NCBI GenBank assembly: GCA_035409945.1
Contig: DAONQC010000005.1
Span: 57,075 to 121,074 of the forward strand
DNA: 64,000 nucleotides
Origin: Clostridia bacterium
GTDB taxonomy: Bacteria > Bacillota > Clostridia > Christensenellales > DTU072
Direction: 5' to 3'
Shown here: positions 1 through 64,000 of the stretch, piece by piece
Position numbering within the stretch: position 1 is the stretch's first letter
Layout: each line of letters opens with the position of its first letter
Notes under the pieces: model-generated
Told to the model about the DNA's origin: nothing
The model's database searches: none
What the model saw: the letters and a program-made list of their open reading frames with translations, nothing else
Position numbers and translations under genes: made by a program

Positions 1-138
1 TGGCTTTGTGGCCAGTTCTCTGGCCATTTGTTCCACATAACTTGTGGGAAGAGAATGCATAAGTGTGTAAATCACTAGCATGACAAAAAATAAAATAACC
101 GCACTTATCATTAACCTTTTCACTATAAACTTTAGCAT
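1..138 (-). CDS. Oligopeptide/dipeptide ABC transporter permease (OppB/DppB-like), N-terminal part only; runs off the window start
   Basis: Manual translation from ATG at 138: MLKFIVKRLMISAVILFFVMLVIYTLMHSLPTSYVEQMARELATKP, a typical OppB N-terminus; AAGGA RBS; lies downstream of a family-5 binding protein. Confidence 0.8.
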   Translation of the reverse strand, partial: MLKFIVKRLMISAVILFFVMLVIYTLMHSLPTSYVEQMARELATKP

Positions 139-256
139 CTCTTTTTCCTTATGTTGTATTTAATTAAAGAATAAAAATAATAGATTCTGACAATTCTCAG
201 AATCACATAACTTGCACATTAATGTTGTAAAGTGTGCTATCCTTAAGCACATTTAA

Positions 257-282
257 GGGAGAGACTCTTGCGAGTCCCTCCC
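257..282 (-). terminator. GC-rich stem-loop between binding-protein and permease genes (partial terminator or mRNA stabiliser)
   Basis: GGGAGAGACTC-ttgc-GAGTCCCTCCC, 10/11 paired, 25 bp after the stop at 307. Confidence 0.55.
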
Positions 283-306
283 AATTGAACAAGCTACATA
301 AAGTAA

Positions 307-3042
307 TTATGCCACTACTTTCATTTCAATGCCTTCGATATCGTTCATCCATCCCCAGAATGTTGTAATATCTGGTGTAATGCTATTTATATCTACTCTT
401 TCATTGTTGAAAATAACTGCATTCTTTCTTTGATACGTAGGTATTTCTACGCCCCAATCAATTATGGTGTCGAGGCACTCTTTATAAACGCCCTTTCTGT
501 AAGCTTGGTCTGCGCTTTCTCTTGCAGCCATAATCAAGTCGTCTAAATGAGTATCTTGAATTCCATAGTGATTGCTTTCAGTACTGCCTTCTAAACCAAC
601 AACATTAGAACTATGGTAGACCTGATACATGTCTGGATCTACTGTTGAGCCCCAGGCAGCTGTCCACATCTCTTGTGTATGAGCTTCTAGAGCCTTCCAA
701 AGCCGGTTAGAATCGGCTGGGTCATTAATATCTAATGTAATGCCAATGGACGCTAGAATCTCTTCTGCTTTTGTAATTATTGCAAATGCTGGGTGATCTC
801 CTTTTCCATCGCCAGGTACAATTATTTCATATTTTAGTTTCGCACCAGCTGGAGCTGCTGTAAATTTCCCAGTTGCTTCATCAAATGTAAATCCTGCGGC
901 CTTTAGGAAGCCAATTGCTGCTGTTTTTGCTGCCGCTTCTCTTGCCTGTTGATTCATCTCAGCTGTAAATATTGCTTTCCCATCAACATCGACTGAGAAT
1001 GCAAGTGCATAACCTTCGTCAGTTGGTTGAGGTGCAGCCCAAGATGTATTTGAAATTGGGTAGTTAATAACAGTTGCTCTCGGTCCATAATATGAGTTAA
1101 TAGCTGGCTCACGCCCTACTGCAAATATTGTTGCAAATGCCTTTCTCATATTCTTAGAAGCATCTGAATCTTTTACATCGCCAACTTTAACATTGTCAGC
1201 GTTAATTCCAATGTAGCCATATCCTAAATTGTCTACCAAGCTTGTATAAATTTTAGCTCCTGACATTTCTAATGGATTTTCTTCTACATTAATGTTGTTA
1301 GCTTGTTGGATTTGGGTAACTGCTGCAGAGTTAATGCTTGGATCAGTTACATCAAATGTCGATGCTATTGTTCCAGACACTTTGTCAGCATCTGCAGTTT
1401 CTTTGAATAGCATTGTTGTTATTTTTGGACAACCCTTGAAATAGTATCCGTTTCTTTCAAATCTTACAACACCTTGCTCAAACTCCACATATTTATATGG
1501 ACCTGCTCCCATTGGGGCAGTTGTCTTGGCTCTTACGCTAGAAAGATCACCTTTTGTAAATCCAAACTTATTTTCTGAATATTTGTATGCGGCTCTGCTT
1601 CCATAATAGTGGAGAGGAGTTACGCTTACGCCTAATTGATAAATTGCAGGAGCATCAAACTTGGTCATTTCAATTCTCATTGTATAATTACCAGTCTTTT
1701 GAATACCAGCAATATTCATAACTGCACCACCAGTCATAGCTTTTGGACCTTCTGTTCTGATGAATTCATTCTTGATTAGTGATGCGAAATCTGCACCAGC
1801 AGACTCTTTTTGTATTTCCGCAACATCATACCCATAAGCATTTTTTATGTTTGCCCAATAAGTATCAATGGTTGGGAATTCTGTATCCAAATTAAATACG
1901 GTGCCCATGCTATCTTTGAAGCCACCGTCAAACTCTCTGCCAAATCTAGTTCCAGCATATGCGGCTACTGCGGTAACCTCACCTTCTTCATCTTCCTCTG
2001 AGATATAAACGAGATCGGCGCTTGCAGTTTCAGCTTTTGCTTTGACATATTTTACATCAGCTACGGTAAAAGCTGGTTTTTCTGCGGTTGCATCTGCCAC
2101 ATATAGTGTTACGATTTCATCATCAATTTTTCCATATGTGCCATCTTCTGCTTCTGGATATTTGTATGTCCAACCACCGAAGTCCCACATTCTCATACCA
2201 TATGCCATTTGTAGCCCTTCATTTCCTGAAATGCTTTGTACGGTCAACGGTCCCATGTATGGCGCATAAGGTGCGCTGTTATATTTACTGAACACATAGT
2301 CAACTATTTCTTGTGTAAACTTAATTCCTGCTGTTTCAAATGCTGTACCGAAAAATACATCTCTTTGTTCTGCGGTAAATGCATCTGTTACTTCACCATC
2401 TTTTCCTGCAGCTAGTATTGCGTCTGCCTTTGCTGCGAATGTATCATAGACATCGCTAGTAACACCAGTTCTGTAATCATTCATCCCTTTAATTGGTAAC
2501 GCATAGAAACTTGAGCTTCCATCGTATGTTGGGTCAGATAACACATACATGGTAAATATTACGTCGTCTATTGTTAAATGCACACCATCACTAAAGAATA
2601 AGTCATCACGAATTTCAAAATCGTAATAAACTGGACCTTCTGTTGTTTGGGTTACTTTAACATTAGCAATTCCCTTGTAGACATAATCCTTACCATTGTA
2701 AGCTCTTGTCTCGCCTTCAATACCATTCATAACTACGGCACCAACTCTGTCGGTTGATATTAAACCAACTTGCGTCATTCCTGCCACATCAGCATCGTAT
2801 GCAGTTTTCGAGAAGAATGGGCTGAATTTGTTACTGAAATAACTATAGCCTACAACTAGCGTGTTACCACCAGAATATTCTGGATAAGCTATGGCAGGTG
2901 CGTCTTTTGTGACAACCTCATCCAAAGCGTTCGGCTCGACTGGAGCAGGTTCTTCAGGCTTCGGCTTACACGCGAATGCTGTCAGTGTCAAAATCAATGT
3001 GAAAATTAACACTATCGGCAAAAGAACTCTTAATTTCTTCAT
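307..3042 (-). CDS. ABC transporter substrate-binding lipoprotein, family 5 (OppA/DppA-like), unusually long
   Basis: Lipobox AFAC; FSDGVHLTIDDVIFT and PMGAGPYK motifs; AGGAGG RBS; adjacent permease. Confidence 0.9.
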   Translation of the reverse strand: MKKLRVLLPIVLIFTLILTLTAFACKPKPEEPAPVEPNALDEVVTKDAPAIAYPEYSGGNTLVVGYSYFSNKFSPFFSKTAYDADVAGMTQVGLISTDRVGAVVMNGIEGETRAYNGKDYVYKGIANVKVTQTTEGPVYYDFEIRDDLFFSDGVHLTIDDVIFTMYVLSDPTYDGSSSFYALPIKGMNDYRTGVTSDVYDTFAAKADAILAAGKDGEVTDAFTAEQRDVFFGTAFETAGIKFTQEIVDYVFSKYNSAPYAPYMGPLTVQSISGNEGLQMAYGMRMWDFGGWTYKYPEAEDGTYGKIDDEIVTLYVADATAEKPAFTVADVKYVKAKAETASADLVYISEEDEEGEVTAVAAYAGTRFGREFDGGFKDSMGTVFNLDTEFPTIDTYWANIKNAYGYDVAEIQKESAGADFASLIKNEFIRTEGPKAMTGGAVMNIAGIQKTGNYTMRIEMTKFDAPAIYQLGVSVTPLHYYGSRAAYKYSENKFGFTKGDLSSVRAKTTAPMGAGPYKYVEFEQGVVRFERNGYYFKGCPKITTMLFKETADADKVSGTIASTFDVTDPSINSAAVTQIQQANNINVEENPLEMSGAKIYTSLVDNLGYGYIGINADNVKVGDVKDSDASKNMRKAFATIFAVGREPAINSYYGPRATVINYPISNTSWAAPQPTDEGYALAFSVDVDGKAIFTAEMNQQAREAAAKTAAIGFLKAAGFTFDEATGKFTAAPAGAKLKYEIIVPGDGKGDHPAFAIITKAEEILASIGITLDINDPADSNRLWKALEAHTQEMWTAAWGSTVDPDMYQVYHSSNVVGLEGSTESNHYGIQDTHLDDLIMAARESADQAYRKGVYKECLDTIIDWGVEIPTYQRKNAVIFNNERVDINSITPDITTFWGWMNDIEGIEMKVVA

Positions 3043-3116
3043 CTCTTTTTTTCCTCCTATTTTTTATTTCCGTGCAGTGTATTCTTATTTTACACGGAAT
3101 TTTTCATATACTTATT

Positions 3117-3145
3117 ATTTTACAATAACAATTTATACATGTCAA
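3117..3145 (-). promoter_or_regulatory. Sigma-A-type promoter for the peptide ABC operon
   Basis: TTGACA-17bp-TAAAAT on the minus strand; a TTCCGTG...CACGGAA hairpin lies in the 5' UTR (3068-3099). Confidence 0.7.
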
Positions 3146-3263
3146 ACAACATTTTCTTGCAAACAATGTCGTTATTCGGCGCATCTAATGGATAATATCC
3201 AAAAATATGCAATAAAATACGATTAAGTCACTATTTAACGTGATATATGCATATTTACACGCT

Positions 3264-3438
3264 GTTTATACTTTCCATTTACAATTTATTTAGGACACTT
3301 GGAGACTTTCTTATTCGGTGAAATCTATACCGAGTGTTCCTTCACGATTATACATTAACGGCAAGTTTTACTTTCCTTTTACCACTTGGGGCGTTTGAAG
3401 ACTTTTTCTGATTCGGGAAGATCAAGTCCGAGTGTTCC
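3264..3438 (-). repeat. Decayed downstream copy (3264-3340) of the 3' end of the FAD oxidoreductase gene (3365-3438)
   Basis: Shared CCGAGTGTTCC, ATTCGG, AGACTTT and ACTTTCC.TTTAC at about 100 bp offset. Confidence 0.75.
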
Positions 3439-5169
3439 GCCTGGGTTCATAATGTTATCGGGGTCAAAGTGGTTTTTAAGTGCTTTAAATATATCTAATT
3501 GGTTGGAACCAATTTGTCCTTCAAGCCAGGGAGCAAATAGTTTGCCTATTCCGTGATGGTGAGACATTGCAGCGCCAGACGCTTGAATATGATCTAGTAT
3601 ACCCCTATGATAACTTACAAACTCGTCTATATCTGTCATTTTTGCTATGAATATGAAGTAAAGATTTGCACCCTGTGGATATGCATGTGATAAGTGAGTC
3701 ATGCAGAATGTGTTAGGACGGGATTTACAATATTTCCGTACAAACTGATGTACTTCTAACATATTATCCCAATTAACTGAACATTCCATAGTTTCTATCA
3801 TTACACCAAAATCTTGAAGATTATCTCTCATATATGGATCAGAAAATCTTCCATGTTCCCAGCCTTGTGTAACATATTTAGTTAAATAAAATCCACCATG
3901 TTTTTTGCAAATCTTCTTCACTTGCTTATGCATGTTTTTACAGAAATTCTTTTCACCATCTGTAAATCCTAAAAAGATACAGCGTTTATTTTCTTCGTAT
4001 CCTAAAGCTCTTAAGATTTTATCAGCTGGAGTGTCATGGTCGATTCCATACATTTGTAGCATTATGTTACTTTCTTCAGGGTCTGATAATCTAAACACTG
4101 AAGGAAAACCAAATTCTGCTTGCATAATTTCTTTTGCTGCCGCCACTCCACTTTCAAAGTCTTTGAATATGAAACTGAATTTATAATGGTTTTCTGGCAT
4201 CGCTCTGAATATCTTTAAGGTTACATTTGTTAAAATTCCAAATGCGCCCTCTCCACCTATCATTATTTGATTGATGTCTGGACCTGTTGCCTTTGCTGGA
4301 TAAGTATCAGTTTTAATGTTTCCTATGGGCGTTACATATTCTTGTCCTAAAACTATATGCTCAATTTTTCCATAGTATGTAGAGTTTTGCCCCGCCCCTC
4401 TCGTTACTACCCAACCACCAACTGAACTGTATTCAAATGATTGTGGAAAATGCCCACAGGTATATCTTCTTTTTGCACCATAAAGTTCAGGGGCATTGTT
4501 TAAAACGTGTTCTAAATCTGGGCCCATCATTCCAGCTTGCACTGTAATTGAATGGTTAGTCTCATTGAATTCTATAACTTTATTAAACCTCTTTCTCATG
4601 TCTAGAGTTATCGCACCTTTTCTCATAGGTTCCACACCTCTAGTAACTGATGAGCCACCTCCGTAAACATATATTGGAATTTTATCCTCTTTACAAATTG
4701 CCACAATTTTTTCAATATGTTCTGTAGTATCTGGATATATTACAAGATCTGGTACGTTTTCAATGATTTTATTTCTAAGCCTTAATATGTCTAGCATAGT
4801 TTTTCCATACGCTACACTAGCTCTCGTAAATGGATCTTGGCTTACAAACTCTTTTCCAACTACATCTTCAAATTTTTTAATTTGTTCCTTTGTGAGAGTG
4901 ATTGGAGAGTCAACTTCTACCTTTTCAAGCCCTGCAAATATTGGAGTTTTGAAATCTTCATCAGTCATACCAAAGCTTTTCTTTATCATTTTGTATAACG
5001 ATTCTCTGGGTGCTTTTGCTGCATCTGGATGTCCCCACTTAAAGAGACTTCTATATGATTTTTCTGGAGTTTCAACAATCCACGGTGGTTGATACCCTTT
5101 GTATTCTTTTAGTGGTACTTCATTTTGCGGTTTAGGTAACCACGGTTTTAATGGTTTTACTTTTGTCAT
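3379..5169 (-). CDS. FAD-binding oxidoreductase, alkyl-dihydroxyacetone-phosphate synthase (ADHAPS)/YgcU-like, VAO/PCMH family
   Basis: PDLVIYP, YGGGSSV, GHFPQSFEYSSVGGW, TGPD, GGEGAFGI, SHHHGIGK and DPDNIMNPG motifs. Confidence 0.85.
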   Translation of the reverse strand: MTKVKPLKPWLPKPQNEVPLKEYKGYQPPWIVETPEKSYRSLFKWGHPDAAKAPRESLYKMIKKSFGMTDEDFKTPIFAGLEKVEVDSPITLTKEQIKKFEDVVGKEFVSQDPFTRASVAYGKTMLDILRLRNKIIENVPDLVIYPDTTEHIEKIVAICKEDKIPIYVYGGGSSVTRGVEPMRKGAITLDMRKRFNKVIEFNETNHSITVQAGMMGPDLEHVLNNAPELYGAKRRYTCGHFPQSFEYSSVGGWVVTRGAGQNSTYYGKIEHIVLGQEYVTPIGNIKTDTYPAKATGPDINQIMIGGEGAFGILTNVTLKIFRAMPENHYKFSFIFKDFESGVAAAKEIMQAEFGFPSVFRLSDPEESNIMLQMYGIDHDTPADKILRALGYEENKRCIFLGFTDGEKNFCKNMHKQVKKICKKHGGFYLTKYVTQGWEHGRFSDPYMRDNLQDFGVMIETMECSVNWDNMLEVHQFVRKYCKSRPNTFCMTHLSHAYPQGANLYFIFIAKMTDIDEFVSYHRGILDHIQASGAAMSHHHGIGKLFAPWLEGQIGSNQLDIFKALKNHFDPDNIMNPGGTLGLDLPESEKVFKRPKW

Positions 5170-5401
5170 TTAAATTCCTCCTCGTAATATTGTAATTGTC
5201 TTTTAACCAGCATATGGCAAACTTCGACTTCTTATGTATGTTTGATTCATTTAATTATGTAGTTTGATTAAATTCATAATGTCATCGTCATTTAACCGTA
5301 AACTTTACTGGCTTAAGCTATATATTTATTCTAGTTGATTATTTAGTTTGATTTCATTTTTTTTCTAGCTTTTCTAAATCCATTGTTGTTCTTTATTTGT
5401 G

Positions 5402-6952
5402 CTAGTCTGCGCCAAAGTGTTTTCTTCTTACTTTTTCGATATTTTTGAAGATGGGCTTTAGTCTTGGGTAGCTTATCATATATACTTCATCAAATATTGC
5501 TTTGTATTTTTCATGGACTTCAGGGTTAGGTAGATATTCTTTACTCACGTGAACCATCTTTCTAACTGCAGTTTCATATGATGGATAGTGACCTATCCCT
5601 ACAAATCCACATATTGCAGCACCTAAGCCACTTGTTTCATATGTTTGTACCCTTTGGATAGGTAGTCCGAAAATATCTGCCGTTATCTGACATACTAGAT
5701 TGGATTGTGCACCTCCACCAGAGACCATCACTCTATTGATGGGAATACCCGATTTTTTCTCTAATTTGTTTTTTCCAGCAAGTAAGGAAAAATTGATTCC
5801 TTCAATTATTGCCCTATACACATGAAGCGTTGTATGCCTTTCATTGAATCCTATCATAGCACCTCTAGCTTCTGGTCTTCTGATTGATGGCGACCAGTAC
5901 GGTTCTACATATAGCCCTTCACATCCAGGTTCGATTTCTTTAACTAGTTCATCCAATTTCTTTTCTGAAACTGGACATATCTTGTCAGGATAAAAACGTT
6001 TAACAAACTCTTCCACAAACCAAGTTAATGTCCAATATCCTCTAAATATCATTATTTCAGGATTATATCTATCCTTATGTACTGCTGGATATGCAGGAAC
6101 AAACGGTGATGACTCTATGTATTTTTTACTAGAAATTTGAATAGTCGCAGTTGTGCCAAACGATATTGAAGCTACGTCTTCATCAATTGCACCAACTCCT
6201 AAGGTTTCACAGCCCTTATCAGAGCCACCTGCAACAAGTGGAAGACCTTCAGGTATTCCGGTAAGGAGAGATGCCTCTTTTGTAATATTACCAATTACAC
6301 TACCTGCTGGCACAATATCATAGAGTTTACTTTGTTCTAATTTGAAAGGTACAAACATTGTAGCTTTTGGGTCCGTCCATTTTCTTTTTTTATAATTCAT
6401 TGGAACGTGCCCAATAGTTGAAGCTATACTATCTACCAAGTTCCCAGTCAGCATATAATTTAGGTACGTGGAGTACATTACATACTTATCTGTTAATGCC
6501 CATATTTCTGGTTCGTTTTCTTTTATCCAGTTATATCTTGCCTCTTTCCGATTTTCTTCATACACCCTTTTCATTCCTAAGAGTTTTAACACTGCAGATG
6601 TAAAAAGGGGGGTCTTGTCAGGGCATTCGGCTTTTCTTCTATCTAGCCAGATAATACAAGGTCTAAGTGGCTTTCTATCTTTATCTAGGCATATACCCAC
6701 ATCCCTCATGGTAGTGACACAAACCGCAGCAATGTTTTCCCATTTATCTTCGTTTTCTTCCTTTAGTTTTTTGGACGCCGAACAGAATTTCTCCCAGTAT
6801 AGTTCGGGCTCTTGTTCTGCCCAACCTTCATACTTAGAAAAGTATGCTTCAAATGGTTCTCTGACTTTTGCTACAAGGTCACCTTTATCGTTGTATAACA
6901 TGGCTCTCGTGCTCTGCGTCCCACAATCAAATGTTAACATTAACTTTTCCAT
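5402..6952 (-). CDS. FGGY-family carbohydrate kinase
   Basis: N-terminal DCGTQSTRA, IIWLDRR, GGSDKGC, SFGTT and GGGAQS motifs. Confidence 0.9.
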   Translation of the reverse strand: MEKLMLTFDCGTQSTRAMLYNDKGDLVAKVREPFEAYFSKYEGWAEQEPELYWEKFCSASKKLKEENEDKWENIAAVCVTTMRDVGICLDKDRKPLRPCIIWLDRRKAECPDKTPLFTSAVLKLLGMKRVYEENRKEARYNWIKENEPEIWALTDKYVMYSTYLNYMLTGNLVDSIASTIGHVPMNYKKRKWTDPKATMFVPFKLEQSKLYDIVPAGSVIGNITKEASLLTGIPEGLPLVAGGSDKGCETLGVGAIDEDVASISFGTTATIQISSKKYIESSPFVPAYPAVHKDRYNPEIMIFRGYWTLTWFVEEFVKRFYPDKICPVSEKKLDELVKEIEPGCEGLYVEPYWSPSIRRPEARGAMIGFNERHTTLHVYRAIIEGINFSLLAGKNKLEKKSGIPINRVMVSGGGAQSNLVCQITADIFGLPIQRVQTYETSGLGAAICGFVGIGHYPSYETAVRKMVHVSKEYLPNPEVHEKYKAIFDEVYMISYPRLKPIFKNIEKVRRKHFGAD

Positions 6953-7096
6953 TTACTTTCTCCTATCGATATACATTGGTCTACTCGCGCGCATCTATTT
7001 TTTGACTCTTTGTTTGTTTTTGCTTTACCTTCCCTTAATTAGTAATTCGGCAAATATGGGCACCTATTGCCCATGGCATATTATATTTTTCACAAA

Positions 7097-7468
7097 CTAC
7101 ATTTCTTTATCGGTTATTATTCTAGTCATGTCAGACGTCGTTATTATGTCAGCACCTGTCCCACAAACATTTGATATTAATGTTGTCCCTATTGGATACA
7201 CTTTATCAATCACCACTTTGTTTATTTCTTCCATAACTTTAAAGATGTCTCCTTTAGGAATTTCCGTCGCCGTTCTAACTGAAACCACTGGCAACTCAGG
7301 GAAAATAGTCTTTACAGTAGTTGCTATAGTCCTGGTGGGATTTGTGACTTCTTTTTCACCAAATCTCTTGCCCCTTAAGCAATCGTTTCCTTCAACTATG
7401 ACTTCAGAATCTTTAATTTCAATTGTTAAAAAACATCCCTTTGGACATTCTATACAAGTTAAATTCAT
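7097..7468 (-). CDS. DUF1667-like small Cys-containing protein, partner of the adjacent flavoproteins
   Basis: CIECPKGC...GNDCLRG...EVTNPTR pattern; usual position in glycerol-3-phosphate oxidation trios. Confidence 0.85.
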   Translation of the reverse strand: MNLTCIECPKGCFLTIEIKDSEVIVEGNDCLRGKRFGEKEVTNPTRTIATTVKTIFPELPVVSVRTATEIPKGDIFKVMEEINKVVIDKVYPIGTTLISNVCGTGADIITTSDMTRIITDKEM

Positions 7469-7539
7469 TTCATCCTTCCTAAATTTATTTTCACTCGATT
7501 TTAATGACTGGTTTTGCTATATATCGGTTGATTGGTGCG

Positions 7540-7690
7540 TCGTTTGAGCTTTATCTATCACTATTAGTGCCTTATCTATAATTATTCGTAACTAACCATC
7601 GCTATTTGTGCCTTATTTATAGTTGTTTGCAACTATCCAACGCTGTTTGTATCTCAACCGTTGTTGTTTGCCTTATTTATCGCTAGTTGG
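7540..7690. repeat. Short degenerate repeats of the stop-codon region of the 424-aa oxidoreductase gene
   Basis: GCCTTAT(T/C)TAT core at about 7549, 7569, 7610 and 7670 (the last contains the stop); 41-bp period between 7569 and 7610. Confidence 0.6.
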
Positions 7691-8947
7691 ACATGCTTCT
7701 ACATTTTCAGCAAATAGTAAAACTTCTACCTGATCTCCTTTTTCTAACTTTAATGGTACTGAGATTTTTTCCATCTCTGGAGGTCTTAAAGCAATATATT
7801 TTTTAGTAAATACTTCCCCTCCGTTTACAGTAACTACTACTTTTGCTTTCAGCATATCTGTACTTGCTCTAAAAAAGAATGTAGTCTTTTCTTTTAGAGA
7901 ATTTATATCTATGTATTGTGGCACCAGGTACATGCACCCTTTAGAACCTACTTCTATTAATTCCCTTTTGTTTTCACTGCCTATATTTTTACCAGCAATT
8001 TCTGAAACTTCACTGACATAATCAACCAGGTCGTGCACATGTAACGCATTGCCTACACTATATATCCCATCTGTTAATGTCATCATGTTTTGATCTACAA
8101 ATGGCCCTTTTGTTCTTTTGTCTATCAATATATCTAAACTTTCTGCAATTTCGTTTTCGGGTATTAAACCAACGGAAACAATTAGTGCATCACACTTGAT
8201 ATATTCTTCAGTTCCTTTTATCGGATTCATCTTATCATCTACTGAGGATATCTCCACCTCTTCAACCCTTCTATTTCCAAACACTCTAGTCACTGTTTTT
8301 GAAAGATGAAGAGGTATATCAAAGTCAATTAAGCACTGTTGAATGTTTCTAGAAAGTCCACTAGGTGTAGATTTTGCTTCATATACGCCTATTACATCTG
8401 CACCTTCTAACTTTAGCCTTCTTGCCATAATTAAGCCAATATCACCACTTCCTAAGATGACACATCTCTTGGTGGGCATAAGTCCCATTAAATTTACAAA
8501 GTTCTGAGCATTACCTGCTGTCATTACCCCAGCTGGTCTATCCCCGTGAATATTGACTTGCCTTGCAGTTCTTTCTCTGCAACCATTTGCAAGTATTAAC
8601 CTTTTAGCTGCATAAGTTTTTATCCCAAGCTTTGATGTAGTTGTTACTACATATTGATCTTTTATCTTTTCAACTTTAATGACAAAAGTTAGGGTCTCAA
8701 GTTTTATATTTGGCTTTTGAAAAACCATTTGAATATACCTTTCTGCATATTCTGGACCTGATAGCTTTTCCTTAAACCTTACAAGCCCAAACCCATCGTG
8801 AATACATTGTTTGAGTATGCCCCCTGCACGCGCTTCTCTTTCAATGAGTAGCACTGAGTATTTTTCATCTACAGCTTCAGCCGCAGCGAGTCCCGCTGGT
8901 CCAGCTCCGATAATTATTACATCATATTTAATTATTTCTCTTGCCAT
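7673..8947 (-). CDS. NAD(P)/FAD-dependent pyridine nucleotide-disulfide oxidoreductase
   Basis: GAGPAG FAD motif, GGILKQCIHDGFG, GSGDIG second dinucleotide site. Confidence 0.9.
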   Translation of the reverse strand: MAREIIKYDVIIIGAGPAGLAAAEAVDEKYSVLLIEREARAGGILKQCIHDGFGLVRFKEKLSGPEYAERYIQMVFQKPNIKLETLTFVIKVEKIKDQYVVTTTSKLGIKTYAAKRLILANGCRERTARQVNIHGDRPAGVMTAGNAQNFVNLMGLMPTKRCVILGSGDIGLIMARRLKLEGADVIGVYEAKSTPSGLSRNIQQCLIDFDIPLHLSKTVTRVFGNRRVEEVEISSVDDKMNPIKGTEEYIKCDALIVSVGLIPENEIAESLDILIDKRTKGPFVDQNMMTLTDGIYSVGNALHVHDLVDYVSEVSEIAGKNIGSENKRELIEVGSKGCMYLVPQYIDINSLKEKTTFFFRASTDMLKAKVVVTVNGGEVFTKKYIALRPPEMEKISVPLKLEKGDQVEVLLFAENVEACPTSDK

Positions 8948-9016
8948 TTAGTATCCTTAACTTATGTTTTATGTCACCTATATTGACTATATATCGCGCA
9001 ACCTAAACGCTTAATT

Positions 9017-10726
9017 TTACTTTGTTTTACCAACAAATAACTTACTTGTTGAGCCTTTCTTTGTTATATCCACAAGGGGTATATTACATTCTTTTGAGAT
9101 TATTTCAGCTACTAGTGGAGAGCAAAAACCTCCTTGGCATCTGCCCATCCCGGGACGTACTCTCCTCTTTATTGCATCTATTTGAGGAACTACTATTGGA
9201 GACCTAAGTACATCTATTATTTCACCTTTTGATATCTCTTCACAACGACAGACAATTTCACCATAATCGGGGTTTTTCTTAATTAACTCATCTCTTTCTT
9301 CAACTGTCATTTCACTAACCTTGGGAATAGGTTTTCTTGTAGCGACAAACGAAGTATTTGGTTTAACTACTATATTTTCATTTTCATACATTGCTTGAAT
9401 TACTAAATTTGCTATCTCTACAGCAATAGCTGGAGCTGCAGTAATCCCTGGAGACTGTATTGCAGCAGCTTGTACAAAATTACGCACTTTTTTGTTCTTT
9501 TCAATTATGAATTCTTCTTCATATGAAGGAGCTCTAGTCCCTGCAAAATATGTGATTATATCCTGTCTTTTTAGACTTGGTACTGTAGTGGATTGTTTTG
9601 CCCAAATTTCATCTATGTCCTCACGAGAGGTTTTTTCATCTTCTTTATCTATTATCTCTGTTGCGTTTGGTCCAAGAAGGGTATTTTTATCTATGGTAGG
9701 AAGTATTCCTCCACCTTTAGTTTTTGAGCCTTTTTTAACCATTATTCCGATAACAGATTTTGTAAGGCGAGAATCTTGATTGGCTTTTTTATCCATTATT
9801 ATTTCTACACCTTTTCTTGGATGAATAGTAAAAAATCTATCTCCTGCCCATTCTGCAATGGTATCGCTAAACACACCAGCTGCATTAATTACAACTTTAG
9901 GAAATATGGTCCCCCTCGTTGTCTTCACTGCTTTTATGTATGTACCATCACTGACAATTCCAGTAACTGCGCAGTTTAAGGCAATTTCCACTCCGTTAAT
10001 TGCTGCTGATTCAGCAAAGGCTATTGTTGTTTGGTAGGGACAAATTATTCCTGCCGATGGACAGGCAAAACCTCCATAGTTATACCCTACATTTGGAGCT
10101 ATTTCTTTAATCTCATCATTTGTTAAACCTTCAATTGGAATATCATTAAGTTTACCTCTCAACTTGATGAAGGGTAATAATAGTTTTTGAAACTTTGTGG
10201 TAAATAACACAGTTTGCCCACACCTATCAAACTCAAGACCTAAATCCTTACTTAACTGGTCGTACATCTTATTGCCAGCTACATTGTATTTAACTTTGAT
10301 GCTTGAAGATTTTAAATCAATACCAGGATGGATTTCACCATCGTTTCTAGAAGATTGAGCCATTGCAACATCGGATTCTTTTTCTACAAGCATTACATCT
10401 AGCTCATATTTACTTAGTTCTCTAGCTATTGCGCACCCTACTATCCCGCCCCCAATAATTAGTACATCAGGAGTTTTCCCCTCATACTTATTATCTTTAA
10501 AACTGGGGATACGCATAGGTTTTGGGGTATAACCTTTTAGTTTAATGTTATTTACAACACCTCTAGATTTTTTGGAAATTGCAAGTTGACCACACTTTAA
10601 AATATCTTCATATGATAAAAGCTCGCCTTCAAGCACCGTTGCACCATTTTCATACTTTACAACAATTTGCCCATAGCCAGCTTTAACTAATTTTTTCTGT
10701 ATGATTTTTATAAAATTTTTATTCAC
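9017..10726 (-). CDS. FAD-dependent oxidoreductase, glycerol-3-phosphate dehydrogenase (GlpA)/LhgO-like, with C-terminal BFD-like [2Fe-2S] domain and N-terminal BON-like extension
   Basis: IIGGGIVG, SSRNDGEIHPG, SPGITAAPAIA, CRCE...GMGRCQGGFC; GTG start with AGGAG RBS. Confidence 0.85.
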   Translation of the reverse strand: MNKNFIKIIQKKLVKAGYGQIVVKYENGATVLEGELLSYEDILKCGQLAISKKSRGVVNNIKLKGYTPKPMRIPSFKDNKYEGKTPDVLIIGGGIVGCAIARELSKYELDVMLVEKESDVAMAQSSRNDGEIHPGIDLKSSSIKVKYNVAGNKMYDQLSKDLGLEFDRCGQTVLFTTKFQKLLLPFIKLRGKLNDIPIEGLTNDEIKEIAPNVGYNYGGFACPSAGIICPYQTTIAFAESAAINGVEIALNCAVTGIVSDGTYIKAVKTTRGTIFPKVVINAAGVFSDTIAEWAGDRFFTIHPRKGVEIIMDKKANQDSRLTKSVIGIMVKKGSKTKGGGILPTIDKNTLLGPNATEIIDKEDEKTSREDIDEIWAKQSTTVPSLKRQDIITYFAGTRAPSYEEEFIIEKNKKVRNFVQAAAIQSPGITAAPAIAVEIANLVIQAMYENENIVVKPNTSFVATRKPIPKVSEMTVEERDELIKKNPDYGEIVCRCEEISKGEIIDVLRSPIVVPQIDAIKRRVRPGMGRCQGGFCSPLVAEIISKECNIPLVDITKKGSTSKLFVGKTK

Positions 10727-11099
10727 TGAGCTCTCCTAGTCATAACCAAATGAATGCATCTTCTAGGTTTGAACCATACATAGTAGAATACCTGTGCATT
10801 CTATAACATATGACACATTAAACCTAAATCACCGACCCATTACGATTATACTACCACTTAAACAAGAGTGTGTAAAGAGCGGAGTTTTTTACTATCGCCA
10901 CCATTTGCAACGACCAAGTACCTATTTGTCGTCCTCCGTACTATGACAACCAACACTTATCTTATAACGCCTAGCGTCTATTCACCGTGCACTTACTATG
11001 ATAACTTACACTTGCTATTTGTAACCAATGTCGTTTGAGTTTATCAAATCTTGATTTGTCTTGATTAGCAAAAGTTTGCCTTAAAAAATTAACTGTTGC

Positions 11100-11753
11100 T
11101 TATTTTTCTTTGCCATCATTATCTTCAGGCTGGACCAAGTTTAAATCCTTGTTACCATTATCTTCTGGTTTAACCGAATCTAAATCTTCGCTACTTTTAT
11201 CTTCTTCTGCATCTCCTACTTTTACTAGTGTGATTTGCTGTAAAAGGACATATTCAACGATACTTAAGGTAATAGCGACTGTAGTTAGAAAAAGCCCTAC
11301 TAGTTCTAGAGTTAAAAATTCAGTCTTACTTTCAACTGAAATAAAAATAATTTTACATATGATGTGAATACATAGCATTACTAATTTACCTAGTGACAAA
11401 GATTCCTTTGCTGCTTTAATATCGAAAAACTCTTTACGAGTTAAAATCTCTTTTTTAGAAAATATGCTACTTCTCTTAATGGCACTGACTATTATGAGAA
11501 GCAAAACTACTAGTCCTGACATAACTACATACCAAGAATATGTGGATTTCATATCAAAAATTAGTGGCGCTAAAACTATAGCAAAAAGAATTAGTGAAAT
11601 TATAATGAGTGCAAATCTATATTGGTTAAGTAAATGCTTATCGGCTGTGATTGCATACTTTTCACCGATATATACAGCCTTTGTTTTGATTTTGCCTTTA
11701 GTATCTTCGCTTGGCTCTAGTTTATAATCTTTAATTACTTCTTTTCTTCTCAT
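11100..11753 (-). CDS. Hypothetical membrane protein (about 4 TM) with a 13-aa duplicated acidic C-terminal tail
   Basis: Four hydrophobic segments; DLDSVKPEDNGNK / DLNLVQPEDNDGK repeat. Confidence 0.75.
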   Translation of the reverse strand: MRRKEVIKDYKLEPSEDTKGKIKTKAVYIGEKYAITADKHLLNQYRFALIIISLILFAIVLAPLIFDMKSTYSWYVVMSGLVVLLLIIVSAIKRSSIFSKKEILTRKEFFDIKAAKESLSLGKLVMLCIHIICKIIFISVESKTEFLTLELVGLFLTTVAITLSIVEYVLLQQITLVKVGDAEEDKSSEDLDSVKPEDNGNKDLNLVQPEDNDGKEK

Positions 11754-11819
11754 TTTTACCTTACATTCTCTTTATCATTATGCATCTATGATAACACAAT
11801 AAGCACTTTTATTATCTTT

Positions 11820-12138
11820 TTCATATATTGACTGCTTGCTATTTATTCTCGCAGGCGCCTACTTTTCAGGTTGAATTTCGTTCGTCTGGACGGGGTTTAT
11901 TATCTTTTAATGGCCTTCCTCTATATTAGTTCATTTTACTTTGTCATCACTTATTTAGATATTGACTATTATATACTTCTACAAGTAGCCTATCTTTTCA
12001 GGTTGAGATTCATTTGTACAGACCTAGGTTTATTATATTCTATTGACTGTCTTCCATATGAGCTTTGTTTTAACCTTTCATCACTTATTCAGATACTGAC
12101 TGTTGTATATTTCTGCATACAAGCCATCCTTTTCAAGG
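11820..12138 (-). repeat. Three degenerate tandem units (about 133-134 bp period); the rightmost contains the end of the ABC transporter gene
   Basis: TCATCACTTATT at 11944 and 12078; ATA(T/C)TGACT at 11825, 11959 and 12093; CTTTTCAGGTTGA at 11862 and 11994. Confidence 0.85.
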
Positions 12139-13871
12139 AGGGTTTTATGTGTGCCTGTTTCTACGATACTTCCATCATCTATAACTAAAATCAAATCTGC
12201 GTTTACTATAGTTGATAGTCTATGTGCTATTACAAAAGCTGTCTTATCCTTCATAAGTTTATCCATAGCTTTTTGAATTAATAGTTCTGTTCTAGTGTCT
12301 ACATTAGATGTTGCTTCATCAAGAATGAGAAGTTCTCTAGCTGATAAAAATGCTCTTGCAATGGTAAGCAGCTGTTTTTGTCCACCCGATAAATTAGAAG
12401 TTCCTTCATCTAGTTCAGTATCATAGCCGTCTGGAAGTGCTTTAATAAAATGATCAGCATAAGCGTGATCACAAGCCTCCATAACTTCTTCTAAAGTTGC
12501 TCCGTCTTTTGCATATCTAACATTTTCAAACACAGTTCCTTTGAATAGCCAAGTATCTTGTAGCACCATAGAAAACAAGTCTCTTACGCTCTCTCTAGAC
12601 ACTGTATTAATGTCAATCCCATCTATATAAATATGCCCACTTTGAATGTCATAGAAACGCATAAGCAAATTAACTATAGTAGTTTTTCCGGCACCCGTTG
12701 GACCAACAATGGCTACCTTTTGCCCCTTTTTAATGTCAATATTTAGATTTTCAATAAGAGGTTTATCTTCGCTATAACTAAAGTATACATTTTCAAATTT
12801 AACGTTGCCTTCTATCTCTTTAGGCATATCTCCAGTGATAACTTCCATCTCTTCATAATCGAGCATCTCATACACTCTCTTAGCCGAAGCTTTAACTCTT
12901 TGCATACTAGCCATACCTTGCGCTATTTGTTCTAGAGGTTGAGTAAATTGTTTAGAGTATAACAAGATGGCAATAACCCCACCAAGTGATAAAAGTCCAT
13001 TGATTGCTAGATATCCACCTAGTAGACAAATTAACGCATAGGAGATACTACTTGTAAAAGTTACTATTGGCACCATCATCCCTGTTAGAATCTGACCCTT
13101 TTTAGATGACTCTGCAATTTCTTTAGTAATATCTGCACCTGCTTTTTCCCTATCGGGCTCTAGTCCATATGCTTTGACAGTAGCGTATCCTGAGTACGTC
13201 TCTTCAAGCTGGACATAATATTTTTCGACACATTCTCTTTCTTTAGAGAAATGCCTAGAACCTTTACCTCCCACTATTGCAGCTAAAGCCATAGATATCG
13301 GCACCATCCCAACTACTACAAGTGCTAGTTGCCAGTTGATTATAAACATCATAACCATCATGGCTAAAACTTGAAAAACTCCCATTATCAACATATCAAT
13401 TATTTCGTGGATGGTGTTTCCCATATCTGATACGTCTGAAGTAATTCGCGAAAGCATTTGACCAGGTTCAGTCTTATCTATATAACTAACTGGTAACATT
13501 TTAATCTTATCTGACATACGTATACGAATATTTGCTGTAAAATGTCTACTTACTGTATAATTCATAACCAGCATTTTTATATACGATAGTATCGCCTTTA
13601 TTACATACATTGAAAGTAATAAAAGGAGTGGTTGCATAACTTCTTTCATCAAGTCAAAAGTTTGTTCTGTTCCTTTAATAAGCCAGTATCTGTTTAAAGT
13701 GTCGACTACTTCTTTTGCAAAAATTGGCGCAATCATATTGGTAGCTATAACTAAAAAAGCTAAAACTGCACCCACCGTCAATCCAGATCGTATTTTTTTC
13801 GCTTCGAATATAAGCCTTAAAATAGTTCTATCTTTTTCTTTTTTAACACGAGGCTTTGTTGATTTATTCAT
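12081..13871 (-). CDS. Heterodimeric ABC exporter subunit (TM + ATPase; TM288-like, consensus site)
   Basis: GPTGAGKTT, LSGGQKQ, LILDEATS, IAHRLST; AGGAGG RBS favours the MNKSTK start at 13871 (ORF track starts at 13904). Confidence 0.9.
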   Translation of the reverse strand: MNKSTKPRVKKEKDRTILRLIFEAKKIRSGLTVGAVLAFLVIATNMIAPIFAKEVVDTLNRYWLIKGTEQTFDLMKEVMQPLLLLLSMYVIKAILSYIKMLVMNYTVSRHFTANIRIRMSDKIKMLPVSYIDKTEPGQMLSRITSDVSDMGNTIHEIIDMLIMGVFQVLAMMVMMFIINWQLALVVVGMVPISMALAAIVGGKGSRHFSKERECVEKYYVQLEETYSGYATVKAYGLEPDREKAGADITKEIAESSKKGQILTGMMVPIVTFTSSISYALICLLGGYLAINGLLSLGGVIAILLYSKQFTQPLEQIAQGMASMQRVKASAKRVYEMLDYEEMEVITGDMPKEIEGNVKFENVYFSYSEDKPLIENLNIDIKKGQKVAIVGPTGAGKTTIVNLLMRFYDIQSGHIYIDGIDINTVSRESVRDLFSMVLQDTWLFKGTVFENVRYAKDGATLEEVMEACDHAYADHFIKALPDGYDTELDEGTSNLSGGQKQLLTIARAFLSARELLILDEATSNVDTRTELLIQKAMDKLMKDKTAFVIAHRLSTIVNADLILVIDDGSIVETGTHKTLLEKDGLYAEIYNSQYLNK

Positions 13872-15663
13872 CACATCTACCTCCTGTCTTTGATACTGAT
13901 TCATTCAAATTGCTACCAGTAGTTGAAGTTAGCGTTTCATTTAGTAAAGCCCCACCTGTTTGCGATAGATATATTTCACGGTATAATTTACAACTTTCTA
14001 ATAAATCTTTATGTTTACCTCTTGCAATTATTTCACCCTTATCCAGCACAAATATTTGGTCACACCCCATAGCAGAAGCTACTCTTTGAGTAATATATAT
14101 TTGAGTACTACCTGATAATTTTTCATTTAGCTTTTTCCGTATTCTAGATTCTGTTAAAAAATCAAGAGATGAAAAACTGTCATCAAAAACATATATGGGC
14201 GCATTTTTTAAAATTGCCCTTGCCATTGCTAGTCTTTGCTTTTGTCCACCTGACAAATTACTCCCTTTAGGTTGTATTTCATAATCTAGCCCTTCAGTAT
14301 GTTCTTTTAAAAAACTTCCAAGTTGAGCTGTCTTAATGGCTTCGCAGACTTCTTCATCACTTGCATCTTTCCTGCCCATTAGTACATTACTTTTGATGGT
14401 TCCTTTAAAGATGTTTGATTTTTGTAAAACACATGAAATATTAGTTCTTCTTCTATGTTCACTTATCGTGCTAATGTCTTGATTATCAAAATATATATTG
14501 CCACTAGTATTATTAAAAAAGCCCATAAGTAAATTAATTATGGTTGTTTTACCTGAGCCCGTCCCACCTATAAATGAAACTTTTTCACCTTTTTTTATTT
14601 CAAAGTTAAGGTTTGTTACTGATGGCGCTAACGCATTAGGATAAAGAAACTCAACATTTTCAAAGCGAATATTTCCTTCTAATGGCATGTCATCTTCTTC
14701 TACTCTTGCAGGAATGCCCTTACTATCTAGCACCTCTTTTATGCGACCATAACTTGCCTTAACTCTTGGTAACATTACAAATATAAAAGTTAAATTCATA
14801 ATAGACATCATAGCAAGTGCTACATACTCAATTACAGATACAATATTACCTGCACTAAGCGCGCTCCCTGGCTGTTGCATCTTGTGCGCGCCAACAGTGT
14901 ATATGAGTATTATCGTGAGATTTAGAACTAAAACAGCGAGTGGCGGTACCAGCCCCATATGTACATTAGCTTTAATAATATTTTCCGCCATAACATTAGT
15001 CGCATCTTTTGCCCGTTTCATTTCATGTTCTTCTTTATTAAATGCTCTAATAACCCTAATCCCAGTTAATCTTTCTTTAATTATGGCATTTTGGATGTCT
15101 ATATATTTATCGCTTTTTAACCATAGTGGCATAGTTTTTCTAGATATTAAAATGAGTACAACCACAAGTATCGGTACACTAGCAAACATAATAATTGCAA
15201 GCGACCAGTCCCTAATAAATGCTAAAACTGTTCCACCTATCAAAAACATTGGAACTGTCACCATACTACTAATCGTTACACTAGCCATCATAGTAATTAC
15301 CCAAACATCTTCTGTGGATCTTGTTAAAAGCGATGATGGGCCTATTTTATTAACTGTTTCATATGTTAACGTATTTGCTTTTTGAAAAACTAAATCCCTT
15401 ATTCTCTTACCATATGAAGCATAGACTTCAGCAAGTAGCTTATTTACAATAAGCATTAAAACCACACCGATTATAGCAAGTGCTAGCATAAGAAGGGCAT
15501 TTTTCCAGACATAATCAAAATCCCCCTGATTTATGCCCTTATCAACAATCTCACTAAGTAATGTAGGTAGCGCAAGAGAAGCTGCTACACTAACTAGTAA
15601 TAGAAGCGATATTAAAACTATTTTTTTTCTCTCTGGCTTAAGTAAAGCTATAAATTGTTTCAT
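13864..15663 (-). CDS. Heterodimeric ABC exporter subunit (TM + ATPase; TM287-like, degenerate site)
   Basis: GGTGSGKTT, LSGGQKQR; degenerate Walker B (VFDDSFS) and switch (ITQR). Confidence 0.9.
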   Translation of the reverse strand: MKQFIALLKPERKKIVLISLLLLVSVAASLALPTLLSEIVDKGINQGDFDYVWKNALLMLALAIIGVVLMLIVNKLLAEVYASYGKRIRDLVFQKANTLTYETVNKIGPSSLLTRSTEDVWVITMMASVTISSMVTVPMFLIGGTVLAFIRDWSLAIIMFASVPILVVVLILISRKTMPLWLKSDKYIDIQNAIIKERLTGIRVIRAFNKEEHEMKRAKDATNVMAENIIKANVHMGLVPPLAVLVLNLTIILIYTVGAHKMQQPGSALSAGNIVSVIEYVALAMMSIMNLTFIFVMLPRVKASYGRIKEVLDSKGIPARVEEDDMPLEGNIRFENVEFLYPNALAPSVTNLNFEIKKGEKVSFIGGTGSGKTTIINLLMGFFNNTSGNIYFDNQDISTISEHRRRTNISCVLQKSNIFKGTIKSNVLMGRKDASDEEVCEAIKTAQLGSFLKEHTEGLDYEIQPKGSNLSGGQKQRLAMARAILKNAPIYVFDDSFSSLDFLTESRIRKKLNEKLSGSTQIYITQRVASAMGCDQIFVLDKGEIIARGKHKDLLESCKLYREIYLSQTGGALLNETLTSTTGSNLNESVSKTGGRCDE

Positions 15664-15870
15664 GCAACCTTCTCTTTTTACTAACTATAAATATAGTATC
15701 ATTAAACTAATTTTTAGCACAATTTAAACCACAATATAATAGTGTTATTTACTATCAAAAGTTGCCCTTACCTCCGTAACGCTCGAGGGTCTGTTTACTG
15801 CCCCACTTACTATGACAACTAACATTAACTACTATCAGACTCAAATTAAAACCACCCAATACCAATATGA

Positions 15871-15894
15871 AAAAACTGTATTTCTACAGTTTTT
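15871..15894 (-). terminator. Intrinsic terminator after abiEii-like gene
   Basis: AAAAACTGTA-tttc-TACAGTTTTT perfect inverted repeat. Confidence 0.6.
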
Positions 15895-15929
15895 ATCGCC
15901 TGATAACAAATAATTGTGGGAGTTTCTTG

Positions 15930-16865
15930 TTATCTGCCCATGTCTGGAGATGGTTTATCCATATAAAAAGCCTCATCTCTAATTTTATACAAGGTATCTA
16001 CCGTGTCTTCATATGTCACATCCTCGCCTTTGTTGAGTAGATGTTTTGTGACATTATTATAATCATATTCATAAAAATTGGAGTCAACAATTTCTGACAA
16101 TACTTCGTAGATATTTACATCTGGATTTGCAGATATTGCAAACGGACTATTTTGTCTTGCATCACGCGTTTCAAAGACTAATTTTTCAAACTCTTTATCA
16201 AACTTAATTTTCGGATATAGTTTATGTAAATCATATAAATGTCGCGATGTTCTCTCTTTAAACTCACCTAAATAGTAATCACACAATGCAAATATTTTAT
16301 CAACAAATGTTCTTTCTACCGTCTGAGTTTGTATTGGAAACGGCTCTAAATTATAGTCCTGTATTAAACTTTCATACCTGCCCCCTTTAAGTGACTCATA
16401 TATTATATTAGACGCATGTCTTTCTTCAGAAGGAAAAGACTTTATCGAAAAAATAGTATCGATTTTTATGACAGGATCAATTCGCCCCTCTGCTGATTTA
16501 GGGTATTCTACTTTATAATTGTTAAACATTTTTTTACTTTTAATATGCTCTAAATTAGTAATTTTAAATCCCAATTTGTCACAAGTTCCCACAATAGCCC
16601 TTTTAGTATTAACTCGATTTCCCTGTGTTAAATAATCTTGCTTTAATGTTAAATCTATATCTTCAGAAAATCTTTTTATTATACTGTAACACTTTGATAG
16701 AGATGTTCCGCCTTTGAAAATTAAATTAGGAATTTCCTTTGATAATTCATTAAGCAATAAACTCACATAATAATCCTTTTCGATCATCGATTGACCTACC
16801 TTCGACTCCATTTCGACTGCTTTTAATGTTTCTGTGAATAATTTAGTATTCTCATGTAAATGCAT
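15930..16865 (-). CDS. AbiEii/AbiGii-family nucleotidyltransferase (type IV TA toxin)
   Basis: IEKDYYV, FKGGTSLSK...RFSEDIDL, ERTFVDKIFA, SRHLYDL; overlaps the upstream antitoxin gene. Confidence 0.9.
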   Translation of the reverse strand: MHLHENTKLFTETLKAVEMESKVGQSMIEKDYYVSLLLNELSKEIPNLIFKGGTSLSKCYSIIKRFSEDIDLTLKQDYLTQGNRVNTKRAIVGTCDKLGFKITNLEHIKSKKMFNNYKVEYPKSAEGRIDPVIKIDTIFSIKSFPSEERHASNIIYESLKGGRYESLIQDYNLEPFPIQTQTVERTFVDKIFALCDYYLGEFKERTSRHLYDLHKLYPKIKFDKEFEKLVFETRDARQNSPFAISANPDVNIYEVLSEIVDSNFYEYDYNNVTKHLLNKGEDVTYEDTVDTLYKIRDEAFYMDKPSPDMGR

Positions 16866-17478
16866 TTAAAACCTCACTTGATGCAAAATTTTTTATTGCC
16901 CTTGCTGGCATCACTTCAGCGAAGACAAATAAATCCTTAGGTAGTAATTTGTTTTTTTTCATATATGTAATTACATTTTCACTAAACTCTTTTGTTTGTT
17001 TTTCAGGCTCTACTAGATTAAAAGTTTCTAATAACATCAATTGTCTGTAGTTATCATTCGAAATATTAGTTCTTGATTTTTTTACATATGCACGACCCGA
17101 AATCACATCAACTGTTCTCCCCCTTGTGGATTCGTTGTTTGTTATTATTTCCACCGTGCTTGGCACTTGTGTTGATAATCCAAAAATATTTAAAATAGTA
17201 TTCCCGGTATAGAAACCATAATAATTTTTCCCATCAGTTATATATTTTTTTCTAAAAACATCTTCAGAACTCAATACCGACATCCCGAAAATATCAGAAA
17301 AAGTGGGAATATAATAGACACCACTATCATACCTCGCTAATTTTTTGTTTTTTAGTGCATCTCTAATCAGTCTATAAGCACTTTCACGGGTATAATCACC
17401 TAATTCTTCATAAATCTCTTTAAACAATATAGGTTCATTTTCTCCATACATTGCTTTTAAATTCTCAGTCCAGTCCAT
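16852..17478 (-). CDS. AbiEi-like antitoxin/transcriptional regulator (DUF6088-like), cognate to the toxin
   Basis: N-terminal wHTH ending LARYDSGVYY; GNTILNIFGLSTQVP motif; 14-bp overlap with toxin gene. Confidence 0.85.
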   Translation of the reverse strand: MDWTENLKAMYGENEPILFKEIYEELGDYTRESAYRLIRDALKNKKLARYDSGVYYIPTFSDIFGMSVLSSEDVFRKKYITDGKNYYGFYTGNTILNIFGLSTQVPSTVEIITNNESTRGRTVDVISGRAYVKKSRTNISNDNYRQLMLLETFNLVEPEKQTKEFSENVITYMKKNKLLPKDLFVFAEVMPARAIKNFASSEVLNAFT

Positions 17479-17500
17479 GTTCTACCTCTTTCATTTTGTT

Positions 17501-17559
17501 GTTATTAAAATGATACACTTTTTTACATAATAAGTCAATAATTGTATCAATACAATAAC
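17501..17559 (-). promoter_or_regulatory. Promoter (TTGACT-17-TATCAT) with overlapping inverted-repeat operator for the TA operon
   Basis: -35 at 17538-17533, -10 at 17515-17510; arms GTTATTaaAaTGATACA (17501-17517) and TGTATCAaTacAATAAC (17543-17559), 14/17 match, 25-bp spacer. Confidence 0.65.
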
Positions 17560-17861
17560 TTCCACTGTGCATAAGACATTGATGCAATTTGCAAAATATA
17601 CTCTATTATTAGCGACAATTATCTACGAGCTACTTTCTAAAAGTTACACTCTAGCACTAAACAATATCACAGTATCAAATGAATTACAATACCAAAAATT
17701 TATATTTATTAAAAACAGCAAGCAATGTACTTTAAATGGGACAGACAAGGTGTTTTTAACTGATTTATGCGTTTATTTGGCTCTTTTTTAAATGTTATTA
17801 CGCTACAAATAATAATTTGAATACACTTACAATATATGTTTTTTAACTCAGGTCACTGTTC

Positions 17862-18485
17862 TTAACCTTGTAGGTTCTTTTGTTTTCTTATGTGTTTCTC
17901 AATTAGTTTTCGTAAAACTTTTAGAGTTGTGTTGTTATATAGCACTGCAAGATTACAGATTAACTCCAAGTCTAGTGACCAAAACATATCCTCGTCTATT
18001 CGTAAATTGTCAAATAGAATATATTCTAATTCTTTTTGACTATAGCAAGGTCTAATACTGTATAACTTATCGCAAATTGCCTTTTCCGGACTTGCTATTA
18101 GGTAACCAGAATCTTGTTCTGCAATGTAACGCAAACCATAAGGATATGCTCTTGCTGGAATATCGGTATAATAGAAGTTTCCAAACTTTGTACGATAGCA
18201 CTTGGTTCTTCTCTTCCTAAAAGTTGCAGATGTAACATTGTATACTCGCTCTGGTATTAAACCATAATGTGCTAGTGCTGTTTCAAATGACACATACGAC
18301 GGTCCATAAATAACGCCAGCTAAAACATTTTTAGAAACATTTTGGTCCCGAACATATAGACCTCTAATGACTGGAATAATTTCACCATTTTTAACCATTC
18401 GACTAATCTTAGCCATGGGATTACTGTATTCTTTTAATTCCTGTTTAAGTCCATTTGTTGAAACTATCATAAAGCTCGTTACCAC
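17862..18485 (-). CDS. Second, unrelated AbiEi/AbiGI-like type IV TA antitoxin with no adjacent toxin (start possibly ATG at 18470)
   Basis: IRGLY, YGPSYVSFETALAHYGLIPE, IASPEKAICD motifs. Confidence 0.8.
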   Translation of the reverse strand: MVTSFMIVSTNGLKQELKEYSNPMAKISRMVKNGEIIPVIRGLYVRDQNVSKNVLAGVIYGPSYVSFETALAHYGLIPERVYNVTSATFRKRRTKCYRTKFGNFYYTDIPARAYPYGLRYIAEQDSGYLIASPEKAICDKLYSIRPCYSQKELEYILFDNLRIDEDMFWSLDLELICNLAVLYNNTTLKVLRKLIEKHIRKQKNLQG

Positions 18486-18578
18486 CGTTCTTTTAATCCT
18501 AGTTAATATACAATGTTTTATCTAACTGTTGCTAACCCAATATCTTCTACGAGAAATCGTTATATTTTTTATAACTTG

Positions 18579-18627
18579 TGATTTGCTCCACTAACTACAA
18601 TTTTACTGACTTTTTTGGAGCAAATCA
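18579..18627. promoter_or_regulatory. Perfect 12-bp inverted repeat, candidate operator
   Basis: TGATTTGCTCCA (18579-18590), 25-bp spacer, TGGAGCAAATCA (18616-18627), between the divergent antitoxin and ligase genes. Confidence 0.6.
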
Positions 18628-18808
18628 ACATATTATAATAATCAATTACTTGGTTTTTACATCTTCACAAAACTAAATGTTTATGATAATATATAGTGCT
18701 AAACTAAAGCGTTCAAAGAAGAAGGATGCAAGATGAATATATAAATAATGTTGCTAACATCTACTTAAGTTAAATTCAAACAACATTATTATACGAGGTA
18801 ATAAAAAC

Positions 18809-19432
18809 ATGATTAATAAATCTATTTATCCAAAAACCGTACGCATTCCTATTGAGGGCGACCAAGTAGTTATCACCGAAAAGTTAGACGGATCAAATCT
18901 AGTAATCTTCAAATTAAATGGCAAGTTATATGTTGCTGCTAGAAATTGGATATTTGACATTGAAAACCCTGAAGACTTTAATGAAATCAGCTATTCTGGA
19001 CTACAAAATTGGCTCAAAATTTATAAAAGTACACTTCTAGATACATTACAAGAAGGAGTTGCTATATGTGGCGAATGGCTTGGTATGGGAACAATAAAGT
19101 ATTCCATAGATAAATTTGATAAACGATATTATATGTTTGCTACAGCTAATGTTGATAATGATTTTAATTTATCAAACTTGACGTATTACGAAGAATATTT
19201 TGCCCTTCCTTTCACTAACCAAGAAATCCCATACTTCATAGGAATTAGACCTGAAGTGACTAGGACACAAGTTATGCCTAACAAAAAGTTTTTAGACAGC
19301 TTATATGAAAAATATACTAGCGTTGAAAAACGAGATGTCGAAGGATTTATCGTTATAGTAGCAAATACAATCAAAAAGTATGTTCGTTTAAAAGGTGGAA
19401 AACTAATAGAGCATTTTGTTTTAACTGACTAA
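18809..19432 (+). CDS. Standalone RNA ligase family protein (Rnl2-like adenylation domain only)
   Basis: Covalent nucleotidyltransferase motifs I (EKLDGSN), III (ICGEW), IIIa (YYMF), IV (VEGFIV), V (KKYVR); no OB or C-terminal domain. Confidence 0.8.
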   Translation: MINKSIYPKTVRIPIEGDQVVITEKLDGSNLVIFKLNGKLYVAARNWIFDIENPEDFNEISYSGLQNWLKIYKSTLLDTLQEGVAICGEWLGMGTIKYSIDKFDKRYYMFATANVDNDFNLSNLTYYEEYFALPFTNQEIPYFIGIRPEVTRTQVMPNKKFLDSLYEKYTSVEKRDVEGFIVIVANTIKKYVRLKGGKLIEHFVLTD

Positions 19433-19554
19433 AGGCGATAGTCTCACCATCAAAAATATAGCGATTTAAAACAAATTTATATCCCGCCTCGGAAGTTGGC
19501 TTAATGCTAGTAATGATATAAATTGTTGTTTAACACTCAAAAGTTAAACCCAAG

Positions 19555-19583
19555 TACCAGTAATGTTATTGCTGGTATTTTTT
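19555..19583. terminator. Terminator between convergent ligase and GtrA genes
   Basis: TACCAGTAAT-gtt-ATTGCTGGTA followed by a T run. Confidence 0.6.
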
Positions 19584-19610
19584 ATTAGTTTTAATTTAAT
19601 ATGTAGAGAG

Positions 19611-20348
19611 TTACTCGCAAGTTTCGCTATTTTCTTTTTGACGCTTTTTGGTTGCTTTTTCTTTTTCCTTTGCATCGTTAAAAACAAAAAACTTTTGGTA
19701 TAGAAACTCGGTTATACCATTAATTAAAAGTGTTGGAATTTCGACGGCCCAAGGATGAATCCCTAACCCTTTTACTCCCCAAATCCCTGTTGTGAAAGCA
19801 CCTGTCCAAAACATAGAAAGAGGCGTAAATACTGCATAATATAACGCAACTTTAACCATAGCTTTAGGCACATTGACTGCTGACTTAAAGGTAAATTTTC
19901 TATTAAATGTAAAGTTCCAAAGAACCGATAGAATTAACGATATGAGGTGAGATAGCCAAGGCACCAATTTCATTGCATCGTGAAACAGTGCATAAGTGCC
20001 AACTTGTATTGCTCCTGCAGAACCAGCAATTATGAAATACTTTATAGCTTGAAAAATTTCTCTTTTTGCTTTTATTCGTTTTATCTTTTTAGGATCGGTT
20101 TCAGCATCCTCTAACTCTCGTTTTTTCTCTTGCTTTTGTTTTATCTTTTGTATTGGAGTAAGAGGCTTTCCTGCAGCTTCACGCTTAGCATAGTAATGTT
20201 GTAGCCAAACCTTAAACTTAGATGGTTTATTTACTCCAACAGCCGTATCCACCATTTTATCCATAGAGTCATTAGTTATGGTAGTTTCAGGCTCTTGTTC
20301 TTTTAAATCTTTGGTTTCTTCGTCTAAAATAGGTTGATTCTCATCCAT
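19611..20348 (-). CDS. GtrA-family membrane protein with long charged N-terminal extension
   Basis: QAIKYFIIAG..., SVLWNFTFNRKFTFKS, FLYQKFFVF. Confidence 0.85.
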   Translation of the reverse strand: MDENQPILDEETKDLKEQEPETTITNDSMDKMVDTAVGVNKPSKFKVWLQHYYAKREAAGKPLTPIQKIKQKQEKKRELEDAETDPKKIKRIKAKREIFQAIKYFIIAGSAGAIQVGTYALFHDAMKLVPWLSHLISLILSVLWNFTFNRKFTFKSAVNVPKAMVKVALYYAVFTPLSMFWTGAFTTGIWGVKGLGIHPWAVEIPTLLINGITEFLYQKFFVFNDAKEKEKATKKRQKENSETCE

Positions 20349-20422
20349 ACACCGCTCCCAAGGTATATTCTTTTCATCTTGATTATATCTTACCTAAAAC
20401 CTAGTTGTCTAGAGGCGAAAAT

Positions 20423-20653
20423 ACAGAAATTAAATGTATGAAAACAAGGTTTATTATTCACTTTCATTTGCGTGAATGATAGACAGGGACTGAATGAGAG
20501 ACTAGCAGTATCTTTCTAGCTGAGATGTAAAACACTAGCCATGAGTGTTATAAAAACAGAATATTTGTAACAACTAAAGTTAAGCTTTTATTATGTTGGA
20601 CTACTTGAGTGAATGATAGACAAAAGATGCTAGAACAACTGGATGGGAGGCTA
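20423..20653 (-). repeat. Decayed downstream copy of the GH2 gene 3' end (137-bp offset)
   Basis: GTGAATGATAGACA at 20472 and 20609; copy reads VYHSRK* versus gene VYHSLK*. Confidence 0.75.
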
Positions 20654-23117
20654 TCTTTATCATTTCAAGTCTATCTACAAGTCTACTTCCTCTTGGTTTT
20701 ATAACATTTATGGTTTTCACTGAAAGTGCAGCTTGTATATCTTCTAAAGTCTTGTCTGTTTTAATTGTTATGGTCCTAGTTTCACCTGGATACATATCAA
20801 AAAAGTTATCAGAAAACGGGTTTATTTCTCCAGGGAGTCTTAATTCTACAAATCTAGAAAAACAAGGACTGTTTAGTTCAATTTGGCAAACTTCACCTTC
20901 TTTTTTAATGTCCATAATTTTAACTGGTTCTTTTTCTAGGTGCCTGTTTGATTTTAGATATGTTCTCCTCATAATCTCAATACCATCTTTTTCAAGTATG
21001 GTCATTATGTATGTATTTTTGCCAAAGTCCAGCTTATTTAAGGGACATTCTTTTATTACGACAGCCTTACCTTTTTCAATTACGAACTCTTTAACTTCCT
21101 CTATTATTTTACACTTATCTTTTTTATCACCTACACGAATTGTTAGTTTGATTTTTTCGTCAGATAATGTATCGTTAATGCAAACTATCTTAACAACCTT
21201 ATCATCTAAGTATGGGTATGCTACTATCGGCGAAAAGAAGTGTCTTGCCCTATATTGTAATCCTTTATAGTTTCCATAATAGTCAATGCTTGCCCAAGAG
21301 TTAACGCCCCAACAATCATTTAATTGCCAATAAAGTGCTCCGTTACACTCGCCTTTCATAGACCTCCAACCAAGTGTACCTATCTCCATTGTCTCTGCTT
21401 GCACACATTGAGTTAAATAAACATAGTCATCCTTATTTTTCGGAGCATAGAACATTTTATTAACATAATATTTCATTTTAGCATTCCCATGTTCGCATTT
21501 TTGGTGCCTTAACATAATTTTGTTTTCAAGGTCAGCTCCTTCATTTTTTGAAAATATTTCAATAGCATTGAGCGTTGGCATTGATTGCATTCCAAACTCA
21601 GAACAGAATCTTGTTCTTCTTTTGTTGTAATAAGTAGGGTCTAGAAGTCCGTGCCATACTGCCCATAAATGGGTATCTCCACGACTGTCATCGTCTACAC
21701 CTTTTAGAAAAACTCCACTACTTGGTGATGATGCCCAGTATGGTGTAACTGTATCTAATTTAGCAAGTTCAGTTGGCACTATTTCATAGAAAAATGTTTC
21801 ATATTCACTTAGTAGTTTTTGCCTATTTTCTATCCAGCTATCACTAAGAGACTCCATCTCGTTATTTCCGCACCAGATTGCAAGTGATGCTCTATGGCGT
21901 AATCTTTTTACATTATCTTTTAATTCTTGGATAGTTGATGCCAAAAAGTCCTCTCTTAATAAATCATATGCAGCACACGCAAATGGTAAATCCTGCCATA
22001 CTAAAATCCCATACTTATCACAAAGATCATAAAATGTTTCAGTTTCATAATATCCACCGCCCCAAACTCTAAGCATATTCATATTAGCTTTCTTTGCATC
22101 TAAAATAATCTTCTCGAGTTCTTCTTTAGTAGTTTTGGAAACAAAGATATCTGAAGGGATCCAGTTTGCACCTTTTGCAAATATGCGTTCACCGTTTATG
22201 ATAAAACAAAAGTCTTCTCCAAAATCATCTTCTTTCCTATACAGTTCGATTGTCCTTAGCCCAATCTTTTTAGTTATTTCATCCAATACTTCATCAGATT
22301 GGGGATTATATAACGAGATTGTAATTTCATATAACGGTTGATCTCCCAGCCCACTACACCACCAAAGCTCAGGATTTTCTATTGCGCATTTACCAATACC
22401 ACCATCAAATTTAATCTCTAACTTTTCATTACTAGGTGTAGTTACGGTTCCTTTATATACCCCATCACCCTTTTCATCTTTTAATGTAAATTTTAATTCT
22501 ACTCTTTTATCTAAATGGTTTTGGGTAACAATGAAATCGCTAATACGGTTATCGTATGTCAAAATATATGTATCTCTTGTCAATCCACAAGAAATGAACG
22601 TAGGACCCCAGTCCCAGCCGAAATGATATTGAGGAAATCTTACATGAGGATTTCCGTGTATGCCTAAACTACGCTTTGGAAGTTTAAACTGTTCTTGATA
22701 CTTAGCAATTTTATCGTGAGGGGGCTCAAACACTATTCTAATGCTATTTTTGCCTACAGTTACAAATCTTTTGATGTCAAACTCATATATAATGTGAGCG
22801 CTTACTGTTTCACCCACTAGCTCGCCGTTTATATAGATGGTTGCTAAAGTATCTATTTGCTCAAACACAAGTATTAGATTATCTTTAGCAATCTCTTCTT
22901 CAGATATTTTAAAGTCTCTACAAAACTCCCATCTCTTTTCTGAAATCCACTGTAATTTACCTTCATTATCTTCTATTATTGGGTCGTCTATTATCCCTGC
23001 CTTATGAAGACCTACATAGTTACAAGACGGCATCAAAATATCACAAGACTCCTCACCATCTAAGTTTTTAAGTTTCCAAATTCCATTTAAATCAATTTTT
23101 TTCATTTCTCCATCCAC
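20601..23117 (-). CDS. Glycoside hydrolase family 2, beta-mannosidase-like (start possibly 23105)
   Basis: FGWDWGP, WWCSGLGDQPLY, KGANWIP, RVWGGG, WCGNNE, SEFG, YWQLND motifs; no signal peptide. Confidence 0.9.
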   Translation of the reverse strand: MDGEMKKIDLNGIWKLKNLDGEESCDILMPSCNYVGLHKAGIIDDPIIEDNEGKLQWISEKRWEFCRDFKISEEEIAKDNLILVFEQIDTLATIYINGELVGETVSAHIIYEFDIKRFVTVGKNSIRIVFEPPHDKIAKYQEQFKLPKRSLGIHGNPHVRFPQYHFGWDWGPTFISCGLTRDTYILTYDNRISDFIVTQNHLDKRVELKFTLKDEKGDGVYKGTVTTPSNEKLEIKFDGGIGKCAIENPELWWCSGLGDQPLYEITISLYNPQSDEVLDEITKKIGLRTIELYRKEDDFGEDFCFIINGERIFAKGANWIPSDIFVSKTTKEELEKIILDAKKANMNMLRVWGGGYYETETFYDLCDKYGILVWQDLPFACAAYDLLREDFLASTIQELKDNVKRLRHRASLAIWCGNNEMESLSDSWIENRQKLLSEYETFFYEIVPTELAKLDTVTPYWASSPSSGVFLKGVDDDSRGDTHLWAVWHGLLDPTYYNKRRTRFCSEFGMQSMPTLNAIEIFSKNEGADLENKIMLRHQKCEHGNAKMKYYVNKMFYAPKNKDDYVYLTQCVQAETMEIGTLGWRSMKGECNGALYWQLNDCWGVNSWASIDYYGNYKGLQYRARHFFSPIVAYPYLDDKVVKIVCINDTLSDEKIKLTIRVGDKKDKCKIIEEVKEFVIEKGKAVVIKECPLNKLDFGKNTYIMTILEKDGIEIMRRTYLKSNRHLEKEPVKIMDIKKEGEVCQIELNSPCFSRFVELRLPGEINPFSDNFFDMYPGETRTITIKTDKTLEDIQAALSVKTINVIKPRGSRLVDRLEMIKIASHPVVLASFVYHSLK

Positions 23118-23178
23118 CTTTTAATTACTGTGTTTAAAATCATTGTAAGCGTAATTGTTATATAGTCTAGGCCTTAAT

Positions 23179-23455
23179 CTATCTGCGACTGTTATACAGT
23201 GTTAATTTTGATATATTGTCTTTATGAGACGGCTAGAGGGCTTTATTGCACTATCCACGACTGTTATATAGCGTTAGGGGCTTGCTCTGTTCGCCTTTAT
23301 GAGTCCGCCAGCCTTGCTTGCGCTATCTGAGACATTTATGTAGTGATAGACTGCTATTTCCCTTCCCCACATTCTTTCTTACGCTATCTAAGACAGTTAA
23401 TTGGGTCCTTATCTCCTTTTTTAAGCAAATCCTATCTTGCACTACGTGACATTGT
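23179..23455. repeat. Degenerate intergenic tandem array, 4-5 units
   Basis: CTATCnnnGACnnTTA cores at 23179, 23251, 23323, 23384 and weakly 23442 (periods 72, 72, 61, 58); CTTTATGAG shared inside units 1 and 2. Confidence 0.65.
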
Positions 23456-23524
23456 CTTTATTAAAAATGCCACCTATTTAAGTAGCATTTCTAATGTAAT
23501 TACTTTATGAGAATTAGCTCGAGG

Positions 23525-26500
23525 TTATCTTAACCATATATACTTTTCTCTTGCTGAAGAAACAGATGCTGATCTTCTTAACCTAGATATTGTAAATATC
23601 ACAAGGAATAAGAGAAGAATGCCACCTATTATGTATAGTATGGTGAAGTTTTGATATACTACAATTCTTCCTGCTTCATTTGTCATAAATACTATTTCTC
23701 CGTTAGCCATTTGCGAGTTAGGTATGTCTAGTTTTACGCCACTTTCGGTCAAATAGTATGCTCTTGTAAATGCATTAACCTTAATACTTGAATCAACAAA
23801 CTTGACCTTGTATGTCTCATTTTTGTCATCAGCTTTAATTTCTACCTTGTAAGCCTTCAGCACAACATTGCTTGCATTAAAGACAGCATTATCGCTAGTA
23901 TTATCTACTTCCCCGGCTAAATCAGATATTTCTAGGTAAGTTTCTGGTCCAAAACTACCTTCAACCGTTACGTTTGTTGTATTGTCTTTTGCGGTTATTT
24001 CTCCAACATATACCCTTAGCGCATAAGGTAAATACCTAAATTCATAGTTTTTAGCAATTCCACCTTCGGCTACTACTTGATGTAGTCCAGAAGGATATTT
24101 ATTTTTAACTACCACTGGCTTCTTAGTTAAGCTACTCTCGTTTTCGCCGTCAATAAACCCTGAGTACTCAATTGTCCAATTAATTGTTTCGTTTTCCACA
24201 CCTTCATCTTCGGTATATACTGAAACATTTAATGTTTTAGGATTGATTGTTAGTGTAGTACTTCCTTCATATCTTACAACATTGTAGTTAGGATTATTGT
24301 TAGATAAAACTCCTTCGTATCTGCCTACATCCTTTTTCGCACTTGCTCCATCGCCAAAATCAACAGATACAAATCCTTCATCTCCAGTTGCAAGTGAAGA
24401 GTAATCAAATGTAAGGGTATGAGCTTTACCATCATATGTAACTGGTCTCCCACCACCCGACACTCTTACTATTACATCTTGTGGTTTAACGGTGAACTCT
24501 ATTTGGACAGTTTTTGGTAAATAGTTTCTGCTACCTGCAAATTTTACTGTAGCAAAATGCGTTCCTGCTTTAGGCTGTCTACCTTCATACGAATATGAAA
24601 CTTGAGCTTGTGCCTTAAAGTCATCGGTAATTAGTCCGTATGCATGTGCTGTATGTCTTGCAAATCTACCATAAATACCTGGTATAGTGCTATCTAGTGA
24701 TATGTCTACCTCTGCCTTTTCTATTGTAAAGTTTTGTTCTAGAGTTTTTCTATCTAAATCATCATCGTAATCGACAACAACTTTGTACTCACCTACGTTA
24801 ACTGGTAAATCATTAAGTTCTTCTGAAGTTAAAGCATCGAAATATTTAACGGTATAATTATCGGTATATTCTGTAGTTCCTACACCAACAAATATCTCAG
24901 GGCTTATTCCAAGTCCAGTGAATGTGAAAGCCGATCCAGTTATTTCAATTTGTACGCCATCAACAATTTCACAAAGTAAATCTACTATTACAGTCCCATC
25001 TCCTACAGTGTAATTATTGTTGTTAGTTGCTAGAAGTTTTACATGTATAGTTGTTTCGCCGATTTCAGTACTTGCATATTCAGCTGTATGAGAAATTTCA
25101 GCGTTATCTCCACTAAACAAACCATCTATAGTATAATGCTCGTTAAGTAATAATTTTATTGGTCTATATATGTGAGGCGCTGAAACTGTATATACTTTTT
25201 TGGGGACCATAGTTAATGGCGGGGGACTAATCGTTAAATTCGCAGTCAATTCGGTAAATGGTAAAGTATAGTTCATGCTATTTGAATTAAACATAGCAAC
25301 TACTTCTCTAACTCCTACATTAGTGATATTTCCAGCATAATTAACGGTGACTGGTATACCGTCAAATCCAACTGGTAAAACTCCTTCTATTCTTGCTGAT
25401 TGTGATTGCTTATTATATACTTTAGTTTGATTTAAAAATTTGATTTGACTGAAATCATACGCGACTTTTTTAATTGTGAGTGTAGCATTCATTTCTTCTA
25501 CTTCATAATGATTTTCAAAATCACCTGTAAATCTAGCAGCTACAACATATGTCCCAGCATTTTCGTTTTCGTTATTGACATACTCAACTGTTAAACCTTC
25601 TGGAAGATTACCACCTAACAATATTGTTTGAACTTGTCCGTTATAATCAACTATCTTATCTTCAAAGGTTAGACTGCTTGTATTGTAATACGCCTTTTTA
25701 ATAACAAGTCTTGCAATCTTATTCGCTACCGTTTCATAGTTAACTTCATCGCCTATAACCCTAGCAGTAGCCGTGTAAGTTCCAACATTAGTGTACTCGT
25801 TGTTTATATATTCTACAGTCAGTCCAGTTGGTAAACTACCTGCAATTGTAACTGACTTTTTATTCCCGTCATATGTAAATTCCGCATCTGTAAACGTAAT
25901 CCCACTAACATTGTATTTTGCCTTTGCTATGGATATTGAAAACGTTACGCTAGCTTCGTTATAATGATCGGTTTGTGGAACAGATATAGTTATTTCTTTA
26001 CTAAGTGAAGATGGAACATTTTTAAATCTGTTATTTGAATAAACAAGCGTTGCTTCGTTATGATTCAAAGTAGCACCAGAATCTACCACCTGTTCATTGC
26101 CGTTATACACATAATCTTTTACAACATATCTTATATCTATAATAGAGTTTGCTCTTTGTATAACTAGTGTAGCAACCATTACTTTATCGTTATAGTTAAC
26201 TGATGTTAAAGTTGCCTTTATTTGTGTTCCTTCTAAACTAATGCCCGTAACACCGTTTTTAATATATACGATATTTGCTTGGTCTCCTGTATTGTTTGTA
26301 GCATTTGCAGGGACTATATCAATAACGTTATTTGCACTTGTAGCTATCACTGGTTGATTTAAATTAGAAACATTTAAATACCTGGTTGAACCATCATACA
26401 CTACTGTAGTTCCCTCAAAATATACGCCCAACATATCAGCTTTGTTAATACTAAATGTATTAGAGACATTTGCTGGCACTTCATAGTTGTTTGTATATTC

Positions 26501-29500
26501 TGTCCCACCAACTATTGTAACTGTTGCAGTGTACTCCGCTGCAGCTTCGGTTGGGAGTGTAGTAGAATTATATGCAGTTCCACCGTAAGTATTCCCAGTA
26601 TACACAACTGAAAATCCTTGGCTTGCACTATGACTACCTTGCAGTCCTGAAATTTCAACTGTAGCACCTTGTCCGGTTCTGTTGTAGGTATAATTTGAAG
26701 AATTTGTCCAAGTGTATGTTAAAGCAGCTTTTGCTATGGTGAAACTTTTGTTTATAGATGAGTTATAGTTGCCTTGACCAGTTATCACCAAAGTAGCTTC
26801 TCCTGCATTAATGTTATGCAGGTAACTATTTGTGTAATCAGTGCCAGGAATTAAGTTAATACTCCCAAAACTTACTGCACTTACGGGAGTATGAGCTTCC
26901 CCTGTGTATGTGCCTCCTTGAACATCGGTAAAAGTCAAAGTAGATATATCGCGAGGTGTAATCTCAAATGTTTCAACTCTTTCACCAGAATAGTTGCCAG
27001 TTCCTGTTAACACAATCCTTCCACCTGTATTAACATTGACATTATATTCCGTTGTATATGATACTGTATAATCTGTGATTACAGTCTCTCCCCAATTGAG
27101 CTCAAAAGTTTGAGTAATTTGTACCCCAGTGTATGTCTTAGACACAATACCTGTGACCGTTACATCTGCATCGGAAATATTTTTCCTTGTAATTTCAAAT
27201 TTTTCTACACCTCCATTGGTGGCAAATGAAGTGGTATAGTTATTGTTTTCAACTTTAAGCGATACTGATTCAAAGGAATATTTACCCACTTTTTGAACAT
27301 CGCCTATCAAAGATCTTGTAAATACAACTACAATCTGCTCCGCATAGCCACCTGTGACAGTTTGTTCAAATATAGGATCATCGGTACCGAATGGCTTTGA
27401 GAAATTATTAGCAACTACTGATAGATTTAGTGGGTTAATCTTAAATTTATTTTTACCACCGTTTTCGTCAAAAATTAGGTTATAGTTAGTGTTATCTGTC
27501 GATAGCGTTAGTAAATCATAACTTCCTGCATCATTAATGCCTGGAGACGCAGTATCCCTTGTATATGTTATAGTGTATGGAGTATCGTAATATCCAGCTC
27601 TTACTTCTGTTAGCGTTGGGTCATTTTGACCGTAAATCTTTTCAAAATTCTTTGCTACAACCGAAACATTCCTTTGGTTAATTGTAAACTTATCTTTTCC
27701 ACCATCAGGATCAAATGAAATGGTATAACTTGAATCACTAATTAAAACTTCGGTGAAACTATATGTCCCAACATCTTGTAAAGATGTGTCTCTTTTGTAT
27801 GTAACGGTGTAGGGTTTACTATAATAACCGATAAAAGATTGTGAAAAGCTTGGATCCGGCTCACCATAAATTTTACTAGAAGTTTCAGCAGTTATGGTTA
27901 TTGCTCTTGTGTTAATCGTGAATTTATTTAATCCACCATTGGTGTCAAAAGTTATATTATGGTTAGTATCTAGAGTCTCTATACCGGTGAAACTATATGT
28001 CCCAGCTTTTTGATAGCTTTCGCCAGTATTCCTTACATATGTAATCGATATATCTTCATTTTTAGCACCTTTTATGGTGTCTGAGAATTCAGGATCTGAC
28101 TCACCATATGTTTTTTGATATTGCTCAGCTGTTACTTTTTTATTTGCTTTATTAATAGTGAATTTATTTTTTCCACCATTTAACGCAAACTCAACAGTAT
28201 AGTTATTATTCTCAGTTTTTTGACTTACAGAAACAAATGAATATGTGCCTGCGTTATCTAACAAACCATCTGCCCCTAATTCATATACCGCTGTTATTGT
28301 TTCTGTTGATACACCCGTACTAAATTCTTCTTCAAATGCAGGATTGTCTGCACCATATGTTTTTGAAAAGATTCTAGCTGAAACTTTAATATTTTTGGGG
28401 AGTATTTCAAACATATCAGCACCTTTACCCGATTTAATTTCAGCCGTATAGTTATTGTTATTTAACACTTGTACACTTTCAAAACTATAAAGACCGACAT
28501 CTTCTCCTCCATTTCTTGTGTATTTAACTGTAACGGTTTCATCTTCTACTCCAGTTAGAATAACTTCGTTTAAAGCATCGGTTGCACCATACTCTTTAGT
28601 TAAATAACTTGGAGTAACTTCTATGTTAAACTGGGTAATATAGAAACCTTGCGTCTTAGCTGCTGGTAACTTATAGTTAGAATTATCTATTGTATTTGCT
28701 TCTGCAATGTATTGATTACTACTATAGTGAATAGCGTTTTCTGGATTAGTTTTAACAGTTATATTACAAGTATCGCCAATCACTAAGTTACTAACCGTAG
28801 CAGTTGGACGCTGAGCTTTTCCATTATATGGAAGGCTTAAGTTGGTCCAGGATATCACTATTTCTCTTTCTACTATCTGCACCATACCTAATCCACTATT
28901 TTCAACCAAACTACAGGTGTAGTTATCATAGGTTTGATTCAATTCTACGTGGGTTATATCGTATGTACCAACAATGTTTTCACCATTTTTAGTGTACTTA
29001 ACAACTATACTTTCACTTAAAATCCCAGTTTGAACTGTTTCTGTTAAATTTAACTCGTCGCCATAAATTCTATCTATTTTCTTGGGACTAACCGCTACAT
29101 TTAATTTCTCAATTATAAATCCTTTAGTATTATCTGCTGGCAATTTATAGTTGTTGTTACCCAAAGAAGAAGCTGTTGCTGTATAACTTCCTGCATTAGT
29201 CATTTCACCCGTTACTGTAACATAACATGTGTCAGCTCCCACGAGATTGTTTGCTGTTGCAGATGGCTTTTGTTTACTGCCAGTATATGTGAATGTAGTG
29301 TCTCCCCAAACAAGCCCAATAGTTCTTGGTATTATCTCAAACCGTTGTGTCCCAGAACCTTCAAGTAAGGTACACTCATAGTTATTGAAAGACCCATTTA
29401 ATGTAACTGCATAGATATCGTATTTCCCCACAGTATTATCACCATGCCTACTGTATGTAACATTTATAGTTTCTGAAAGTATGGTGGTAGGTACGGTTGC

Positions 29501-32500
29501 GTTTAGATAAGAAGCATCTGGCTCACCATACTCTTTTTGTATCAAACTAGGAGTAATAACTACTGTATATTTTGCAATAGTAAAATTCTGTGTAACATTT
29601 GCTGGCAGTTTATAGTTATTATTGGTTAATCCAGTTGCAGTGGCTGTATATTGACTAGCGCTATAATCTTTTTTTGCTCCCCCTACAGTTACATCACAAT
29701 CATCCCCCTCTTTTAACCCTGTTGCTGTTGCTTCAGGAACTTGATCGGTACCATCATATGTAAAGGTACAATTACCCCAATTTAAACCCACTTCTTTTGC
29801 AACAATCTGGAATTTATTTGTTCCGCCACCTTCTGCTAAACTACAAGTATAGTTATTAGAAGTTTCAGCTGGATCTAACTGAACATTTGTAATGTTGTAA
29901 AATCCTACATTTTCTGGAGTTGCTGAACTGGTATCCCTAGTGTATATAACTTTGATGGATTCGCCATTTACCGTCGTAGGTTCTGTCACTTTTAAACTAT
30001 CAGCATCACTATAACTGTAAGTTTTTTGTATGACATTTGGCGAAAGCGATACATGATATTGTTTTATTGTGAAGGATTTTTTGATAATACTTTCATCTGT
30101 CGGAAGTTTATAGTTACCATTCTGCAAAGAAGTAGCTGTTGCTGTGTATGGAGTTGGGCTATAATTTACTTGCGCTCCAGTTACAGTAACCCCACAAGTA
30201 TCATCTGGTACTAAGTTCGTGGCCGTAGCGGTTGGTAACTGATTACCGCCAGTATATGTAAAATCAGCATTACCCCAATCTAAACCCACAACCCTTTGAG
30301 TTATGGTAAACTTGCCATTTCCTGCATTAGCAGCAATAGTTATATTTCCATAGTTATCATTTGTTTCATTTTTTACTGCACTTACTATGTTATATGTTCC
30401 TACATTATTTCCTTCCGGGCTTCTAGAATATTTTATAGACAAAGTATCATCGTTAAACCCCGTTTCTATCGTAGATACTAAATTATCCACTTCACCATAC
30501 ACTTTTGATAGTGCTTCAATTTTATCTGCTTGTAGCGTTAGATTTCTAGCTACAACGGTATAGTCGTGTCCTGTGTAAACTACATTGTACACTCCTTGGG
30601 GATCAGATGTGCTTGCAACAGTAATAGGATAAGTACCCACTGAAGATGTCTGACCGAATCCTGCACCACAAGTTAAAGTAACGGTTAAATCATACCCGGA
30701 CACCAATCCACTGTTATATGAAGGAGTCATAGCAACAGCAACATCACCATAAGTGTGCTGTAAATTTTGTGGCGCTTCCACTTGTACATCCCTTTTGCTT
30801 ACAGTAAATGTAATAGTAGGGAGGGGATTTAAATCTCCAGAAACTGCAATAAATTTATTAGATGAACTAGTTTGATTAGTTGCATACGAATTTTTTAGCG
30901 CCATGACCACAAATCCACACATATACTGCTGGGTGCCCGATGGCCTTAAAGTTGCCGTGTATGTACCGGGTTTTATCATTCCGCCATTTGTAGATAGTCC
31001 AGTCGCGCTATTATACACAATTTGATTTGATGAGTTTTTAATTTGTACAGAAGCTCCATACCCTTTTGCCGAAGCATCTTCAGGGTTCCTGTCCGCCCAT
31101 GCACCTACACCATGATTATTTAAGTTCAGATCTACGCCCTCTAGACTATTATTGGCATTATCTTGAATTTGTAGGTTGTTTTTGAGATAGTCTACAGCAT
31201 TATCTCCCATTTCACTTCCATCAAATATGAAAGTCTTATTAGACGCTGAACCTGTATCCACAACTTTTCCAAGCTGACCTTGTCTGTACACAATGTTCAT
31301 TTTGCCAGTACTAGTAAAGGTACTCTTCGTTGTATCTGTGAAATGCCATTTACCTGTAGCATTTCTCATAAAGCATAACCCTTCTAATTTGCCAGGTTTA
31401 TTTGGATCAAATAGCCTTCCTGTCTCACCCGTGGTGTTTTCATTATTTCCAATTTGCCCCACAACAGTTTCAGTAGTTCCAGTAAACGGAGCGTTGTAGT
31501 AAGTAACAACATATAAATTACTCGAGCTAGCCCTATTGAAATATATACTATCGATTCTAGCAGTATTTACATTAGTGGTAACTGAGTTATAGTTGTTATA
31601 AAACGCCTCTCGTCTAACCTGAACCGGAGTTCCAGTTACATACAAACTATCATTATTTGTCCATATAGTGCCCTTTGGATTACCCTTGTGATAATCAAGC
31701 CCGTCAGAGGTTCCATAGTCGTTCCTATAAAATAGATTGCTGACATAAGCATTCCGCGCAACCCTATGACCATTTGGTGTCCAATACCCTTCACCGCCAC
31801 CAGGTCCTTCCATCGATTCTAAGCGACCAGTAAAATCGTAATAAAAACCGTCAACTTTTGTAGCCGTTCCACCTTCAACAACCCCGACTGCACCACCTAC
31901 AAAAACATCGGCAGAACCATTGTTGACATTGCCTTTAATCGTCCCAGCACCACTCAAATAACAGCTTTCAACAACCGTCCTTCCCGTAGTATCTCTAACT
32001 TCTCCTATAATTCCGCCTATTGAAGAGTCATAATCTGTTCCAGTAGTATTTGATGTATTATTATTAAGCTCAAACTTTGCCCCTGATTCAACTATTAGTT
32101 TACTATTCTTAACCTTAGAATTCCCTTCAGCAATTCCGACAAACCCACCTGCACTAGATGCACGGTTCCTTGTACAATGGAAACGTAAATACATCCCCGA
32201 TGCTATCGTTACTGTACAGTTGTCTATAAGCGCATTACTGGCCGCCTTCGACGCTATTACTCCAAAACCTGTCCCATCGCCTGCAGCATCATCGCTAAAA
32301 CAAGCGGTCGTACCTTCAATTCTTACATTTAGATTTTTGACCGTCCCTCTTAAAATTCCCACAATTAATCCAGCAGCAAACCAAGCATCATCTTTTGTGG
32401 TTGTCCCCCAAGCATTATAGTTATCGTACGGAAAAGTAATAGTATATCCACAGCCATCTAGCACACCATCAAAAAACCTATCCCCCCAATAATCTTTTCC

Positions 32501-32883
32501 ATAATATCCATTCCAAGAATTATTGTTTCCGCCCTGTATCCATAGCGGAGCAAAGTTTCTATCCATAGTTATGTTTTGGGTTAGATGGAAATTCCCTGTT
32601 TTAACACCATTGTTGCCAACGTTTCTTAGTTGATGTAAACCATCTTTATTGCTAATAGCAGTAGAGCCCGCAACTGGCTGATATCCTGCCGAGACTTGAC
32701 CAGGCATAAAAGATTGGGCGGAACCATCAAATGTTTCGGCGGCTTCGGCTACTTTTGCAGTATTATTTGCCTCCAATGTTGCGACTGTAGGAGGTTTTAT
32801 AGCTAAAATTAATACCACTACTAAAACTGCAATGAATGCTAAAAATACCACTGAAATATTTGTTATTTTTTCTTGTAACTCAT
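23525..32883 (-). CDS. Giant (about 3100 aa) cell-surface adhesin-like protein: beta-helix/GLUG-like head, many MBG/Ig-like repeats, C-terminal TM anchor; 1-bp frameshift between the ATG (32883) and the main ORF (32851)
   Basis: Repeated K(T/I/E)YG.DP and FTY.G..Q.P units; GG(F/I/A)(V/I)G repeats in the head; terminal ILYIIGGILLLFLVIFTI plus RLRR; AGGAG RBS before ATG 32883. Confidence 0.85.
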
Positions 32884-33304
32884 AATAAAAACTCCTATTT
32901 GCAAACCCAGTCGCTATAGTTTGCTATAATCTACCGCTTTGACCGCCTTATCTTAAATTTAATTTGCACGCAAGACATCACGCGTGCGTGCGTGTAGTTG
33001 TATTTATAGTACCACACAGACATGTGCAAATCAACAAATGAACTCAAAATCATATCGAATGTAGGTGAAAAAATATAGTAAATTTGATGCTTGAATATTT
33101 AAAGCAAAAGTTTAAGTTGCTTGTCTGCTGTCGTAGTAGGAGAGCGGTATAGGTATGTGTATACGTGTCGCAAAATGAGCGTTTGAATAGTGGTTTTAAT
33201 TAAAGTTAAGTGGTGCAAGTGGTTAAGTTGCATGTTATAATATGAATTATCTTATTGATACGCTCAATTAAATGTGTACGATTTAATTATGGCTGGTGGA
33301 ATAT

Positions 33305-35929
33305 ATGTTTAAACATAAGAGTTTGGTCGTTATTGTAGTTATTTTACTTGTGGTTTTACTTACCACAACTTTATTTGCCTGCAATAAAAATAATGGTGGC
33401 GAAAATAGGACGCCTTCAAATGTTGTCATTGTCACCCCACCAGAACTTCCTAAAGATGAAGAGCCTCCTGCACCAAAATACGATGAGTCGCATCCTAGAC
33501 AAAATATGCTTGATTACTATGGACTTTCAGAGTCTGTTTCCCTAACTGAATCTTCTGAGAGCTTATCCGAACAAGCTATTAGACTTTCGATAATAAATAA
33601 CTTTTTTGATACACTGGAAAATACTGAAATTAATATAGAAAAACTAAGGGCGTTTTCAAAGTCAAACCTCTCTCAAATTGACCTATTTATATTCGACACA
33701 ACTCCAACAATTGAAATTGATCCTGCAATCGATATTGATTTAAATCTAACCATTGAGGAGTTTGTTGAAATCACGGGTGCTTACTTTAACGCAGTCAAAC
33801 AAACTGTAAATGATGAAACTCTTTTTGATGATGCTATTTTGAAAGGAAATGAGTATACAAGTAGCATCAATTTAGATGATAAGCCTTTGTATGATAGGTA
33901 CTCATCCCTTGTAGAATTAAACTCATATATTACCAAATTAAGATACCCTTCACCCATCACCGAGGAGAGATATAATCAAGCCATTCAGGCTCTAAATAAT
34001 GCCGGTTTGGAACCCGGAACTGCAGAATCTCCAGATGGGAGTTTTAACTCTGCTTATCTTTTAAATATAGTCAATGTGACTAGTGCTGCGCTTGGCGATG
34101 CAAAAACTAGTTTAGATAATTTACTTAAAGAGAAAGAAGACGTCACCACTGCAATTTCAATGCTAGAAAATTCTCTTGTTTTAGATAATACAAGTGATAT
34201 TCACTTTCCTACAATCTCTAGATGGGCAGATCTTTTTATGGACGGAGGAGCTAGCGTTAATAACCATACATTAGACTGGTTAAGAACTTATGTGTACGCC
34301 TTGCAAGACACCTATCCTAAGACTAAAATCGTGACACCTGAAACCACTAATGGCATCACTAGTTATTGGGTGGAATATTTGTATAATGAACAACTTTGCG
34401 CAAATAAATATTATGAAAACATTGCTTATCCTTACATTAGATATGCTGAAGCCATTTCTCTTAAAAACAACCCTACAATTCCCCCAACCAAATTCATTTT
34501 TGCAACTGGAACTATTGGCGAAGCTATAGAAAGCATGCTTACCGACTATTTAGCTTTGATGTACCATAAAATGCAAGTACAGAACTTCACTAAAAAATTA
34601 AAGACATTACCAAGTGTAGCGGCGTGGACTGAACAGGATATTTCAACATATGTGAATTTACAAACTAACTATTTAAATGCTCAAGTCAACCTGGTGAAGA
34701 ATAATCGCCCTGCTATACAAACATTAATTAATGGTTTAAGGTGCCTTATTCCAAATCACGATTACTACAACATGCGTGAATATTTATCAGGCTGGCTAGA
34801 AGATAGTGAAAAAATGTTACAAATTGAACCTATATCCGAACTCACTCAAACAATTTTCAATGCAGTTAATCCTGATTTAATATCTAGTCTTGTAAGATCT
34901 ATTTCAGAAACAGAAATTACTAATAGACGAAATTTTGGGATATATATGCCAAAAGCTCTAACCTCTATCAAAACATCCTTACCTGAAGTAAGTGAACTCA
35001 CCGATATTTTACTTGACTATACGCATGGACTAACAGGACATGCGAAATATAGAATGATAGAAATAGTAGATGGTATTTTCAGCAGCGAAAACCCTGACCT
35101 ACAATCTCAAAAAGAGGCTTTCGACTCCTATCAACAAGTACTCAAATCCATAGAGCAATTTGTGTTATCAGATGATTTGTCATATATGGAATTTGAATAC
35201 AATACGATAACTGAAAAGCTAGGCGATAACATTACTGCTACAATTTCTAACTTCGAAAATCGGAGCGAAGTTAACACATTTTATAACGAAGTCATACGCT
35301 ACTTAAATACGCTGGTAGACGAAGATACTGATGACATCAATGTTTACTTAAAAAGTGCAATTACTGAAACAGCACAACTATTTGATAATTTAATTTTTGC
35401 TGGTACCATAATGGATACTCTTGCTTCATATGAGCCATACAGCGATGATGATGAAGTGATAAATAACGTAAATGACACTATCGAACAACTTTTGAATCAT
35501 TATATTGAAATAGGAATATTTGCATCTCTACGCAAAGAAGATAGTTTTGAAACCAAAGAAGCAGTTGCTCTTGAATGGTTTAATTCCTTCGTAAACTCAG
35601 ATTACATAAGCGGACAAGACAATTTGCGATTTTTAAATAAAGCTGGTGGCTTTGCCTTTTTGCCAAGCGCTACCGAACAAACCTACGTTATATCGCCAGA
35701 CGCAACAGGGAAAATCGAGATTACAATTACAAAAGATTCTCTTTCACCTAACAGTTCCTTTAGACTTTACAATAGCAATTTTAGATTATCTTTTTCAGGG
35801 GAAGAGCGCGATGATAAGTATATTATAACTGCCCCAGCTTATGCTGGTACACTTTACTACCTTTCCTTTACCGCAAATTCCGGTGGCAATATCTTTTCCT
35901 CATTTACAGGTGTAAAATATAAAGATTAA
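33305..35929 (+). CDS. Hypothetical lipoprotein, largely helical, with a C-terminal beta-sandwich (PPC-like) domain
   Basis: Signal peptide with LFAC lipobox and Pro-rich linker; end segment YVISPDATGKIEITIT...AGTLYYLSF; ORF track starts at 33296, ATG at 33305. Confidence 0.75.
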   Translation: MFKHKSLVVIVVILLVVLLTTTLFACNKNNGGENRTPSNVVIVTPPELPKDEEPPAPKYDESHPRQNMLDYYGLSESVSLTESSESLSEQAIRLSIINNFFDTLENTEINIEKLRAFSKSNLSQIDLFIFDTTPTIEIDPAIDIDLNLTIEEFVEITGAYFNAVKQTVNDETLFDDAILKGNEYTSSINLDDKPLYDRYSSLVELNSYITKLRYPSPITEERYNQAIQALNNAGLEPGTAESPDGSFNSAYLLNIVNVTSAALGDAKTSLDNLLKEKEDVTTAISMLENSLVLDNTSDIHFPTISRWADLFMDGGASVNNHTLDWLRTYVYALQDTYPKTKIVTPETTNGITSYWVEYLYNEQLCANKYYENIAYPYIRYAEAISLKNNPTIPPTKFIFATGTIGEAIESMLTDYLALMYHKMQVQNFTKKLKTLPSVAAWTEQDISTYVNLQTNYLNAQVNLVKNNRPAIQTLINGLRCLIPNHDYYNMREYLSGWLEDSEKMLQIEPISELTQTIFNAVNPDLISSLVRSISETEITNRRNFGIYMPKALTSIKTSLPEVSELTDILLDYTHGLTGHAKYRMIEIVDGIFSSENPDLQSQKEAFDSYQQVLKSIEQFVLSDDLSYMEFEYNTITEKLGDNITATISNFENRSEVNTFYNEVIRYLNTLVDEDTDDINVYLKSAITETAQLFDNLIFAGTIMDTLASYEPYSDDDEVINNVNDTIEQLLNHYIEIGIFASLRKEDSFETKEAVALEWFNSFVNSDYISGQDNLRFLNKAGGFAFLPSATEQTYVISPDATGKIEITITKDSLSPNSSFRLYNSNFRLSFSGEERDDKYIITAPAYAGTLYYLSFTANSGGNIFSSFTGVKYKD

Positions 35930-36085
35930 TTTTAAGCATGCATTCCCTAACAAAGAACGTAAGTTGTATAGCAACACCTGACTACATTTCTTTTACAATT
36001 GGTGGAAATATATTTTCTTTATTTACGAGTATAGAATATAAAGATTAACTTTTTAAGCGTATTCCATAACAAATAAATTTAAATT
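35856..36085 (+). repeat. Tandem diverged copy of the lipoprotein gene 3' end plus following sequence (about 119-125 bp offset)
   Basis: AATATAAAGATTAA ends at 35929 and 36048; copy reads DYISFTIGGNIFSLFTSIEYKD* versus gene YYLSFTANSGGNIFSSFTGVKYKD*. Confidence 0.9.
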
Positions 36086-36501
36086 ACCTAGATGTCATTC
36101 TGGGTCAATTTTGTATCTGCAGCTACAATATTTGTACCTATTATGATAATTCTACTCTCTACTAGCCATCTCTTGTACACACCGCAGTGGTTTAATTTCG
36201 GGTTTCGAATCCAAGGCTGTTGACATCTTTGAGTTGAACAGCATCTCCTAGCGCACGTTGCTTGTTTTGCACCTTTATTGCACTAGAGTACAAATAGATA
36301 ATGGTATTGTTGCCATATCTTTCATTCTAGATATATGTAAATCACTTCTCATACTGGAGGCTCAACCTTAGGCGTGCTTGCATTTGCTTGACTAATAATA
36401 TATTTTTTGTTAATATTTTTTAAGTTAAATATAACTGCCATACATGTCAGTAAGCCCAACATCTAAGCTTTTTATATGATATGGGTTTGCAAGGAGATAA
36501 T

Positions 36502-39351
36502 ATGCTTACACTACTTGACATAACGAAAACTTACGGAAAAAAAGAAGTTGAACAAGTTCAAGCACTTAGAGGCCTAAACATTAATTTTAGAAGAAATGAA
36601 TTTGTATCTATTTTAGGACCTTCCGGGTGTGGCAAGACCACCCTATTAAATATTATTGGTGGACTAGACCGATATACATCTGGCGATTTAATTATTGAAG
36701 GCTATTCAACTAAAGAATTTAAAGAATCAGATTGGAATAATTACCGTAACAAAAAAATTGGGTTTGTTTTCCAAACATATAATTTAATCCCCCACCTTAC
36801 CGTAGTAAGGAACGTGGAATTATCTTTAACTATTGCGGGAGTTGGACCCGCAGAACGCAGGCAGCGTGCTCTTGAAGTTTTAGGAAAAGTTGATTTATTA
36901 GATAAGGCAAACAAACGCCCCAACCAACTTTCTGGTGGACAAATGCAGAGAGTTGCAATTGCTAGAGCTTTGATCAATGAGCCTGAAATCATTCTAGCAG
37001 ATGAACCAACTGGAGCTCTTGATAGTGAATCGGGCATACAAGTCCTTGATCTGCTAAAAGAAGTTGCTTCAGATAGGCTTGTCATAATGGTTACACACAA
37101 TTCCGAGTTAGCAAAAAAATACAGTACTCGTATTGTAAATCTATCTGATGGTCTTTTAGTAGAGGATACTAACCCATACTCAATAGAAGAAGCTATTGAA
37201 GATAGCAAAAAGGATTCCGATGGACACTCTGCTTTAGAAGAATTACTAATGCTTACTCAACTTGAAGAAATGTCGAACGATGATATTAAAGCAGACACAG
37301 AAAGTACAGAGATAATAGAAGACTCCACCATTGAATCCTCCTCCATTACAGAAACCAAGAGTCATAAAGCAGGTGATTTTGTTCGGAGAATAATAGAAGC
37401 TCCTAAACGCGCTGTAAAAGTTTTAGCAACAAAGAAGAAACAAAAACAAGAAATAGCCAATGGAACTGTTTTAAATGAGAATGGCGAGGATAAGCCTGTT
37501 AAAAAGCCAGTCAATACTCAAAAGAGACAAAAGGCTGAAAAATCATCTATGTCTATACCTACTGCAGTAGGACTTAGTTTTAGAAACTTAATGAGTAAAA
37601 AAACACGTACTTTTATAACTGCATTTGCTAGCAGTATTGGTATAATCGGTATTTTACTAGTCTTCGCCTTAAGCTCCGGAGCAAATGCATTTATTAGTAA
37701 AAGTGAAGAAAATGCTCTTTCTCAATACCCTATACGAGTTGGAAAAACAAGTTTAAATTATGAAGTTGTAATGAAAATCATGCGGGACCTAGACTCTAGT
37801 AGAGAAGATTATCCTAAAGAAGATGTGATGTATGCAAGACAACTCCTTACTGCCTTTTTGGAAAAAATGCAAGCAGGCGAAATCTTCTCAGACAATGATT
37901 TAGCTGAAGTTAAAAAATATCTTGACCAAAACATGGACACTTTAGAAGAACATGGTTATGTCAAATATGGTTTACAGACCCAAATGCATATATATTCAAA
38001 CTATGCCAAACAAAAAGCTGATGAAGATGGTTATACAAAGCTATCCCCATATTTAGACAGTTTAGAGATATTAGCTAAAAACTTCCCAATCATTGGTACA
38101 TTTTTACCTACACTAAAAGATAAAGGTACCTTTGGGTTTGCAATACCTGAATGGGATGAAATGATTGCAAATGAACATCTTATAAAACAACAATATGAAC
38201 TAGTTGGAGATAATTCAAAGTGGCCTACAAAATATGATGAGGTTGTCATTGTTCTTGATAAGAAAAATCAAGTAAATGACTTCTCGCTCTTTAGTTTAGG
38301 ACTTTTACATGAAGAAGCTCTTACCGATGCTATGGACTTAGAGAGAGGATTAGATACCTATTCTTTTGCAATAGACGAATTGCTTGGTATGGAGTACAAA
38401 ATAGCGACGGGTGCTGATTATTATTACAAGAACGAGGAAGGCAAATGGGATAAACGTCGTCCAACAGATCAAACATCCGAATTTATTGAAGAAACGATGG
38501 TTGATGAAAATGGAAACACTGTGTATAAAAACGTTGTACCTGTCAAAGTTGTCGGTGTAATCCGCCCAAGACCAGGTGTGGAAGTAACCTCTATTAACGG
38601 AGTCATTGGCTATAGAACCGAATTAACTAAAATGCTAATTGATAGAGTTAATAATCACCCCGCAATGCAAGCGCAACTCGCATCTGATGATCCTATATAC
38701 ACATATATAGATCCAAAAGATCCCGAAAACAAAAACAAAAGAAACATAACAACCAAGGCGCAAGTTTTTTCAAGCCTGGGAAGAGTTAATACCGAAGAAC
38801 CAAAATCTATACGTATTTATGCAAAATCATTTGCTGACAAAGAAGCCATACAAAAGATACTTGATGAAGCAAGAATAGATGGCAAACCCATTAAGTATAG
38901 TGATGAACTAACTTTGATTATGGGATTTGTTGAAACCATGGCAACAACTATAACTGGTGTACTAATAGGGTTTTCAGCCATATCATTAGTGGTTTCTTCT
39001 ATAATGATTTCGATAATTATATACACATCAGTCCTTGAACGAAGAAAGGAAATTGGAGTACTACGTAGTCTAGGTGCTAGAAAAATTGATATTTCTAATG
39101 TCTTTAATGCAGAATCTGGCATGATTGGAGTATTATCTGGGCTTATTGCAGCACTCATCTCATTTATACTTTCTATTGGAGTAAGTGTAGCACTTGAAAA
39201 ATCATTTGGGATTGCCGATTTACTGTCACTGCAGTGGCACCATGTCGTCATAATGGTTGCTGTTAGTGCATTACTAAGTTTAATTGCAGGATTTATCCCT
39301 TCACGGATTGCATCAAAACAAGACCCTGCAATTGTATTGCGATCAGAATAG
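36502..39351 (+). CDS. MacB/FtsX-type ABC transporter, fused ATPase and permease
   Basis: GPSGCGKTT, LSGGQMQR, ILADEPTGALD, SVLERRKEIGVLRSLGA, ASKQDP; AAGGAG RBS before ATG 36502 (ORF track starts at 36481). Confidence 0.9.
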   Translation: MLTLLDITKTYGKKEVEQVQALRGLNINFRRNEFVSILGPSGCGKTTLLNIIGGLDRYTSGDLIIEGYSTKEFKESDWNNYRNKKIGFVFQTYNLIPHLTVVRNVELSLTIAGVGPAERRQRALEVLGKVDLLDKANKRPNQLSGGQMQRVAIARALINEPEIILADEPTGALDSESGIQVLDLLKEVASDRLVIMVTHNSELAKKYSTRIVNLSDGLLVEDTNPYSIEEAIEDSKKDSDGHSALEELLMLTQLEEMSNDDIKADTESTEIIEDSTIESSSITETKSHKAGDFVRRIIEAPKRAVKVLATKKKQKQEIANGTVLNENGEDKPVKKPVNTQKRQKAEKSSMSIPTAVGLSFRNLMSKKTRTFITAFASSIGIIGILLVFALSSGANAFISKSEENALSQYPIRVGKTSLNYEVVMKIMRDLDSSREDYPKEDVMYARQLLTAFLEKMQAGEIFSDNDLAEVKKYLDQNMDTLEEHGYVKYGLQTQMHIYSNYAKQKADEDGYTKLSPYLDSLEILAKNFPIIGTFLPTLKDKGTFGFAIPEWDEMIANEHLIKQQYELVGDNSKWPTKYDEVVIVLDKKNQVNDFSLFSLGLLHEEALTDAMDLERGLDTYSFAIDELLGMEYKIATGADYYYKNEEGKWDKRRPTDQTSEFIEETMVDENGNTVYKNVVPVKVVGVIRPRPGVEVTSINGVIGYRTELTKMLIDRVNNHPAMQAQLASDDPIYTYIDPKDPENKNKRNITTKAQVFSSLGRVNTEEPKSIRIYAKSFADKEAIQKILDEARIDGKPIKYSDELTLIMGFVETMATTITGVLIGFSAISLVVSSIMISIIIYTSVLERRKEIGVLRSLGARKIDISNVFNAESGMIGVLSGLIAALISFILSIGVSVALEKSFGIADLLSLQWHHVVIMVAVSALLSLIAGFIPSRIASKQDPAIVLRSE

Positions 39352-39382
39352 CAAGCTATAACAAATATTTAATCAACAAAAC

Positions 39383-39414
39383 AAATGAGATTGTAAAAAC
39401 GCAATCTCATTTTT
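39383..39414 (+). terminator. Intrinsic terminator
   Basis: AAATGAGATTG-N8-CAATCTCATTT plus T run, between convergent genes. Confidence 0.7.
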
Positions 39415-39570
39415 ATATCAACTCAACCGTTGCTTGTATTAAACCTCAGTCAGATCAACGCTGATGTTCTCTAGTCTAGTTCTTACTTGTGATATAAATG
39501 CACAGCCTATAAAGCCTTAAAAAGCCTAATGTGTCAGAAGAAACGAATAAGTGTGTTATAGATTAAAATG

Positions 39571-40341
39571 TCAAACTTCGACTGGGTCGATGCTTATATG
39601 TTTTAACCGTGTTCTTACTTTGCGGTAAGAAGGCATATATGTTTCTATGAAGTTATAAAAAGCCTTGTCATGTCGTGCGTAAACTAGGTGGGCAAGTTCA
39701 TGAAGTATTAAATAATTCATGACTTCTTCATCCGCTTTCAGTAGTGATTCGTTAAAGGTAACTACATTCTTCGTCGGCTTGCAATTTCCCCACATGGTTT
39801 TCATCCTACGAATCTTAATGTCAGGAATTGGTCTTGTATTACCAAATAGTATTTTAAAAATATCTACAGTTTTTTCAGTGAATACTTCCAGTGCTTTGTT
39901 TTTCCATAACTTTGAAAATACCTTATTTCGATATTCACTATCACTTAAGTTAGTACAATAATATTTTACACATTCACTTGTAAATACTAATTTATTGTAT
40001 GGGGATTTTATAAGCTCTAGAGGCAGCAACCTACCAAAATATCGAATTTCCTTACCCTTAACTCCATCTCCTAATTCACGTTCTTTACTAGCTATTATGT
40101 GCTTTTTTAACCAAGACTCTTTTCTTTTTATAAACCCCATAATTTCAAATTCGGGCATCCTAAATGGCGAGTTTAGATATATACTTCCGTCTTTATCTAC
40201 CCTAAGGGACATGTTTCTATATCGCCCTTGATTCCATATAACTATCCTAGTTCCTATCGGGTAGCCTAAATCAATTGTTATTTTCTTAGTCTCTTTTGGC
40301 AACTTAAACGTGTTCATATTGAGAGTTCCTACTACTGGCAT
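39571..40341 (-). CDS. YgjP/DUF45-like zinc-dependent hydrolase (SprT/M48-like)
   Basis: MKTMWGNC and YLILHELAHLVYARH..FY motifs. Confidence 0.85.
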   Translation of the reverse strand: MPVVGTLNMNTFKLPKETKKITIDLGYPIGTRIVIWNQGRYRNMSLRVDKDGSIYLNSPFRMPEFEIMGFIKRKESWLKKHIIASKERELGDGVKGKEIRYFGRLLPLELIKSPYNKLVFTSECVKYYCTNLSDSEYRNKVFSKLWKNKALEVFTEKTVDIFKILFGNTRPIPDIKIRRMKTMWGNCKPTKNVVTFNESLLKADEEVMNYLILHELAHLVYARHDKAFYNFIETYMPSYRKVRTRLKHISIDPVEV

Positions 40342-40480
40342 TATTTATGTTTCTAAGGTTTGTTTTATTCAGTGCGCGTATAGCGGCTTACTTTATAAAA
40401 CCATCTACAGAGAGATGGTTTAAATGGTGAGTATAATTTAATCAAGTAAACAGTTTTGACTAAAGCTCGAGGTCTTTTAT

Positions 40481-41155
40481 TTACGAAATGAGATTAACGG
40501 GCAGTAACTTTCTATTCGGTAAATAAGGTGAGATAAGTTGCATTGACTTAGTGCTTTTAACTCTTGGGATAATGCTTGTATCATTAAAGAAATTGTCGCC
40601 GTGATATCTAATAATGACGCGCCCAATAATTTTACTTAATTCTCCCCAATTCCCATCTTCTGAATCATTTGAATTATTTCTGTTGTCACCTAGATAATAA
40701 AACTTACCCTCTTCGACTACTACTGGTCCAGGCATATATGGGCTTGTAAACTGATGAGTTATATAATCCTCTACAAGCTTTTCTCCGTTTCTGTACACAT
40801 TATACGAGCCGTCTGGCGACTCTTTTATTTCTATCGTGTCTCCTGGCAACCCTATTATTCTTTTAACAAAAATACGTTCTCTTCCGTATGAATTAAATAT
40901 CCCAGATTCAAATACTACCACATCGCCGTGCTTATACTTTCCGATTTTATATAAGAGCATCATATCTTCATCTTTTAGCGTAGGATACATCGATTCCCCA
41001 TCTACCTTTATTGTTACAAACATAACACGAGACATGATGTATGCAACTATTACGCATATCAATATAAGGCATACTATAAAGATAATTTGCTTTGCTATTT
41101 TTTTTCTTTTATCTTTTGGCTGTTCTTCAGTTTCTATAAATTCTTCGTATTTCAT
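40481..41155 (-). CDS. lepB: Signal peptidase I
   Basis: Single TM; GESMYPTL (catalytic Ser), FVKRIIGLPGD (Lys), LGDNRNNSNDS. Confidence 0.92.
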   Translation of the reverse strand: MKYEEFIETEEQPKDKRKKIAKQIIFIVCLILICVIVAYIMSRVMFVTIKVDGESMYPTLKDEDMMLLYKIGKYKHGDVVVFESGIFNSYGRERIFVKRIIGLPGDTIEIKESPDGSYNVYRNGEKLVEDYITHQFTSPYMPGPVVVEEGKFYYLGDNRNNSNDSEDGNWGELSKIIGRVIIRYHGDNFFNDTSIIPRVKSTKSMQLISPYLPNRKLLPVNLIS

Positions 41156-41302
41156 GGTAGCTCTTATTATATCATATATCGCTTTTTGATACTTATATTA
41201 ATGATAGTATGGTTTATACTTTGTAATTAACACAACCATTATTCAACTTAAATGCAAATTCAAATCAAAACTTTGCAATTAATCGGATTTAATATTTTGG
41301 GT

Positions 41303-42991
41303 TTAAATAAATAAAATGTTCCCTACTACTAACTTACGCCCCTTTATTCTTATTGACCTTACTAAATCCCACGATGGGAGTGGTTTCATTGTTTTATCTT
41401 TGAAATCATGCTCACTGAACCGACAGCTGGTAAAAAACTCATTACTTTTAAGCATTTTATAAGCTGTAAATTCCACGATTTTTTTATCTATGCTACATTG
41501 TAAAACAATTTCTACCCTTCCTTCAAAATCCGAATATAATTCTATTTGCAAATCTTTATCCTCGACATCTTGTAAGCTTAATTCTAGTGGATAAATCTTC
41601 ATTGCGTTAGAGTCTGTAGTTATCCCTTTTGCGCCAGATGGTATTTTTGTCATACGTAACGTATTCTCCAAAAGCACTTCTCCATCAAACTCTTCTTTGA
41701 ACAAGCCTATTCCGTCTGTAACATTGTATAAAACCACTAATTTGTTACTTTGTTTAGTTTGGTCTTCCCCTTCAATGTCATAATCTTCTAGTTCGATATA
41801 TTCCACTAACGATGAAATGGTAAGTCCATTAGCATATATAACTTCTGCAAAAGTAAATAAAGGCACATCCGCTTCATAGATCTTTGGAGACGCTATGTAT
41901 TCGTTATATGAAATAGAAATGGCTTTTTCAAAATGCCAACCTCTAAGCGCGTGGTTATATTCTCCGTAACTATAATAAACCCTAACTTCTTCAATTAACT
42001 GACTAGGATCGCAATCAACATCAAAATAAACTTTATTTTCTTCATTTACTCTAATTTCTACTTTTGGTCGTGTGGGTATTGGTAAATTTTTAAATATCGC
42101 ATTAATCCAAGCAAGGACGCTACGATAACCGCTTGGAGGTAAATAGTCAGTTATGCCGGGATGGATTATGGTAAATATCTCGTTTTCACCACAAAGTGTT
42201 TGTAAGTTTATTAGCCTGTCCATGTCGGCAAATTCAGCATTAGAACCTATCGCAATAAGAGTAGGTATTTTTATATTTCTTGCATAAGAAACAGCTGCAA
42301 CTGCTGAAAGCCAACCAATTCTTTCCTGCGTAATGTCAATGGCTATTTCTGAATCTTCCCCAAACTTATTTGTTCCTAGATATTCTTTATATCCCGAACC
42401 ATTTATGCAAGCCATTCCTTTTATATTATGTTCAACCGAACTACCTACAGTCTGCATCCCTACTTCTATAGAATCACCTAATGTAACTAAAACAACCTCT
42501 TTTTCTGGATACATCTTATCAATAAAAACAAGTGTCCTTTTGACTATCTTTGAATATGTATATTGATTACTTTCAAAAGCAGTGTCCTCAAGATGCTCAA
42601 GCCTATCTTTGGTTTCCACGTTATATAGGCAATATTCTAAACTTTTGGGATATTTTGTAGGATAAGATGAAAGCCCTGTTAGATCGGGAGAGATGACAAT
42701 ATATCCCTGATCTACCAATGATAAAGCTAAACTGGTAGCTGGAGGAGCTGAATAATTACCAAGAAGGAGTATTATTTTATTTGTATCAAATATTGGCGTT
42801 GTAACTTTTATACTAGCTTGGACCATTCCATCTTCTACTTTTATCGCATCTATTTGATATCTGCTTAATACATAACTATCTTTTTGGGTAGTAGCTAACT
42901 CTTGGATATTTAAATCCATAGCTTTAGGATCATAATCTTTCCATAGTTCTTGTGGAACAACAATTTTTTTTCTAATAAAATCTTTCATCAT
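41303..42991 (-). CDS. Alpha/beta-hydrolase-fold protein with C-terminal beta domains; catalytic motif appears degenerate
   Basis: GYIVISPDLTG and NIKIPTLIAIGSN segments; no GxSxG at the expected nucleophile elbow (VTLGDSIEVG). Confidence 0.55.
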   Translation of the reverse strand: MMKDFIRKKIVVPQELWKDYDPKAMDLNIQELATTQKDSYVLSRYQIDAIKVEDGMVQASIKVTTPIFDTNKIILLLGNYSAPPATSLALSLVDQGYIVISPDLTGLSSYPTKYPKSLEYCLYNVETKDRLEHLEDTAFESNQYTYSKIVKRTLVFIDKMYPEKEVVLVTLGDSIEVGMQTVGSSVEHNIKGMACINGSGYKEYLGTNKFGEDSEIAIDITQERIGWLSAVAAVSYARNIKIPTLIAIGSNAEFADMDRLINLQTLCGENEIFTIIHPGITDYLPPSGYRSVLAWINAIFKNLPIPTRPKVEIRVNEENKVYFDVDCDPSQLIEEVRVYYSYGEYNHALRGWHFEKAISISYNEYIASPKIYEADVPLFTFAEVIYANGLTISSLVEYIELEDYDIEGEDQTKQSNKLVVLYNVTDGIGLFKEEFDGEVLLENTLRMTKIPSGAKGITTDSNAMKIYPLELSLQDVEDKDLQIELYSDFEGRVEIVLQCSIDKKIVEFTAYKMLKSNEFFTSCRFSEHDFKDKTMKPLPSWDLVRSIRIKGRKLVVGNILFI

Positions 42992-43048
42992 AAACTTATT
43001 GTTTACTCAAAACTCCAAACGTTAAATCTGTGATTTTCCTCTTTTTAT

Positions 43049-43307
43049 ACGAGATGTAATTCCATCTTCATTTGCTTTAAGGCGCCAGGTTTATATACCT
43101 ACCTTGGTTGCGTATAACGATCCTAATTCCTAGTAAGTAGTCTAAATCAGCCGTATTTTCAGCCACTTTATATTGTTTAAGACGAGGATTCCATCTTCGT
43201 TTACTCTAAGCGACAGGTTTCTATACATACCTCGGTTGCGTATAACGATCCTAATTCCTAGTAAGCAACCTAAATCAACAATACTTTTAGCAGTTGTATT
43301 GTTTAAG
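43049..43307. repeat. Two-copy intergenic tandem repeat, about 129-bp unit
   Basis: ATTCCATCTTC at 43059 and 43188; identical core GGTTGCGTATAACGATCCTAATTCCTAGTAAG in both; both end TATTGTTTAAG. Confidence 0.92.
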
Positions 43308-43316
43308 TATTATATT

Positions 43317-46100
43317 CTATTTGATTACCAAGCCTAATTTTTCGGCTTTTTTCTTATCTATTGCTCTTTCGATAGCTTTTTGAATTTCAACTAGTGGAAT
43401 TATCATAACAGAAAAGCCTAAGGCTACTCCCCATTCTGCAGCGTTTAGTGGTGCTGCATCGAATAAAACATCTGCAACTACTGGTATTACTAAAGGCACA
43501 ATGACTGAAACAGCACCTATTAAAAATGCAATATTTAAGAACTTGTTTTCGAACGGGTTGGTTTTAAACAAGCTATGTGTTTGAGACCTCATATTGTAGG
43601 AATGGAAAAGTTGTATCATCGATAATGTTATAAACGCCATAGTCATAGCTTCTTTATGCCCTGCTACCCCTACACCTAGCACATACTCACCTATTATAAA
43701 TGAGCCTAGCACAAGTATTGACTGCATAGTCCCTTGAATGATTATATCCACACCAGTTTTTCCAGCAAACAAACTACTTCCTGGCTTTCTCGGTGGAAAG
43801 AGCATAATATCTGATTCAGCTTTTTCTGTGCCTAATGCGAGAGCTGGTAAACTATCGGTAACTAAATTTATCCAAAGAATCATAACTGGAGTCAAGATTG
43901 TAACATTATGTCCAACTATTGCAGATATTATTACCGTTGCAACAAATAGACATACAACTTCAGCAATGTTTGCGCTAAGTAGATATTGAATTGCTTTCTT
44001 GATGTTAGCATATATTTTTCTGCCTTCTTCCACAGCTGATACTATAGTTGCAAAATTATCGTCTGCAAGCACCATATCGGCAGCGCCTTTACTGACATCC
44101 GTCCCGGTTATACCCATGCCTATTCCAATGTTAGCTTCACTTATTGACGGCGCATCATTAACACCATCTCCAGTCATGGCAACAATTTTGCCTTCAGCCT
44201 TAAATCCCTTAACTATTCTTACTTTATTTTCAGGACTAACTCTTGCATATACCCTTATGATATCTATTTTTTCAGCAAATTCCTGATCGCTCATTTTATC
44301 GAGTTCTGCGCCAGTTATAGCAATGGTTCCTTCTTCTAAGATCCCTATTTCGCTAGCGATTGCTTTTGCGGTATCCATATGGTCGCCTGTAATCATAATT
44401 GCTGTCATACCAGCCCGCTTACACACTGCCACGGCGTCTTTTACTTCAGGTCTTGGTGGATCAATCATTCCGACTAACCCTACAAACACCATATCGCTTT
44501 CAACCACTTCCAAGGCTAAATCATCTTTCTTAACGGCAACAGCAAGTACTCTTAACGCTTTGCTTGCCATATCGCTATTAGCTTTTAAAATACTATTTAC
44601 ATCTTTATCAGTAATTTCTCTTACTTCTCCATCAAAAATGTATTTACATCTTTTAATTAACACATCGGGGGCACCTTTTATGTGAGCAATTTCTTCCCCA
44701 TCAACTAAATTGATTGTGGTCATAAGTTTTCTAACACTATCAAAAGGAAGTTCATTCACCCTTTCATATATTGTTTCATTTCCTTCATAATCTATATCTT
44801 TAGCGTAGGCCACAAGAGCAGTTTCGGTGGGGTCGCCTACGAGAGTTCCTTCGACATCTTTAGTATCATTACATAGTACCATCCCTCTTACTAATAGCTC
44901 TGCGCCTTTTGAATCTATTTTATCGTCCGCAGAATATAGTCCGTTTTCGGAGGTATATAACTCCTTCACTGTCATTTGATTTAAAGTCAATGTCCCAGTT
45001 TTATCAGAGCAAATAATCTCACAACAACCTAGTGTTTCAACTGAAGGTAAGTTGCTCACTATTGCCTTTCTTTCGCTCATTCGTTTAACACCGATTGATA
45101 ACACTATTGTTACAACTGCGGGGAGTCCTTCAGGTATAGCAGCAACTGCAATCGCAACAGCAATCATAAATGAATGCATAACTGAGTGCAAAATGTCCGA
45201 TGTTTTTGCCATAAATATGAGGTTGAATATAAAAATAACAACAGCTATTGCTAAAACTCCGATACTGATAATCTTAGCGGTTTTTGCAAGCTGTTCTTGT
45301 AAAGGTGTCTTTTGCTCCTCTTTATTTGCGAGCATCTGGGCAATCTTACCAACTTCTGTATCCATGCCTGTTGCAAACACAATACCCTTACCTCTACCAT
45401 ATGCTACAATTCCTGAACTATAGCAAAGGTTAGACCGGTCTCCTATCGGAGCTTCTGGGTTTTCTAACACTCCTACGAACTTTTCGCTAGGTACACTTTC
45501 GCCAGTCAAAGCTGCTTCTTCAATCTTGAGACTTTTACTCTCTATTAGATACAAATCGGCTGGCACCACATCTCCAGCTTCTAAAACCACAACATCACCA
45601 ATCGCTATATCTTCGCTTTTTACGGTTATTTGCAGCCCGTCTCTTATAACTTTTGAATAAGGCTTATTCATATCTTTTAAAGCATCTAATGCTTTTTCAG
45701 CATTGCTTTCTTGAATGATTCCGATAATTGCATTGACGATAACTATTAGTAAAATTAGCCCACTATCAATTAAATCTGTATAAGTTTTAGTCACAATTGC
45801 TAATATCGCAGACACTGCCGATGCTACCAAAAGCACAATTATCATCATGTCTTTTAGTTGCTCAAAAAACCTTTGTATTAAGGTCCTTTTCTTGCCTTCT
45901 GCCAGCGCATTTTTACCATACTTCTCCAAACTTTTCACGGCTTCATCAGCTGTTAACCCGTTTTCTAAAGATGTGCCTAATTTACTAAGAATTTCTTCCT
46001 CTGTGCTCATATGTGGCAATTTATCTTGCCACAACTCTACTTGCTTACTTACTTCTACTACTTCTTCTACTTTGCGTGCCATTATTCTCCTTTTTTTCAA
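43317..46100 (-). CDS. Cation-transporting P-type ATPase, type IIA (Ca2+-like)
   Basis: LTGES, IPEGLP, DKTGTLT, KGAP, TGD and MTGDGVND motifs. Confidence 0.95.
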   Translation of the reverse strand: MKKRRIMARKVEEVVEVSKQVELWQDKLPHMSTEEEILSKLGTSLENGLTADEAVKSLEKYGKNALAEGKKRTLIQRFFEQLKDMMIIVLLVASAVSAILAIVTKTYTDLIDSGLILLIVIVNAIIGIIQESNAEKALDALKDMNKPYSKVIRDGLQITVKSEDIAIGDVVVLEAGDVVPADLYLIESKSLKIEEAALTGESVPSEKFVGVLENPEAPIGDRSNLCYSSGIVAYGRGKGIVFATGMDTEVGKIAQMLANKEEQKTPLQEQLAKTAKIISIGVLAIAVVIFIFNLIFMAKTSDILHSVMHSFMIAVAIAVAAIPEGLPAVVTIVLSIGVKRMSERKAIVSNLPSVETLGCCEIICSDKTGTLTLNQMTVKELYTSENGLYSADDKIDSKGAELLVRGMVLCNDTKDVEGTLVGDPTETALVAYAKDIDYEGNETIYERVNELPFDSVRKLMTTINLVDGEEIAHIKGAPDVLIKRCKYIFDGEVREITDKDVNSILKANSDMASKALRVLAVAVKKDDLALEVVESDMVFVGLVGMIDPPRPEVKDAVAVCKRAGMTAIMITGDHMDTAKAIASEIGILEEGTIAITGAELDKMSDQEFAEKIDIIRVYARVSPENKVRIVKGFKAEGKIVAMTGDGVNDAPSISEANIGIGMGITGTDVSKGAADMVLADDNFATIVSAVEEGRKIYANIKKAIQYLLSANIAEVVCLFVATVIISAIVGHNVTILTPVMILWINLVTDSLPALALGTEKAESDIMLFPPRKPGSSLFAGKTGVDIIIQGTMQSILVLGSFIIGEYVLGVGVAGHKEAMTMAFITLSMIQLFHSYNMRSQTHSLFKTNPFENKFLNIAFLIGAVSVIVPLVIPVVADVLFDAAPLNAAEWGVALGFSVMIIPLVEIQKAIERAIDKKKAEKLGLVIK

Positions 46101-46360
46101 GTAGTCCTGTTTAGTTTAACTACTCTTATTTGCACAAAATTCAATAACTGAACTATATTTTTTATATTTTATACCTAAGTATCGACATTGTCACCTAAAG
46201 AACCTTTATATCGAAAATTATTTATATCCATTTTAAATCTAATGCATATGATCAATTGCGAGTTTAACACCACAGTTAGTATGAGATTATCAATTGTTTA
46301 TCTTCGTCTTTTAAGAGTTTAAGATTCTTAAGTTTTTTAGAGATGGAAATCAACCATCAT

Positions 46361-47836
46361 TTATTTTCCATATTTTTCGTCTAGCATGCGTTTATTTTGT
46401 GCGGTTCGATTAATAGATTCTCTACTAGATGGGTGCTTAAAGTTTTTAGCAAAAGCGTATAAACTCTTCAGCCTTAGTAATCCTCTTGGGTTACAATCTT
46501 TTATGGGAGCATATTTAATATTTAACTTATCAAATATTGAAAGTATTGGACCTAGTCGCTTTACAAAATCCTTATAAGTACCACCATCATTCCAAGCCTT
46601 TTCTGCGACTGCAATTAGCCTTGGATAGGTCATATACTCCACTCTATCTACAGTTTTCACATATTCAGTCCAAAGAGGTGACTCTAACCCTATAATATTT
46701 TCTGCTATAAACCCATCTTTTTGGAAATTATAGTTATATGTTTTACGAAGAGGTGTCATTCCGTATGGGTAATCTAGATAATAGTGAAAGAAAGGCGATA
46801 TTAGCCCCTTGCTACCACCTGCAACATGTCTAACTGCAGCAGCTTTACTTTTCTTAGTTTGTGTCCAATAATGAACTGCTATGCTTTTTCTTGCATTTTC
46901 GCCTATCATTCCATCATTCCAATTTAATACTTTTTTGCCAGCTTTTTCGCAATATGCTGCCACTCTCGACATGAAATGTGCTTGAAGCTCATCTTCATCT
47001 TTAAGTCCATTATCCTTTATAGTCTTTTGACAATCTGGACAATTTATCCATTTAATCCTTAAAGCCTCATCGCCACCTAAATGAATATATTCAAATGGGA
47101 ATAATTCAAACACCTCGTCAAGCACATCAAACAAAAATTGATATGATGTTTCCTTCCCTGCACAACACACATCTTCAAATATGCCAAAAGCTTCTTTAAC
47201 TTCACAACCATTCCCATCACAAGATAAAAGAGGGTAAGCTGCGATTGCTGCTGAAAAGTGCCCTGGTATATCAATTTCTGGCATAACATCTATATGTTTG
47301 CTCTTTGCATACGCTACAACATCTTTAATTTCTTCTTTTGTGTAAAAACCTTCTACTGGAACTCCATCTCCTCTAGTTTGTTTTCTTTTAGCTCCTACTT
47401 CAGTTAATAGAGGATATTTGTCAATTTGAATTCTCCAGCCTTGGTCTTCTGTCAAATGCCAATGGAAAACATTAAGCTTTAAGTAGCTTATTGCATCAAT
47501 TTGTTTCTTTATTTCATCTACAGTAAAAAAATGCCTACAAGTATCTAGCATATATCCTCTATATGCAAACTTTGGCTCATCTATAATTTCTACATTTGGG
47601 ATAGATCCATTTTCAGCAAGTTGTTTAAATGTAACCAAGGCATAAAAATGTCCTTTTTCTGTACTTGCTATAGATGTAACTCCATCTTCATTTATTAAAA
47701 GTTTATATCCTTCGCTTTTAATACTGTCGTCATACACTTTAGAAATGCCCGACTCTTTATAACTAAAAGTTTTGTCGGAAATTATCTTTATCTCCTGTGG
47801 TAATGGCACTACTTTAATCACAACTAACCTCCACAT
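46361..47836 (-). CDS. Beta-N-acetylhexosaminidase, GH20
   Basis: YRGYMLDTCRHFF, FHWHLTEDQGWR, PEIDIPGH, HLGGDE catalytic pair; no signal peptide. Confidence 0.92.
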   Translation of the reverse strand: MWRLVVIKVVPLPQEIKIISDKTFSYKESGISKVYDDSIKSEGYKLLINEDGVTSIASTEKGHFYALVTFKQLAENGSIPNVEIIDEPKFAYRGYMLDTCRHFFTVDEIKKQIDAISYLKLNVFHWHLTEDQGWRIQIDKYPLLTEVGAKRKQTRGDGVPVEGFYTKEEIKDVVAYAKSKHIDVMPEIDIPGHFSAAIAAYPLLSCDGNGCEVKEAFGIFEDVCCAGKETSYQFLFDVLDEVFELFPFEYIHLGGDEALRIKWINCPDCQKTIKDNGLKDEDELQAHFMSRVAAYCEKAGKKVLNWNDGMIGENARKSIAVHYWTQTKKSKAAAVRHVAGGSKGLISPFFHYYLDYPYGMTPLRKTYNYNFQKDGFIAENIIGLESPLWTEYVKTVDRVEYMTYPRLIAVAEKAWNDGGTYKDFVKRLGPILSIFDKLNIKYAPIKDCNPRGLLRLKSLYAFAKNFKHPSSRESINRTAQNKRMLDEKYGK

Positions 47837-48102
47837 AATAGAAACTTAAAAAAGCTTCTAATTTTACAAAATTACACAGCTTGTCTACAAAATCTTATAC
47901 ATCCCCCGAGCATATAACCGGAGTTTTTGTTTTTTTCTCGCTTTGCGATTACTTGTTCGCCTTTGGTTCTTGAAAACCCTCAATCCCTATCTGCTAAAGC
48001 CTTACATCTATACCGTTTTTTCAAACCTTGTATATTATAAGTTTCAACTGTCTGTTACTAACACTACCCGTTAAAGCCTTAATTGATATGCTCTAGTTAT
48101 CT

Positions 48103-48840
48103 TTATTCGGTAATGATACCTATAAATACTTCTCTTACGTCAGGTAATCTATAGTCTTTTTCTCCATCTGCTGACTCTATGTTTGTTATATATAGGGTTC
48201 CATCTTTTTGTGATACGGTTGTCTGAACTTCAAATAATGTATCTCCGTTTTGTATAGATTTAAATCCATCGCCAGAACATAATAAAACTCTAAACTTCCT
48301 GTCAGCTAGAGAATAAAGGGCGAAATCAAAGCCAGTTATTTTAGGCACAATACTATCAATTGTTGCACTTGTTGTGCAAGATATCGTCATCATTATTGAA
48401 TTCATCTCTTTTCCTTCGGGAAGTCCACTTGCCGTTATTTTGATAGTAGAGGTATTTCCTTCTTGGGAGGTCCTAGCTGCATTTACTCTAAGGGGTGTAT
48501 CAACAACTTTGTCGTGCACAACAGAATATAACCAATCGATAGATGCGGAGGCGTACGTTATAGTCATAATCGCATTTTCTTTAGTTGTAGCACTATTAAA
48601 ACCTTTGACCATTTCTGGTGTCAGTTGAAATGTCTCTATACCAGTACGAAAATGTGCATATACTTTTATATCAGAATACTTAATTTGCTCATCTAACGCG
48701 TATATATCTTTAAGCCCTTCTATCTCAATTTTCTTAGCTATTTTTTTACTGTTATCGCAGGATGAAAGAACCATGATTGAAGTCAAAATCAACATGCTAA
48801 TCAATACTAGCGATAATATTTTTTTAATACTCTTCCTCAT
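48103..48840 (-). CDS. Lipoprotein with an Ig-like (Big_3-type) domain and a C-terminal cohesin-like domain
   Basis: LSSC lipobox; LTPEMVKGFNS...MTITY Ig-like pattern; EGNTSTIKIT.SGLP...MMTIS...FRVLL...IQNGDTLFEV resembles cohesin strand order (by eye). Confidence 0.65.
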   Translation of the reverse strand: MRKSIKKILSLVLISMLILTSIMVLSSCDNSKKIAKKIEIEGLKDIYALDEQIKYSDIKVYAHFRTGIETFQLTPEMVKGFNSATTKENAIMTITYASASIDWLYSVVHDKVVDTPLRVNAARTSQEGNTSTIKITASGLPEGKEMNSIMMTISCTTSATIDSIVPKITGFDFALYSLADRKFRVLLCSGDGFKSIQNGDTLFEVQTTVSQKDGTLYITNIESADGEKDYRLPDVREVFIGIITE

Positions 48841-49225
48841 GCTTCCTCTCTTTCGTATGCATACTCAGCAAGATTTCTTGCAAACAACACTAAATCCAAT
48901 TTAAGTTACTTTACCGTCTCCATTTAAATCCATAACATATTTTTATTTTCACTTCCAAGTAGTATTTGAGCCATTTCCTCTATTTTCATGTGGGCTGTGA
49001 CGCTTTCTTGCAAACAACACTATGTTACTTTACCGCCCCTATTTAAATCCATAACAGATTTTTCTCTTTTGAGTAATGTCTCAGCGGTTTTTATGTTTTT
49101 ATGTAGACAGTGCAAACTTTCTTGCAAACAACACTAAATCTAATTGTGTTACTTTACCGTCCCCATTTAAATCCATAACATATTTTTTATTTTCACTTCT
49201 AAGTAGTATTTGTGCCATTTCTTCC
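48837..49225 (-). repeat. Three copies of the dockerin-coding 3' end of the protease gene (one functional, two decayed)
   Basis: TTTCTTGCAAACAACACTA at 48874, 49004 and 49118; GTTACTTTACCG and ATTTAAATCCATAACA in all three. Confidence 0.95.
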
Positions 49226-52200
49226 AAGTCTGCAGATGTACTGATGCCATCACCATTTGCGTCTCCAAACACATTAACCTCGAAGTCATATATCACAACG
49301 TCGTCTGCATTTTTAAATACTACTCTATCTCCCGTTCTAAGCGCTCTAGAACCCTCCCCAGTGCTGACACTCGAACCATTTTTATCTAGCATATGTTTTG
49401 TTAAATAATCAGCATTGGAGAACAAGTTAAATGCTTCCGAAACGAAAACACCCTCATCTTTTATAGCTACTACTCTATTTTGTTTATCTACAGTAATGCC
49501 AGTTTTTGTCTTATAGCTAAGCACACTCTCCCCATCTTTGCTTACATATACACCAAACGAAGCAACAGCAGCATCTATGTTTTGTCCAGTTATAGTTACT
49601 GTTTGAGACCCAACTTGAGTGGGGTTATAATTGATTTTTAGATTTGCTGCTTTTATAGCCGCTCCCTCTAAAGATAACTTTCTACTGCTACGATATTCAA
49701 CCTCAAGTTTTAATCCTAAAATATTCAAAGCTTGTCCGTATTGATACTCTCTCTGGTTAGGAGTCTTAACAATAGTTATGTTATCTTCTTTATCTATGAC
49801 TTCGACAGATATAGCCTTTGTAACAGTAAGCGTTACTATCTTCGGATTTTCTGGCGACACAGTAATCATTATGTCATTTGGGGTTCTTCGTGTCGGCGTT
49901 ACTGTCACTACATCTTTATTATTTACTCTTGTTACTGTTATATATCCTGGCTCGCCAGCACCATTTAAGGTCATTTCTTCTCTATAAGTAAATACAACAT
50001 TCTGAGTCCCTATTGCCGTCTTATCGTAGTTGTGTGAATATCTGACTGCACCTATTCTATTATTTTCACCATTTGCATATGTTAGTCTCACCTCTTGAAT
50101 TGCTAAAGATTCGTTATATAAGTATGTAAACTTACTTAAATTCACATCCAATCTAGATGGATTATTCCTAACATAACAAGTTACTTGTTGACTCCAAACA
50201 ACCTCTTGACCTATTCGATACTGTAAAGTTATTGCTTGGCCATTAGCATCAACGTTTGCTCCATTCATTTCGGGGTACACTTTGTAATTTGGCGAACCTG
50301 CATCAAAATACTCTTCTTCTTTTGCCCCTGATTCATATTCAATCTCGAATTTTGCTGACTGTGGATTAAATTCTTCTCCGTACCAGTAATCTATTCTAGG
50401 CTCTTCTATCATGCGTATTTGCTTAAATACATCCAAAACTGTTAGTATGAACTCTTTTGAGCCTGTATAATCAGCTTCTGCATATTCTACAGTGACCTTT
50501 ATCTCACCAAGTGTAGTATTGTAATTTGTTCCTTCTATTATAATACCTTCTTTTTCTCTACCTATGAACACACCATTTTTCTCATACTTAATGGAGTACG
50601 TGCTAGGACTAACTAAAACTTTTCCCCTTAAAGTCATCTCTACATATACGTCAATAGTCATTTTCCCATTGTATGAAATGGTTTGATTTTCTATTGTATG
50701 TATATATTTAGGGGTATCAATAATCTTAATTTTAGTGTATTTCCACTCATTTAAATATCTCATACCAAGGGGCTGTACTACATTAATCAGTTCGGGATCA
50801 TACACCATTTCCATTGGTGTTCTTATATCTATTCCACCAGCTTGCAACGATCTTCTAACTCTTAAATCTTGAGGCTTGGGGTCTCCTGTAAGTGGCGTAT
50901 ATTTAAAAGTAGTTATGTCTTCCTCACCCAAGAGAATATAGTTACTAGGATTAGCAGGGTCTTTCTTGGAAATTCCCCAGGAAGAGGATTGTGATAGACC
51001 TCTTAAAGTAATTTGTAGCCTACTTAATTCATATTCCTCTATTAACACACCATCTTCATACCTTTGAATGTATATTACTAAATCAGATATTTGTTCGGTA
51101 CCGGGATTAGATGCATCATATTCTAAATACTTATTAAAATTCTCCATTCTGAACCAGATATCAGGAGTAGTTTCTTTTGCTCCAATCTTAAATATTTTGC
51201 CTTGATTTTGTACAAACTCTAAATCAATGCTAAAATCCTTTGTAACTTCAAAGTAATGTATATACCCAGGTTGATCTTTATACTTGTATGTGACTTCACC
51301 TTCAAGCAGTACCTCTATGTTAACTGGAGTAGTTGTTAGTTCATTACCTGTTGCGGTGTCGTTGTATTTAACAACTACGCTTTGATATCCTTCAATGGCT
51401 TTGTTATATCCTTCGATTGTTAAGTTGGGTGAATCAAAGTCTTCTAACCTTTCATTACCAGAACGCATGCTCAAAACAACTTGTTCAGTTACACTTATGT
51501 CTTCCCCAAAAGGATATGCAAGTATTCTTGGTGAAAACGATATGTTTTCTACCCAGTCCGAAACAGTTATGTTATGTTTAAGTTCATGTATATCGTTTGT
51601 AAATACTGGATCTGGAACTCTATATGTTAGCGTTTGTCTGCCTAGCTTTTCGCTATTATATCCTTGGAAAGAGGTAGGTTGGACATCATGGTTAGTCGAA
51701 GTATTATCGCTATATGTTATCTTTATTTTTCCCCTTTCACCTGGCGCAATTGATAATGCTTCTCCTAATAAATAATTAGACTTTGGAATTTCAGTAAACT
51801 CCACAAATGTTACATACTTACTAACTATGACACTAACAACAGCACTTGCGCCTTGGTATGTAATAGCTGCATTCTTTGTACCAGTAGTTGAAGTATCGCA
51901 AGTTATCATATCGGGCGTTACTGGTATAACTACTGGAGCTTCTGCACCTATCGTTACTGTCATTATCAAAGAGTCAGGATTGATGGATTCATTTTGTTTA
52001 ACTTTTAATGCTATGGGGTTTGATGGTGTTTCACCCACCTTTTTTACTGTTATGCTAACACCAGCGCTTACGACTGTAACAGCACAAGTATCAGTATATT
52101 CCACATCATCAATCGTAATAGACACCGTAATTATCGCTTCACCAACTGACTGCGCAGTTATTCTCCCTGTCACACTATCAACGGATACGATATCTGGGGC

Positions 52201-55200
52201 ACTTGACGTAAATGTGGGAGAAACGGTTCCTACATTAGTCGCATCAAATGGAATATAACTATACTCTAATTGTACCGATTTAGAAGTGGCTATTCTAACA
52301 CTCTCTTGCGATATTGCTATGCCAGTAAGAGGCTTATCCTCATACGTGGTAATGGTAATACTCTTAGATATACTAGTTCCATTTATTCTTGCTGTAATTT
52401 CAGCCGTTCCTACAGAAAGCGCAGTTAACTTAGCTGTTTTGTGGGTTGTCCCCTCTCCTAACATGTCAACTCTTATTACAGATTCATTTGACGATGTATA
52501 TATAACTCTTTGGTAAGTTGTGCTAGCAGGACTTATATCCACGGATATAGTGCTTGTAGTTCCAACCTTTATTCTACGCCCATCGAGAGGTACAAGATCT
52601 GGATTACTTACGCTGTTTGCGCGTACATAGGTTCCTACTGGATATATTAAATTGACCATTGGATTATTTGTTCCAAACTGTGAAACTCCAATACCAGTAA
52701 ACTCAACAACGCCATCCTCTCTCAAAAATACATTGTGATGTTCGGATGCCGCCATGTCAATTATGTCGTATAGCCCGCTGACTTCGCATTGAGATGAAGA
52801 TGTATCTCCTATCGCTTTCACAGTGCCATTTGGCATTAGTGCTAGTAAGTGTCTTGACCCTGCAACTATGTTAGTAGCGCCTGTTAAACTAGCTAATGCA
52901 TCCGATAGCGGGATACCCCCTCCTACATTAAATTCACCATATATTCCTACTGTGCCATCTGTCCTTAGTACCGCACTGAAACTATCTCCTGCTGTTATCT
53001 TTGCAACAGAGGTTTCTTGTAAAAGCCCAGATTGTCTTTCTAAATCACCAGTAGCAAACACCTTACCTGTGTTGTCTAGACCTACTACATGCCTTGCGCC
53101 AGCAGCTATACTGACTATATTTTTCCATCCACTCACGTTTAGTTGGTAAAAGTCGTTTAAGCCCATTGATAGTACAGTCCCATCATTTGCTAGTCCGTAT
53201 GATGTATAACTACCCGCGACCACTTGTTTTACGTTATACCAACTATCTACTACCGTTTCGCCATAGAAATTATCTCCAAGTGCTGTTACTGTCATGTCTT
53301 TTTTGAGTGCAAGTAGATGTTTTCTTCCTACAGCAATGTCTAAAACGTTTGTTTTTCCACCTACTTCCCAAATGCCAGTTGTAATATCACCAGATACAAC
53401 AACTGTACCTCCATTATTTATGCCCACACTAATTCGCGGTCCTGCAAAAACTTTAGCTTGAATAGTATCGGAAGCAATAATTTGGCTCCATATAGAGGAA
53501 TTGCCCTCTACGTTGTAAGTACCTAACACTTTTTGTTTACCTGCTGCATTTATTACAGTTACTCTTAATTTTGTAGGCATCGCCGATTCGCTTTCAAAAG
53601 GTTCGGTATAGAATACACTAGGTGGCTGCATATTCCCCTTACTATTTACTACAAAAGGAGCATCAAAAACTGTTTGACCTAATTCTGTGTAACTATTTTT
53701 AAATTCACCTAAATTCAAATTACTTGTATTAATAACACTATACGCATTGTCTAAAAGTTCAAGTTTTACATTCGCTAGATATTGTAAATTGATATCTGCA
53801 AATCTAATCTTCGCTTGGACACCACTCCAATCAGAACCATTATATAATGCAATATTTTCAGCTGTAATTTTTCCATCAAATGCATTATCTGGGATTGCCA
53901 ATGTTCCAGTAGGTAAACTAATTCTAAACATAGCAAGGTCACTTCCTACAGAAAGTGCTTCTATTTCTATCTTGCTATTTACACCATCGCTGTAAAATAT
54001 GTTTGTATATTCATATTTAGTTGTCGATGTCCCACTTCCAACGCGGGAAAAATGTGCATTATGAGGAGATAAATTAGCTCGAGCTACATCTTTTGCCGAG
54101 TTGTTATACACATTGTTAGTGGTGGAAATCATATCTACTTTAGGACGAAACACATGTACTTCATCTGGATAAAGACTAGACTGGAATCTAGCATCTCTAT
54201 TTCCTACACTACTGCTAAAATCATGGGGCTCTCTTACTCTATACACAATAAGTCCAGTACCAGGCGCTGCAGCATCATAACTTGAAGAGATGGTAGGATT
54301 TCTATATTCCACCATAAAATATTCGTTGGGTCTTTCGTTTAACGTAATTCTATATGATAAAACTTCAGTTTTAGGAGTTATTGCTACTGGTTTTAAAGAA
54401 TATACGCCACTATCTACCACATCAACTATCTGACTACTAAGGATACCTCCAACATACTTATCTCTTGTGTATGTCAACATATACTGTGGTGTATTGGTAT
54501 TTTGAGCCATCAAATCCCATCTGCCGACAGGTACATAGTCATAGTTATAATGGTAAAAATCTGGAGCGCCTAAAACGTGCCCCATTTCGTGACATAAAAT
54601 CCCAGTGTTTATAGATGTTGAAAAATTGAAGGAATAGTCACCTACTTTAGCTCCACCAAGAGTACTATACCCGCTTCCGTCGATACCATCTAAATTCCAG
54701 CTATGTGGCCAAAGAAGTCCGCCCCAAGTTGATTCATTACTCCCACATATTAAAAAGCTAACACTATCTACATATCCATCGTTATTGATATCGACATTTT
54801 TGCCAGTTAAATCAAATTTGTTTTTTGTAGCATTTATTGCGCCTGTAAGAAGCTCACTTTCTTTTTGTCTTCTTGTCGCTGTGTTTGAATCCTTAATGTT
54901 ATAGTCTTGTCTATTTCCACCATTATGCACATACACAGCCCCAGATTCTCGGGGTAAGATACTGTTTATAGTAACATCATGGTTGCTCATTACCTCATAG
55001 TAGTTTCTAAGGGAATTATTTACACCATTAAAATACATATCAAAATTTTCGATTGCAGCATTAACTGTTGAATCTAGAGTATCATTGAATTTAATGAGTA
55101 TTACAAAATTAACGATAGTTCTTTTACCTGTTGCGCCGGCAAATAATGGTTGTTGGGGCACTTCTTCAGTAATTTCTTCATTATCATCACCATATGTGGT

Positions 55201-55641
55201 TATAAATCCACCATTCGTACTGGCCCTATCTTCCTTACTCAAAAGTTCGGGATTTAGTGATAAGTTTATATCCTCTACAGTAATGGTTTCAACTTTTGCC
55301 TCTCCTTCTAATACAGAAACACCAGTCGATATAACTTTCCCATTATTATCTAGCGTTGCATATGTTAAAGAATCATCATCTCTAAGTAAAACGTTACCAT
55401 TTTCATCGTGATAATATCTAAATTTTTCATCGCCACTTTCTTTAAAGTTAATCTTCTCTCCATTAACTTCCATACTTCTTTCGAAAGTGTACTTGAATAA
55501 ATCTCCCTGTTTTGTAAAATCCTCATAACCTCTATCCGATCCATTACGGATAAAAGCGAACACACCCACCGCAAAAACTGATAACACAAATATCGTTATC
55601 AAAGCGTATGTCATAAATTTTTTAGTGTTAAATTTCTTCAT
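49099..55641 (-). CDS. Secreted multidomain M6-family (immune inhibitor A-like) metalloprotease with RCC1-like repeats, Big_2/Big_3 Ig-like domains and C-terminal dockerin
   Basis: Signal peptide; DINNDGYVD, LWPHSW, HEMGHVLGAPDFY, WDLMA, EYFMVEYR; RCC1 repeats such as IAVGRKHLLALKKDMTVTALGDN; terminal GDANGDGISTSAD...DLNGDGKVTQLD. Confidence 0.88.
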   Translation of the reverse strand: MKKFNTKKFMTYALITIFVLSVFAVGVFAFIRNGSDRGYEDFTKQGDLFKYTFERSMEVNGEKINFKESGDEKFRYYHDENGNVLLRDDDSLTYATLDNNGKVISTGVSVLEGEAKVETITVEDINLSLNPELLSKEDRASTNGGFITTYGDDNEEITEEVPQQPLFAGATGKRTIVNFVILIKFNDTLDSTVNAAIENFDMYFNGVNNSLRNYYEVMSNHDVTINSILPRESGAVYVHNGGNRQDYNIKDSNTATRRQKESELLTGAINATKNKFDLTGKNVDINNDGYVDSVSFLICGSNESTWGGLLWPHSWNLDGIDGSGYSTLGGAKVGDYSFNFSTSINTGILCHEMGHVLGAPDFYHYNYDYVPVGRWDLMAQNTNTPQYMLTYTRDKYVGGILSSQIVDVVDSGVYSLKPVAITPKTEVLSYRITLNERPNEYFMVEYRNPTISSSYDAAAPGTGLIVYRVREPHDFSSSVGNRDARFQSSLYPDEVHVFRPKVDMISTTNNVYNNSAKDVARANLSPHNAHFSRVGSGTSTTKYEYTNIFYSDGVNSKIEIEALSVGSDLAMFRISLPTGTLAIPDNAFDGKITAENIALYNGSDWSGVQAKIRFADINLQYLANVKLELLDNAYSVINTSNLNLGEFKNSYTELGQTVFDAPFVVNSKGNMQPPSVFYTEPFESESAMPTKLRVTVINAAGKQKVLGTYNVEGNSSIWSQIIASDTIQAKVFAGPRISVGINNGGTVVVSGDITTGIWEVGGKTNVLDIAVGRKHLLALKKDMTVTALGDNFYGETVVDSWYNVKQVVAGSYTSYGLANDGTVLSMGLNDFYQLNVSGWKNIVSIAAGARHVVGLDNTGKVFATGDLERQSGLLQETSVAKITAGDSFSAVLRTDGTVGIYGEFNVGGGIPLSDALASLTGATNIVAGSRHLLALMPNGTVKAIGDTSSSQCEVSGLYDIIDMAASEHHNVFLREDGVVEFTGIGVSQFGTNNPMVNLIYPVGTYVRANSVSNPDLVPLDGRRIKVGTTSTISVDISPASTTYQRVIYTSSNESVIRVDMLGEGTTHKTAKLTALSVGTAEITARINGTSISKSITITTYEDKPLTGIAISQESVRIATSKSVQLEYSYIPFDATNVGTVSPTFTSSAPDIVSVDSVTGRITAQSVGEAIITVSITIDDVEYTDTCAVTVVSAGVSITVKKVGETPSNPIALKVKQNESINPDSLIMTVTIGAEAPVVIPVTPDMITCDTSTTGTKNAAITYQGASAVVSVIVSKYVTFVEFTEIPKSNYLLGEALSIAPGERGKIKITYSDNTSTNHDVQPTSFQGYNSEKLGRQTLTYRVPDPVFTNDIHELKHNITVSDWVENISFSPRILAYPFGEDISVTEQVVLSMRSGNERLEDFDSPNLTIEGYNKAIEGYQSVVVKYNDTATGNELTTTPVNIEVLLEGEVTYKYKDQPGYIHYFEVTKDFSIDLEFVQNQGKIFKIGAKETTPDIWFRMENFNKYLEYDASNPGTEQISDLVIYIQRYEDGVLIEEYELSRLQITLRGLSQSSSWGISKKDPANPSNYILLGEEDITTFKYTPLTGDPKPQDLRVRRSLQAGGIDIRTPMEMVYDPELINVVQPLGMRYLNEWKYTKIKIIDTPKYIHTIENQTISYNGKMTIDVYVEMTLRGKVLVSPSTYSIKYEKNGVFIGREKEGIIIEGTNYNTTLGEIKVTVEYAEADYTGSKEFILTVLDVFKQIRMIEEPRIDYWYGEEFNPQSAKFEIEYESGAKEEEYFDAGSPNYKVYPEMNGANVDANGQAITLQYRIGQEVVWSQQVTCYVRNNPSRLDVNLSKFTYLYNESLAIQEVRLTYANGENNRIGAVRYSHNYDKTAIGTQNVVFTYREEMTLNGAGEPGYITVTRVNNKDVVTVTPTRRTPNDIMITVSPENPKIVTLTVTKAISVEVIDKEDNITIVKTPNQREYQYGQALNILGLKLEVEYRSSRKLSLEGAAIKAANLKINYNPTQVGSQTVTITGQNIDAAVASFGVYVSKDGESVLSYKTKTGITVDKQNRVVAIKDEGVFVSEAFNLFSNADYLTKHMLDKNGSSVSTGEGSRALRTGDRVVFKNADDVVIYDFEVNVFGDANGDGISTSADLEEMAQILLRSENKKYVMDLNGDGKVTQLDLVLFARKFALST

Positions 55642-56123
55642 ATTTTATGTATTTGTTTTGCGTTTTATTATTAGTACCAAGTTGCTCTTTATTGTCTATT
55701 TTATCTTCCAGCCTTAGGATTTTGATTACATTTAATTGCTTACTTTATCTTCAAGTCCTAGATTTTTTTAACCGTTTAAGTTAGAGTTCTATGGCAATGT
55801 TTAATATTATACCAATTTTTTCGCCACATTTCCATATTAATATATAATCATACACACGCGCGCACAAATAGTCTAGTTTTTTAACTTTCAGAAAATCTCC
55901 ACCTAAAAACCTAAAATCATTCTGATCAAGATATGCAACAAACACACAAACCTATCTAAGTAAGCACATTTACTAGTGTACTCTCTCTAATATGAGTTCA
56001 AATTGTCCTTTATAAAAATCAAAACCATTCTATTAAAGGATGATTCTAAACATATCATTAAAACAACCATATACGACGTAAGGTTTGTTAAAAAAAGTGA
56101 TATTAATTTACTTCTCCTCAATA

Positions 56124-56152
56124 TTGACACCTCGTGTCTCTTATATTATTAT
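56124..56152 (+). promoter_or_regulatory. Sigma-A-type promoter for the sugar symporter
   Basis: TTGACA-17bp-TATTAT. Confidence 0.65.
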
Positions 56153-56227
56153 GTACCTAACTTAAGTTTTGTGTGTTTTGGGGATTTTTTTAAAACATTT
56201 GGCATAATATTACTTTTGAGGTGAGGG

Positions 56228-57856
56228 ATGGCTACACTTGCACATGATAAAAAGTATTTAAAACCAGTGGACTATGCATCTTTTGGCGGAGCTATGTTCG
56301 CAAATGGAGCAGTAACTGGACTATTACAAGCATATCTAATGACATTTTCACTGCTTATAATCCCAGATGACAAAAAGTATGTACTCGGAATAATATTTTT
56401 CATCGTAAAAGTGTGGGATGGTATAAACGATCCAATCTTGGGACTTATTGTCGATAGAACAAAAACCAAATGGGGAAAGATGCGACCATACATTATATTT
56501 GCAGCAGTACCATTTGGACTACTAACTATTGCATTTTTTATTATCCCTAATTCTTTTTCAACAACAGCTAAATTAATAATGATATTTTTTCTGTACTTGC
56601 TATGGGATACAGTATCAACCCTTGTCGACGTTCCACTAAACGGTCTATATTCAGTAATAACTCCAAATGCTAAAGAACGAACAAAACTTGTTACTTTTAC
56701 AAGGCTTCTTGGTAGCGTAGGTGGCGAATCAGCTCTAGTGCTATATACTGTCGCTCTTCTTATTCTTGGTAAAGATAAAGTTAGAGAGTCAATAATGGCT
56801 GCAGCTGTCATAATCGGTGTACTTGCCCCTATCCTTTTGATATGGGGTGCTTTACAATCTAAAGAGCGTCTAACACCACCAGTTCAAGAAAAACATTCAA
56901 TTAAAGATGTATTTAAGTATCTAAAACAAAATAAACCATTAATCTTTTTACTCTTTGCAAACCTTCTAACTTTCTTTAGACACGTTGTATCTGCGTCTAT
57001 AATTTATATGGTTGTAATAGTATTTAACGAACCTCATAAACAAATTTTATTTGCTTTACCTGGTGCGATAGCCTCTGTCTTAGGCATGCTTTTGGCACCT
57101 GCCATGAAGAAAAAATTTGACTCTAAATCGATATTTATAATTTCAACGATTGCACACTCCATTGCACTTGTTATAGTTTACGCTGCGGGTAGTTATGCCA
57201 TGTCTAAAGATATGCAAATCGCCTTATACGTCATAGCAGCACTTGCATTTCTTGCCATGTTGCCCGTAGGTCTACTAAACACAGTTCCTACTCTCATGGC
57301 AACGGACATAATTGACTATATGGAATTAAAGACAGGCAAGCGTTATGAAGGTATAACTTTTTCACTCATGACTTTAAGAAGTAAAGTTTCAAGCGGGCTT
57401 AAAGATGCTTGGATGATCTTTTTATTAGTCGTGGTTTTTAAACTAGTAGGAGACACCACAAGTAGTACGTTCCCACCTCAATCCGATTGGACTAAAAAGG
57501 GAATTTTTTGGATGTACACCCTAATACCAGCAGCCACAAACCTGCTTTCAATCGTGCCACTATTTTGGTATAAACTCGATGGTAAAACTATGGAAAAAGT
57601 GCATGCTGAATTAGACAAAAGAAGGTCTGAAGCAGCCATAGCCACTGACACCGAAATAACCTTGTTAGCTGACAATTCAGCGGACAACGTTGAATATGCT
57701 AGACCCTCAAACCTTCCTCAAACCGAACTTGAGAAAAATCTAAGTGATATGCTAGAGTCTTTTAAAACGCCAATACTAACACCTCTTTCCAAAGCTAATC
57801 TAGTAACCACAAATCCAGCTGGCGAAACGATAGAACCCACGCCAAAGGAAGTCTAG
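56228..57856 (+). CDS. MFS glycoside-pentoside-hexuronide (GPH, MelB-like) symporter with long hydrophilic C-terminal tail
   Basis: WDGINDPILGLIVDRTKTKWGKMRPY, DIIDYMELKTGKRYEG; about 12 TM. Confidence 0.9.
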   Translation: MATLAHDKKYLKPVDYASFGGAMFANGAVTGLLQAYLMTFSLLIIPDDKKYVLGIIFFIVKVWDGINDPILGLIVDRTKTKWGKMRPYIIFAAVPFGLLTIAFFIIPNSFSTTAKLIMIFFLYLLWDTVSTLVDVPLNGLYSVITPNAKERTKLVTFTRLLGSVGGESALVLYTVALLILGKDKVRESIMAAAVIIGVLAPILLIWGALQSKERLTPPVQEKHSIKDVFKYLKQNKPLIFLLFANLLTFFRHVVSASIIYMVVIVFNEPHKQILFALPGAIASVLGMLLAPAMKKKFDSKSIFIISTIAHSIALVIVYAAGSYAMSKDMQIALYVIAALAFLAMLPVGLLNTVPTLMATDIIDYMELKTGKRYEGITFSLMTLRSKVSSGLKDAWMIFLLVVVFKLVGDTTSSTFPPQSDWTKKGIFWMYTLIPAATNLLSIVPLFWYKLDGKTMEKVHAELDKRRSEAAIATDTEITLLADNSADNVEYARPSNLPQTELEKNLSDMLESFKTPILTPLSKANLVTTNPAGETIEPTPKEV

Positions 57857-57950
57857 TTAATTCATTATAATACCAGCATCTTTTAGCACAACAAATTAAC
57901 AACTGTAAATATGCTGGTCAAACGCGCGACCACTCCCAAAGGGACTTTAA
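57772..57950 (+). repeat. Strongly diverged downstream copy of the symporter gene's last 28 codons (94-97 bp offset)
   Basis: AATAC...AAAT...GCTGG..AAACG...CCAAAGG..stop collinear in gene (57772-57856) and copy (57869-57950). Confidence 0.6.
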
Positions 57951-58177
57951 ACAGTCTGAACATAAAGATAAACTACAATCATGTTATGTCCTAAAATATA
58001 TGTTTTTGTTGCCCTAACTATTACTTTGATATAATGTTTATTTCCGAACAAAAGTTATAGTTATTCCAATAATCAGCACATTTTTTAACCAAACAACTCA
58101 CTTGTTATATTGACAGTTATAAGCCTATTGGACTATTATGTATCTAATAAAAAAATCAATATTTTGGAGGAAGATTA

Positions 58178-59422
58178 ATGACAACGATTGCAATCATTGG
58201 ACTAGGAAGCAGAGGGTACATGTACGGTCAGCATTTGAAAGCGCAAGGTGCAAAAATAGTTTCAATTTGCGAGAAAAAACAAGCCCTACTTGAAACTTCT
58301 GCTAAAACACTGGGCGTAGATCCAAGCAAAGCATTTCTTGATGAAAATGACTTTTTTGCACAAGGCAAAATTGCCGATGCTATGGTCATCGCAACCCAAG
58401 ACAGAGACCATTATGGTCACGCAAAAAAAGCGCTAGAACTAGGATATCATATCCTATGTGAAAAGCCTGTTTCTCCCATAAAAGAACAATGTGAAGAACT
58501 AAACGAGCTTGCTGCTTCTAAAAATTTATATATGGTTGTATGTCATGTTCTTAGGTATACATCATTTTATGACACAATAAAAAACATTATTGATGCTGGA
58601 CTTATTGGAGATATAACCTGCGTCAACCTGGTTGAAAATGTGGGCTATTATCACTTTGCCCATAGTTATGTTCGTGGGAACTGGAGAAGAGAAGACGAAA
58701 CCGGTCCATCAATTCTAGCAAAATGTTGCCATGACTTAGATATGATATATTATCTCACTGGCAAAAAAGCAAAGACTGTATATAGTGCAGGATATAGAAA
58801 AGCATTCATGCCAGAAAATGCACCAGAAGGTGCCCCATCTCATTGTCTATCTGGATGCCCTATAGAAAAAACCTGCCCCTATCATGTAGATAGAATATAT
58901 CTAACGCCCAAAAGACACTCTTTTCCTTTCTTCTTTATAAGACGTAGACTGATTTGCGAAAGACCAGGTGCATCAAGAAAAGAATTTAAAGATAAACTAA
59001 GAACTTCTCCGTATGGAAGATGTGTGTACAAATGCGATAATGATGTTATGGAAAACCAAGTAGTTTCCTTAAAACTAGAAGGAGATATACCAGCAACCTT
59101 AACTATGACTTGCCATACAAACAGAGTATATAGACACACTAGAATCAGTGGTACTAAAGGTGAAATCGTCGGTGAAGGTGGAAAATTTAAACTCAATATC
59201 TTTGCTGGTCCTAAAAAGACATATAGATTTAGTCTACTAGAAGCTATTGGTCACGCATCTGGGGATAGAAATATTATTAAGGACTTTCTCAAACTTTTAC
59301 GCACAAACGAAATAGCTCCAAAGCTTTCTTTAATGAAAGACACTATGGAATCACACTTAGTCGCTTTTGCTGCAGAAGAAAGTCGTAAAACTGGCAAAAT
59401 CATAGAAATGCCAAAATATTAA
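58178..59422 (+). CDS. Gfo/Idh/MocA-family oxidoreductase
   Basis: IIGLGSRG, HILCEKP, HSYVRGNW, LAKCCHDLD, YGRCVYKCDND. Confidence 0.92.
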   Translation: MTTIAIIGLGSRGYMYGQHLKAQGAKIVSICEKKQALLETSAKTLGVDPSKAFLDENDFFAQGKIADAMVIATQDRDHYGHAKKALELGYHILCEKPVSPIKEQCEELNELAASKNLYMVVCHVLRYTSFYDTIKNIIDAGLIGDITCVNLVENVGYYHFAHSYVRGNWRREDETGPSILAKCCHDLDMIYYLTGKKAKTVYSAGYRKAFMPENAPEGAPSHCLSGCPIEKTCPYHVDRIYLTPKRHSFPFFFIRRRLICERPGASRKEFKDKLRTSPYGRCVYKCDNDVMENQVVSLKLEGDIPATLTMTCHTNRVYRHTRISGTKGEIVGEGGKFKLNIFAGPKKTYRFSLLEAIGHASGDRNIIKDFLKLLRTNEIAPKLSLMKDTMESHLVAFAAEESRKTGKIIEMPKY

Positions 59423-59450
59423 CCACTAAATTCACAAATAAATATATTTA

Positions 59451-59483
59451 AAGGCTGTTAGGAATTAGTTTCTTAACAGCCTT
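59451..59483. terminator. Bidirectional terminator between convergent genes
   Basis: AAGGCTGTTAGGAA...TTCTTAACAGCCTT inverted repeat. Confidence 0.75.
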
Positions 59484-59528
59484 TCTTAATCTTAAATAGC
59501 CTCTCTAAATAGTTATATTCAAATTTAA

Positions 59529-61007
59529 TTAGGTATCGGCAAATTCCGATTCGCAAGTTAAGTTAATGCCCAGCCGGTTATAAACCTGAACTTCGCTTTC
59601 AGCCAACATAATTGTTGAGTGTGCTTCGCAGTTTTTTAGTTGAGATAACACCGCCATAGCTTTTGCAGGTAACTCCATCGTAGAAGCTGAAAATGCTAAA
59701 GCAATGAGCGCTTCTTGTAGAGTGAGCTTACTTTGAGATAACCCTAGATTTTCCCTTTTTAGCTTTTCAATTGCTGCTATTGACTCTGGAGAAATAAGAT
59801 TAATTTTATCCGCAATGCCCGCTAGTTTTTTAAGTGCATTCATTAAAGCAGCAGCAGAGGAATTTATGGCTCCCTTACCCCTTCCAGTAACTATTTCACC
59901 ATTTGGTAATTCTATTGCAACTACTGGGTTATCAACTTCTGATGCTCTTTTTAACGCTGCTTGTGCAACCTTTCTTTCAGAAGGTTTTGCACCCAAACTA
60001 TTCATCAATACTTCGACACGAAGAGCTGTATCCATGTCAACCCTTCCCATCTTATATTCATTGTATGTCTTATAATACCTACGAATTATTTCTTGTCTAG
60101 CAGCTTCCTTAATGACTTCTTCGTTTGTTATGCAATCGGCTACCCTATTTACACTTAAGTCAGTTGGCGACTTAAACATCTCAGCGCCCTTTATTTGCTT
60201 TAAAATATCTCGTATAACAGGGAAACACTCCATGTCCCTATTATAATTTACCGCACTTATTCCATATGCTTCCAAATGGAAATAATCTATCATGTTTCTA
60301 TCAGCTATATCTGCTGTTGCTGCTTCGTATGCTACATTAACAGGATGTTTTAAAGGAAGGTTCCATACTGGAAAAGTTTCAAATTTTGCATACCCTGCGT
60401 TAATGCCTCTTTTATACTCGTGATAGATTTGAGATAGACATGTTGCAAGCTTTCCACTACTTGGACCTGGTGCATTGACTATCACAAGTGGTCTAGTGGT
60501 TTCAATATATGAGTTAGCACCATATCCTTTATCTGAGACGATTGTATCTACATCATTTGGATACCCTTTAGTTATAGTATGAACATGTACCTTTTCTCCC
60601 ATTTGTTCTAACTGATTTTTATACATATCCGCAGATGGCTGACCAGAATATTGCGTAATAACTACACAATTTACTAGCATACCTAATTTCCGCATTGCCT
60701 GCATAAGGCGTATAAGTTCATTACCATATGTTATGCCAAAATCGGCTCGTATTTTATTTTTCTCAATATCTGGAGCTCCAATACAAAAAATGAGTTCTGC
60801 TTTATCTTTTAATTTCCTTAAAATCTTTGTCTTGCTATTGGGATCGAAACCAGGAAGGACACGCGCTGCATGTAAATCATCAAATAACTTTCCACCAAAC
60901 TCTAAGTACAGCTTGTTGTATTTTTCAATTCTTTCCAAAATACTAGCCGTCTGTTTTTCAATGTATTTTACATTATCAAAACCGATTTTCATCCCATCCA
61001 CCACCAA
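59529..61007 (-). CDS. DUF1846 (UPF0371) family protein
   Basis: KLYLEFGGKLFDDLHAARVLPGFDPNSK, APGPSSGKLATCLSQ, GYAKFETFPVWNLPLKHPVN. Confidence 0.92.
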   Translation of the reverse strand: MVVDGMKIGFDNVKYIEKQTASILERIEKYNKLYLEFGGKLFDDLHAARVLPGFDPNSKTKILRKLKDKAELIFCIGAPDIEKNKIRADFGITYGNELIRLMQAMRKLGMLVNCVVITQYSGQPSADMYKNQLEQMGEKVHVHTITKGYPNDVDTIVSDKGYGANSYIETTRPLVIVNAPGPSSGKLATCLSQIYHEYKRGINAGYAKFETFPVWNLPLKHPVNVAYEAATADIADRNMIDYFHLEAYGISAVNYNRDMECFPVIRDILKQIKGAEMFKSPTDLSVNRVADCITNEEVIKEAARQEIIRRYYKTYNEYKMGRVDMDTALRVEVLMNSLGAKPSERKVAQAALKRASEVDNPVVAIELPNGEIVTGRGKGAINSSAAALMNALKKLAGIADKINLISPESIAAIEKLKRENLGLSQSKLTLQEALIALAFSASTMELPAKAMAVLSQLKNCEAHSTIMLAESEVQVYNRLGINLTCESEFADT

Positions 61008-61059
61008 ATAAACTTAAATCGTAAAAAAGGATTTTTTAACCCTTCAAACCCACTATCTT

Positions 61060-61088
61060 ATTATACATTTAGCACACTACTATGTCAA
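61060..61088 (-). promoter_or_regulatory. Consensus sigma-A promoter for the DUF1846 gene
   Basis: TTGACA-17bp-TATAAT on the minus strand. Confidence 0.8.
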
Positions 61089-61366
61089 TTTACAACCAGG
61101 TTCAAAAAGGCATAAACTCCAACATTTTTCATACAGTCATTTGCAATTAATATTCGGAAATATATGATGACTTAAACTTTGAAGTTTACTTGAGAATATA
61201 TAGCAAATATCTACATATCACTGTATTCAATAGCAAAAATCCATGCATAGCTTAAGATTCACAGCTAGAATAAGATTTTACAGCATATATAGTAAACAAG
61301 TTTACATACTAAATCCATCGTTTAAATTGTGGTTTTACTACAAAAATGCATATGCAGTGTGCTTGC

Positions 61367-61395
61367 TTGTCTTTTTTTTTATACTATTATATAAT
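61367..61395 (+). promoter_or_regulatory. Promoter for the small basic protein, with a T9 run
   Basis: TTGTCT-17bp-TATAAT; T9 at 61372-61380. Confidence 0.6.
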
Positions 61396-61425
61396 GAAAT
61401 TAACAAAGATAAGGAGGATTAATAC

Positions 61426-61749
61426 ATGAAACTTGAAGATTTACAAAGAAGTTTAGACTTGAGAAAATGGCATGATAGCGAAAATAATGCTATGGATATG
61501 TGCAGGCACTATGATTACTGTGTATTTTGTAGATTTGAAGCTGACTTTCCATGTGCAAGAGCATATAACCGCTTTGAGCAATCAAAGAAAAAAGAGGCAG
61601 CCGAAGCTAAACCAGCAGCAGCTAAAAAAGCTACAACTACGGCTAAAAAGCCAGCAGCTAAAAAGGCTACAACATGCGCAAAAAAACCCGCAGCAAAAAA
61701 AGCCACAACAACAGCTAAGAAAGCTACAACCACAGCAGCAAAAAAATAA
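61426..61749 (+). CDS. Small protein: Cys4 putative metal-binding head plus histone-H1-like Lys/Ala-rich tail
   Basis: C-x5-C-x2-C-x7-C then repeated KKPAAKKATT units; AAGGAGG RBS; own promoter and terminator. Confidence 0.8.
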   Translation: MKLEDLQRSLDLRKWHDSENNAMDMCRHYDYCVFCRFEADFPCARAYNRFEQSKKKEAAEAKPAAAKKATTTAKKPAAKKATTCAKKPAAKKATTTAKKATTTAAKK

Positions 61750-61777
61750 CTGCACTTTTTCAATAGTTTAAATTATG

Positions 61778-61800
61778 GAGGGCGTAAATTTTACGCCCTC
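61778..61800. terminator. Terminator hairpin between convergent genes
   Basis: GAGGGCGTAA-att-TTACGCCCTC perfect stem. Confidence 0.7.
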
Positions 61801-61851
61801 ACAAGAGACCCATAGCGGTCTATTTTTTACTTTCTACTTAACCGAACATTT

Positions 61852-63036
61852 TTATTGTAGGTTTTCCAACAGTAAAAAATCCTTTAGTTTTATATGCTCA
61901 ACAACGCTGGTCGAATAATCAATATCGTCATTGGTTATTATTATTTTTTTCGAAAGATTATCTATATCCGAAAACGCAAGAAATTCCCTATTGTAAGCTT
62001 TTTCTTCTGCAACACTATATGCAACTTGTACATAATATTGTTTATTATCTTTCGTCGCTAAAAAGTCGATTTCTTTTCCTTTATTATCGTATACATAAAT
62101 CTCGTAATCCATATATGCTAGCTCGTTATATACTATATTTTCGAGATTGTGAGTTAAGTCAAAGCGATTGTTTAATACACGCAAAGAATTGAAGCAAACA
62201 TCGGCGTTATATGTTTTTACGCGATAGGATAATTCTTTTTTTGCTTTCGTCGAGTATTGTTTTACTGTGTCAATAATGTACGCTTCCTCTAAATATCCTA
62301 AGTATTTTATTACTGTATTAATCGAACAACTGACACCATCTTTTTTAAGATAATTATGAATAGAATTTGCTGAAAAAATACGACTGTTACTGCGTAATAT
62401 ATAATTTACTAGGTTTTTAAATATCCCTTCCTTTCTTATCCTATGTCTTCTAATTAAGTCATTGAGAACAATTGTGTCATCTAAATCATTTAAATATCTG
62501 ATTTGCGCCTCTTGTGAATCTAACTCAAATCTTTGAGGAAAACCGCCCCATATAAGATAATCAGCTATAGTCACCTCTTTACCTAATACTTTGGCATATT
62601 CCAAAATTTCTTTATATATAAATGGTCTAATACGAAAAGCAACATATCTTCCAGAAAGTTCTTTAGTAAACTCACCAGATAGTAATGTAGAATTTGAGCC
62701 CGTAATGAATAATGAATTGTCGTAAAGTCGCAAAGTTCTACATGCATACTGCCAACCATCCAGCATTTGTATCTCATCTAGAAATAAATAGCATTTACCA
62801 CTTTTTTTATGTTCTTCAACATATTTGATTAGTTTATCTGCAGTTGTTATATTACCAGAAACCTTTTTGTCTTCAAAGTTTAAATAAATAACATTGTCGT
62901 TTTTTTCACCTATCTCTGCTGCGATTTGTTGCAAAATAACCGACTTTCCGCACCTGCGAATGCCAGTAATTATCTTTATTAAGTTGGACTCATAAAACGG
63001 TCTTATCTTTTGTATATAATGTTCTCTTTTAATCAT
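61852..63036 (-). CDS. AAA+ ATP-binding protein (AAA_14 + DUF4143 type) with C-terminal PD-(D/E)xK-like motif
   Basis: GIRRCGKS, LFLDEIQ, ITGSNS, WGGFP, LENIVYNEL, EIDF...YYVQVAY. Confidence 0.9.
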   Translation of the reverse strand: MIKREHYIQKIRPFYESNLIKIITGIRRCGKSVILQQIAAEIGEKNDNVIYLNFEDKKVSGNITTADKLIKYVEEHKKSGKCYLFLDEIQMLDGWQYACRTLRLYDNSLFITGSNSTLLSGEFTKELSGRYVAFRIRPFIYKEILEYAKVLGKEVTIADYLIWGGFPQRFELDSQEAQIRYLNDLDDTIVLNDLIRRHRIRKEGIFKNLVNYILRSNSRIFSANSIHNYLKKDGVSCSINTVIKYLGYLEEAYIIDTVKQYSTKAKKELSYRVKTYNADVCFNSLRVLNNRFDLTHNLENIVYNELAYMDYEIYVYDNKGKEIDFLATKDNKQYYVQVAYSVAEEKAYNREFLAFSDIDNLSKKIIITNDDIDYSTSVVEHIKLKDFLLLENLQ

Positions 63037-63080
63037 ATCTCACCTCTACTAGTAAGTGCCCTATTATCATTTATCACATA

Positions 63081-63180
63081 AATTATACTGAAAATTTTTG
63101 ACTATTTCAATAAAAACTTTCACTATACTGAAAGATTTTGTTCGTTTTTGCAATTTCATTCACTATACTGAAAGATTTTG
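63081..63180. repeat. Three direct repeats at exact 40-bp period upstream of the AAA+ gene
   Basis: TATACTGAAA at 63084, 63124 and 63164; CACTATACTGAAAGATTTTG identical at 63121 and 63161. Confidence 0.9.
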
Positions 63181-63216
63181 CAAAATCGGCACTTTTTATT
63201 CAGTAGAAAATAGAAT

Positions 63217-63328
63217 GAGTATAGCAACTCCTCAATTCATGTCCCGCCAGATGCACCAGAAAAGGAAATAAAGCGAGCATAGCACTCCGCAATTTATATC
63301 CAGCCTGACAGCACAAGCAAATGAAAAT
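63217..63328. repeat. Two-copy degenerate tandem repeat, 58-bp period
   Basis: GAG(T/C)ATAGCA.CTCC.CAATT.AT.TCC.GCC.GA at 63217 and 63275. Confidence 0.75.
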
Positions 63329-63424
63329 GGACTAGATTTATAACAGGGGGAGCAGTTTAGGCAACAAAAAAGAGCCACGCTAAATAACGTGACTCCTCTA
63401 AATCAATGTGTTTTTAGTTTTTAA

Positions 63425-64000
63425 TTAACCAAGGTATTCTTCTAGAATTTTTTCTATCTTTTTGGTATTCATCTCCATAGTGTCTTTTAAATCTTTTTCA
63501 AGTTTTATCTTATTTTTCTCATTTAATTCAAAGTATTTATCAGGAGTATGAGATGTTACAAAGTCAGTATATGCTGCTTGTTTTTTGGAGCTTTCTATCG
63601 TTTTTCTAATCTTATCGTAGTATGTAGCACCGGTGTTATCAAAAGTTCTATTAAGATATGCTAACTTTTCCGCATCATTTGCAAAAGTTAATTCCTTATC
63701 TTTAGTATCATTTGCAAACGGAACAAAACTAATCGCTACCATATGAGGACCATATACAGAATACCTATAAATTAGTCCTACCGTTCCATCATCTTTAAGA
63801 CCAAATGCGTTTCCAACCTTGTCATCGCCAACTTTATCATTGTCGTATGCAAATACAGCTTTACTTAATTCAACGAAGTTTGTATCCCACGAGCTACTTG
63901 TACCATAATATCCGAGTGAGTTATTTTTTATTCCACCATCTTCGGAATAGATGTACATGTATTCTTCAAACTTTGCTAAAGCGGCTTTACCCCTTTCTTC
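63425..64000 (-). CDS. C-terminal part of a protein starting beyond the window; possibly parvulin/PrsA-like foldase
   Basis: Frame open to the window edge; FVELSKAVF...SVYGPHMV resembles the parvulin C-terminal motif; helical tail. Confidence 0.45.
   Translation of the reverse strand, partial: EERGKAALAKFEEYMYIYSEDGGIKNNSLGYYGTSSSWDTNFVELSKAVFAYDNDKVGDDKVGNAFGLKDDGTVGLIYRYSVYGPHMVAISFVPFANDTKDKELTFANDAEKLAYLNRTFDNTGATYYDKIRKTIESSKKQAAYTDFVTSHTPDKYFELNEKNKIKLEKDLKDTMEMNTKKIEKILEEYLG

Follow-up and report, generated by a model that had tools for sequence, protein, structure and literature searches.

Decayed copies of gene 3' ends, which we term echoes, lie just downstream of roughly one gene in eight in the genome described here, and the pattern is confirmed as both real and genome-wide. 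An echo is defined as a decayed head-to-tail copy of a gene's own 3' end, approximately its last 100 bases, located just downstream. The genome (G000) belongs to an uncultured digester bacterium, a free-living anaerobic member of the Clostridia, and is 85% coding in a 26-contig assembly; the window refers to the whole 64,000-nucleotide stretch of it that was analyzed. Echoes most likely persist as harmless remnants of a duplication process peculiar to this lineage, and their copies probably often derive from the alleles of different strains.

Based on our own gene calls, a genome-wide alignment scan recovered 3'-end echoes at 151 of 1208 genes, compared with 5'-end copies at 22 of 1197 (p = 2e-26), mid-gene copies at 7 of 770, reverse-complement copies at 2 of 1208, and echo-like scores for 3 of 1210 decoy downstream sequences. 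The enrichment of 3' over 5' ends is therefore clear on the genome-wide comparison that the initial annotation of the window had proposed, as is the comparison with shuffled controls, where contigs C1–C3 yielded 0 tandem matches when shuffled and the real contigs 156. Echoes repeat the neighboring sequence head to tail and contain no foreign insert; 112 of 115 stop-spanning clusters resemble nothing else in the genome. Overall, one to four extra copies are present, with at least two echoes at 61 of 147 loci.

Within the window, each gene end named in the initial annotation was aligned to its downstream DNA and scored against 300 decoy downstreams per gene. The window contains the following features.

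3290..3340, minus strand: echo of the end of the FAD-linked oxidase gene 3379–5169; source 3386–3438, 39/51 identical
7552..7671, minus strand: 41-bp tandem array after the stop of gene 7673–8947, mostly post-stop sequence
11894..12017, minus strand: first echo of the ABC transporter gene end; source 12081–12152 plus post-stop DNA, offset 133–135
11816..11868, minus strand: second, older echo of the ABC transporter gene end (12081); 37/52 identical
20419..20485, minus strand: weak, deleted echo of the GH2 gene end; stop 20601, offset 137
35974..36076, plus strand: echo of the end of gene 33305–35929 with stop and post-stop DNA; 63/75 identical
39455..39527, minus strand: weak echo of the YgjP-like gene end; stop 39571, offset 138; absent from the initial annotation
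43082..43291, no strand: intergenic tandem duplication, period 128, 85% identical
48988..49095, minus strand: proximal echo of the dockerin-type end of gene 49099–55641; 87/103 identical
48856..48980, minus strand: distal echo of the same 49099–55641 gene end; offset 244, 110/124 identical
57869..57949, plus strand: weak echo of the MFS gene end; stop 57856, offset 97

Six gene ends had been reported to carry echoes. Four of these echoes are strong, with 0/300 decoys scoring as high: those at 3379 (score 60, offset 98, with homology running beyond the stop), 12081 (score 104, coding part of the first echo 53/71 identical), 35929 (score 109, offset 119–125), and 49099 (score 156). The remaining two, at 20601 (score 33.5, 2/300 decoys as high) and 57856 (score 36, 4/300), are weak, as is the additional echo at 39571 (score 36, 0/300); for the control gene at 41303, 106/300 decoys scored as high. 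Two extra copies at each of two genes were indeed recovered, as the older second copy at 12081 and as copies at offsets of approximately 119 and 244 at 49099, where the proximal echo is missing from the orthologue in the sister species and the distal echo is followed by the ribosome-binding site and start of the next gene. The array at 7673, described as a shorter echo, is real (0/300 decoys as high), yet it is mostly post-stop and not a codon echo. An intergenic duplication placed near 43049 corresponds to 43082–43291; nothing above the scan threshold was present at 63217, the site of a second, and a 40-bp pair at 63119–63180 passes that threshold. The reported absence of reverse transcriptase (RT), integrase, and transposase holds among the 30 window proteins scanned.

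Echoes are approximately ten times less frequent in the sister species (G004), at 10 of 840 genes. Among orthologues, an echo is present in G000 alone at 88, in G004 alone at 6, in both at 3, and in neither at 609, such that G004 lacks the echo at 88 of the 91 G000 echo loci whose orthologue was scored. Mean spacer length is 165 bp in G000 versus 102 bp in G004 across 248 adjacent orthologue pairs, and spacers at echo loci are longer by a median of 178 bp relative to G004; by eye, at a few loci, the DNA following the last echo is the ancestral downstream DNA. Locus-unique repeats that lengthen spacers relative to kin are thus present genome-wide. In metagenome relatives, 2 of 122 genes carry echoes (15 of 23 loci, excluding 8 apparent duplicates or short loci), G003 has 5 among 58 genes, and G007, which carries SbcD, has 0 among 10 genes, a sample too small for a test. 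Run X20 (share 0.10), considered as a relative, proved to be partial cover of the same lineage, and no genome in the range from near-clonal to about 87% amino-acid identity came to light.

The duplications form a distinct size class. Repeats of 90–150 bp, with a mode near 113, occur at 68.8 per Mb in G000 versus 4.1 per Mb in G004; repeat classes below 60 bp have similar densities in both. An unbiased scan returned 261 duplications, of which 115 span stops, 87 are intergenic, 44 lie within genes, 10 span starts, and 5 span both stop and start. All 44 in-gene copies are in frame, and the same scan found no out-of-frame copies inside called genes. The duplication process is not specific to gene ends: the size-specific class, all but absent from the sister, occurs across stops, in intergenic DNA, over some starts, and as in-frame copies within genes. 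The initial annotation had suggested frequent 100–140 bp tandem duplication surviving only across stops or between genes. This idea largely stands, but "only" is too strong, because 14 of the 22 5' matches have offsets of 88–144 and in-frame in-gene copies exclusive to G000 exist; large in-frame insertions show a modest excess (13 in G000 vs. 8 in G004). Start-spanning copies are approximately 9-fold rarer than gene layout predicts, and copies spanning both stop and start show a 12-fold deficit, a scarcity probably due to selection. Junction distance from the stop is compatible with random placement (p = 0.077); in 46 junctions, no motif was found and no excess match past the aligned start, the edges of the youngest units being decayed. 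Helical periodicity of unit length, with p from 0.01 to 0.6 depending on method and range, was not accepted.

Several alternative origins can be weighed against these observations. An assembly artefact, in which strain mixture or read-length effects create echoes, could draw on the 26-contig assembly and a unit length close to read and k-mer lengths. Against this, copies are mostly 65–90% identical with indels, none are out of frame within called genes, and contigs from 2016, 2019, 2020, and 2022 runs bridge the 35929 and/or 49099 loci with almost no differences. An RNA run of 2023 that carries no flag as a possible source likewise spans, with 1 difference, the 49099 gene end and its two echoes (48486–49208; DNA carry-over is possible). 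On the misassembly that the initial annotation had raised, these contigs favor genuine sequence, and the probability of an artefact is negligible. A transcription-directed device that copies gene 3' ends, by mRNA-end reverse transcription or termination-coupled duplication, would account for the strong 3' bias, which tracks gene direction rather than replication direction (leading strand 122/980, lagging 29/228), and G000 has an RT where none was found in G004. However, the single RT match in the genome sits in a cassette of its own (G000:C5, about 1.9–6.3 kb, the same contig as the window), a diversity-generating retroelement (DGR) with Avd, template repeat, and DUF6273 target in an integrase-flanked island. 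Moreover, the size class also occupies intergenic sites, starts, and in-frame positions, junctions are motif-free and compatible with random placement, and terminator-like sites occur at 1/151 echo loci versus 46/1062, making such a device improbable. A DGR/RT origin was also rejected directly, since no RT/Avd cassette is present at the 151 loci and mismatches are not confined to adenine (echo-side bases A 434, T 417, G 347, C 292), with transitions dominating in both directions. An integrative element displacing the 3' end (attL/attR) was likewise rejected, as copies abut, with gaps below 10 nt at 57 of 151 loci.

That echoes are kept as a store of spare C-termini or as regulatory RNA elements is more doubtful than a 3'-end device, and this reading is already largely refuted. 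A residual synonymous excess and the RNA-run contig covering both 49099 echoes could speak for it. However, echoes accumulate stops and frameshifts (37 new stops; 155 gaps, only 20 of them multiples of 3, with 1-nt indels present), their offsets show no bias modulo 3 (57/50/44 across the 151 loci), most scored loci lack an echo in G004, the window has no Rfam match, and echo rate is independent of protein conservation. Polarized with G004 (95 copies, 72 loci), the dN/dS ratio is 0.83 on the echo branch and 0.10 on the gene branch, with equal synonymous counts. The echoes are dead: the first copy is under purifying selection, and the downstream copy is decaying.

The synonymous excess itself requires more careful interpretation. 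The by-eye majority of 16 synonymous to 11 non-synonymous differences in the initial annotation was lost at scale (577 vs. 913 over 120 loci), although the pooled dN/dS of 0.335 (CI 0.29–0.39) is still below the 0.435–0.478 simulated for neutral decay of a live gene and an identical dead copy. Under these models, most of the excess is expected from neutral decay, and a residual remains. The youngest echo class has 29 synonymous and 22 non-synonymous differences (dN/dS 0.18, binomial p = 0.002), and the fourfold/zerofold ratio is 2.27 (CI 1.97–2.59; 2.30 at single-echo loci) versus 1.74–1.85 expected. A fitted offset at fourfold sites of 0.098 lies 7.0 log-likelihood units above the null and beats a free-slope model by 3.9 units; identical-copy simulations give −0.037. 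The four allele-offset tests share overlapping sites and one mutation model and are not independent. Once calibrated, the polarized ratio of 0.83 (CI 0.69–1.02) is compatible with prior divergence but not decisive, with 0.93–1.03 expected for identical copies and 0.74–0.86 under the offset model; polarized values of 0.80–0.83 accordingly do not prove neutral decay from identical copies. Only 2–4 of 107 loci have a significant synonymous excess of their own, and no gene–echo pair is identical (best 97%). Model-dependent tests therefore support divergence of the copies under purifying selection before one died. The residual is best explained by copies that started as different functional alleles; it fits copies approximately 0.1 dS apart at birth, and inter-strain allele mixing likely contributed. 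The second idea of the initial annotation, incoming alleles displacing old gene ends, is thus partly right, with the residual offset in its favor. It does not supply most of the excess, since a dead identical copy next to a live gene already gives dN/dS 0.44–0.48; the process is not gene-end specific, no donor was identified, and ComEC was not found.

We modestly favor the explanation that dead copies of 90–150 bp form anywhere and survive where harmless, and that the copies are probably often different strains' alleles joined together. Duplications with a mode near 113 bp would likely arise throughout the genome; selection would remove frameshifting copies and most copies repeating a ribosome-binding site and start codon, leaving those that span stops or lie between genes. 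The members of a pair probably often originated as alleles of different strains that out-of-register homologous recombination brought together, and the ~0.1 dS of gene–echo divergence would date from the time when both were functional. With about even odds, either the duplication is created when an incoming recombination tract ends in an overlap of ~113 nt that goes untrimmed, or a tract halts at a young, already existing duplication and overwrites one of its copies. Unequal exchange between gene and old echo may then add new proximal hybrid copies, as is partly shown: the gene is more similar to its proximal copy in 35 cases, against 15 of the opposite kind (p = 0.007), and the 5' fifth of mid-age echoes is more decayed than simulated (0.287 vs. 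0.176). Arrays would tend to grow, not shrink, because collapse in the coding part would bring decayed codons into the gene. The main competitor, unlikely but substantial, is a purely intrachromosomal mutator in which slippage, template switching, or break repair generates identical 90–150 bp copies that selection filters. It shares all of the anatomy with the favored explanation and treats the residual excess as a mutation-model artefact. It is consistent with the share of the excess given by neutral simulation, the polarized interval including the identical-copy expectation, identical echo–echo pairs (0/111 differences at gene 943), the near-clonal population, a genus with one full Pol III alpha and a PolC remnant, and an SbcD above cut-off in G000 only, among 5 genus genomes. 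It fits poorly with a dN/dS of 0.335 against at least 0.435 simulated, the youngest class, the preference for the offset over the slope model, and the lack of identical gene–echo pairs. A more specific proposal, which we regard as somewhat less probable still, is a tandem-duplicator with a ~113-bp ruler at inter-strain tract ends, where displaced resident strand would be left untrimmed and ligated, its length set by an altered end-processing kit (SbcCD present, MutS2/PolC polymerase not found).

Comparison of genes among the genus genomes tied no repair gene loss or gain to the echo phenotype; SbcCD, found in G000 only among the five, is a weak lead. Neither Ku nor ComEC was found in the 5 genomes, and nonhomologous end joining and natural competence were rejected; no donor allele was seen among the near-clonal runs examined. 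MutS, RecJ, an AddB-type nuclease, RNase HII, UvrD/PcrA, SSB, RecG/PriA-sized helicases, and XseA are present as in G004, some names being assigned from family and length; RecO_C, found in 1 of 5 genomes, is uninformative. Loss of the Pol I 5' nuclease was dismissed, as an 889-aa frame contains the domain. Another MutS-family gene, ~795 aa long and by its size MutS2, is present in G001–G003, but its loss does not track the phenotype because it was not found in either G000 or G004. A gene-loss screen left 66 of 966 G004 genes without a close G000 match (about 23% of G004 falling outside the comparison); no core repair family occurs among the 32 that were scanned with Pfam, the others being judged by N-termini only.

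Non-coding DNA is normally lost from bacterial genomes. Spacers of the G000 lineage grew by ~60 bp each over the sister, with only the 90–150 bp class rising sharply, and the two genomes offer a clean pair for finding what turns such a process on. The counts also measure the inequality of gene ends, start-repeating copies being ~9- to 12-fold under-represented. Should the allele offset hold, past alleles survive as echoes, and tandem duplication is linked to recombination between strains; if it fails, echoes are a dense yet ordinary mutation scar. Were the tract-end reading true, each echo would be the fossil of a past allele replacement, and the inflation of spacers would be driven by recombination itself. 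In the titles and abstract openings searched, we found no description of this pattern in Clostridia, nor of tandem duplication tied to inter-strain recombination.

Known systems share parts of the pattern. DGRs are characterized by template and variable repeats and adenine-specific mismatches; they resemble echoes in having a gene's 3' end nearly duplicated, over 100–150 bp, in its vicinity, but here the mismatches are not adenine-specific, no cassette accompanies the loci, and the copy is the decaying partner. The closest precedent is the genome-wide intergenic tandem repeats reported for Ehrlichia ruminantium (Collins et al. 2005; Frutos et al. 2006). The likeness is a lineage-restricted inflation of non-coding DNA by local tandem repeats; here, however, the host is a free-living, 85% coding anaerobic Clostridia, copies are mostly single and decayed, and no copy-number variation between samples was seen in the stretches compared. 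In contigs of 8 runs of this near-clonal lineage (0–3 differences per run over ~20 kb), no joint falls at an echo across window positions 33000–63900. The Ehrlichia repeats reportedly have a period near 150 bp and often overlap gene 3' ends. To our knowledge, an allele offset has not been reported for Ehrlichia. Microhomology-mediated tandem duplication (MTD) is marked by 4–25 nt of microhomology at the junction. The fission yeast MTD study describes short head-to-tail duplications across the genome, filtered by reading frame as in G000, with a peak at 150-nt spacing (PMC8639346). Borg elements carry tandem repeats that are likewise locus-specific, in frame inside ORFs, and in some cases begin within gene ends (PMC9879509); the Borg units exemplified there are short (18–21 nt), perfect, and many-copy, whereas those described here are ~113 bp, decayed, and present in one to four extra copies.

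Decayed head-to-tail copies of a gene's own 3′ end just behind its stop codon (echoes, as the initial annotation called them) recur throughout the source genome (G000; 1.98 Mb in 26 contigs, 35% GC, completeness 94%). When the last 120 nt of each gene were matched against the next 350 nt, 151 of 1208 3′ ends scored, vs 22 of 1197 5′ ends, 7/770 mid-gene segments, 2/1208 reverse complements and 3/1210 decoys; the underlying set of 1322 genes comes from a custom calling script, with some error in start positions and short genes. Offsets, put at about 95–137 bp in the initial annotation, peak at 100–140 bp and lack mod-3 bias; gene and echo abut within 10 nt in 57 of the 151 cases. Among the echoes originally claimed in the window (stops at 3379, 12081, 20601, 35929, 49099 and 57856), four are strong and two are weak yet above decoys, while the supposed shorter version at 7673 is a genuine repeat, but a 41-bp array after the stop.

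The stretch is present in sludge, wastewater and "soil" sequencing runs from 2016–2023. Bridging contigs for the 35929 locus, the 49099 locus or both, almost free of differences, come from DNA runs of four separate years; these runs are flagged as possible sources, and a 2023 RNA run without that flag also bridges the 49099 gene end and both its echoes. Because contigs of several runs span the loci, misassembly is rejected. The echoes themselves are dead: across 120 loci, 37 stops have newly arisen and 155 gaps, most of them single-base, have accumulated, with an ordinary, transition-rich substitution spectrum, and changes polarised by the sister species (G004) fall 545 on the echo vs 69 on the gene when non-synonymous, and evenly (174 vs 184) when synonymous.

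This abundance is not shared by the sister species, where 10 of 840 genes score in a comparison covering 1.23 Mb (about 77% of G004; median amino-acid identity 87%). Scored orthologues carry an echo in G000 only (88), in G004 only (6) or in both (3). Non-genic repeats with periods of 90–150 bp number 68.8 per Mb in G000 vs 4.1 in G004, periods below 60 bp are similarly frequent in both, and the mean length of orthologous spacers is 165 vs 102 bp. A second small peak lies at 63–66 bp, and peaks at 23 and 33 are common to both species; some of these minor periods are multiples of 22–34 bp units. Genes missing from the G004 syntenic slot also carry echoes, and the copies therefore likely formed in place. 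Samples of other relatives gave 1/90 (G001), 4/107 (G002) and 0/47 (G006), and 21 loci from more distant relatives gave 0/188; G003, with 5/58 3′ and 0/55 5′ echoes (L055–L058), may share a weaker form of the phenotype or have an independent one.

It had been proposed that such duplications survive only across stop codons or between genes. An unbiased tandem scan of G000 recovered 261 clusters, of which 115 span stops and 87 are intergenic, as proposed, but "only" does not hold: 44 lie within genes, 10 span starts and 5 span both, so the duplication class is not specific to gene ends. All 44 in-gene clusters are in frame, many in repeat proteins; 9 of 11 with a G004 orthologue are missing there, three with periods of 111–126, and 14 of the 22 5′ hits have offsets of 88–144. 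Nearly all stop-spanning clusters (112/115) are unique; of the 87 intergenic clusters, 20 resemble sequence at other sites and could be members of dispersed repeats. If copies were placed at random on the G004 layout, 115 stop-only copies should be accompanied by about 89 that span only a start and 60 that span both, vs 10 and 5 seen. The 3′ bias is equal on leading and lagging strands, junction-to-stop distances are compatible with random placement (p 0.077), no sequence motif was seen at the junctions examined, and terminator-like sites are not enriched at echo loci. The simplest reading is that an additional ribosome-binding site with its start codon would carry a cost, and a copy behind a stop would not.

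The synonymous excess that first seemed surprising is mostly expected from neutral decay, since simulated live genes with dead, initially identical copies already give dN/dS of 0.435–0.478 in the same pipeline. A residue persists: the observed value is 0.335 (CI 0.29–0.39), and 0.18 at the youngest 12 loci. The fourfold/zerofold divergence ratio is 2.27 (CI 1.97–2.59) vs 1.74–1.85 expected, unchanged at single-echo loci, and a latent-age model favours a constant offset of 0.098 over a steeper slope (calibration: −0.037 for simulated identical copies, +0.054 for alleles 0.1 dS apart). The calibrated polarised ratio of 0.83 (CI 0.69–1.02) agrees with the offset, though identical copies are also compatible; these tests share sites and one mutation model, and hence are not independent. 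A distance of about 0.1 dS probably separated gene and echo from the duplication's birth or shortly thereafter. This points to between-strain recombination, which would either generate the duplication where a tract ends or swap out one copy of a recently formed one. The suggestion that incoming alleles displace gene ends fits this offset, but no donor strain is visible in the sampled population, which is near-clonal, and ComEC, like Ku, was not found in five genus genomes. At a constant rate, more echoes with under 10% divergence would be expected than are seen (8/89 vs 133/649 simulated); an allele-divergence floor, a slowing of the process or the merging of near-identical copies during assembly would each fit this shortfall.

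At least two echoes follow the gene at 61 of 147 loci. The proximal echo is usually closer to the gene (35 vs 15), a few echo–echo pairs are identical, long perfect cores occur at about twice the simulated frequency (11% vs 5%), and the 5′ fifth of mid-age echoes is the most decayed. Unequal exchange between a gene and an older echo would produce, next to the gene, a new hybrid echo whose 5′ part is old; the core excess and the decayed 5′ fifth are the trace it would leave.

Loci of the replication and repair machinery of G000:

Contig C1, about 93 kb: PolC remnant
Contig C2, about 46 kb: full DnaE-type polymerase
Contig C18, 2391–6404: SbcD and SbcC-like gene

A single full Pol III alpha (DnaE-type) and a PolC remnant with an exonuclease domain occur in each of the five genus genomes; the remnant's G000–G004 identity (71.5%) is under the median, and its middle part diverges fast. 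Both species have a Pol I 5′ nuclease domain, MutS, RecJ, RNase HII, UvrD/PcrA, SSB and XseA. Each has one MutS-family gene (C1:51183; C32:33132 in G004), and G001–G003 carry another one, about 795 aa long and MutS2 judging by its size, which suggests loss in the G000–G004 ancestor. The sole repair difference found, a weak candidate, is an SbcD that exceeds the curated cut-off, with a 927-aa SbcC-like gene behind it, a pair not found in G001–G004; elsewhere in the family sample SbcD passes the cut-off in G007 only.

The window, positions 57075–121074 of contig C5, encodes mutually unrelated metabolic, transport and surface proteins, one of which matches relatives titled, for example, Clostridia, Candidatus Stercoripulliclostridium and Christensenellaceae; an Rfam search of the window returned zero matches. 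A 2180-aa surface protein (49099–55641, minus strand; M6 peptidase, RCC1 repeats, Ig-like domains, C-terminal dockerin-type domain) is matched in 21 of 24 family genomes. A 107-aa Ala/Lys-rich repetitive ORF (61426–61749, plus strand), whose histone H1-like label reflects composition only, reaches high depth in one RNA run. A stand-alone RNA ligase gene (PF09414; 18809–19432, plus strand) is missing from the G004 syntenic slot, and short intergenic sequences at 15750–15824 and 18733–18821, which match many places in G004, are probably dispersed repeats flanking an AbiEii/DUF6088 pair and this ligase-like gene. Upstream of a GH2 gene, a 26-nt motif occurs three times at 72-bp spacing (23179–23348); it may mark operators, or be what remains of a 72-bp array after decay.

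Among known systems, an integration scar is rejected as the identity of the echoes, as is a DGR: the sole reverse transcriptase match in G000 sits in a separate DGR cassette within an integrase-flanked island. That cassette (L042:1864–6273, contig C5, outside the window) is complete, with RT, Avd and an AAC-rich template repeat, and adjoins an integrase-like ORF; the variable repeat of its TIR-TPR-DUF6273 target is a 100-N assembly gap, and the cassette is possibly diversifying in the population. The echoes behave like the tandem repeats that expand intergenic DNA in Ehrlichia ruminantium, as a review describes them, and, being head-to-tail copies of local sequence, like microhomology-mediated tandem duplication (PMC8639346). 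As to microhomology itself, the edges of the youngest units are decayed, and 46 junctions show no surplus of matching bases beyond the start of the alignment. The present analysis contributes the contrast with the sister species, the size class of 90–150 bp, a measure of how far start-spanning copies fall short, and evidence for an allele offset.

Follow-up and report, generated by a model that had tools for sequence, protein, structure and literature searches.

The window, a 64,000-nt stretch of a Clostridia genome, carries two adjacent genes on the minus strand (the strand of all features given here): one for a multidomain, predicted secreted M6 zinc metalloprotease of 2180 aa (49099..55641) and, downstream, one for a lipoprotein of 245 aa (48103..48840). 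The ORF check places both frames where an earlier sequence-only reading had put them, and the larger product was rightly described there as joining an M6 motif, RCC1 and Ig-like domains and a C-terminal dockerin; its M6 and dockerin matches in Pfam and its TIGR03296 match lie above cut-off. Its modules follow in the order signal segment, N-terminal region, M6 domain, RCC1 repeats, Ig-like stalk, small beta module and dockerin. A GH20 beta-hexosaminidase gene with no visible signal peptide (46361..47836; Pfam, locus comparison) comes next and is possibly the third gene of the unit. As had been claimed, no cellulase is annotated among the window proteins scanned with Pfam; the one GH5-family gene of the genome lies outside the window and has no dockerin.

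The catalytic domain (aa 181-468; 54238..55101) is matched by Peptidase_M6 at 32.1 bits (Pfam cut-off 22) and by TIGR03296 at 121.7 bits (cut-off 110.8). The zinc motif HEMGH (aa 351-355) is followed by GAPDFY with Asp361, and HExxH plus the downstream PD are kept in 52 of 52 homologues among the matches listed. With the zinc motif inside an above-cut-off M6 domain, the protein is assigned to family M6 and predicted to be active; phmmer matched the catalytic domain to no solved structure in the PDB. It has the HExxH and downstream Asp in common with immune inhibitor A and PrtV (PF05547, TIGR03296), but adds RCC1 repeats, a long Ig stalk and a dockerin, and it comes from an anaerobe of the environment or the gut in which nothing points to a role in disease. 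The RCC1-like region (aa 727-1001; 52639..53463; Pfam, homologue comparison), a probable beta-propeller, has four stretches matched by RCC1_2 and is missing from genera g3, g5 and g17 and from the short forms (about 930-1050 aa) of g2. The stalk (49540..52326), matched in Pfam by Big_2 and Big_3, is made up of one Big_2 domain (aa 1106-1173) and of Big_3-like repeats, six of which were detected within aa 1204-2034 and are homologous to the Ig spacer of the lipoprotein. Directly before the dockerin lies a small all-beta module (aa 2042-2125; 49267..49518), confidently modelled, with weak Ig-like matches (best Z 5.5) and no clear fold match.

The basic and hydrophobic N-terminal segment (aa 1-30; 55552..55641) is probably a Sec signal peptide. 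At a hydropathy of 2.8 it is the sole strongly hydrophobic stretch of the protein: beyond aa 40 no 19-residue window exceeds a mean hydropathy of 1.56, and no LPxTG-like motif was found in the 2180 residues, so the protease does indeed appear to have no transmembrane or LPXTG anchor of its own. At the other end, the dockerin (aa 2126-2180; 49102..49266) is type I-like and matches Dockerin_1 (PF00404), as expected, over aa 2126-2175 at 33.3 bits (cut-off 22.9), and has duplicated calcium-loop/helix repeats and, in a model of pLDDT 95.9, a three-helix fold. In its structural search with VIA, dockerins take the first ten places (2vn5_B with Z 9.8 and an rmsd of 1.4 A over 56), and the same holds for the top ten of Foldseek, though at E values of only 0.04-0.14. 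G2126, D2127, G2132 and D2138 are invariant in 64 of 64 aligned rows. Both calcium loops are intact in the window dockerin; the second is degenerate in genera g8, g3 and g5. A genome scan found no second dockerin, in keeping with the two-gene module first proposed.

The lipoprotein consists of a type II signal, a lipobox Cys28, an Ig-like spacer and a cohesin-fold domain. A Cys after a hydrophobic stretch is present in 72 of 72 homologues and an Lgt gene was found in the genome, by which the protein is classed as a bacterial lipoprotein with predicted lipidation. The spacer (about aa 38-108; 48517..48729), a Big_3-like match in Pfam at E 0.008 and below cut-off, is missing in one homologue (G080) and had been overlooked in the sequence-only reading, which was right about the last ~130 aa (cohesin-fold domain, about aa 113-245; 48106..48504). 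One expectation failed, in that Pfam PF00963 (Cohesin) does not match the window lipoprotein at its gathering cut-off of 24.1; a genome-scan match in this gene falls short of it at 14.5 bits and, lying at about aa 34-153, is out of register with the cohesin domain, so it was disregarded. Among 68 homologues PF00963 matches nine at E up to 0.1 (best 1e-10) and misses 59, so anchors of this kind are probably underestimated in surveys of non-cellulosomal cohesins. The principal survey of such modules outside cellulosomes is reportedly that of Peer et al. 2009.

A profile built from the 68 homologues and searched against solved structures ranks NagJ of Clostridium perfringens first (E 4e-9), followed by 5nrk, 3ul4 and 4uyp, and its first eight rows are all cohesin-containing chains. 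The domain model (pLDDT 92.5) is a jelly-roll beta-sandwich of nine strands, the last one split; cohesins fill the top Foldseek ranks (TM 0.71-0.75) and the top 19 VIA rows (Z from 15.4 down to 11.0, the best rmsd being 2.6 A over 129 residues), the first non-cohesin standing at Z 10.3. In its modelled fold the domain is a cohesin and no generic Ig or CBM, the outcome that would have counted against the sequence-only reading. Because the PF00963 cut-off is not reached, the domain is filed by predicted fold and profile as a divergent cohesin and not as a PF00963 member. The family profile matches nothing else in the genome. Outside the family, two cohesin-profile hits (G122, G444) belong to something other than this module, those of G122 being ordinary Pfam cohesins in other architectures.

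The survey of relatives covered 81 family genomes, with 74 loci bearing the cohesin lipoprotein and 72 separate pairs scored for overlap. A dockerin-bearing frame lies directly upstream of the lipoprotein gene in 73 of the 74 loci, which bears out the adjacency that had been predicted, and the pair is nearly universal in this Clostridia family. In G049 a single 2367-aa frame joins the two, with the lipoprotein signal and Cys retained inside; being confined to one genome, it was read as a lost stop or assembly slip and rejected as evidence of fusion. An unrelated gene precedes the lipoprotein gene in G045, and searches for the cohesin came up empty in G052 (92% complete) and G040 (79%). The two genes overlap in 65 of the 72 separate pairs, 29 of them by ATGA, making overlap coupling the family rule. 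In 50 of 74 loci the GH20 gene comes immediately after the pair, and the overlapping adjacency persists where GH20 has been lost.

The window genome departs from that rule. Its two genes are separated by 258 nt (48841..49098). Alignment resolves this spacer into two tandem repeats of about 120 nt, both decayed duplicates of the end of the gene that codes for the dockerin, and no other aligned genome has them; the contigs of two DNA runs, from which the assembly may derive, match the stretch with no differences. One frame of the last decayed copy ends in a TGA overlapping the lipoprotein ATG. The sequence-only reading had seen here a relic of past coupling: the overlap is real, and coupling does hold across the family, but the local evidence for it is weak, since the nearest relative, G053, has after a normal stop a 26-nt gap homologous to the spacer. 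The local ATGA is accordingly rejected as proof of past coupling and is probably a by-product of the decayed duplication. A single study yielded two RNA libraries whose contigs span both genes and the junction between them, with DNA carry-over possible; they are uninformative on strand, level or single transcript. Scans for promoters and terminators yielded about as many hits as expected by chance.

One likely trace of contact between the two proteins is co-variation. Cohesin Asp229, at the strand 8/9 hairpin, is accompanied by dockerin Thr or Ser at 2167 in 51 of 64 pairs, both are lacking in ten, Asp occurs without Thr/Ser in three and the reverse in none; the ten fall in five separate clades, and further pairs read by eye agree in 10 of 10 cases. 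This column pair was chosen after the fact from about 8,800; its z of 6.3 was set against 30 shuffles whose maxima averaged 5.4 (sd 0.5, largest 6.7, not exceeded), and its Fisher P of 2e-9 ignores kinship. The register of Asp229 against the C. thermocellum cohesin residues is tentative, phmmer of one cohesin homologue against the PDB having given nothing useful. For exposed positions, conservation of the presumed binding face (strands 8-3-6-5) is 0.37 vs 0.33 for the back, a difference short of significance (P 0.27), with exposure guessed from alternation. Residue 2167 is relative position 11 of a dockerin repeat, which is known to govern specificity (PMC8063739). The window pair is one of the three exceptions, Asp229 with Leu2167: at two dockerin positions it carries Gln-Leu in place of the prevailing Leu (58 of 64 rows) and Thr (46 of 64), and on the cohesin side conserved Ala, Tyr and Ser are replaced, so that by alignment the interface of this genome departs from the family consensus. 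G053, whose dockerin is 86% and cohesin 64% identical, shares these deviations.

What is shown is which domains the two proteins contain, how dockerin and cohesin are predicted to fold, that gene order and overlap are conserved, and that each of the two modules occurs once in the genome. On this footing the dockerin-tipped protease and the cohesin-fold lipoprotein likely form a one-to-one, calcium-dependent tether, which would keep the protease attached to the membrane on its outer side. The host bacteria lack the usual wall-anchoring genes (sortase and SLH were each found in 0 of 81 family genomes), and the pair likely keeps the protease on the surface. The lipoprotein would be lipidated at Cys28 by Lgt, and the protease exported by Sec and its signal cut; the dockerin would then bind two calcium ions and dock on the cohesin in one binding mode, mainly through its second repeat, with the Ig stalk lifting the RCC1 and M6 head off the membrane and the gene overlap supplying the two products in step.

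The genome also encodes a second M6-RCC1-Ig protease, with an N-terminus of the same kind, no dockerin and no cohesin neighbour; a hydrophobic C-terminal tail followed by lysines occupies the dockerin slot. It is the sole second M6 copy among the 81 genomes, is absent from G053 and groups with the proteases of genus g8 (support 1.0). This putatively transmembrane-anchored paralog is a natural control for the dockerin-cohesin pairing and, together with the co-variation, speaks indirectly for calcium-dependent binding. Five M6 homologues from outside the family likewise have neither dockerin nor cohesin, two of them ending in hydrophobic tails.

The same paralog raises the question of whether the tether, real in the family, has been weakened or lost in this genome and its nearest relative, with the membrane-anchored copy taking over surface proteolysis. 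The deviant residues on both sides of the interface, the lost overlap and duplicated gene end, and the unique second protease with an anchor of its own would all fit. Both frames and both calcium loops are intact, however, the RNA-library contigs cover both genes (again with possible DNA carry-over), and G053 shares the deviations without having the second copy, which fits a re-tuned interface; we judge such a loss unlikely. Somewhat less likely still is that the protease is already held by its uncut N-terminal segment or by a lipid of its own, the cohesin-dockerin contact serving to brace, mature or regulate it, or the cohesin having some other ligand. The strength of the hydrophobic segment speaks for this, as do the lipobox-like Cys residues of several g2 proteases, in which the tether would be less necessary, and the processing of PrtV at both ends described in PMC2613228, by which release after docking is also possible. 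Yet the paralog, with the same kind of N-terminus, carries a membrane tail just where the dockerin would be, and searches of the genome turned up neither another dockerin nor another cohesin. A reading of the lipoprotein domain as a generic beta-sandwich of the Ig or adhesin kind, next to the protease by ordinary synteny, is very improbable: the missing Pfam match, adhesin and pilin domains at Z 9-10 and the often adjacent GH20 favour it, but the leading 19 structural rows and eight profile rows are cohesins throughout, nine homologues do match PF00963, and the overlapping adjacency outlasts the loss of GH20.

As to what the tethered protease does, there is nearly an even chance that it cuts outside proteins or glycoproteins for food near the cell, the linked cytoplasmic GH20 trimming imported sugars. 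The next candidate, which we offer more tentatively, is that it processes the cell's own giant surface proteins.

The literature already describes one-to-one pairing of a cohesin with a dockerin, as well as proteases held by their dockerins on anchoring cohesins. Closest in sequence and structure are the cohesins of the C. perfringens system (NagJ, family-33 hydrolase cohesins, NagH dockerin; 2jh2, 2vo8, 2w1n, 2ozn), likewise non-cellulosomal, which give the best profile and structural matches (E 4e-9, Z 15.4 and 14.1) at 16-18% identity to the window cohesin; by their PDB titles they sit inside large glycoside hydrolases, whereas here the cohesin is a stand-alone lipoprotein without catalytic domain and its partner a protease. 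OlpA and OlpC of C. thermocellum (3ul4, 4dh2), ScaE of R. flavefaciens and Sca2 of R. bromii likewise hold a dockerin protein on the cell with a single cohesin: Sca2 is a binding partner for the dockerins of peptidases (PMC4611034), ScaE is bound by a cysteine peptidase, the double dockerin of an S8 protease prefers cell-bound ScaD (PMC12484212), and anchors of this type use SLH modules or sortase (PMC12484212, PMC5817068). Their genomes encode many dockerins; here the neighbouring gene encodes the single client, and the anchor is a predicted N-terminal lipid. In ClcC-ClcD of Cellulosilyticum lentocellum, adjacent genes likewise encode a divergent cohesin and a dockerin enzyme that form a two-component complex, but ClcC has a cellulose-binding module, binds a GH5 cellulase and anchors to the substrate (PMC13487519), where the present pair has an M6 protease and the membrane. 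With one cohesin and one dockerin in the genome, the dockerin on a protease and the GH5 enzyme without one, this is no cellulosome.

A natural lipid-anchored cohesin, in particular one paired with an M6 protease, was not found in full-text literature searches, with earlier mention possible in Peer et al. 2009, Carvalho et al. 2003, supplements and subscription journals. The membrane lipid, if the predicted anchor is correct, would be a third cohesin-anchoring route beside SLH and sortase. Remote from cellulose breakdown, the plug-and-socket module here takes the form of a two-gene unit for a protease, nearly universal in the family and in single copy. Seventy natural pairs with a co-varying contact offer a direct test of the rules of cohesin-dockerin specificity, and possibly orthogonal partners for surface display could be drawn from them.

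The host genus appears to have lost peptidoglycan synthesis, and no report of wall loss in this group was found in the literature searched. The idea that the lipid anchor arose through wall loss was rejected: penicillin-binding proteins are kept in 72 of the 81 family genomes and nearly all have the module, which is therefore older than the loss. More speculatively, and on balance doubtfully, the module might be a core envelope machine of a sortase- and SLH-less Clostridia family, its lipid-anchored cohesin building the surface from the membrane, kept when the genus deleted its peptidoglycan genes and became wall-less and Mollicute-like, with the tethered protease maturing or remodelling, in place of the wall, a coat of giant lipoproteins, whose frames reach up to about 7,500 aa in this genome. 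The apparent loss of peptidoglycan synthesis in the genus merits study of its own.

The coordinates and minus strand given for both genes by the sequence-only reading were borne out when the sequence was read directly: 49099-55641 encodes a protein of 2180 aa and 48103-48840 a lipoprotein of 245 aa. The larger protein starts with a hydrophobic segment and contains an M6 protease domain above both cut-offs (PF05547, 32.1 bits with a cut-off of 22; TIGR03296, 121.7 bits with a cut-off of 110.8), within which the proposed zinc motif HEMGH lies at aa 351-355; RCC1-like, Big_2 and Big_3-like domains were found, as had been suggested. The expected dockerin is present at the C-terminal end (33.3 bits, cut-off 22.9), and a model of this end (pLDDT 95.9) has dockerins as its best 10 structural matches. 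In agreement with the claim that the protease has no anchor of its own, an LPxTG-like motif is absent from it, as is any second strongly hydrophobic stretch.

The lipoprotein has its lipobox cysteine at Cys28 and matches Big_3 weakly over aa 44-100; its last 135 aa have no match in Pfam. Searches with it gave matches in 73 of the 81 genomes of the family, a few of them to the Ig part alone. A cohesin profile built from the aligned C-terminal domains of 68 genomes placed cohesin-containing chains in all of the first eight positions when searched against the PDB, the best being the C. perfringens NagJ cohesin (E 4e-9), and 9 of the 68 aligned members match PF00963 with E values no higher than 0.1, down to 1e-10 for the best of them. 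The AlphaFold2 model of the domain is a nine-stranded sandwich (pLDDT 92.5) for which cohesins lead the Foldseek listing, and in a structural search of 48,161 chains the best 19 rows are cohesins, with Z from 15.4 to 11.0, the first other fold following at Z 10.3. The profile match to solved cohesins and these structural ranks uphold the assignment of the last ~130 aa as cohesin-like. The genome (94% complete) holds one dockerin and one cohesin-profile match, namely the two window genes.

The comparison covered loci of 74 family genomes out of 81, and the adjacency of the pair held up: in 73 of them the frame immediately upstream of the cohesin gene bears a dockerin (in G049 both lie in one frame), and that frame has an M6 domain in 57, the other 16 being ended by flank or contig ends (one also split). 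Only in G045 (68% complete) is the upstream gene unrelated. Among the seven genomes outside this count, the dockerin and cohesin hits are adjacent in the search tables for G015 and G021, the pair is split at a contig end in G054, the cohesin lies at contig edges in G039 and G064, and the cohesin-profile search gave no match in G052 (92% complete) or G040 (79%). Across a sample of the order, all 22 family genomes gave a match to the cohesin profile, as did, weakly, 2 of the 378 others; the M6 domain was found in all 22 and in 5 of the 378, these five having neither dockerin nor neighbouring cohesin. A cysteine after a hydrophobic stretch is kept in all 72 lipoproteins. The pair is real and well conserved, with some variation in its parts: genus g2 has a shortened protease of about 930-1050 aa that lacks the RCC1 repeats, and the G080 lipoprotein is without the Ig spacer. 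In G049 (L036:2420-9523) protease and lipoprotein share one open frame of 2367 aa, which retains the lipoprotein signal and cysteine inside. Three g2 loci (L111, L112 and L113, from G022, G010 and G027) have extra dockerin proteins that are unrelated to the protease and show a different dockerin pattern.

The two genes overlap in 65 of 72 separate gene pairs, 29 of them by ATGA, and such overlap fits a fixed ratio of the two partners. In the window they are separated by 258 nt (48841-49098), which consist of two decayed tandem copies, ~120 nt each, of the end of the dockerin-coding gene; the spacer has a difference-free match in contigs of two DNA runs, possibly the source of the assembly. The copies are absent from G053 and G055. 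The sequence-only reading saw here a relic ATGA overlap and took it as a sign of former coupling. One frame of the last copy does end in a TGA that shares bases with the lipoprotein ATG, and the conclusion as to coupling holds family-wide, but this local overlap is probably a product of the copy's decay, because G053, the nearest relative, has a normal stop followed by a 26-nt spacer homologous to this stretch. Both genes and the junction between them are covered by contigs from two RNA libraries of a single study, a pattern that co-transcription would allow.

As to binding, the evidence is indirect and of three kinds: co-variation, the gene overlap noted above and a paralog with another anchor. 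The top-scoring of about 8,800 inter-protein column pairs is that of cohesin Asp229 and dockerin residue 2167 (z 6.3; the maxima of shuffled sets have a mean of 5.4 and a largest value of 6.7). Among 64 pairs, Asp229 occurs with Thr or Ser at 2167 in 51, neither in 10, Asp without Thr/Ser in 3 and the reverse in none. The 10 pairs lacking both are spread over five separate clades, and in two of these a loss of Thr alone is seen in the sister row. Nine other dockerin positions were compared with Asp229 as well, and the neighbouring 2166 alone followed it; ten further pairs, read by eye, all agree with the Asp229-2167 pattern. Against binding, the pair in the window itself belongs to the three exceptions, with Gln-Leu at 2166-2167. 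The literature names dockerin positions 10 and 11 as determinants of specificity (PMC8063739) and has those of C. thermocellum in contact with cohesin Asn37, Asp39, Gly123 and Ala125 (PMC5772552). In the window dockerin, position 11 of repeat 2 is residue 2167. Gly123 and Ala125 are presumably located where strand 8 ends, the same place as the family's conserved S-D-G motif and Asp229. Positions 10 and 11 are conserved in repeat 2 only (Leu in 58 of 64, Thr in 46 of 64), which suggests, from the alignment, a single binding mode. A conservation test of the presumed cohesin binding face was not significant.

A cohesin-dockerin tether of the protease to the membrane is the reading we consider likely. 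Both proteins would be exported by Sec, Lgt, which was found in this genome, would lipidate Cys28, the dockerin would bind calcium and then dock on the cohesin, and the Ig stalk would hold the RCC1-M6 head outside the membrane. Several g2 proteases may themselves be lipoproteins, which counts against the tether. A paralog in this genome (G000:C4:13933-19956; L106:4434-10457), with M6, RCC1 and Ig domains and 30% identity over about 1,400 aa to the window protease, ends in a hydrophobic tail and lysines in place of the dockerin and has no cohesin neighbour. In a FastTree analysis of 28 selected domains it clusters with proteases of genus g8 (support 1.0), which bear dockerins; to judge from this grouping it was possibly acquired from the g8 lineage. 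Since it has a membrane tail where its g8 kin carry dockerins, the dockerin occupies the anchor slot.

Neither sortase nor SLH domains were found in any of the 81 family genomes, in searches with positive controls. Nor did this genome give a match for PBP transpeptidase, Mur ligase, MraY-type or FtsW/RodA. Outside the window, on one contig (G000:C1:17989-22598), is a division/wall cluster reduced to mraZ-like, rsmH, putative ftsL, ftsA and ftsZ genes, the last four adjoining with zero N bases between them; in this gap two relatives carry genes for PBP, Mur ligases, MraY, FtsW, a MurA-type enzyme and FtsQ, and tblastn gave no match to any of these in this genome. Transpeptidases are present in 72 of the 81 genomes; those that lack them are all 5 of this genus, both of g8, G029 and G008. 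Mur ligases were found in none of 4 further g1/g8 genomes but were found in the control G056. This gene content suggests peptidoglycan-less Clostridia, with peptidoglycan possibly lost more than once, and merits separate study. Because transpeptidases are kept in those 72 genomes, the cohesin-dockerin module predates the apparent loss in this genus, where, given that loss, only membrane anchors could work.

The pair is not a cellulosome. Non-cellulosomal cohesins from C. perfringens and Archaeoglobus have solved structures, as the structural-search rows show. Adjacent single-cohesin and single-dockerin genes whose products form a complex are described for C. lentocellum (PMC13487519), one cohesin and one dockerin for R. 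bicirculans (PMC4611034), and dockerin-borne peptidases binding surface cohesins for R. bromii, R. flavefaciens and C. thermocellum (PMC4611034, PMC12484212). The anchors named by reviews are SLH and sortase (PMC12484212, PMC5817068); ANME archaea have many cohesin and dockerin modules, with M6-like domains on cytochromes (PMC9012536), and Saccharophagus has lipobox enzymes and separate, putative cohesin-like modules (PMC2386152). A natural lipid-anchored cohesin with an M6 client was not found in the full-text literature searches made. In the proposed tether the pair would work like the OlpA, ScaE or Sca2 anchors, but differs from them in its anchor, its dedicated client and its operon form.

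The substrate may, at somewhat under even chances, be outside proteins or glycoproteins taken as food, a role favoured because the linked GH20 gene (46361-47836, minus strand), next after the pair in 50 of 74 loci, encodes an enzyme without a visible signal peptide. Processing of the cell's own surface proteins, which near-universal single-copy retention of the pair would also fit, ranks below feeding and seems rather unlikely. A GH2 enzyme with mannosidase-type domains (20601-23117, minus strand) likewise has no visible signal peptide, and the two would fit breakdown of imported glycan fragments.

The gene at 41303-42991 (minus strand) encodes a 562-aa protein with no Pfam match; apparent homologues, recognized by eye, come after the cohesin gene in G029 and G017, and it may therefore be part of the ancestral neighbourhood. 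The gene at 23525-32851 (minus strand) encodes a surface protein of 3108 aa that matches MBG_2 seven times and has a hydrophobic tail at its C-terminus, and a rough pattern scan of the genome gave several further very long lipoprotein-like frames, of up to about 7,500 aa on contig C13 and 3,000-4,000 aa on C2 and C7. An 877-aa predicted lipoprotein with no Pfam match (33296-35929) adjoins a fused ABC ATPase-FtsX permease gene (36481-39351), and a small island at 15930-19432 contains, by eye, a nucleotidyltransferase and regulator pair, which we take to be of the AbiE toxin-antitoxin type, as well as another gene resembling a regulator and one of the RNA-ligase family (18809-19432); the plus strand of these last three genes with coordinates (33296-35929, 36481-39351 and 18809-19432) was fixed by direct translation.

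What the first reader, a model, noticed from the sequence alone, without database searches (positions are those of the whole stretch)
48837..49225. Triplicated dockerin end; the distal relic still carries an ATGA stop/start overlap with the cohesin-like gene
Seen: the distal copy (48837-48980, minus) reads EEMAQILLGSENK-[1-bp loss]-YVMDLNGDGKVT-[disrupted codon]-LDLVLFARNLAEYAYEREEA*, and its TGA overlaps the ATG of the lipoprotein gene (GC-ATGA). Against the live end (EEMAQILLRSENKKYVMDLNGDGKVTQLDLVLFARKFALST*) about six differences are synonymous (GAA/GAG, GCA/GCT twice, GGG/GGA, ACA/ACT, TTA/TTG). A middle copy (49003-49063) has a 10-bp deletion. Inference: the distal copy is the ancestral, coupled C-terminus, displaced twice. 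This gives direction to the process and affects the second dockerin repeat, which helps set cohesin binding.
Basis: partly seen in the sequence, partly recalled or inferred. Interest (0 to 1): 0.7.

Follow-up and report, generated by a model that had tools for sequence, protein, structure and literature searches.

The report
Dead echoes of a dockerin end
The last 130 bases of a giant surface-protease gene are followed by two broken copies of themselves, one case of a pattern found behind about one gene in ten of this bacterium; the working protein keeps the same end as in its sister species, so the copies are likely harmless duplication scars and not a displaced ancestral tail.

Summary
The triplication is real, identical in four DNA assemblies, and described accurately. 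The sister species ends FARKFALSV* with a 26-nt gap, and 0 of 27 orthologue C-termini carry the EYAYEREEA tail. That tail is read-through of the old spacer after the relic lost its stop. The live dockerin, including its predicted cohesin-binding face, is unaffected. The locus is one of 111 gene-end echoes among 1,163 genes, against 8 at 5' ends and 5 of 409 in the sister species. The scan noted this class before, on another piece of this genome (e1-2391406). Best reading: neutral local tandem duplication. A modest genome-wide excess of synonymous differences (d4/d0 2.15, CI 1.87-2.46) leaves allele displacement open. The downstream lipoprotein has a cohesin fold and is predicted to anchor the protease.

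The parts
49099..55641 (-). Giant exported protein, 2180 aa: M6-family metallopeptidase domain (aa 209-380), RCC1-like repeats, Ig-like Big_2 and Big_3 domains, C-terminal dockerin
   Evidence: ORF; Pfam
49117..49266 (-). Live dockerin (aa 2126-2175) with two DxNxDG calcium-loop motifs; the only Dockerin_1 match in the genome
   Evidence: PF00404 33.3 bits, cut-off 22.9; alignment of 23; genome search
49092..49224 (-). Copy 1 (live): EEMAQ...FARKFALST, stop 49099-49101, plus about 7 nt of spacer; this is the duplicated unit, about 133 bp
   Evidence: same end as G004
48981..49091 (-). Copy 2 (middle relic): core 3 of 58 sites different from live, 10-bp deletion, live-type tail with stop TGA; 5' part 11 of 29 different, with a 6-bp deletion
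48862..48980 (-). Copy 3 (distal relic), coding-derived part: 8 of 105 sites different from live up to FAR, -1 and +1 indels, nonsense codon, stop codon lost by deletion
48841..48861 (-). Ancestral intergenic spacer with the purine-rich ribosome-binding site of the lipoprotein gene; read in frame it gives the AYEREEA 'tail'
   Evidence: aligns with the non-coding spacer of G004, 2 of 5000 shuffles as good
48837..48840 (-). ATGA: lipoprotein start codon overlapped by the TGA that closes the relic's last frame
   Evidence: sequence; the same frame relation holds in G004 behind an intact stop
48103..48840 (-). Lipoprotein gene, 245 aa: signal helix and Cys28 (invariant in 23 orthologues), Ig-like domain (about aa 37-108), cohesin-fold domain (about aa 113-243, window 48112-48504)
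46361..47836 (-). GH20 hexosaminidase gene, third gene of the cluster; a similar ORF follows the lipoprotein in most relatives' loci shown
   Evidence: Pfam; ORF starts (output cut, not counted)

Best explanation
The three copies are a head-to-tail triplication of the last 133 bases of the dockerin gene and its stop, likely made by local duplication during replication or repair and likely without function. Shown: the upstream copy is the working end and has the ancestral sequence type; the two downstream copies are broken; the EYAYEREEA tail is old spacer read in frame after the relic's stop was deleted; the event post-dates the split from the sister species; the same thing has happened behind about 10% of this genome's genes and almost never at gene starts. 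Inferred: the first duplication came from slippage or template switching over about 130 bp. The third copy came from unequal crossing-over, since both junctions fall at about the same place and the middle copy is distal-like at one 5' site and live-like in its 3' part. The relics were dead from the start and decay neutrally. Copies across stop codons persist because they leave the gene whole without creating a decoy ribosome start, while copies across gene starts are removed by selection. The only likely effect here is 244 more untranslated bases before a lipoprotein gene that was already uncoupled.
For: Orthologue ends and gaps. Spacer homology. Live vs distal differ at 8 of 105 sites, G004 vs either at 22 of about 105; 0 of the 3 congeners and 0 of 23 other family loci have the dockerin end repeated. 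The locus's synonymous share (6 of 10; 5 of 9) is compatible with a constrained live copy plus a neutral relic, P 0.18-0.29. Genome-wide, 111 of 1163 genes have a 3' echo against 8 at 5' ends, shuffled-partner controls 1 and 0. G004: 5 of 409 against 113 of 1157 by the same method, P 1.5e-10. Of 46 echo genes with a G004 orthologue end, 40 stop within 2 codons of the same place; non-synonymous differences side with the live copy 345 times and the echo 32 times (58 neither); synonymous ones split 87:82 (51 neither). The spectrum is C>T and G>A rich with frequent indels, and shows no excess of conservative changes (392 seen, 388 expected). Among 19 echoes that lost their stop, 2 read through into the next start, 1 by ATGA; the base rate for an open frame ending on ATGA is about 6% (crude gene calls).
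Against: Synonymous sites differ more than the dead-on-arrival model predicts: d4/d0 2.14 against 1.57-1.67 in simulations (0 of 40 replicates reached it), and 4.9 in the 13 youngest echoes. No echo is above 97% identical. The 14:1 excess of 3' over 5' copies, and the shortage of purely intergenic copies against random placement (50 vs 76 seen; 123,852 vs 53,196 possible positions), are explained only by an untested selection argument. The middle copy should be younger than the distal one yet is more decayed at its edges (Fisher P 0.0002, boundaries chosen after the fact). No causal gene was found: the PolC remnant, PolA 5' nuclease and MutS are shared with echo-poor G004.
Confidence: 0.68

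Rival explanations
1. Allele displacement: each echo began as a working gene end. Incoming DNA from a related strain (about 0.15 synonymous changes per site away) recombined into the gene, and its end was joined in without removing the resident end, which was pushed downstream and decayed. The distal copy would then be a former live end, though with a stop and the FALSx tail, not EREEA.
For: A simulation with a 0.15 synonymous head start fits all age bins (ratios 4.05, 2.41, 2.15, 1.87, 2.13 against observed 4.94, 2.32, 2.26, 1.83, 2.14). K2P d4/d0 is 2.15; 0.6% of bootstraps fall at or below 1.8. No near-identical echoes exist. The symmetric 87:82 polarisation disfavours a simply faster live lineage. 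At this locus 5 of 7 substitutions up to FAR are synonymous.
Against: The absolute ceiling of 2.0 lies inside the bootstrap interval (17% at or below it). A plain count against the ceiling gives z 2.3 for the 13 youngest, 1.2 for the 21 youngest (leave-one-out 0.7-1.7), and -2.0 overall without saturation correction. A constant 1.8-2.5-fold faster live branch fits the overall ratio nearly as well. The head start was fitted to these data. ComEC was not found in 0 of 5 genomes searched. There is no foreign cargo between the copies here. The 3' bias is not explained.
Confidence: 0.2
2. One reading: the distal copy is the ancestral, translationally coupled C-terminus ending EYAYEREEA over the ATG, displaced twice by new ends.
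For: 19 of 23 orthologues outside the genus overlap the next start, 8 by ATGA, often with acidic tails. G004's frame read past its stop also ends on the ATGA. The distal copy keeps some G004-like states.
Against: The stop and the bases after it are shared by G004, the live copy and the middle copy. 0 of 3 congeners overlap. 0 of 27 orthologue C-termini have the tail. The tail is homologous to non-coding DNA of G004. It would need loss of the stop in this lineage and later regain from a donor.
Confidence: 0.05
3. The duplications are made preferentially at gene ends by a transcription-linked process, for example R-loops or collisions in ribosome-free RNA just after stop codons, and are neutral afterwards.
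For: The bias follows gene direction, not replication direction (95 of 975 leading, 16 of 188 lagging, P 0.69). Intergenic-only copies are rarer than random placement predicts. The unit size is narrow: 64 of 111 offsets lie at 100-139 nt.
Against: The copied coding length is roughly flat from 60 to 120 nt, so breakpoints are not tied to the stop. No terminator-like site lies at this unit's end. An RT gene is present in G000 but was not found in the two g7 genomes, which also carry such repeats. The spectrum is not A-specific. No direct test was possible.
Confidence: 0.15

Closest known systems
Tandem-repeat genome plasticity of Ehrlichia ruminantium (PMC10710844, passages read; PMC3287509, passages read; the primary papers PMC545511 and PMC1428390 were not held)
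   Same: Many tandem repeats in non-coding DNA that lengthen the spacers, attributed to slipped-strand mispairing; a lineage-specific excess.
   Different: Here the unit is a gene's own 3' end, about 100-140 bp, 65-97% identical and decaying, with no copy-number difference in four assemblies. Whether the Ehrlichia repeats favour gene ends could not be checked.
Integrative elements that regenerate the 3' end of their target gene (recalled from general knowledge; also named in scan notes e1-3030841 and e1-4159201)
   Same: A spare, slightly different gene end is left downstream of an intact gene.
   Different: No cargo or integrase gene lies between the copies; about 110 unrelated genes are affected.
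Diversity-generating retroelement TR/VR pairs (features recalled)
   Same: A roughly 100-130 bp repeat at the 3' end of a gene for a surface protein; an RT gene exists in the genome.
   Different: Differences are not adenine-specific (A changes least, 0.144 per site against 0.305 for C); the copies carry indels and stops; the RT lies about 100 kb away on the contig.
Non-cellulosomal and minimal cohesin-dockerin pairs: Clostridium perfringens cohesin modules (PDB 2jh2, 2vo8), Archaeoglobus cohesin (2xdh), Cellulosilyticum lentocellum ClcC/ClcD two-gene operon (PMC13487519, passages read)
   Same: One cohesin and one dockerin in adjacent genes, with asymmetric dockerin repeats.
   Different: Here the cohesin is on a lipoprotein (lipobox, Ig-like domain, cohesin) and the dockerin ends a 2,100-residue M6 peptidase/RCC1/Ig protein, not a cellulase. 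No description was found in searches.

Membership tests
Translationally coupled gene pair (ATGA overlap) | The overlapping stop closes a translated upstream gene | tested here: not met
   The live gene stops 258 nt upstream; the relic's last frame is cut off by two stops and two indels; translation itself was not measured.
Translationally coupled gene pair (ATGA overlap) | Overlap conserved in the nearest relatives | tested here: not met
   0 of 3 congeners (gaps 26, 65, 66 nt); 19 of 23 more distant family members do overlap.
Neutral partial tandem duplication | Head-to-tail copies, absent from relatives, with disabling changes on the copy's branch | tested here: met
   genome-wide 345:32 non-synonymous polarisation.
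Neutral partial tandem duplication | Synonymous to non-synonymous divergence no higher than a constrained live copy plus a neutral copy allows | tested here: inconclusive
   Met at this locus (P 0.18-0.29); exceeded genome-wide against simulations but not against the ceiling of 2.0.
E. ruminantium-type tandem-repeat plasticity | Many non-coding tandem repeats genome-wide | tested here: met
   133 arrays not wholly inside ORFs in 1.97 Mb, 6.7 per 100 kb.
E. ruminantium-type tandem-repeat plasticity | Actively variable copy number between isolates | tested here: inconclusive
   This locus is identical in 4 of 4 DNA runs, with no joints; contigs drop rare variants and the runs may not be independent.
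Diversity-generating retroelement | Adenine-specific mismatches between template and variable repeat | tested here: not met
   A is the least changed base; at this locus the differences are spread over all bases.
Integrative element regenerating a gene's 3' end | Cargo or integrase between the two gene-end copies | tested here: not met
   The copies abut, with about 7 nt of native spacer between them.
Dockerin (PF00404) | Profile match and two calcium-binding loops | tested here: met
   33.3 bits, cut-off 22.9; loop aspartates invariant or nearly so in 23 orthologues.
Dockerin (PF00404) | Hydroxyl pair kept in both repeats (dual binding mode, per PMC13487519 passage) | tested here: not met
   Repeat 1 has S-A and repeat 2 has Q-L at these positions (position numbering recalled); a single mode is inferred.
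Cohesin | Cohesin beta-sandwich fold | tested here: met
   Model pLDDT 92.6; the six best Foldseek matches are cohesins, E 1.8e-7 to 2.1e-6, target TM 0.72-0.76.
Cohesin | Pfam Cohesin PF00963 sequence match | tested here: not met
   No match in the protein or in 0 of 5 genomes.
Cohesin | Binds the dockerin | not testable with these tools
   Predicted only: score 0.65, best control 0.01; the mark was reached by 116 of 157 solved and 2 of 215 mismatched pairs; runs agree in at least 75% of contacts; partner pLDDT 57-58; a pass may come from likeness to solved complexes.
Cellulosome | Scaffoldin with two or more cohesins and a dockerin-fused glycoside hydrolase (PMC13487519 passage) | tested here: not met
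   One dockerin in the genome, on a peptidase; one cohesin-fold domain in the lipoprotein, one match in the genome.

The most novel reading that the evidence does not exclude
This lineage has an undescribed genome-wide process that swaps in the last 100-130 bases of a gene from a slightly diverged allele and leaves the old end stacked behind the stop codon, at more than 100 unrelated genes, with no integrase, cargo or competence channel. The dockerin triplet would record two such events, and the echoes would be a fossil record of earlier alleles.
Probability: 0.2. Interest if true: 0.75.

Novelty: new variant of a known kind. Interest (0 to 1): 0.38.

Why it matters
The locus itself changes nothing in the protein. 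It matters as a well-polarised example of a lineage-specific burst of 100-140-bp duplications that survive almost only across stop codons (111 vs 8). Bacteria are usually dominated by deletion, so this burst asks for either a strong cost of decoy start sites or a transcription-linked source of duplications; both can be tested. If the synonymous excess reflects allele displacement, it would be a new route of gene-end replacement. Separately, the gene pair that hosts the repeat, a cohesin lipoprotein beside a giant dockerin-bearing M6 protease, is found across this family (lipoprotein matches in 33 of 36 family genomes) and suggests a one-enzyme surface anchor that I did not find described.

Tried and rejected
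Assembly artefact: rejected; the copies are diverged and identical in 4 of 4 DNA runs, though these may be source samples. Collapsed or recombinant variants: none in contigs; only Logan contigs were served, so rare variants could not be seen; X19 and X20 did not cover the repeat. Copy from another dockerin gene: no other locus in the genome. Closer relatives: the genus search held only 5 genomes; a protein scan of metagenome contigs found nothing; a pattern scan gave 2 loci, both 99.9% identical to G004; a scan of genome contigs with the lipoprotein alignment could not be seeded. Compensating frameshifts keeping the relic translatable: rejected, two stops intervene. Promoter or terminator in the relics: no excess over shuffles and none in the repeat. 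DGR: rejected. PolC remnant as the cause: present in 5 of 5 genomes, including echo-poor G004. Loss of PolA 5' nuclease or MutS: present in 5 of 5. A second MutS-family gene was not found in G000 or G004 alike, so it does not discriminate. Natural transformation: ComEC not found in 0 of 5 (genomes 89-96% complete). RNA contigs: one contig of X18 spans 48486-49208, which shows RNA-library cover, not a single transcript; no listed X17 piece covers 48743-49158. VIA-align fold comparisons could not be run. Rows left out of the junction count: L026, L028 and L030 (longer proteins matching only the N-terminal part) and L004 (contig break; G001 read from L044). Literature searches found no description of a genome-wide 3'-end bias; PMC4534519 and PMC9012536 (passages) added nothing on it. 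No supplements were read.

Full report
1. Observation. On the minus strand a 2180-aa gene (49099-55641) ends in a dockerin; 258 nt later a 245-aa lipoprotein gene starts at 48840. The gap holds two decayed copies of the gene's end (TRF period 119, 2.8 copies, score 336; alignments). Four non-synonymous differences should be added. The two indels in the distal copy cancel, but two stops lie between them. The unit runs from EEMAQ to about 7 nt past the stop, about 133 bp. In 4 of 4 DNA runs a single contig spans the repeat with no difference and no joint; all four are flagged as possible sources, and contigs drop rare variants.

2. The orthologue test. The lipoprotein has matches in 33 of 36 family genomes and 3 of 4 congeners. 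The closest relative, G004 (78% identity for the large protein, dS 1.44), has one copy, ending DLVLFARKFALSV*, then 26 nt, then ATG. Two metagenome contigs of that species agree. G002 and G001 end ARKINGN* and ARQINGN*, with 65 and 66 nt gaps. Of 29 orthologue sequences retrieved (15 of the 36 members of the largest cluster were listed), 27 reach the C-terminus and none has the EYAYEREEA tail. The last 21 nt of the distal copy align with G004's non-coding spacer (2 of 5000 shuffles), and the alignment places a deletion over the stop codon. The live tail and the middle tail both keep the stop and the bases after it (0 of 5000 shuffles each). So FALS(T/V)* is the ancestral end for this lineage, and EREEA is the ribosome-binding spacer read in frame. 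No relative has the dockerin end repeated, and live vs distal differ at 8 of 105 sites against 22 for either vs G004, so the event is younger than the split.

3. Outside the genus, 19 of 23 orthologues overlap the next start codon (8 by ATGA), 3 have a gap and 1 is fused. G004's frame read past its stop also ends on the ATGA; G002 has the same frame relation with a stop in between; G001 does not. Coupling is therefore likely ancestral for the family and was likely lost by tail truncation at the base of the genus. The overlap in the relic needs only this inherited geometry and a net loss of 12 nt. The base rate for an open frame ending on ATGA is about 6% (crude gene calls); among 19 echoes that lost their stop, 2 read into the next start and 1 by ATGA. 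The distal copy keeps a few G004-like states (GAG, GGA, GTA), as the last copy of any tandem duplication keeps the old flank. Six synonymous changes in ten is what a constrained live copy and a neutral relic can give (P 0.18).

4. History of the three copies (inferred). Both junctions fall within about 3 nt of the same place, which points to a second event by unequal crossing-over in an existing two-copy array. The middle copy shares one 5' state with the distal copy (GCT) and its 3' states with the live copy (GGG, ACA, tail and stop), as such a crossover predicts. Unexplained: its 5' part is far more decayed (11 of 29) than its core (3 of 58; P 0.0002 with boundaries chosen afterwards), and it aligns about as well with the distal tail (40 of 5000 shuffles) as with the live 5' part (204 of 5000). 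The order of events is not resolved.

5. The locus is one of a class. A self-comparison of the genome gave 162 local direct-repeat hits. I saw this before consulting the scan's notes, which hold the same pattern from another piece of this genome (e1-2391406) and similar cases in other genomes. Merged, there are 158 arrays: 76 across gene 3' ends, 7 across 5' ends, 50 intergenic and 25 inside ORFs (own simple gene calls). A symmetric test finds echoes behind 111 of 1163 genes and before 8; partner-shuffled controls give 1 and 0; 64 of 111 offsets are 100-139 nt; leading and lagging genes are hit alike (P 0.69). In 794 kb of G004 (about half its genome) 5 of 409 genes have one, against 113 of 1157. 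Smaller samples gave 2 of 84 (G002), 1 of 27 (genus g7) and 0 of 130 in five other genomes. For 46 echo genes with a G004 orthologue end, 40 stop at the same codon within 2, one orthologue has a borderline echo, and amino-acid-changing differences lie on the echo (345:32, 58 neither). The live copy is thus the ancestral-type end genome-wide, as at this locus. Random placement predicts equal numbers of 3' and 5' copies and more intergenic ones, so the bias is real and needs selection or a transcription-linked source.

6. The synonymous excess. If echoes are dead from birth, four-fold sites should differ at most twice as much as zero-fold sites. Observed: 323 of 1014 against 940 of 5499, ratio 2.14, and 4.9 in the 13 youngest (19 of 100 against 24 of 557). 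Simulations through the same pipeline give 1.57-1.67; a 0.15 synonymous head start fits every bin, and a 1.8-2.5-fold faster live branch fits the total. Against this: the bootstrap interval 1.87-2.46 includes 2.0; a plain count against the ceiling gives z 2.3, 1.2, 1.1 and -3.4 from young to old without saturation correction; conservative changes are not enriched; synonymous differences polarise 87:82; the simulation assumes a stationary, context-free mutation matrix. I rate allele displacement at about 0.2. ComEC was not found (0 of 5). The PolC remnant noted earlier (e1-2417191) is confirmed as a partial match in about 510-540-aa frames in 5 of 5 genomes, including G004, so it is not sufficient.

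7. The host genes. The lipoprotein has an invariant Cys28, an Ig-like domain and a C-terminal beta-sandwich (pLDDT 92.6) whose six best structural matches are cohesins; the Pfam cohesin model misses it. A predicted complex of that domain with the dockerin scores 0.65 against a best control of 0.01. The mark was reached by 116 of 157 solved and 2 of 215 mismatched pairs; the runs agree in at least 75% of contacts; partner pLDDT is 57-58. Cohesin-dockerin complexes are solved, so the pass may come from likeness. But the live copy differs from G004 at only one of the ten helix-3 contact residues (L48V). In G005 the two genes form one 2367-aa frame holding peptidase motif, dockerin, Ig-like and cohesin parts; whether this is a true fusion or a lost stop was not tested. 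NCBI labels members of G004's cluster Christensenellales bacterium; this species occurs in sludge, wastewater and soil-labelled metagenomes.

8. Verdict. A real but most likely functionless triplication. The proposed ancestral coupled terminus is refuted by the nearest orthologues. The nearest known kind is slippage-driven tandem-repeat expansion as in Ehrlichia ruminantium (passages of PMC10710844 and PMC3287509; primary papers not held); the strong 3'-end bias is the new aspect, and searches found no description of it. Interest 0.38, carried by the genome-wide class and the conserved cohesin-lipoprotein/protease pair, not by the ATGA overlap.

Noticed in passing
whole genome G000; in the window 11857-12135, 35849-36076: Gene 3'-end echoes behind 111 of 1163 genes against 8 at 5' ends, unit mostly 100-140 bp; two further cases lie in this window, behind genes 12081-13871(-) and 33305-35929(+).
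   Followed up: yes
window 43059-43307: Intergenic tandem duplication (offset 129, 83% identity) starting about 10 nt after the stop of the P-type ATPase-like gene.
   Followed up: partly
window 46361-55641 and loci L002-L029: Conserved three-gene cluster: giant M6-peptidase/RCC1/Ig/dockerin protein, lipoprotein with Ig-like and cohesin-fold domains, GH20 hexosaminidase; likely a single-enzyme surface anchor; not found described.
   Followed up: partly
L048 (G005:C21:2420-9523, minus): Protease-dockerin and lipoprotein read as one 2367-aa frame, with a hydrophobic linker and the old signal peptide between them; true fusion or lost stop not tested.
   Followed up: no
L023, L029 (genus g7): Tandem repeats downstream of the lipoprotein gene, and a degenerate second dockerin loop in L023; Dockerin_1 not matched in G024. 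A second lineage with local duplications.
   Followed up: partly
G000:C1:93007-93531: PolC family match only to a part of the model in a 537-aa frame; below the cut-off in 5 of 5 genomes searched, as scan note e1-2417191 reported.
   Followed up: partly
G000, G004: Only one MutS_V match each, against two in G002, G010 and G024; the roughly 800-aa second gene (likely MutS2) was not found in the two sister species.
   Followed up: no
G000:C5:2098-2712: Reverse transcriptase domain in a 403-aa frame, also in G002, not found in G004, G010 or G024; type not determined.
   Followed up: no
G000, G004, G002, G010, G024: ComEC competence domain not found in 0 of 5 genomes, although it rings in 10 of 14 controls.
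   Followed up: no
window 61426-61749: 107-aa ORF with a Cys-rich N-terminus and a Lys/Ala-rich repeat tail (TRF period 36 at 61606-61724), histone-H1-like in composition.
   Followed up: no
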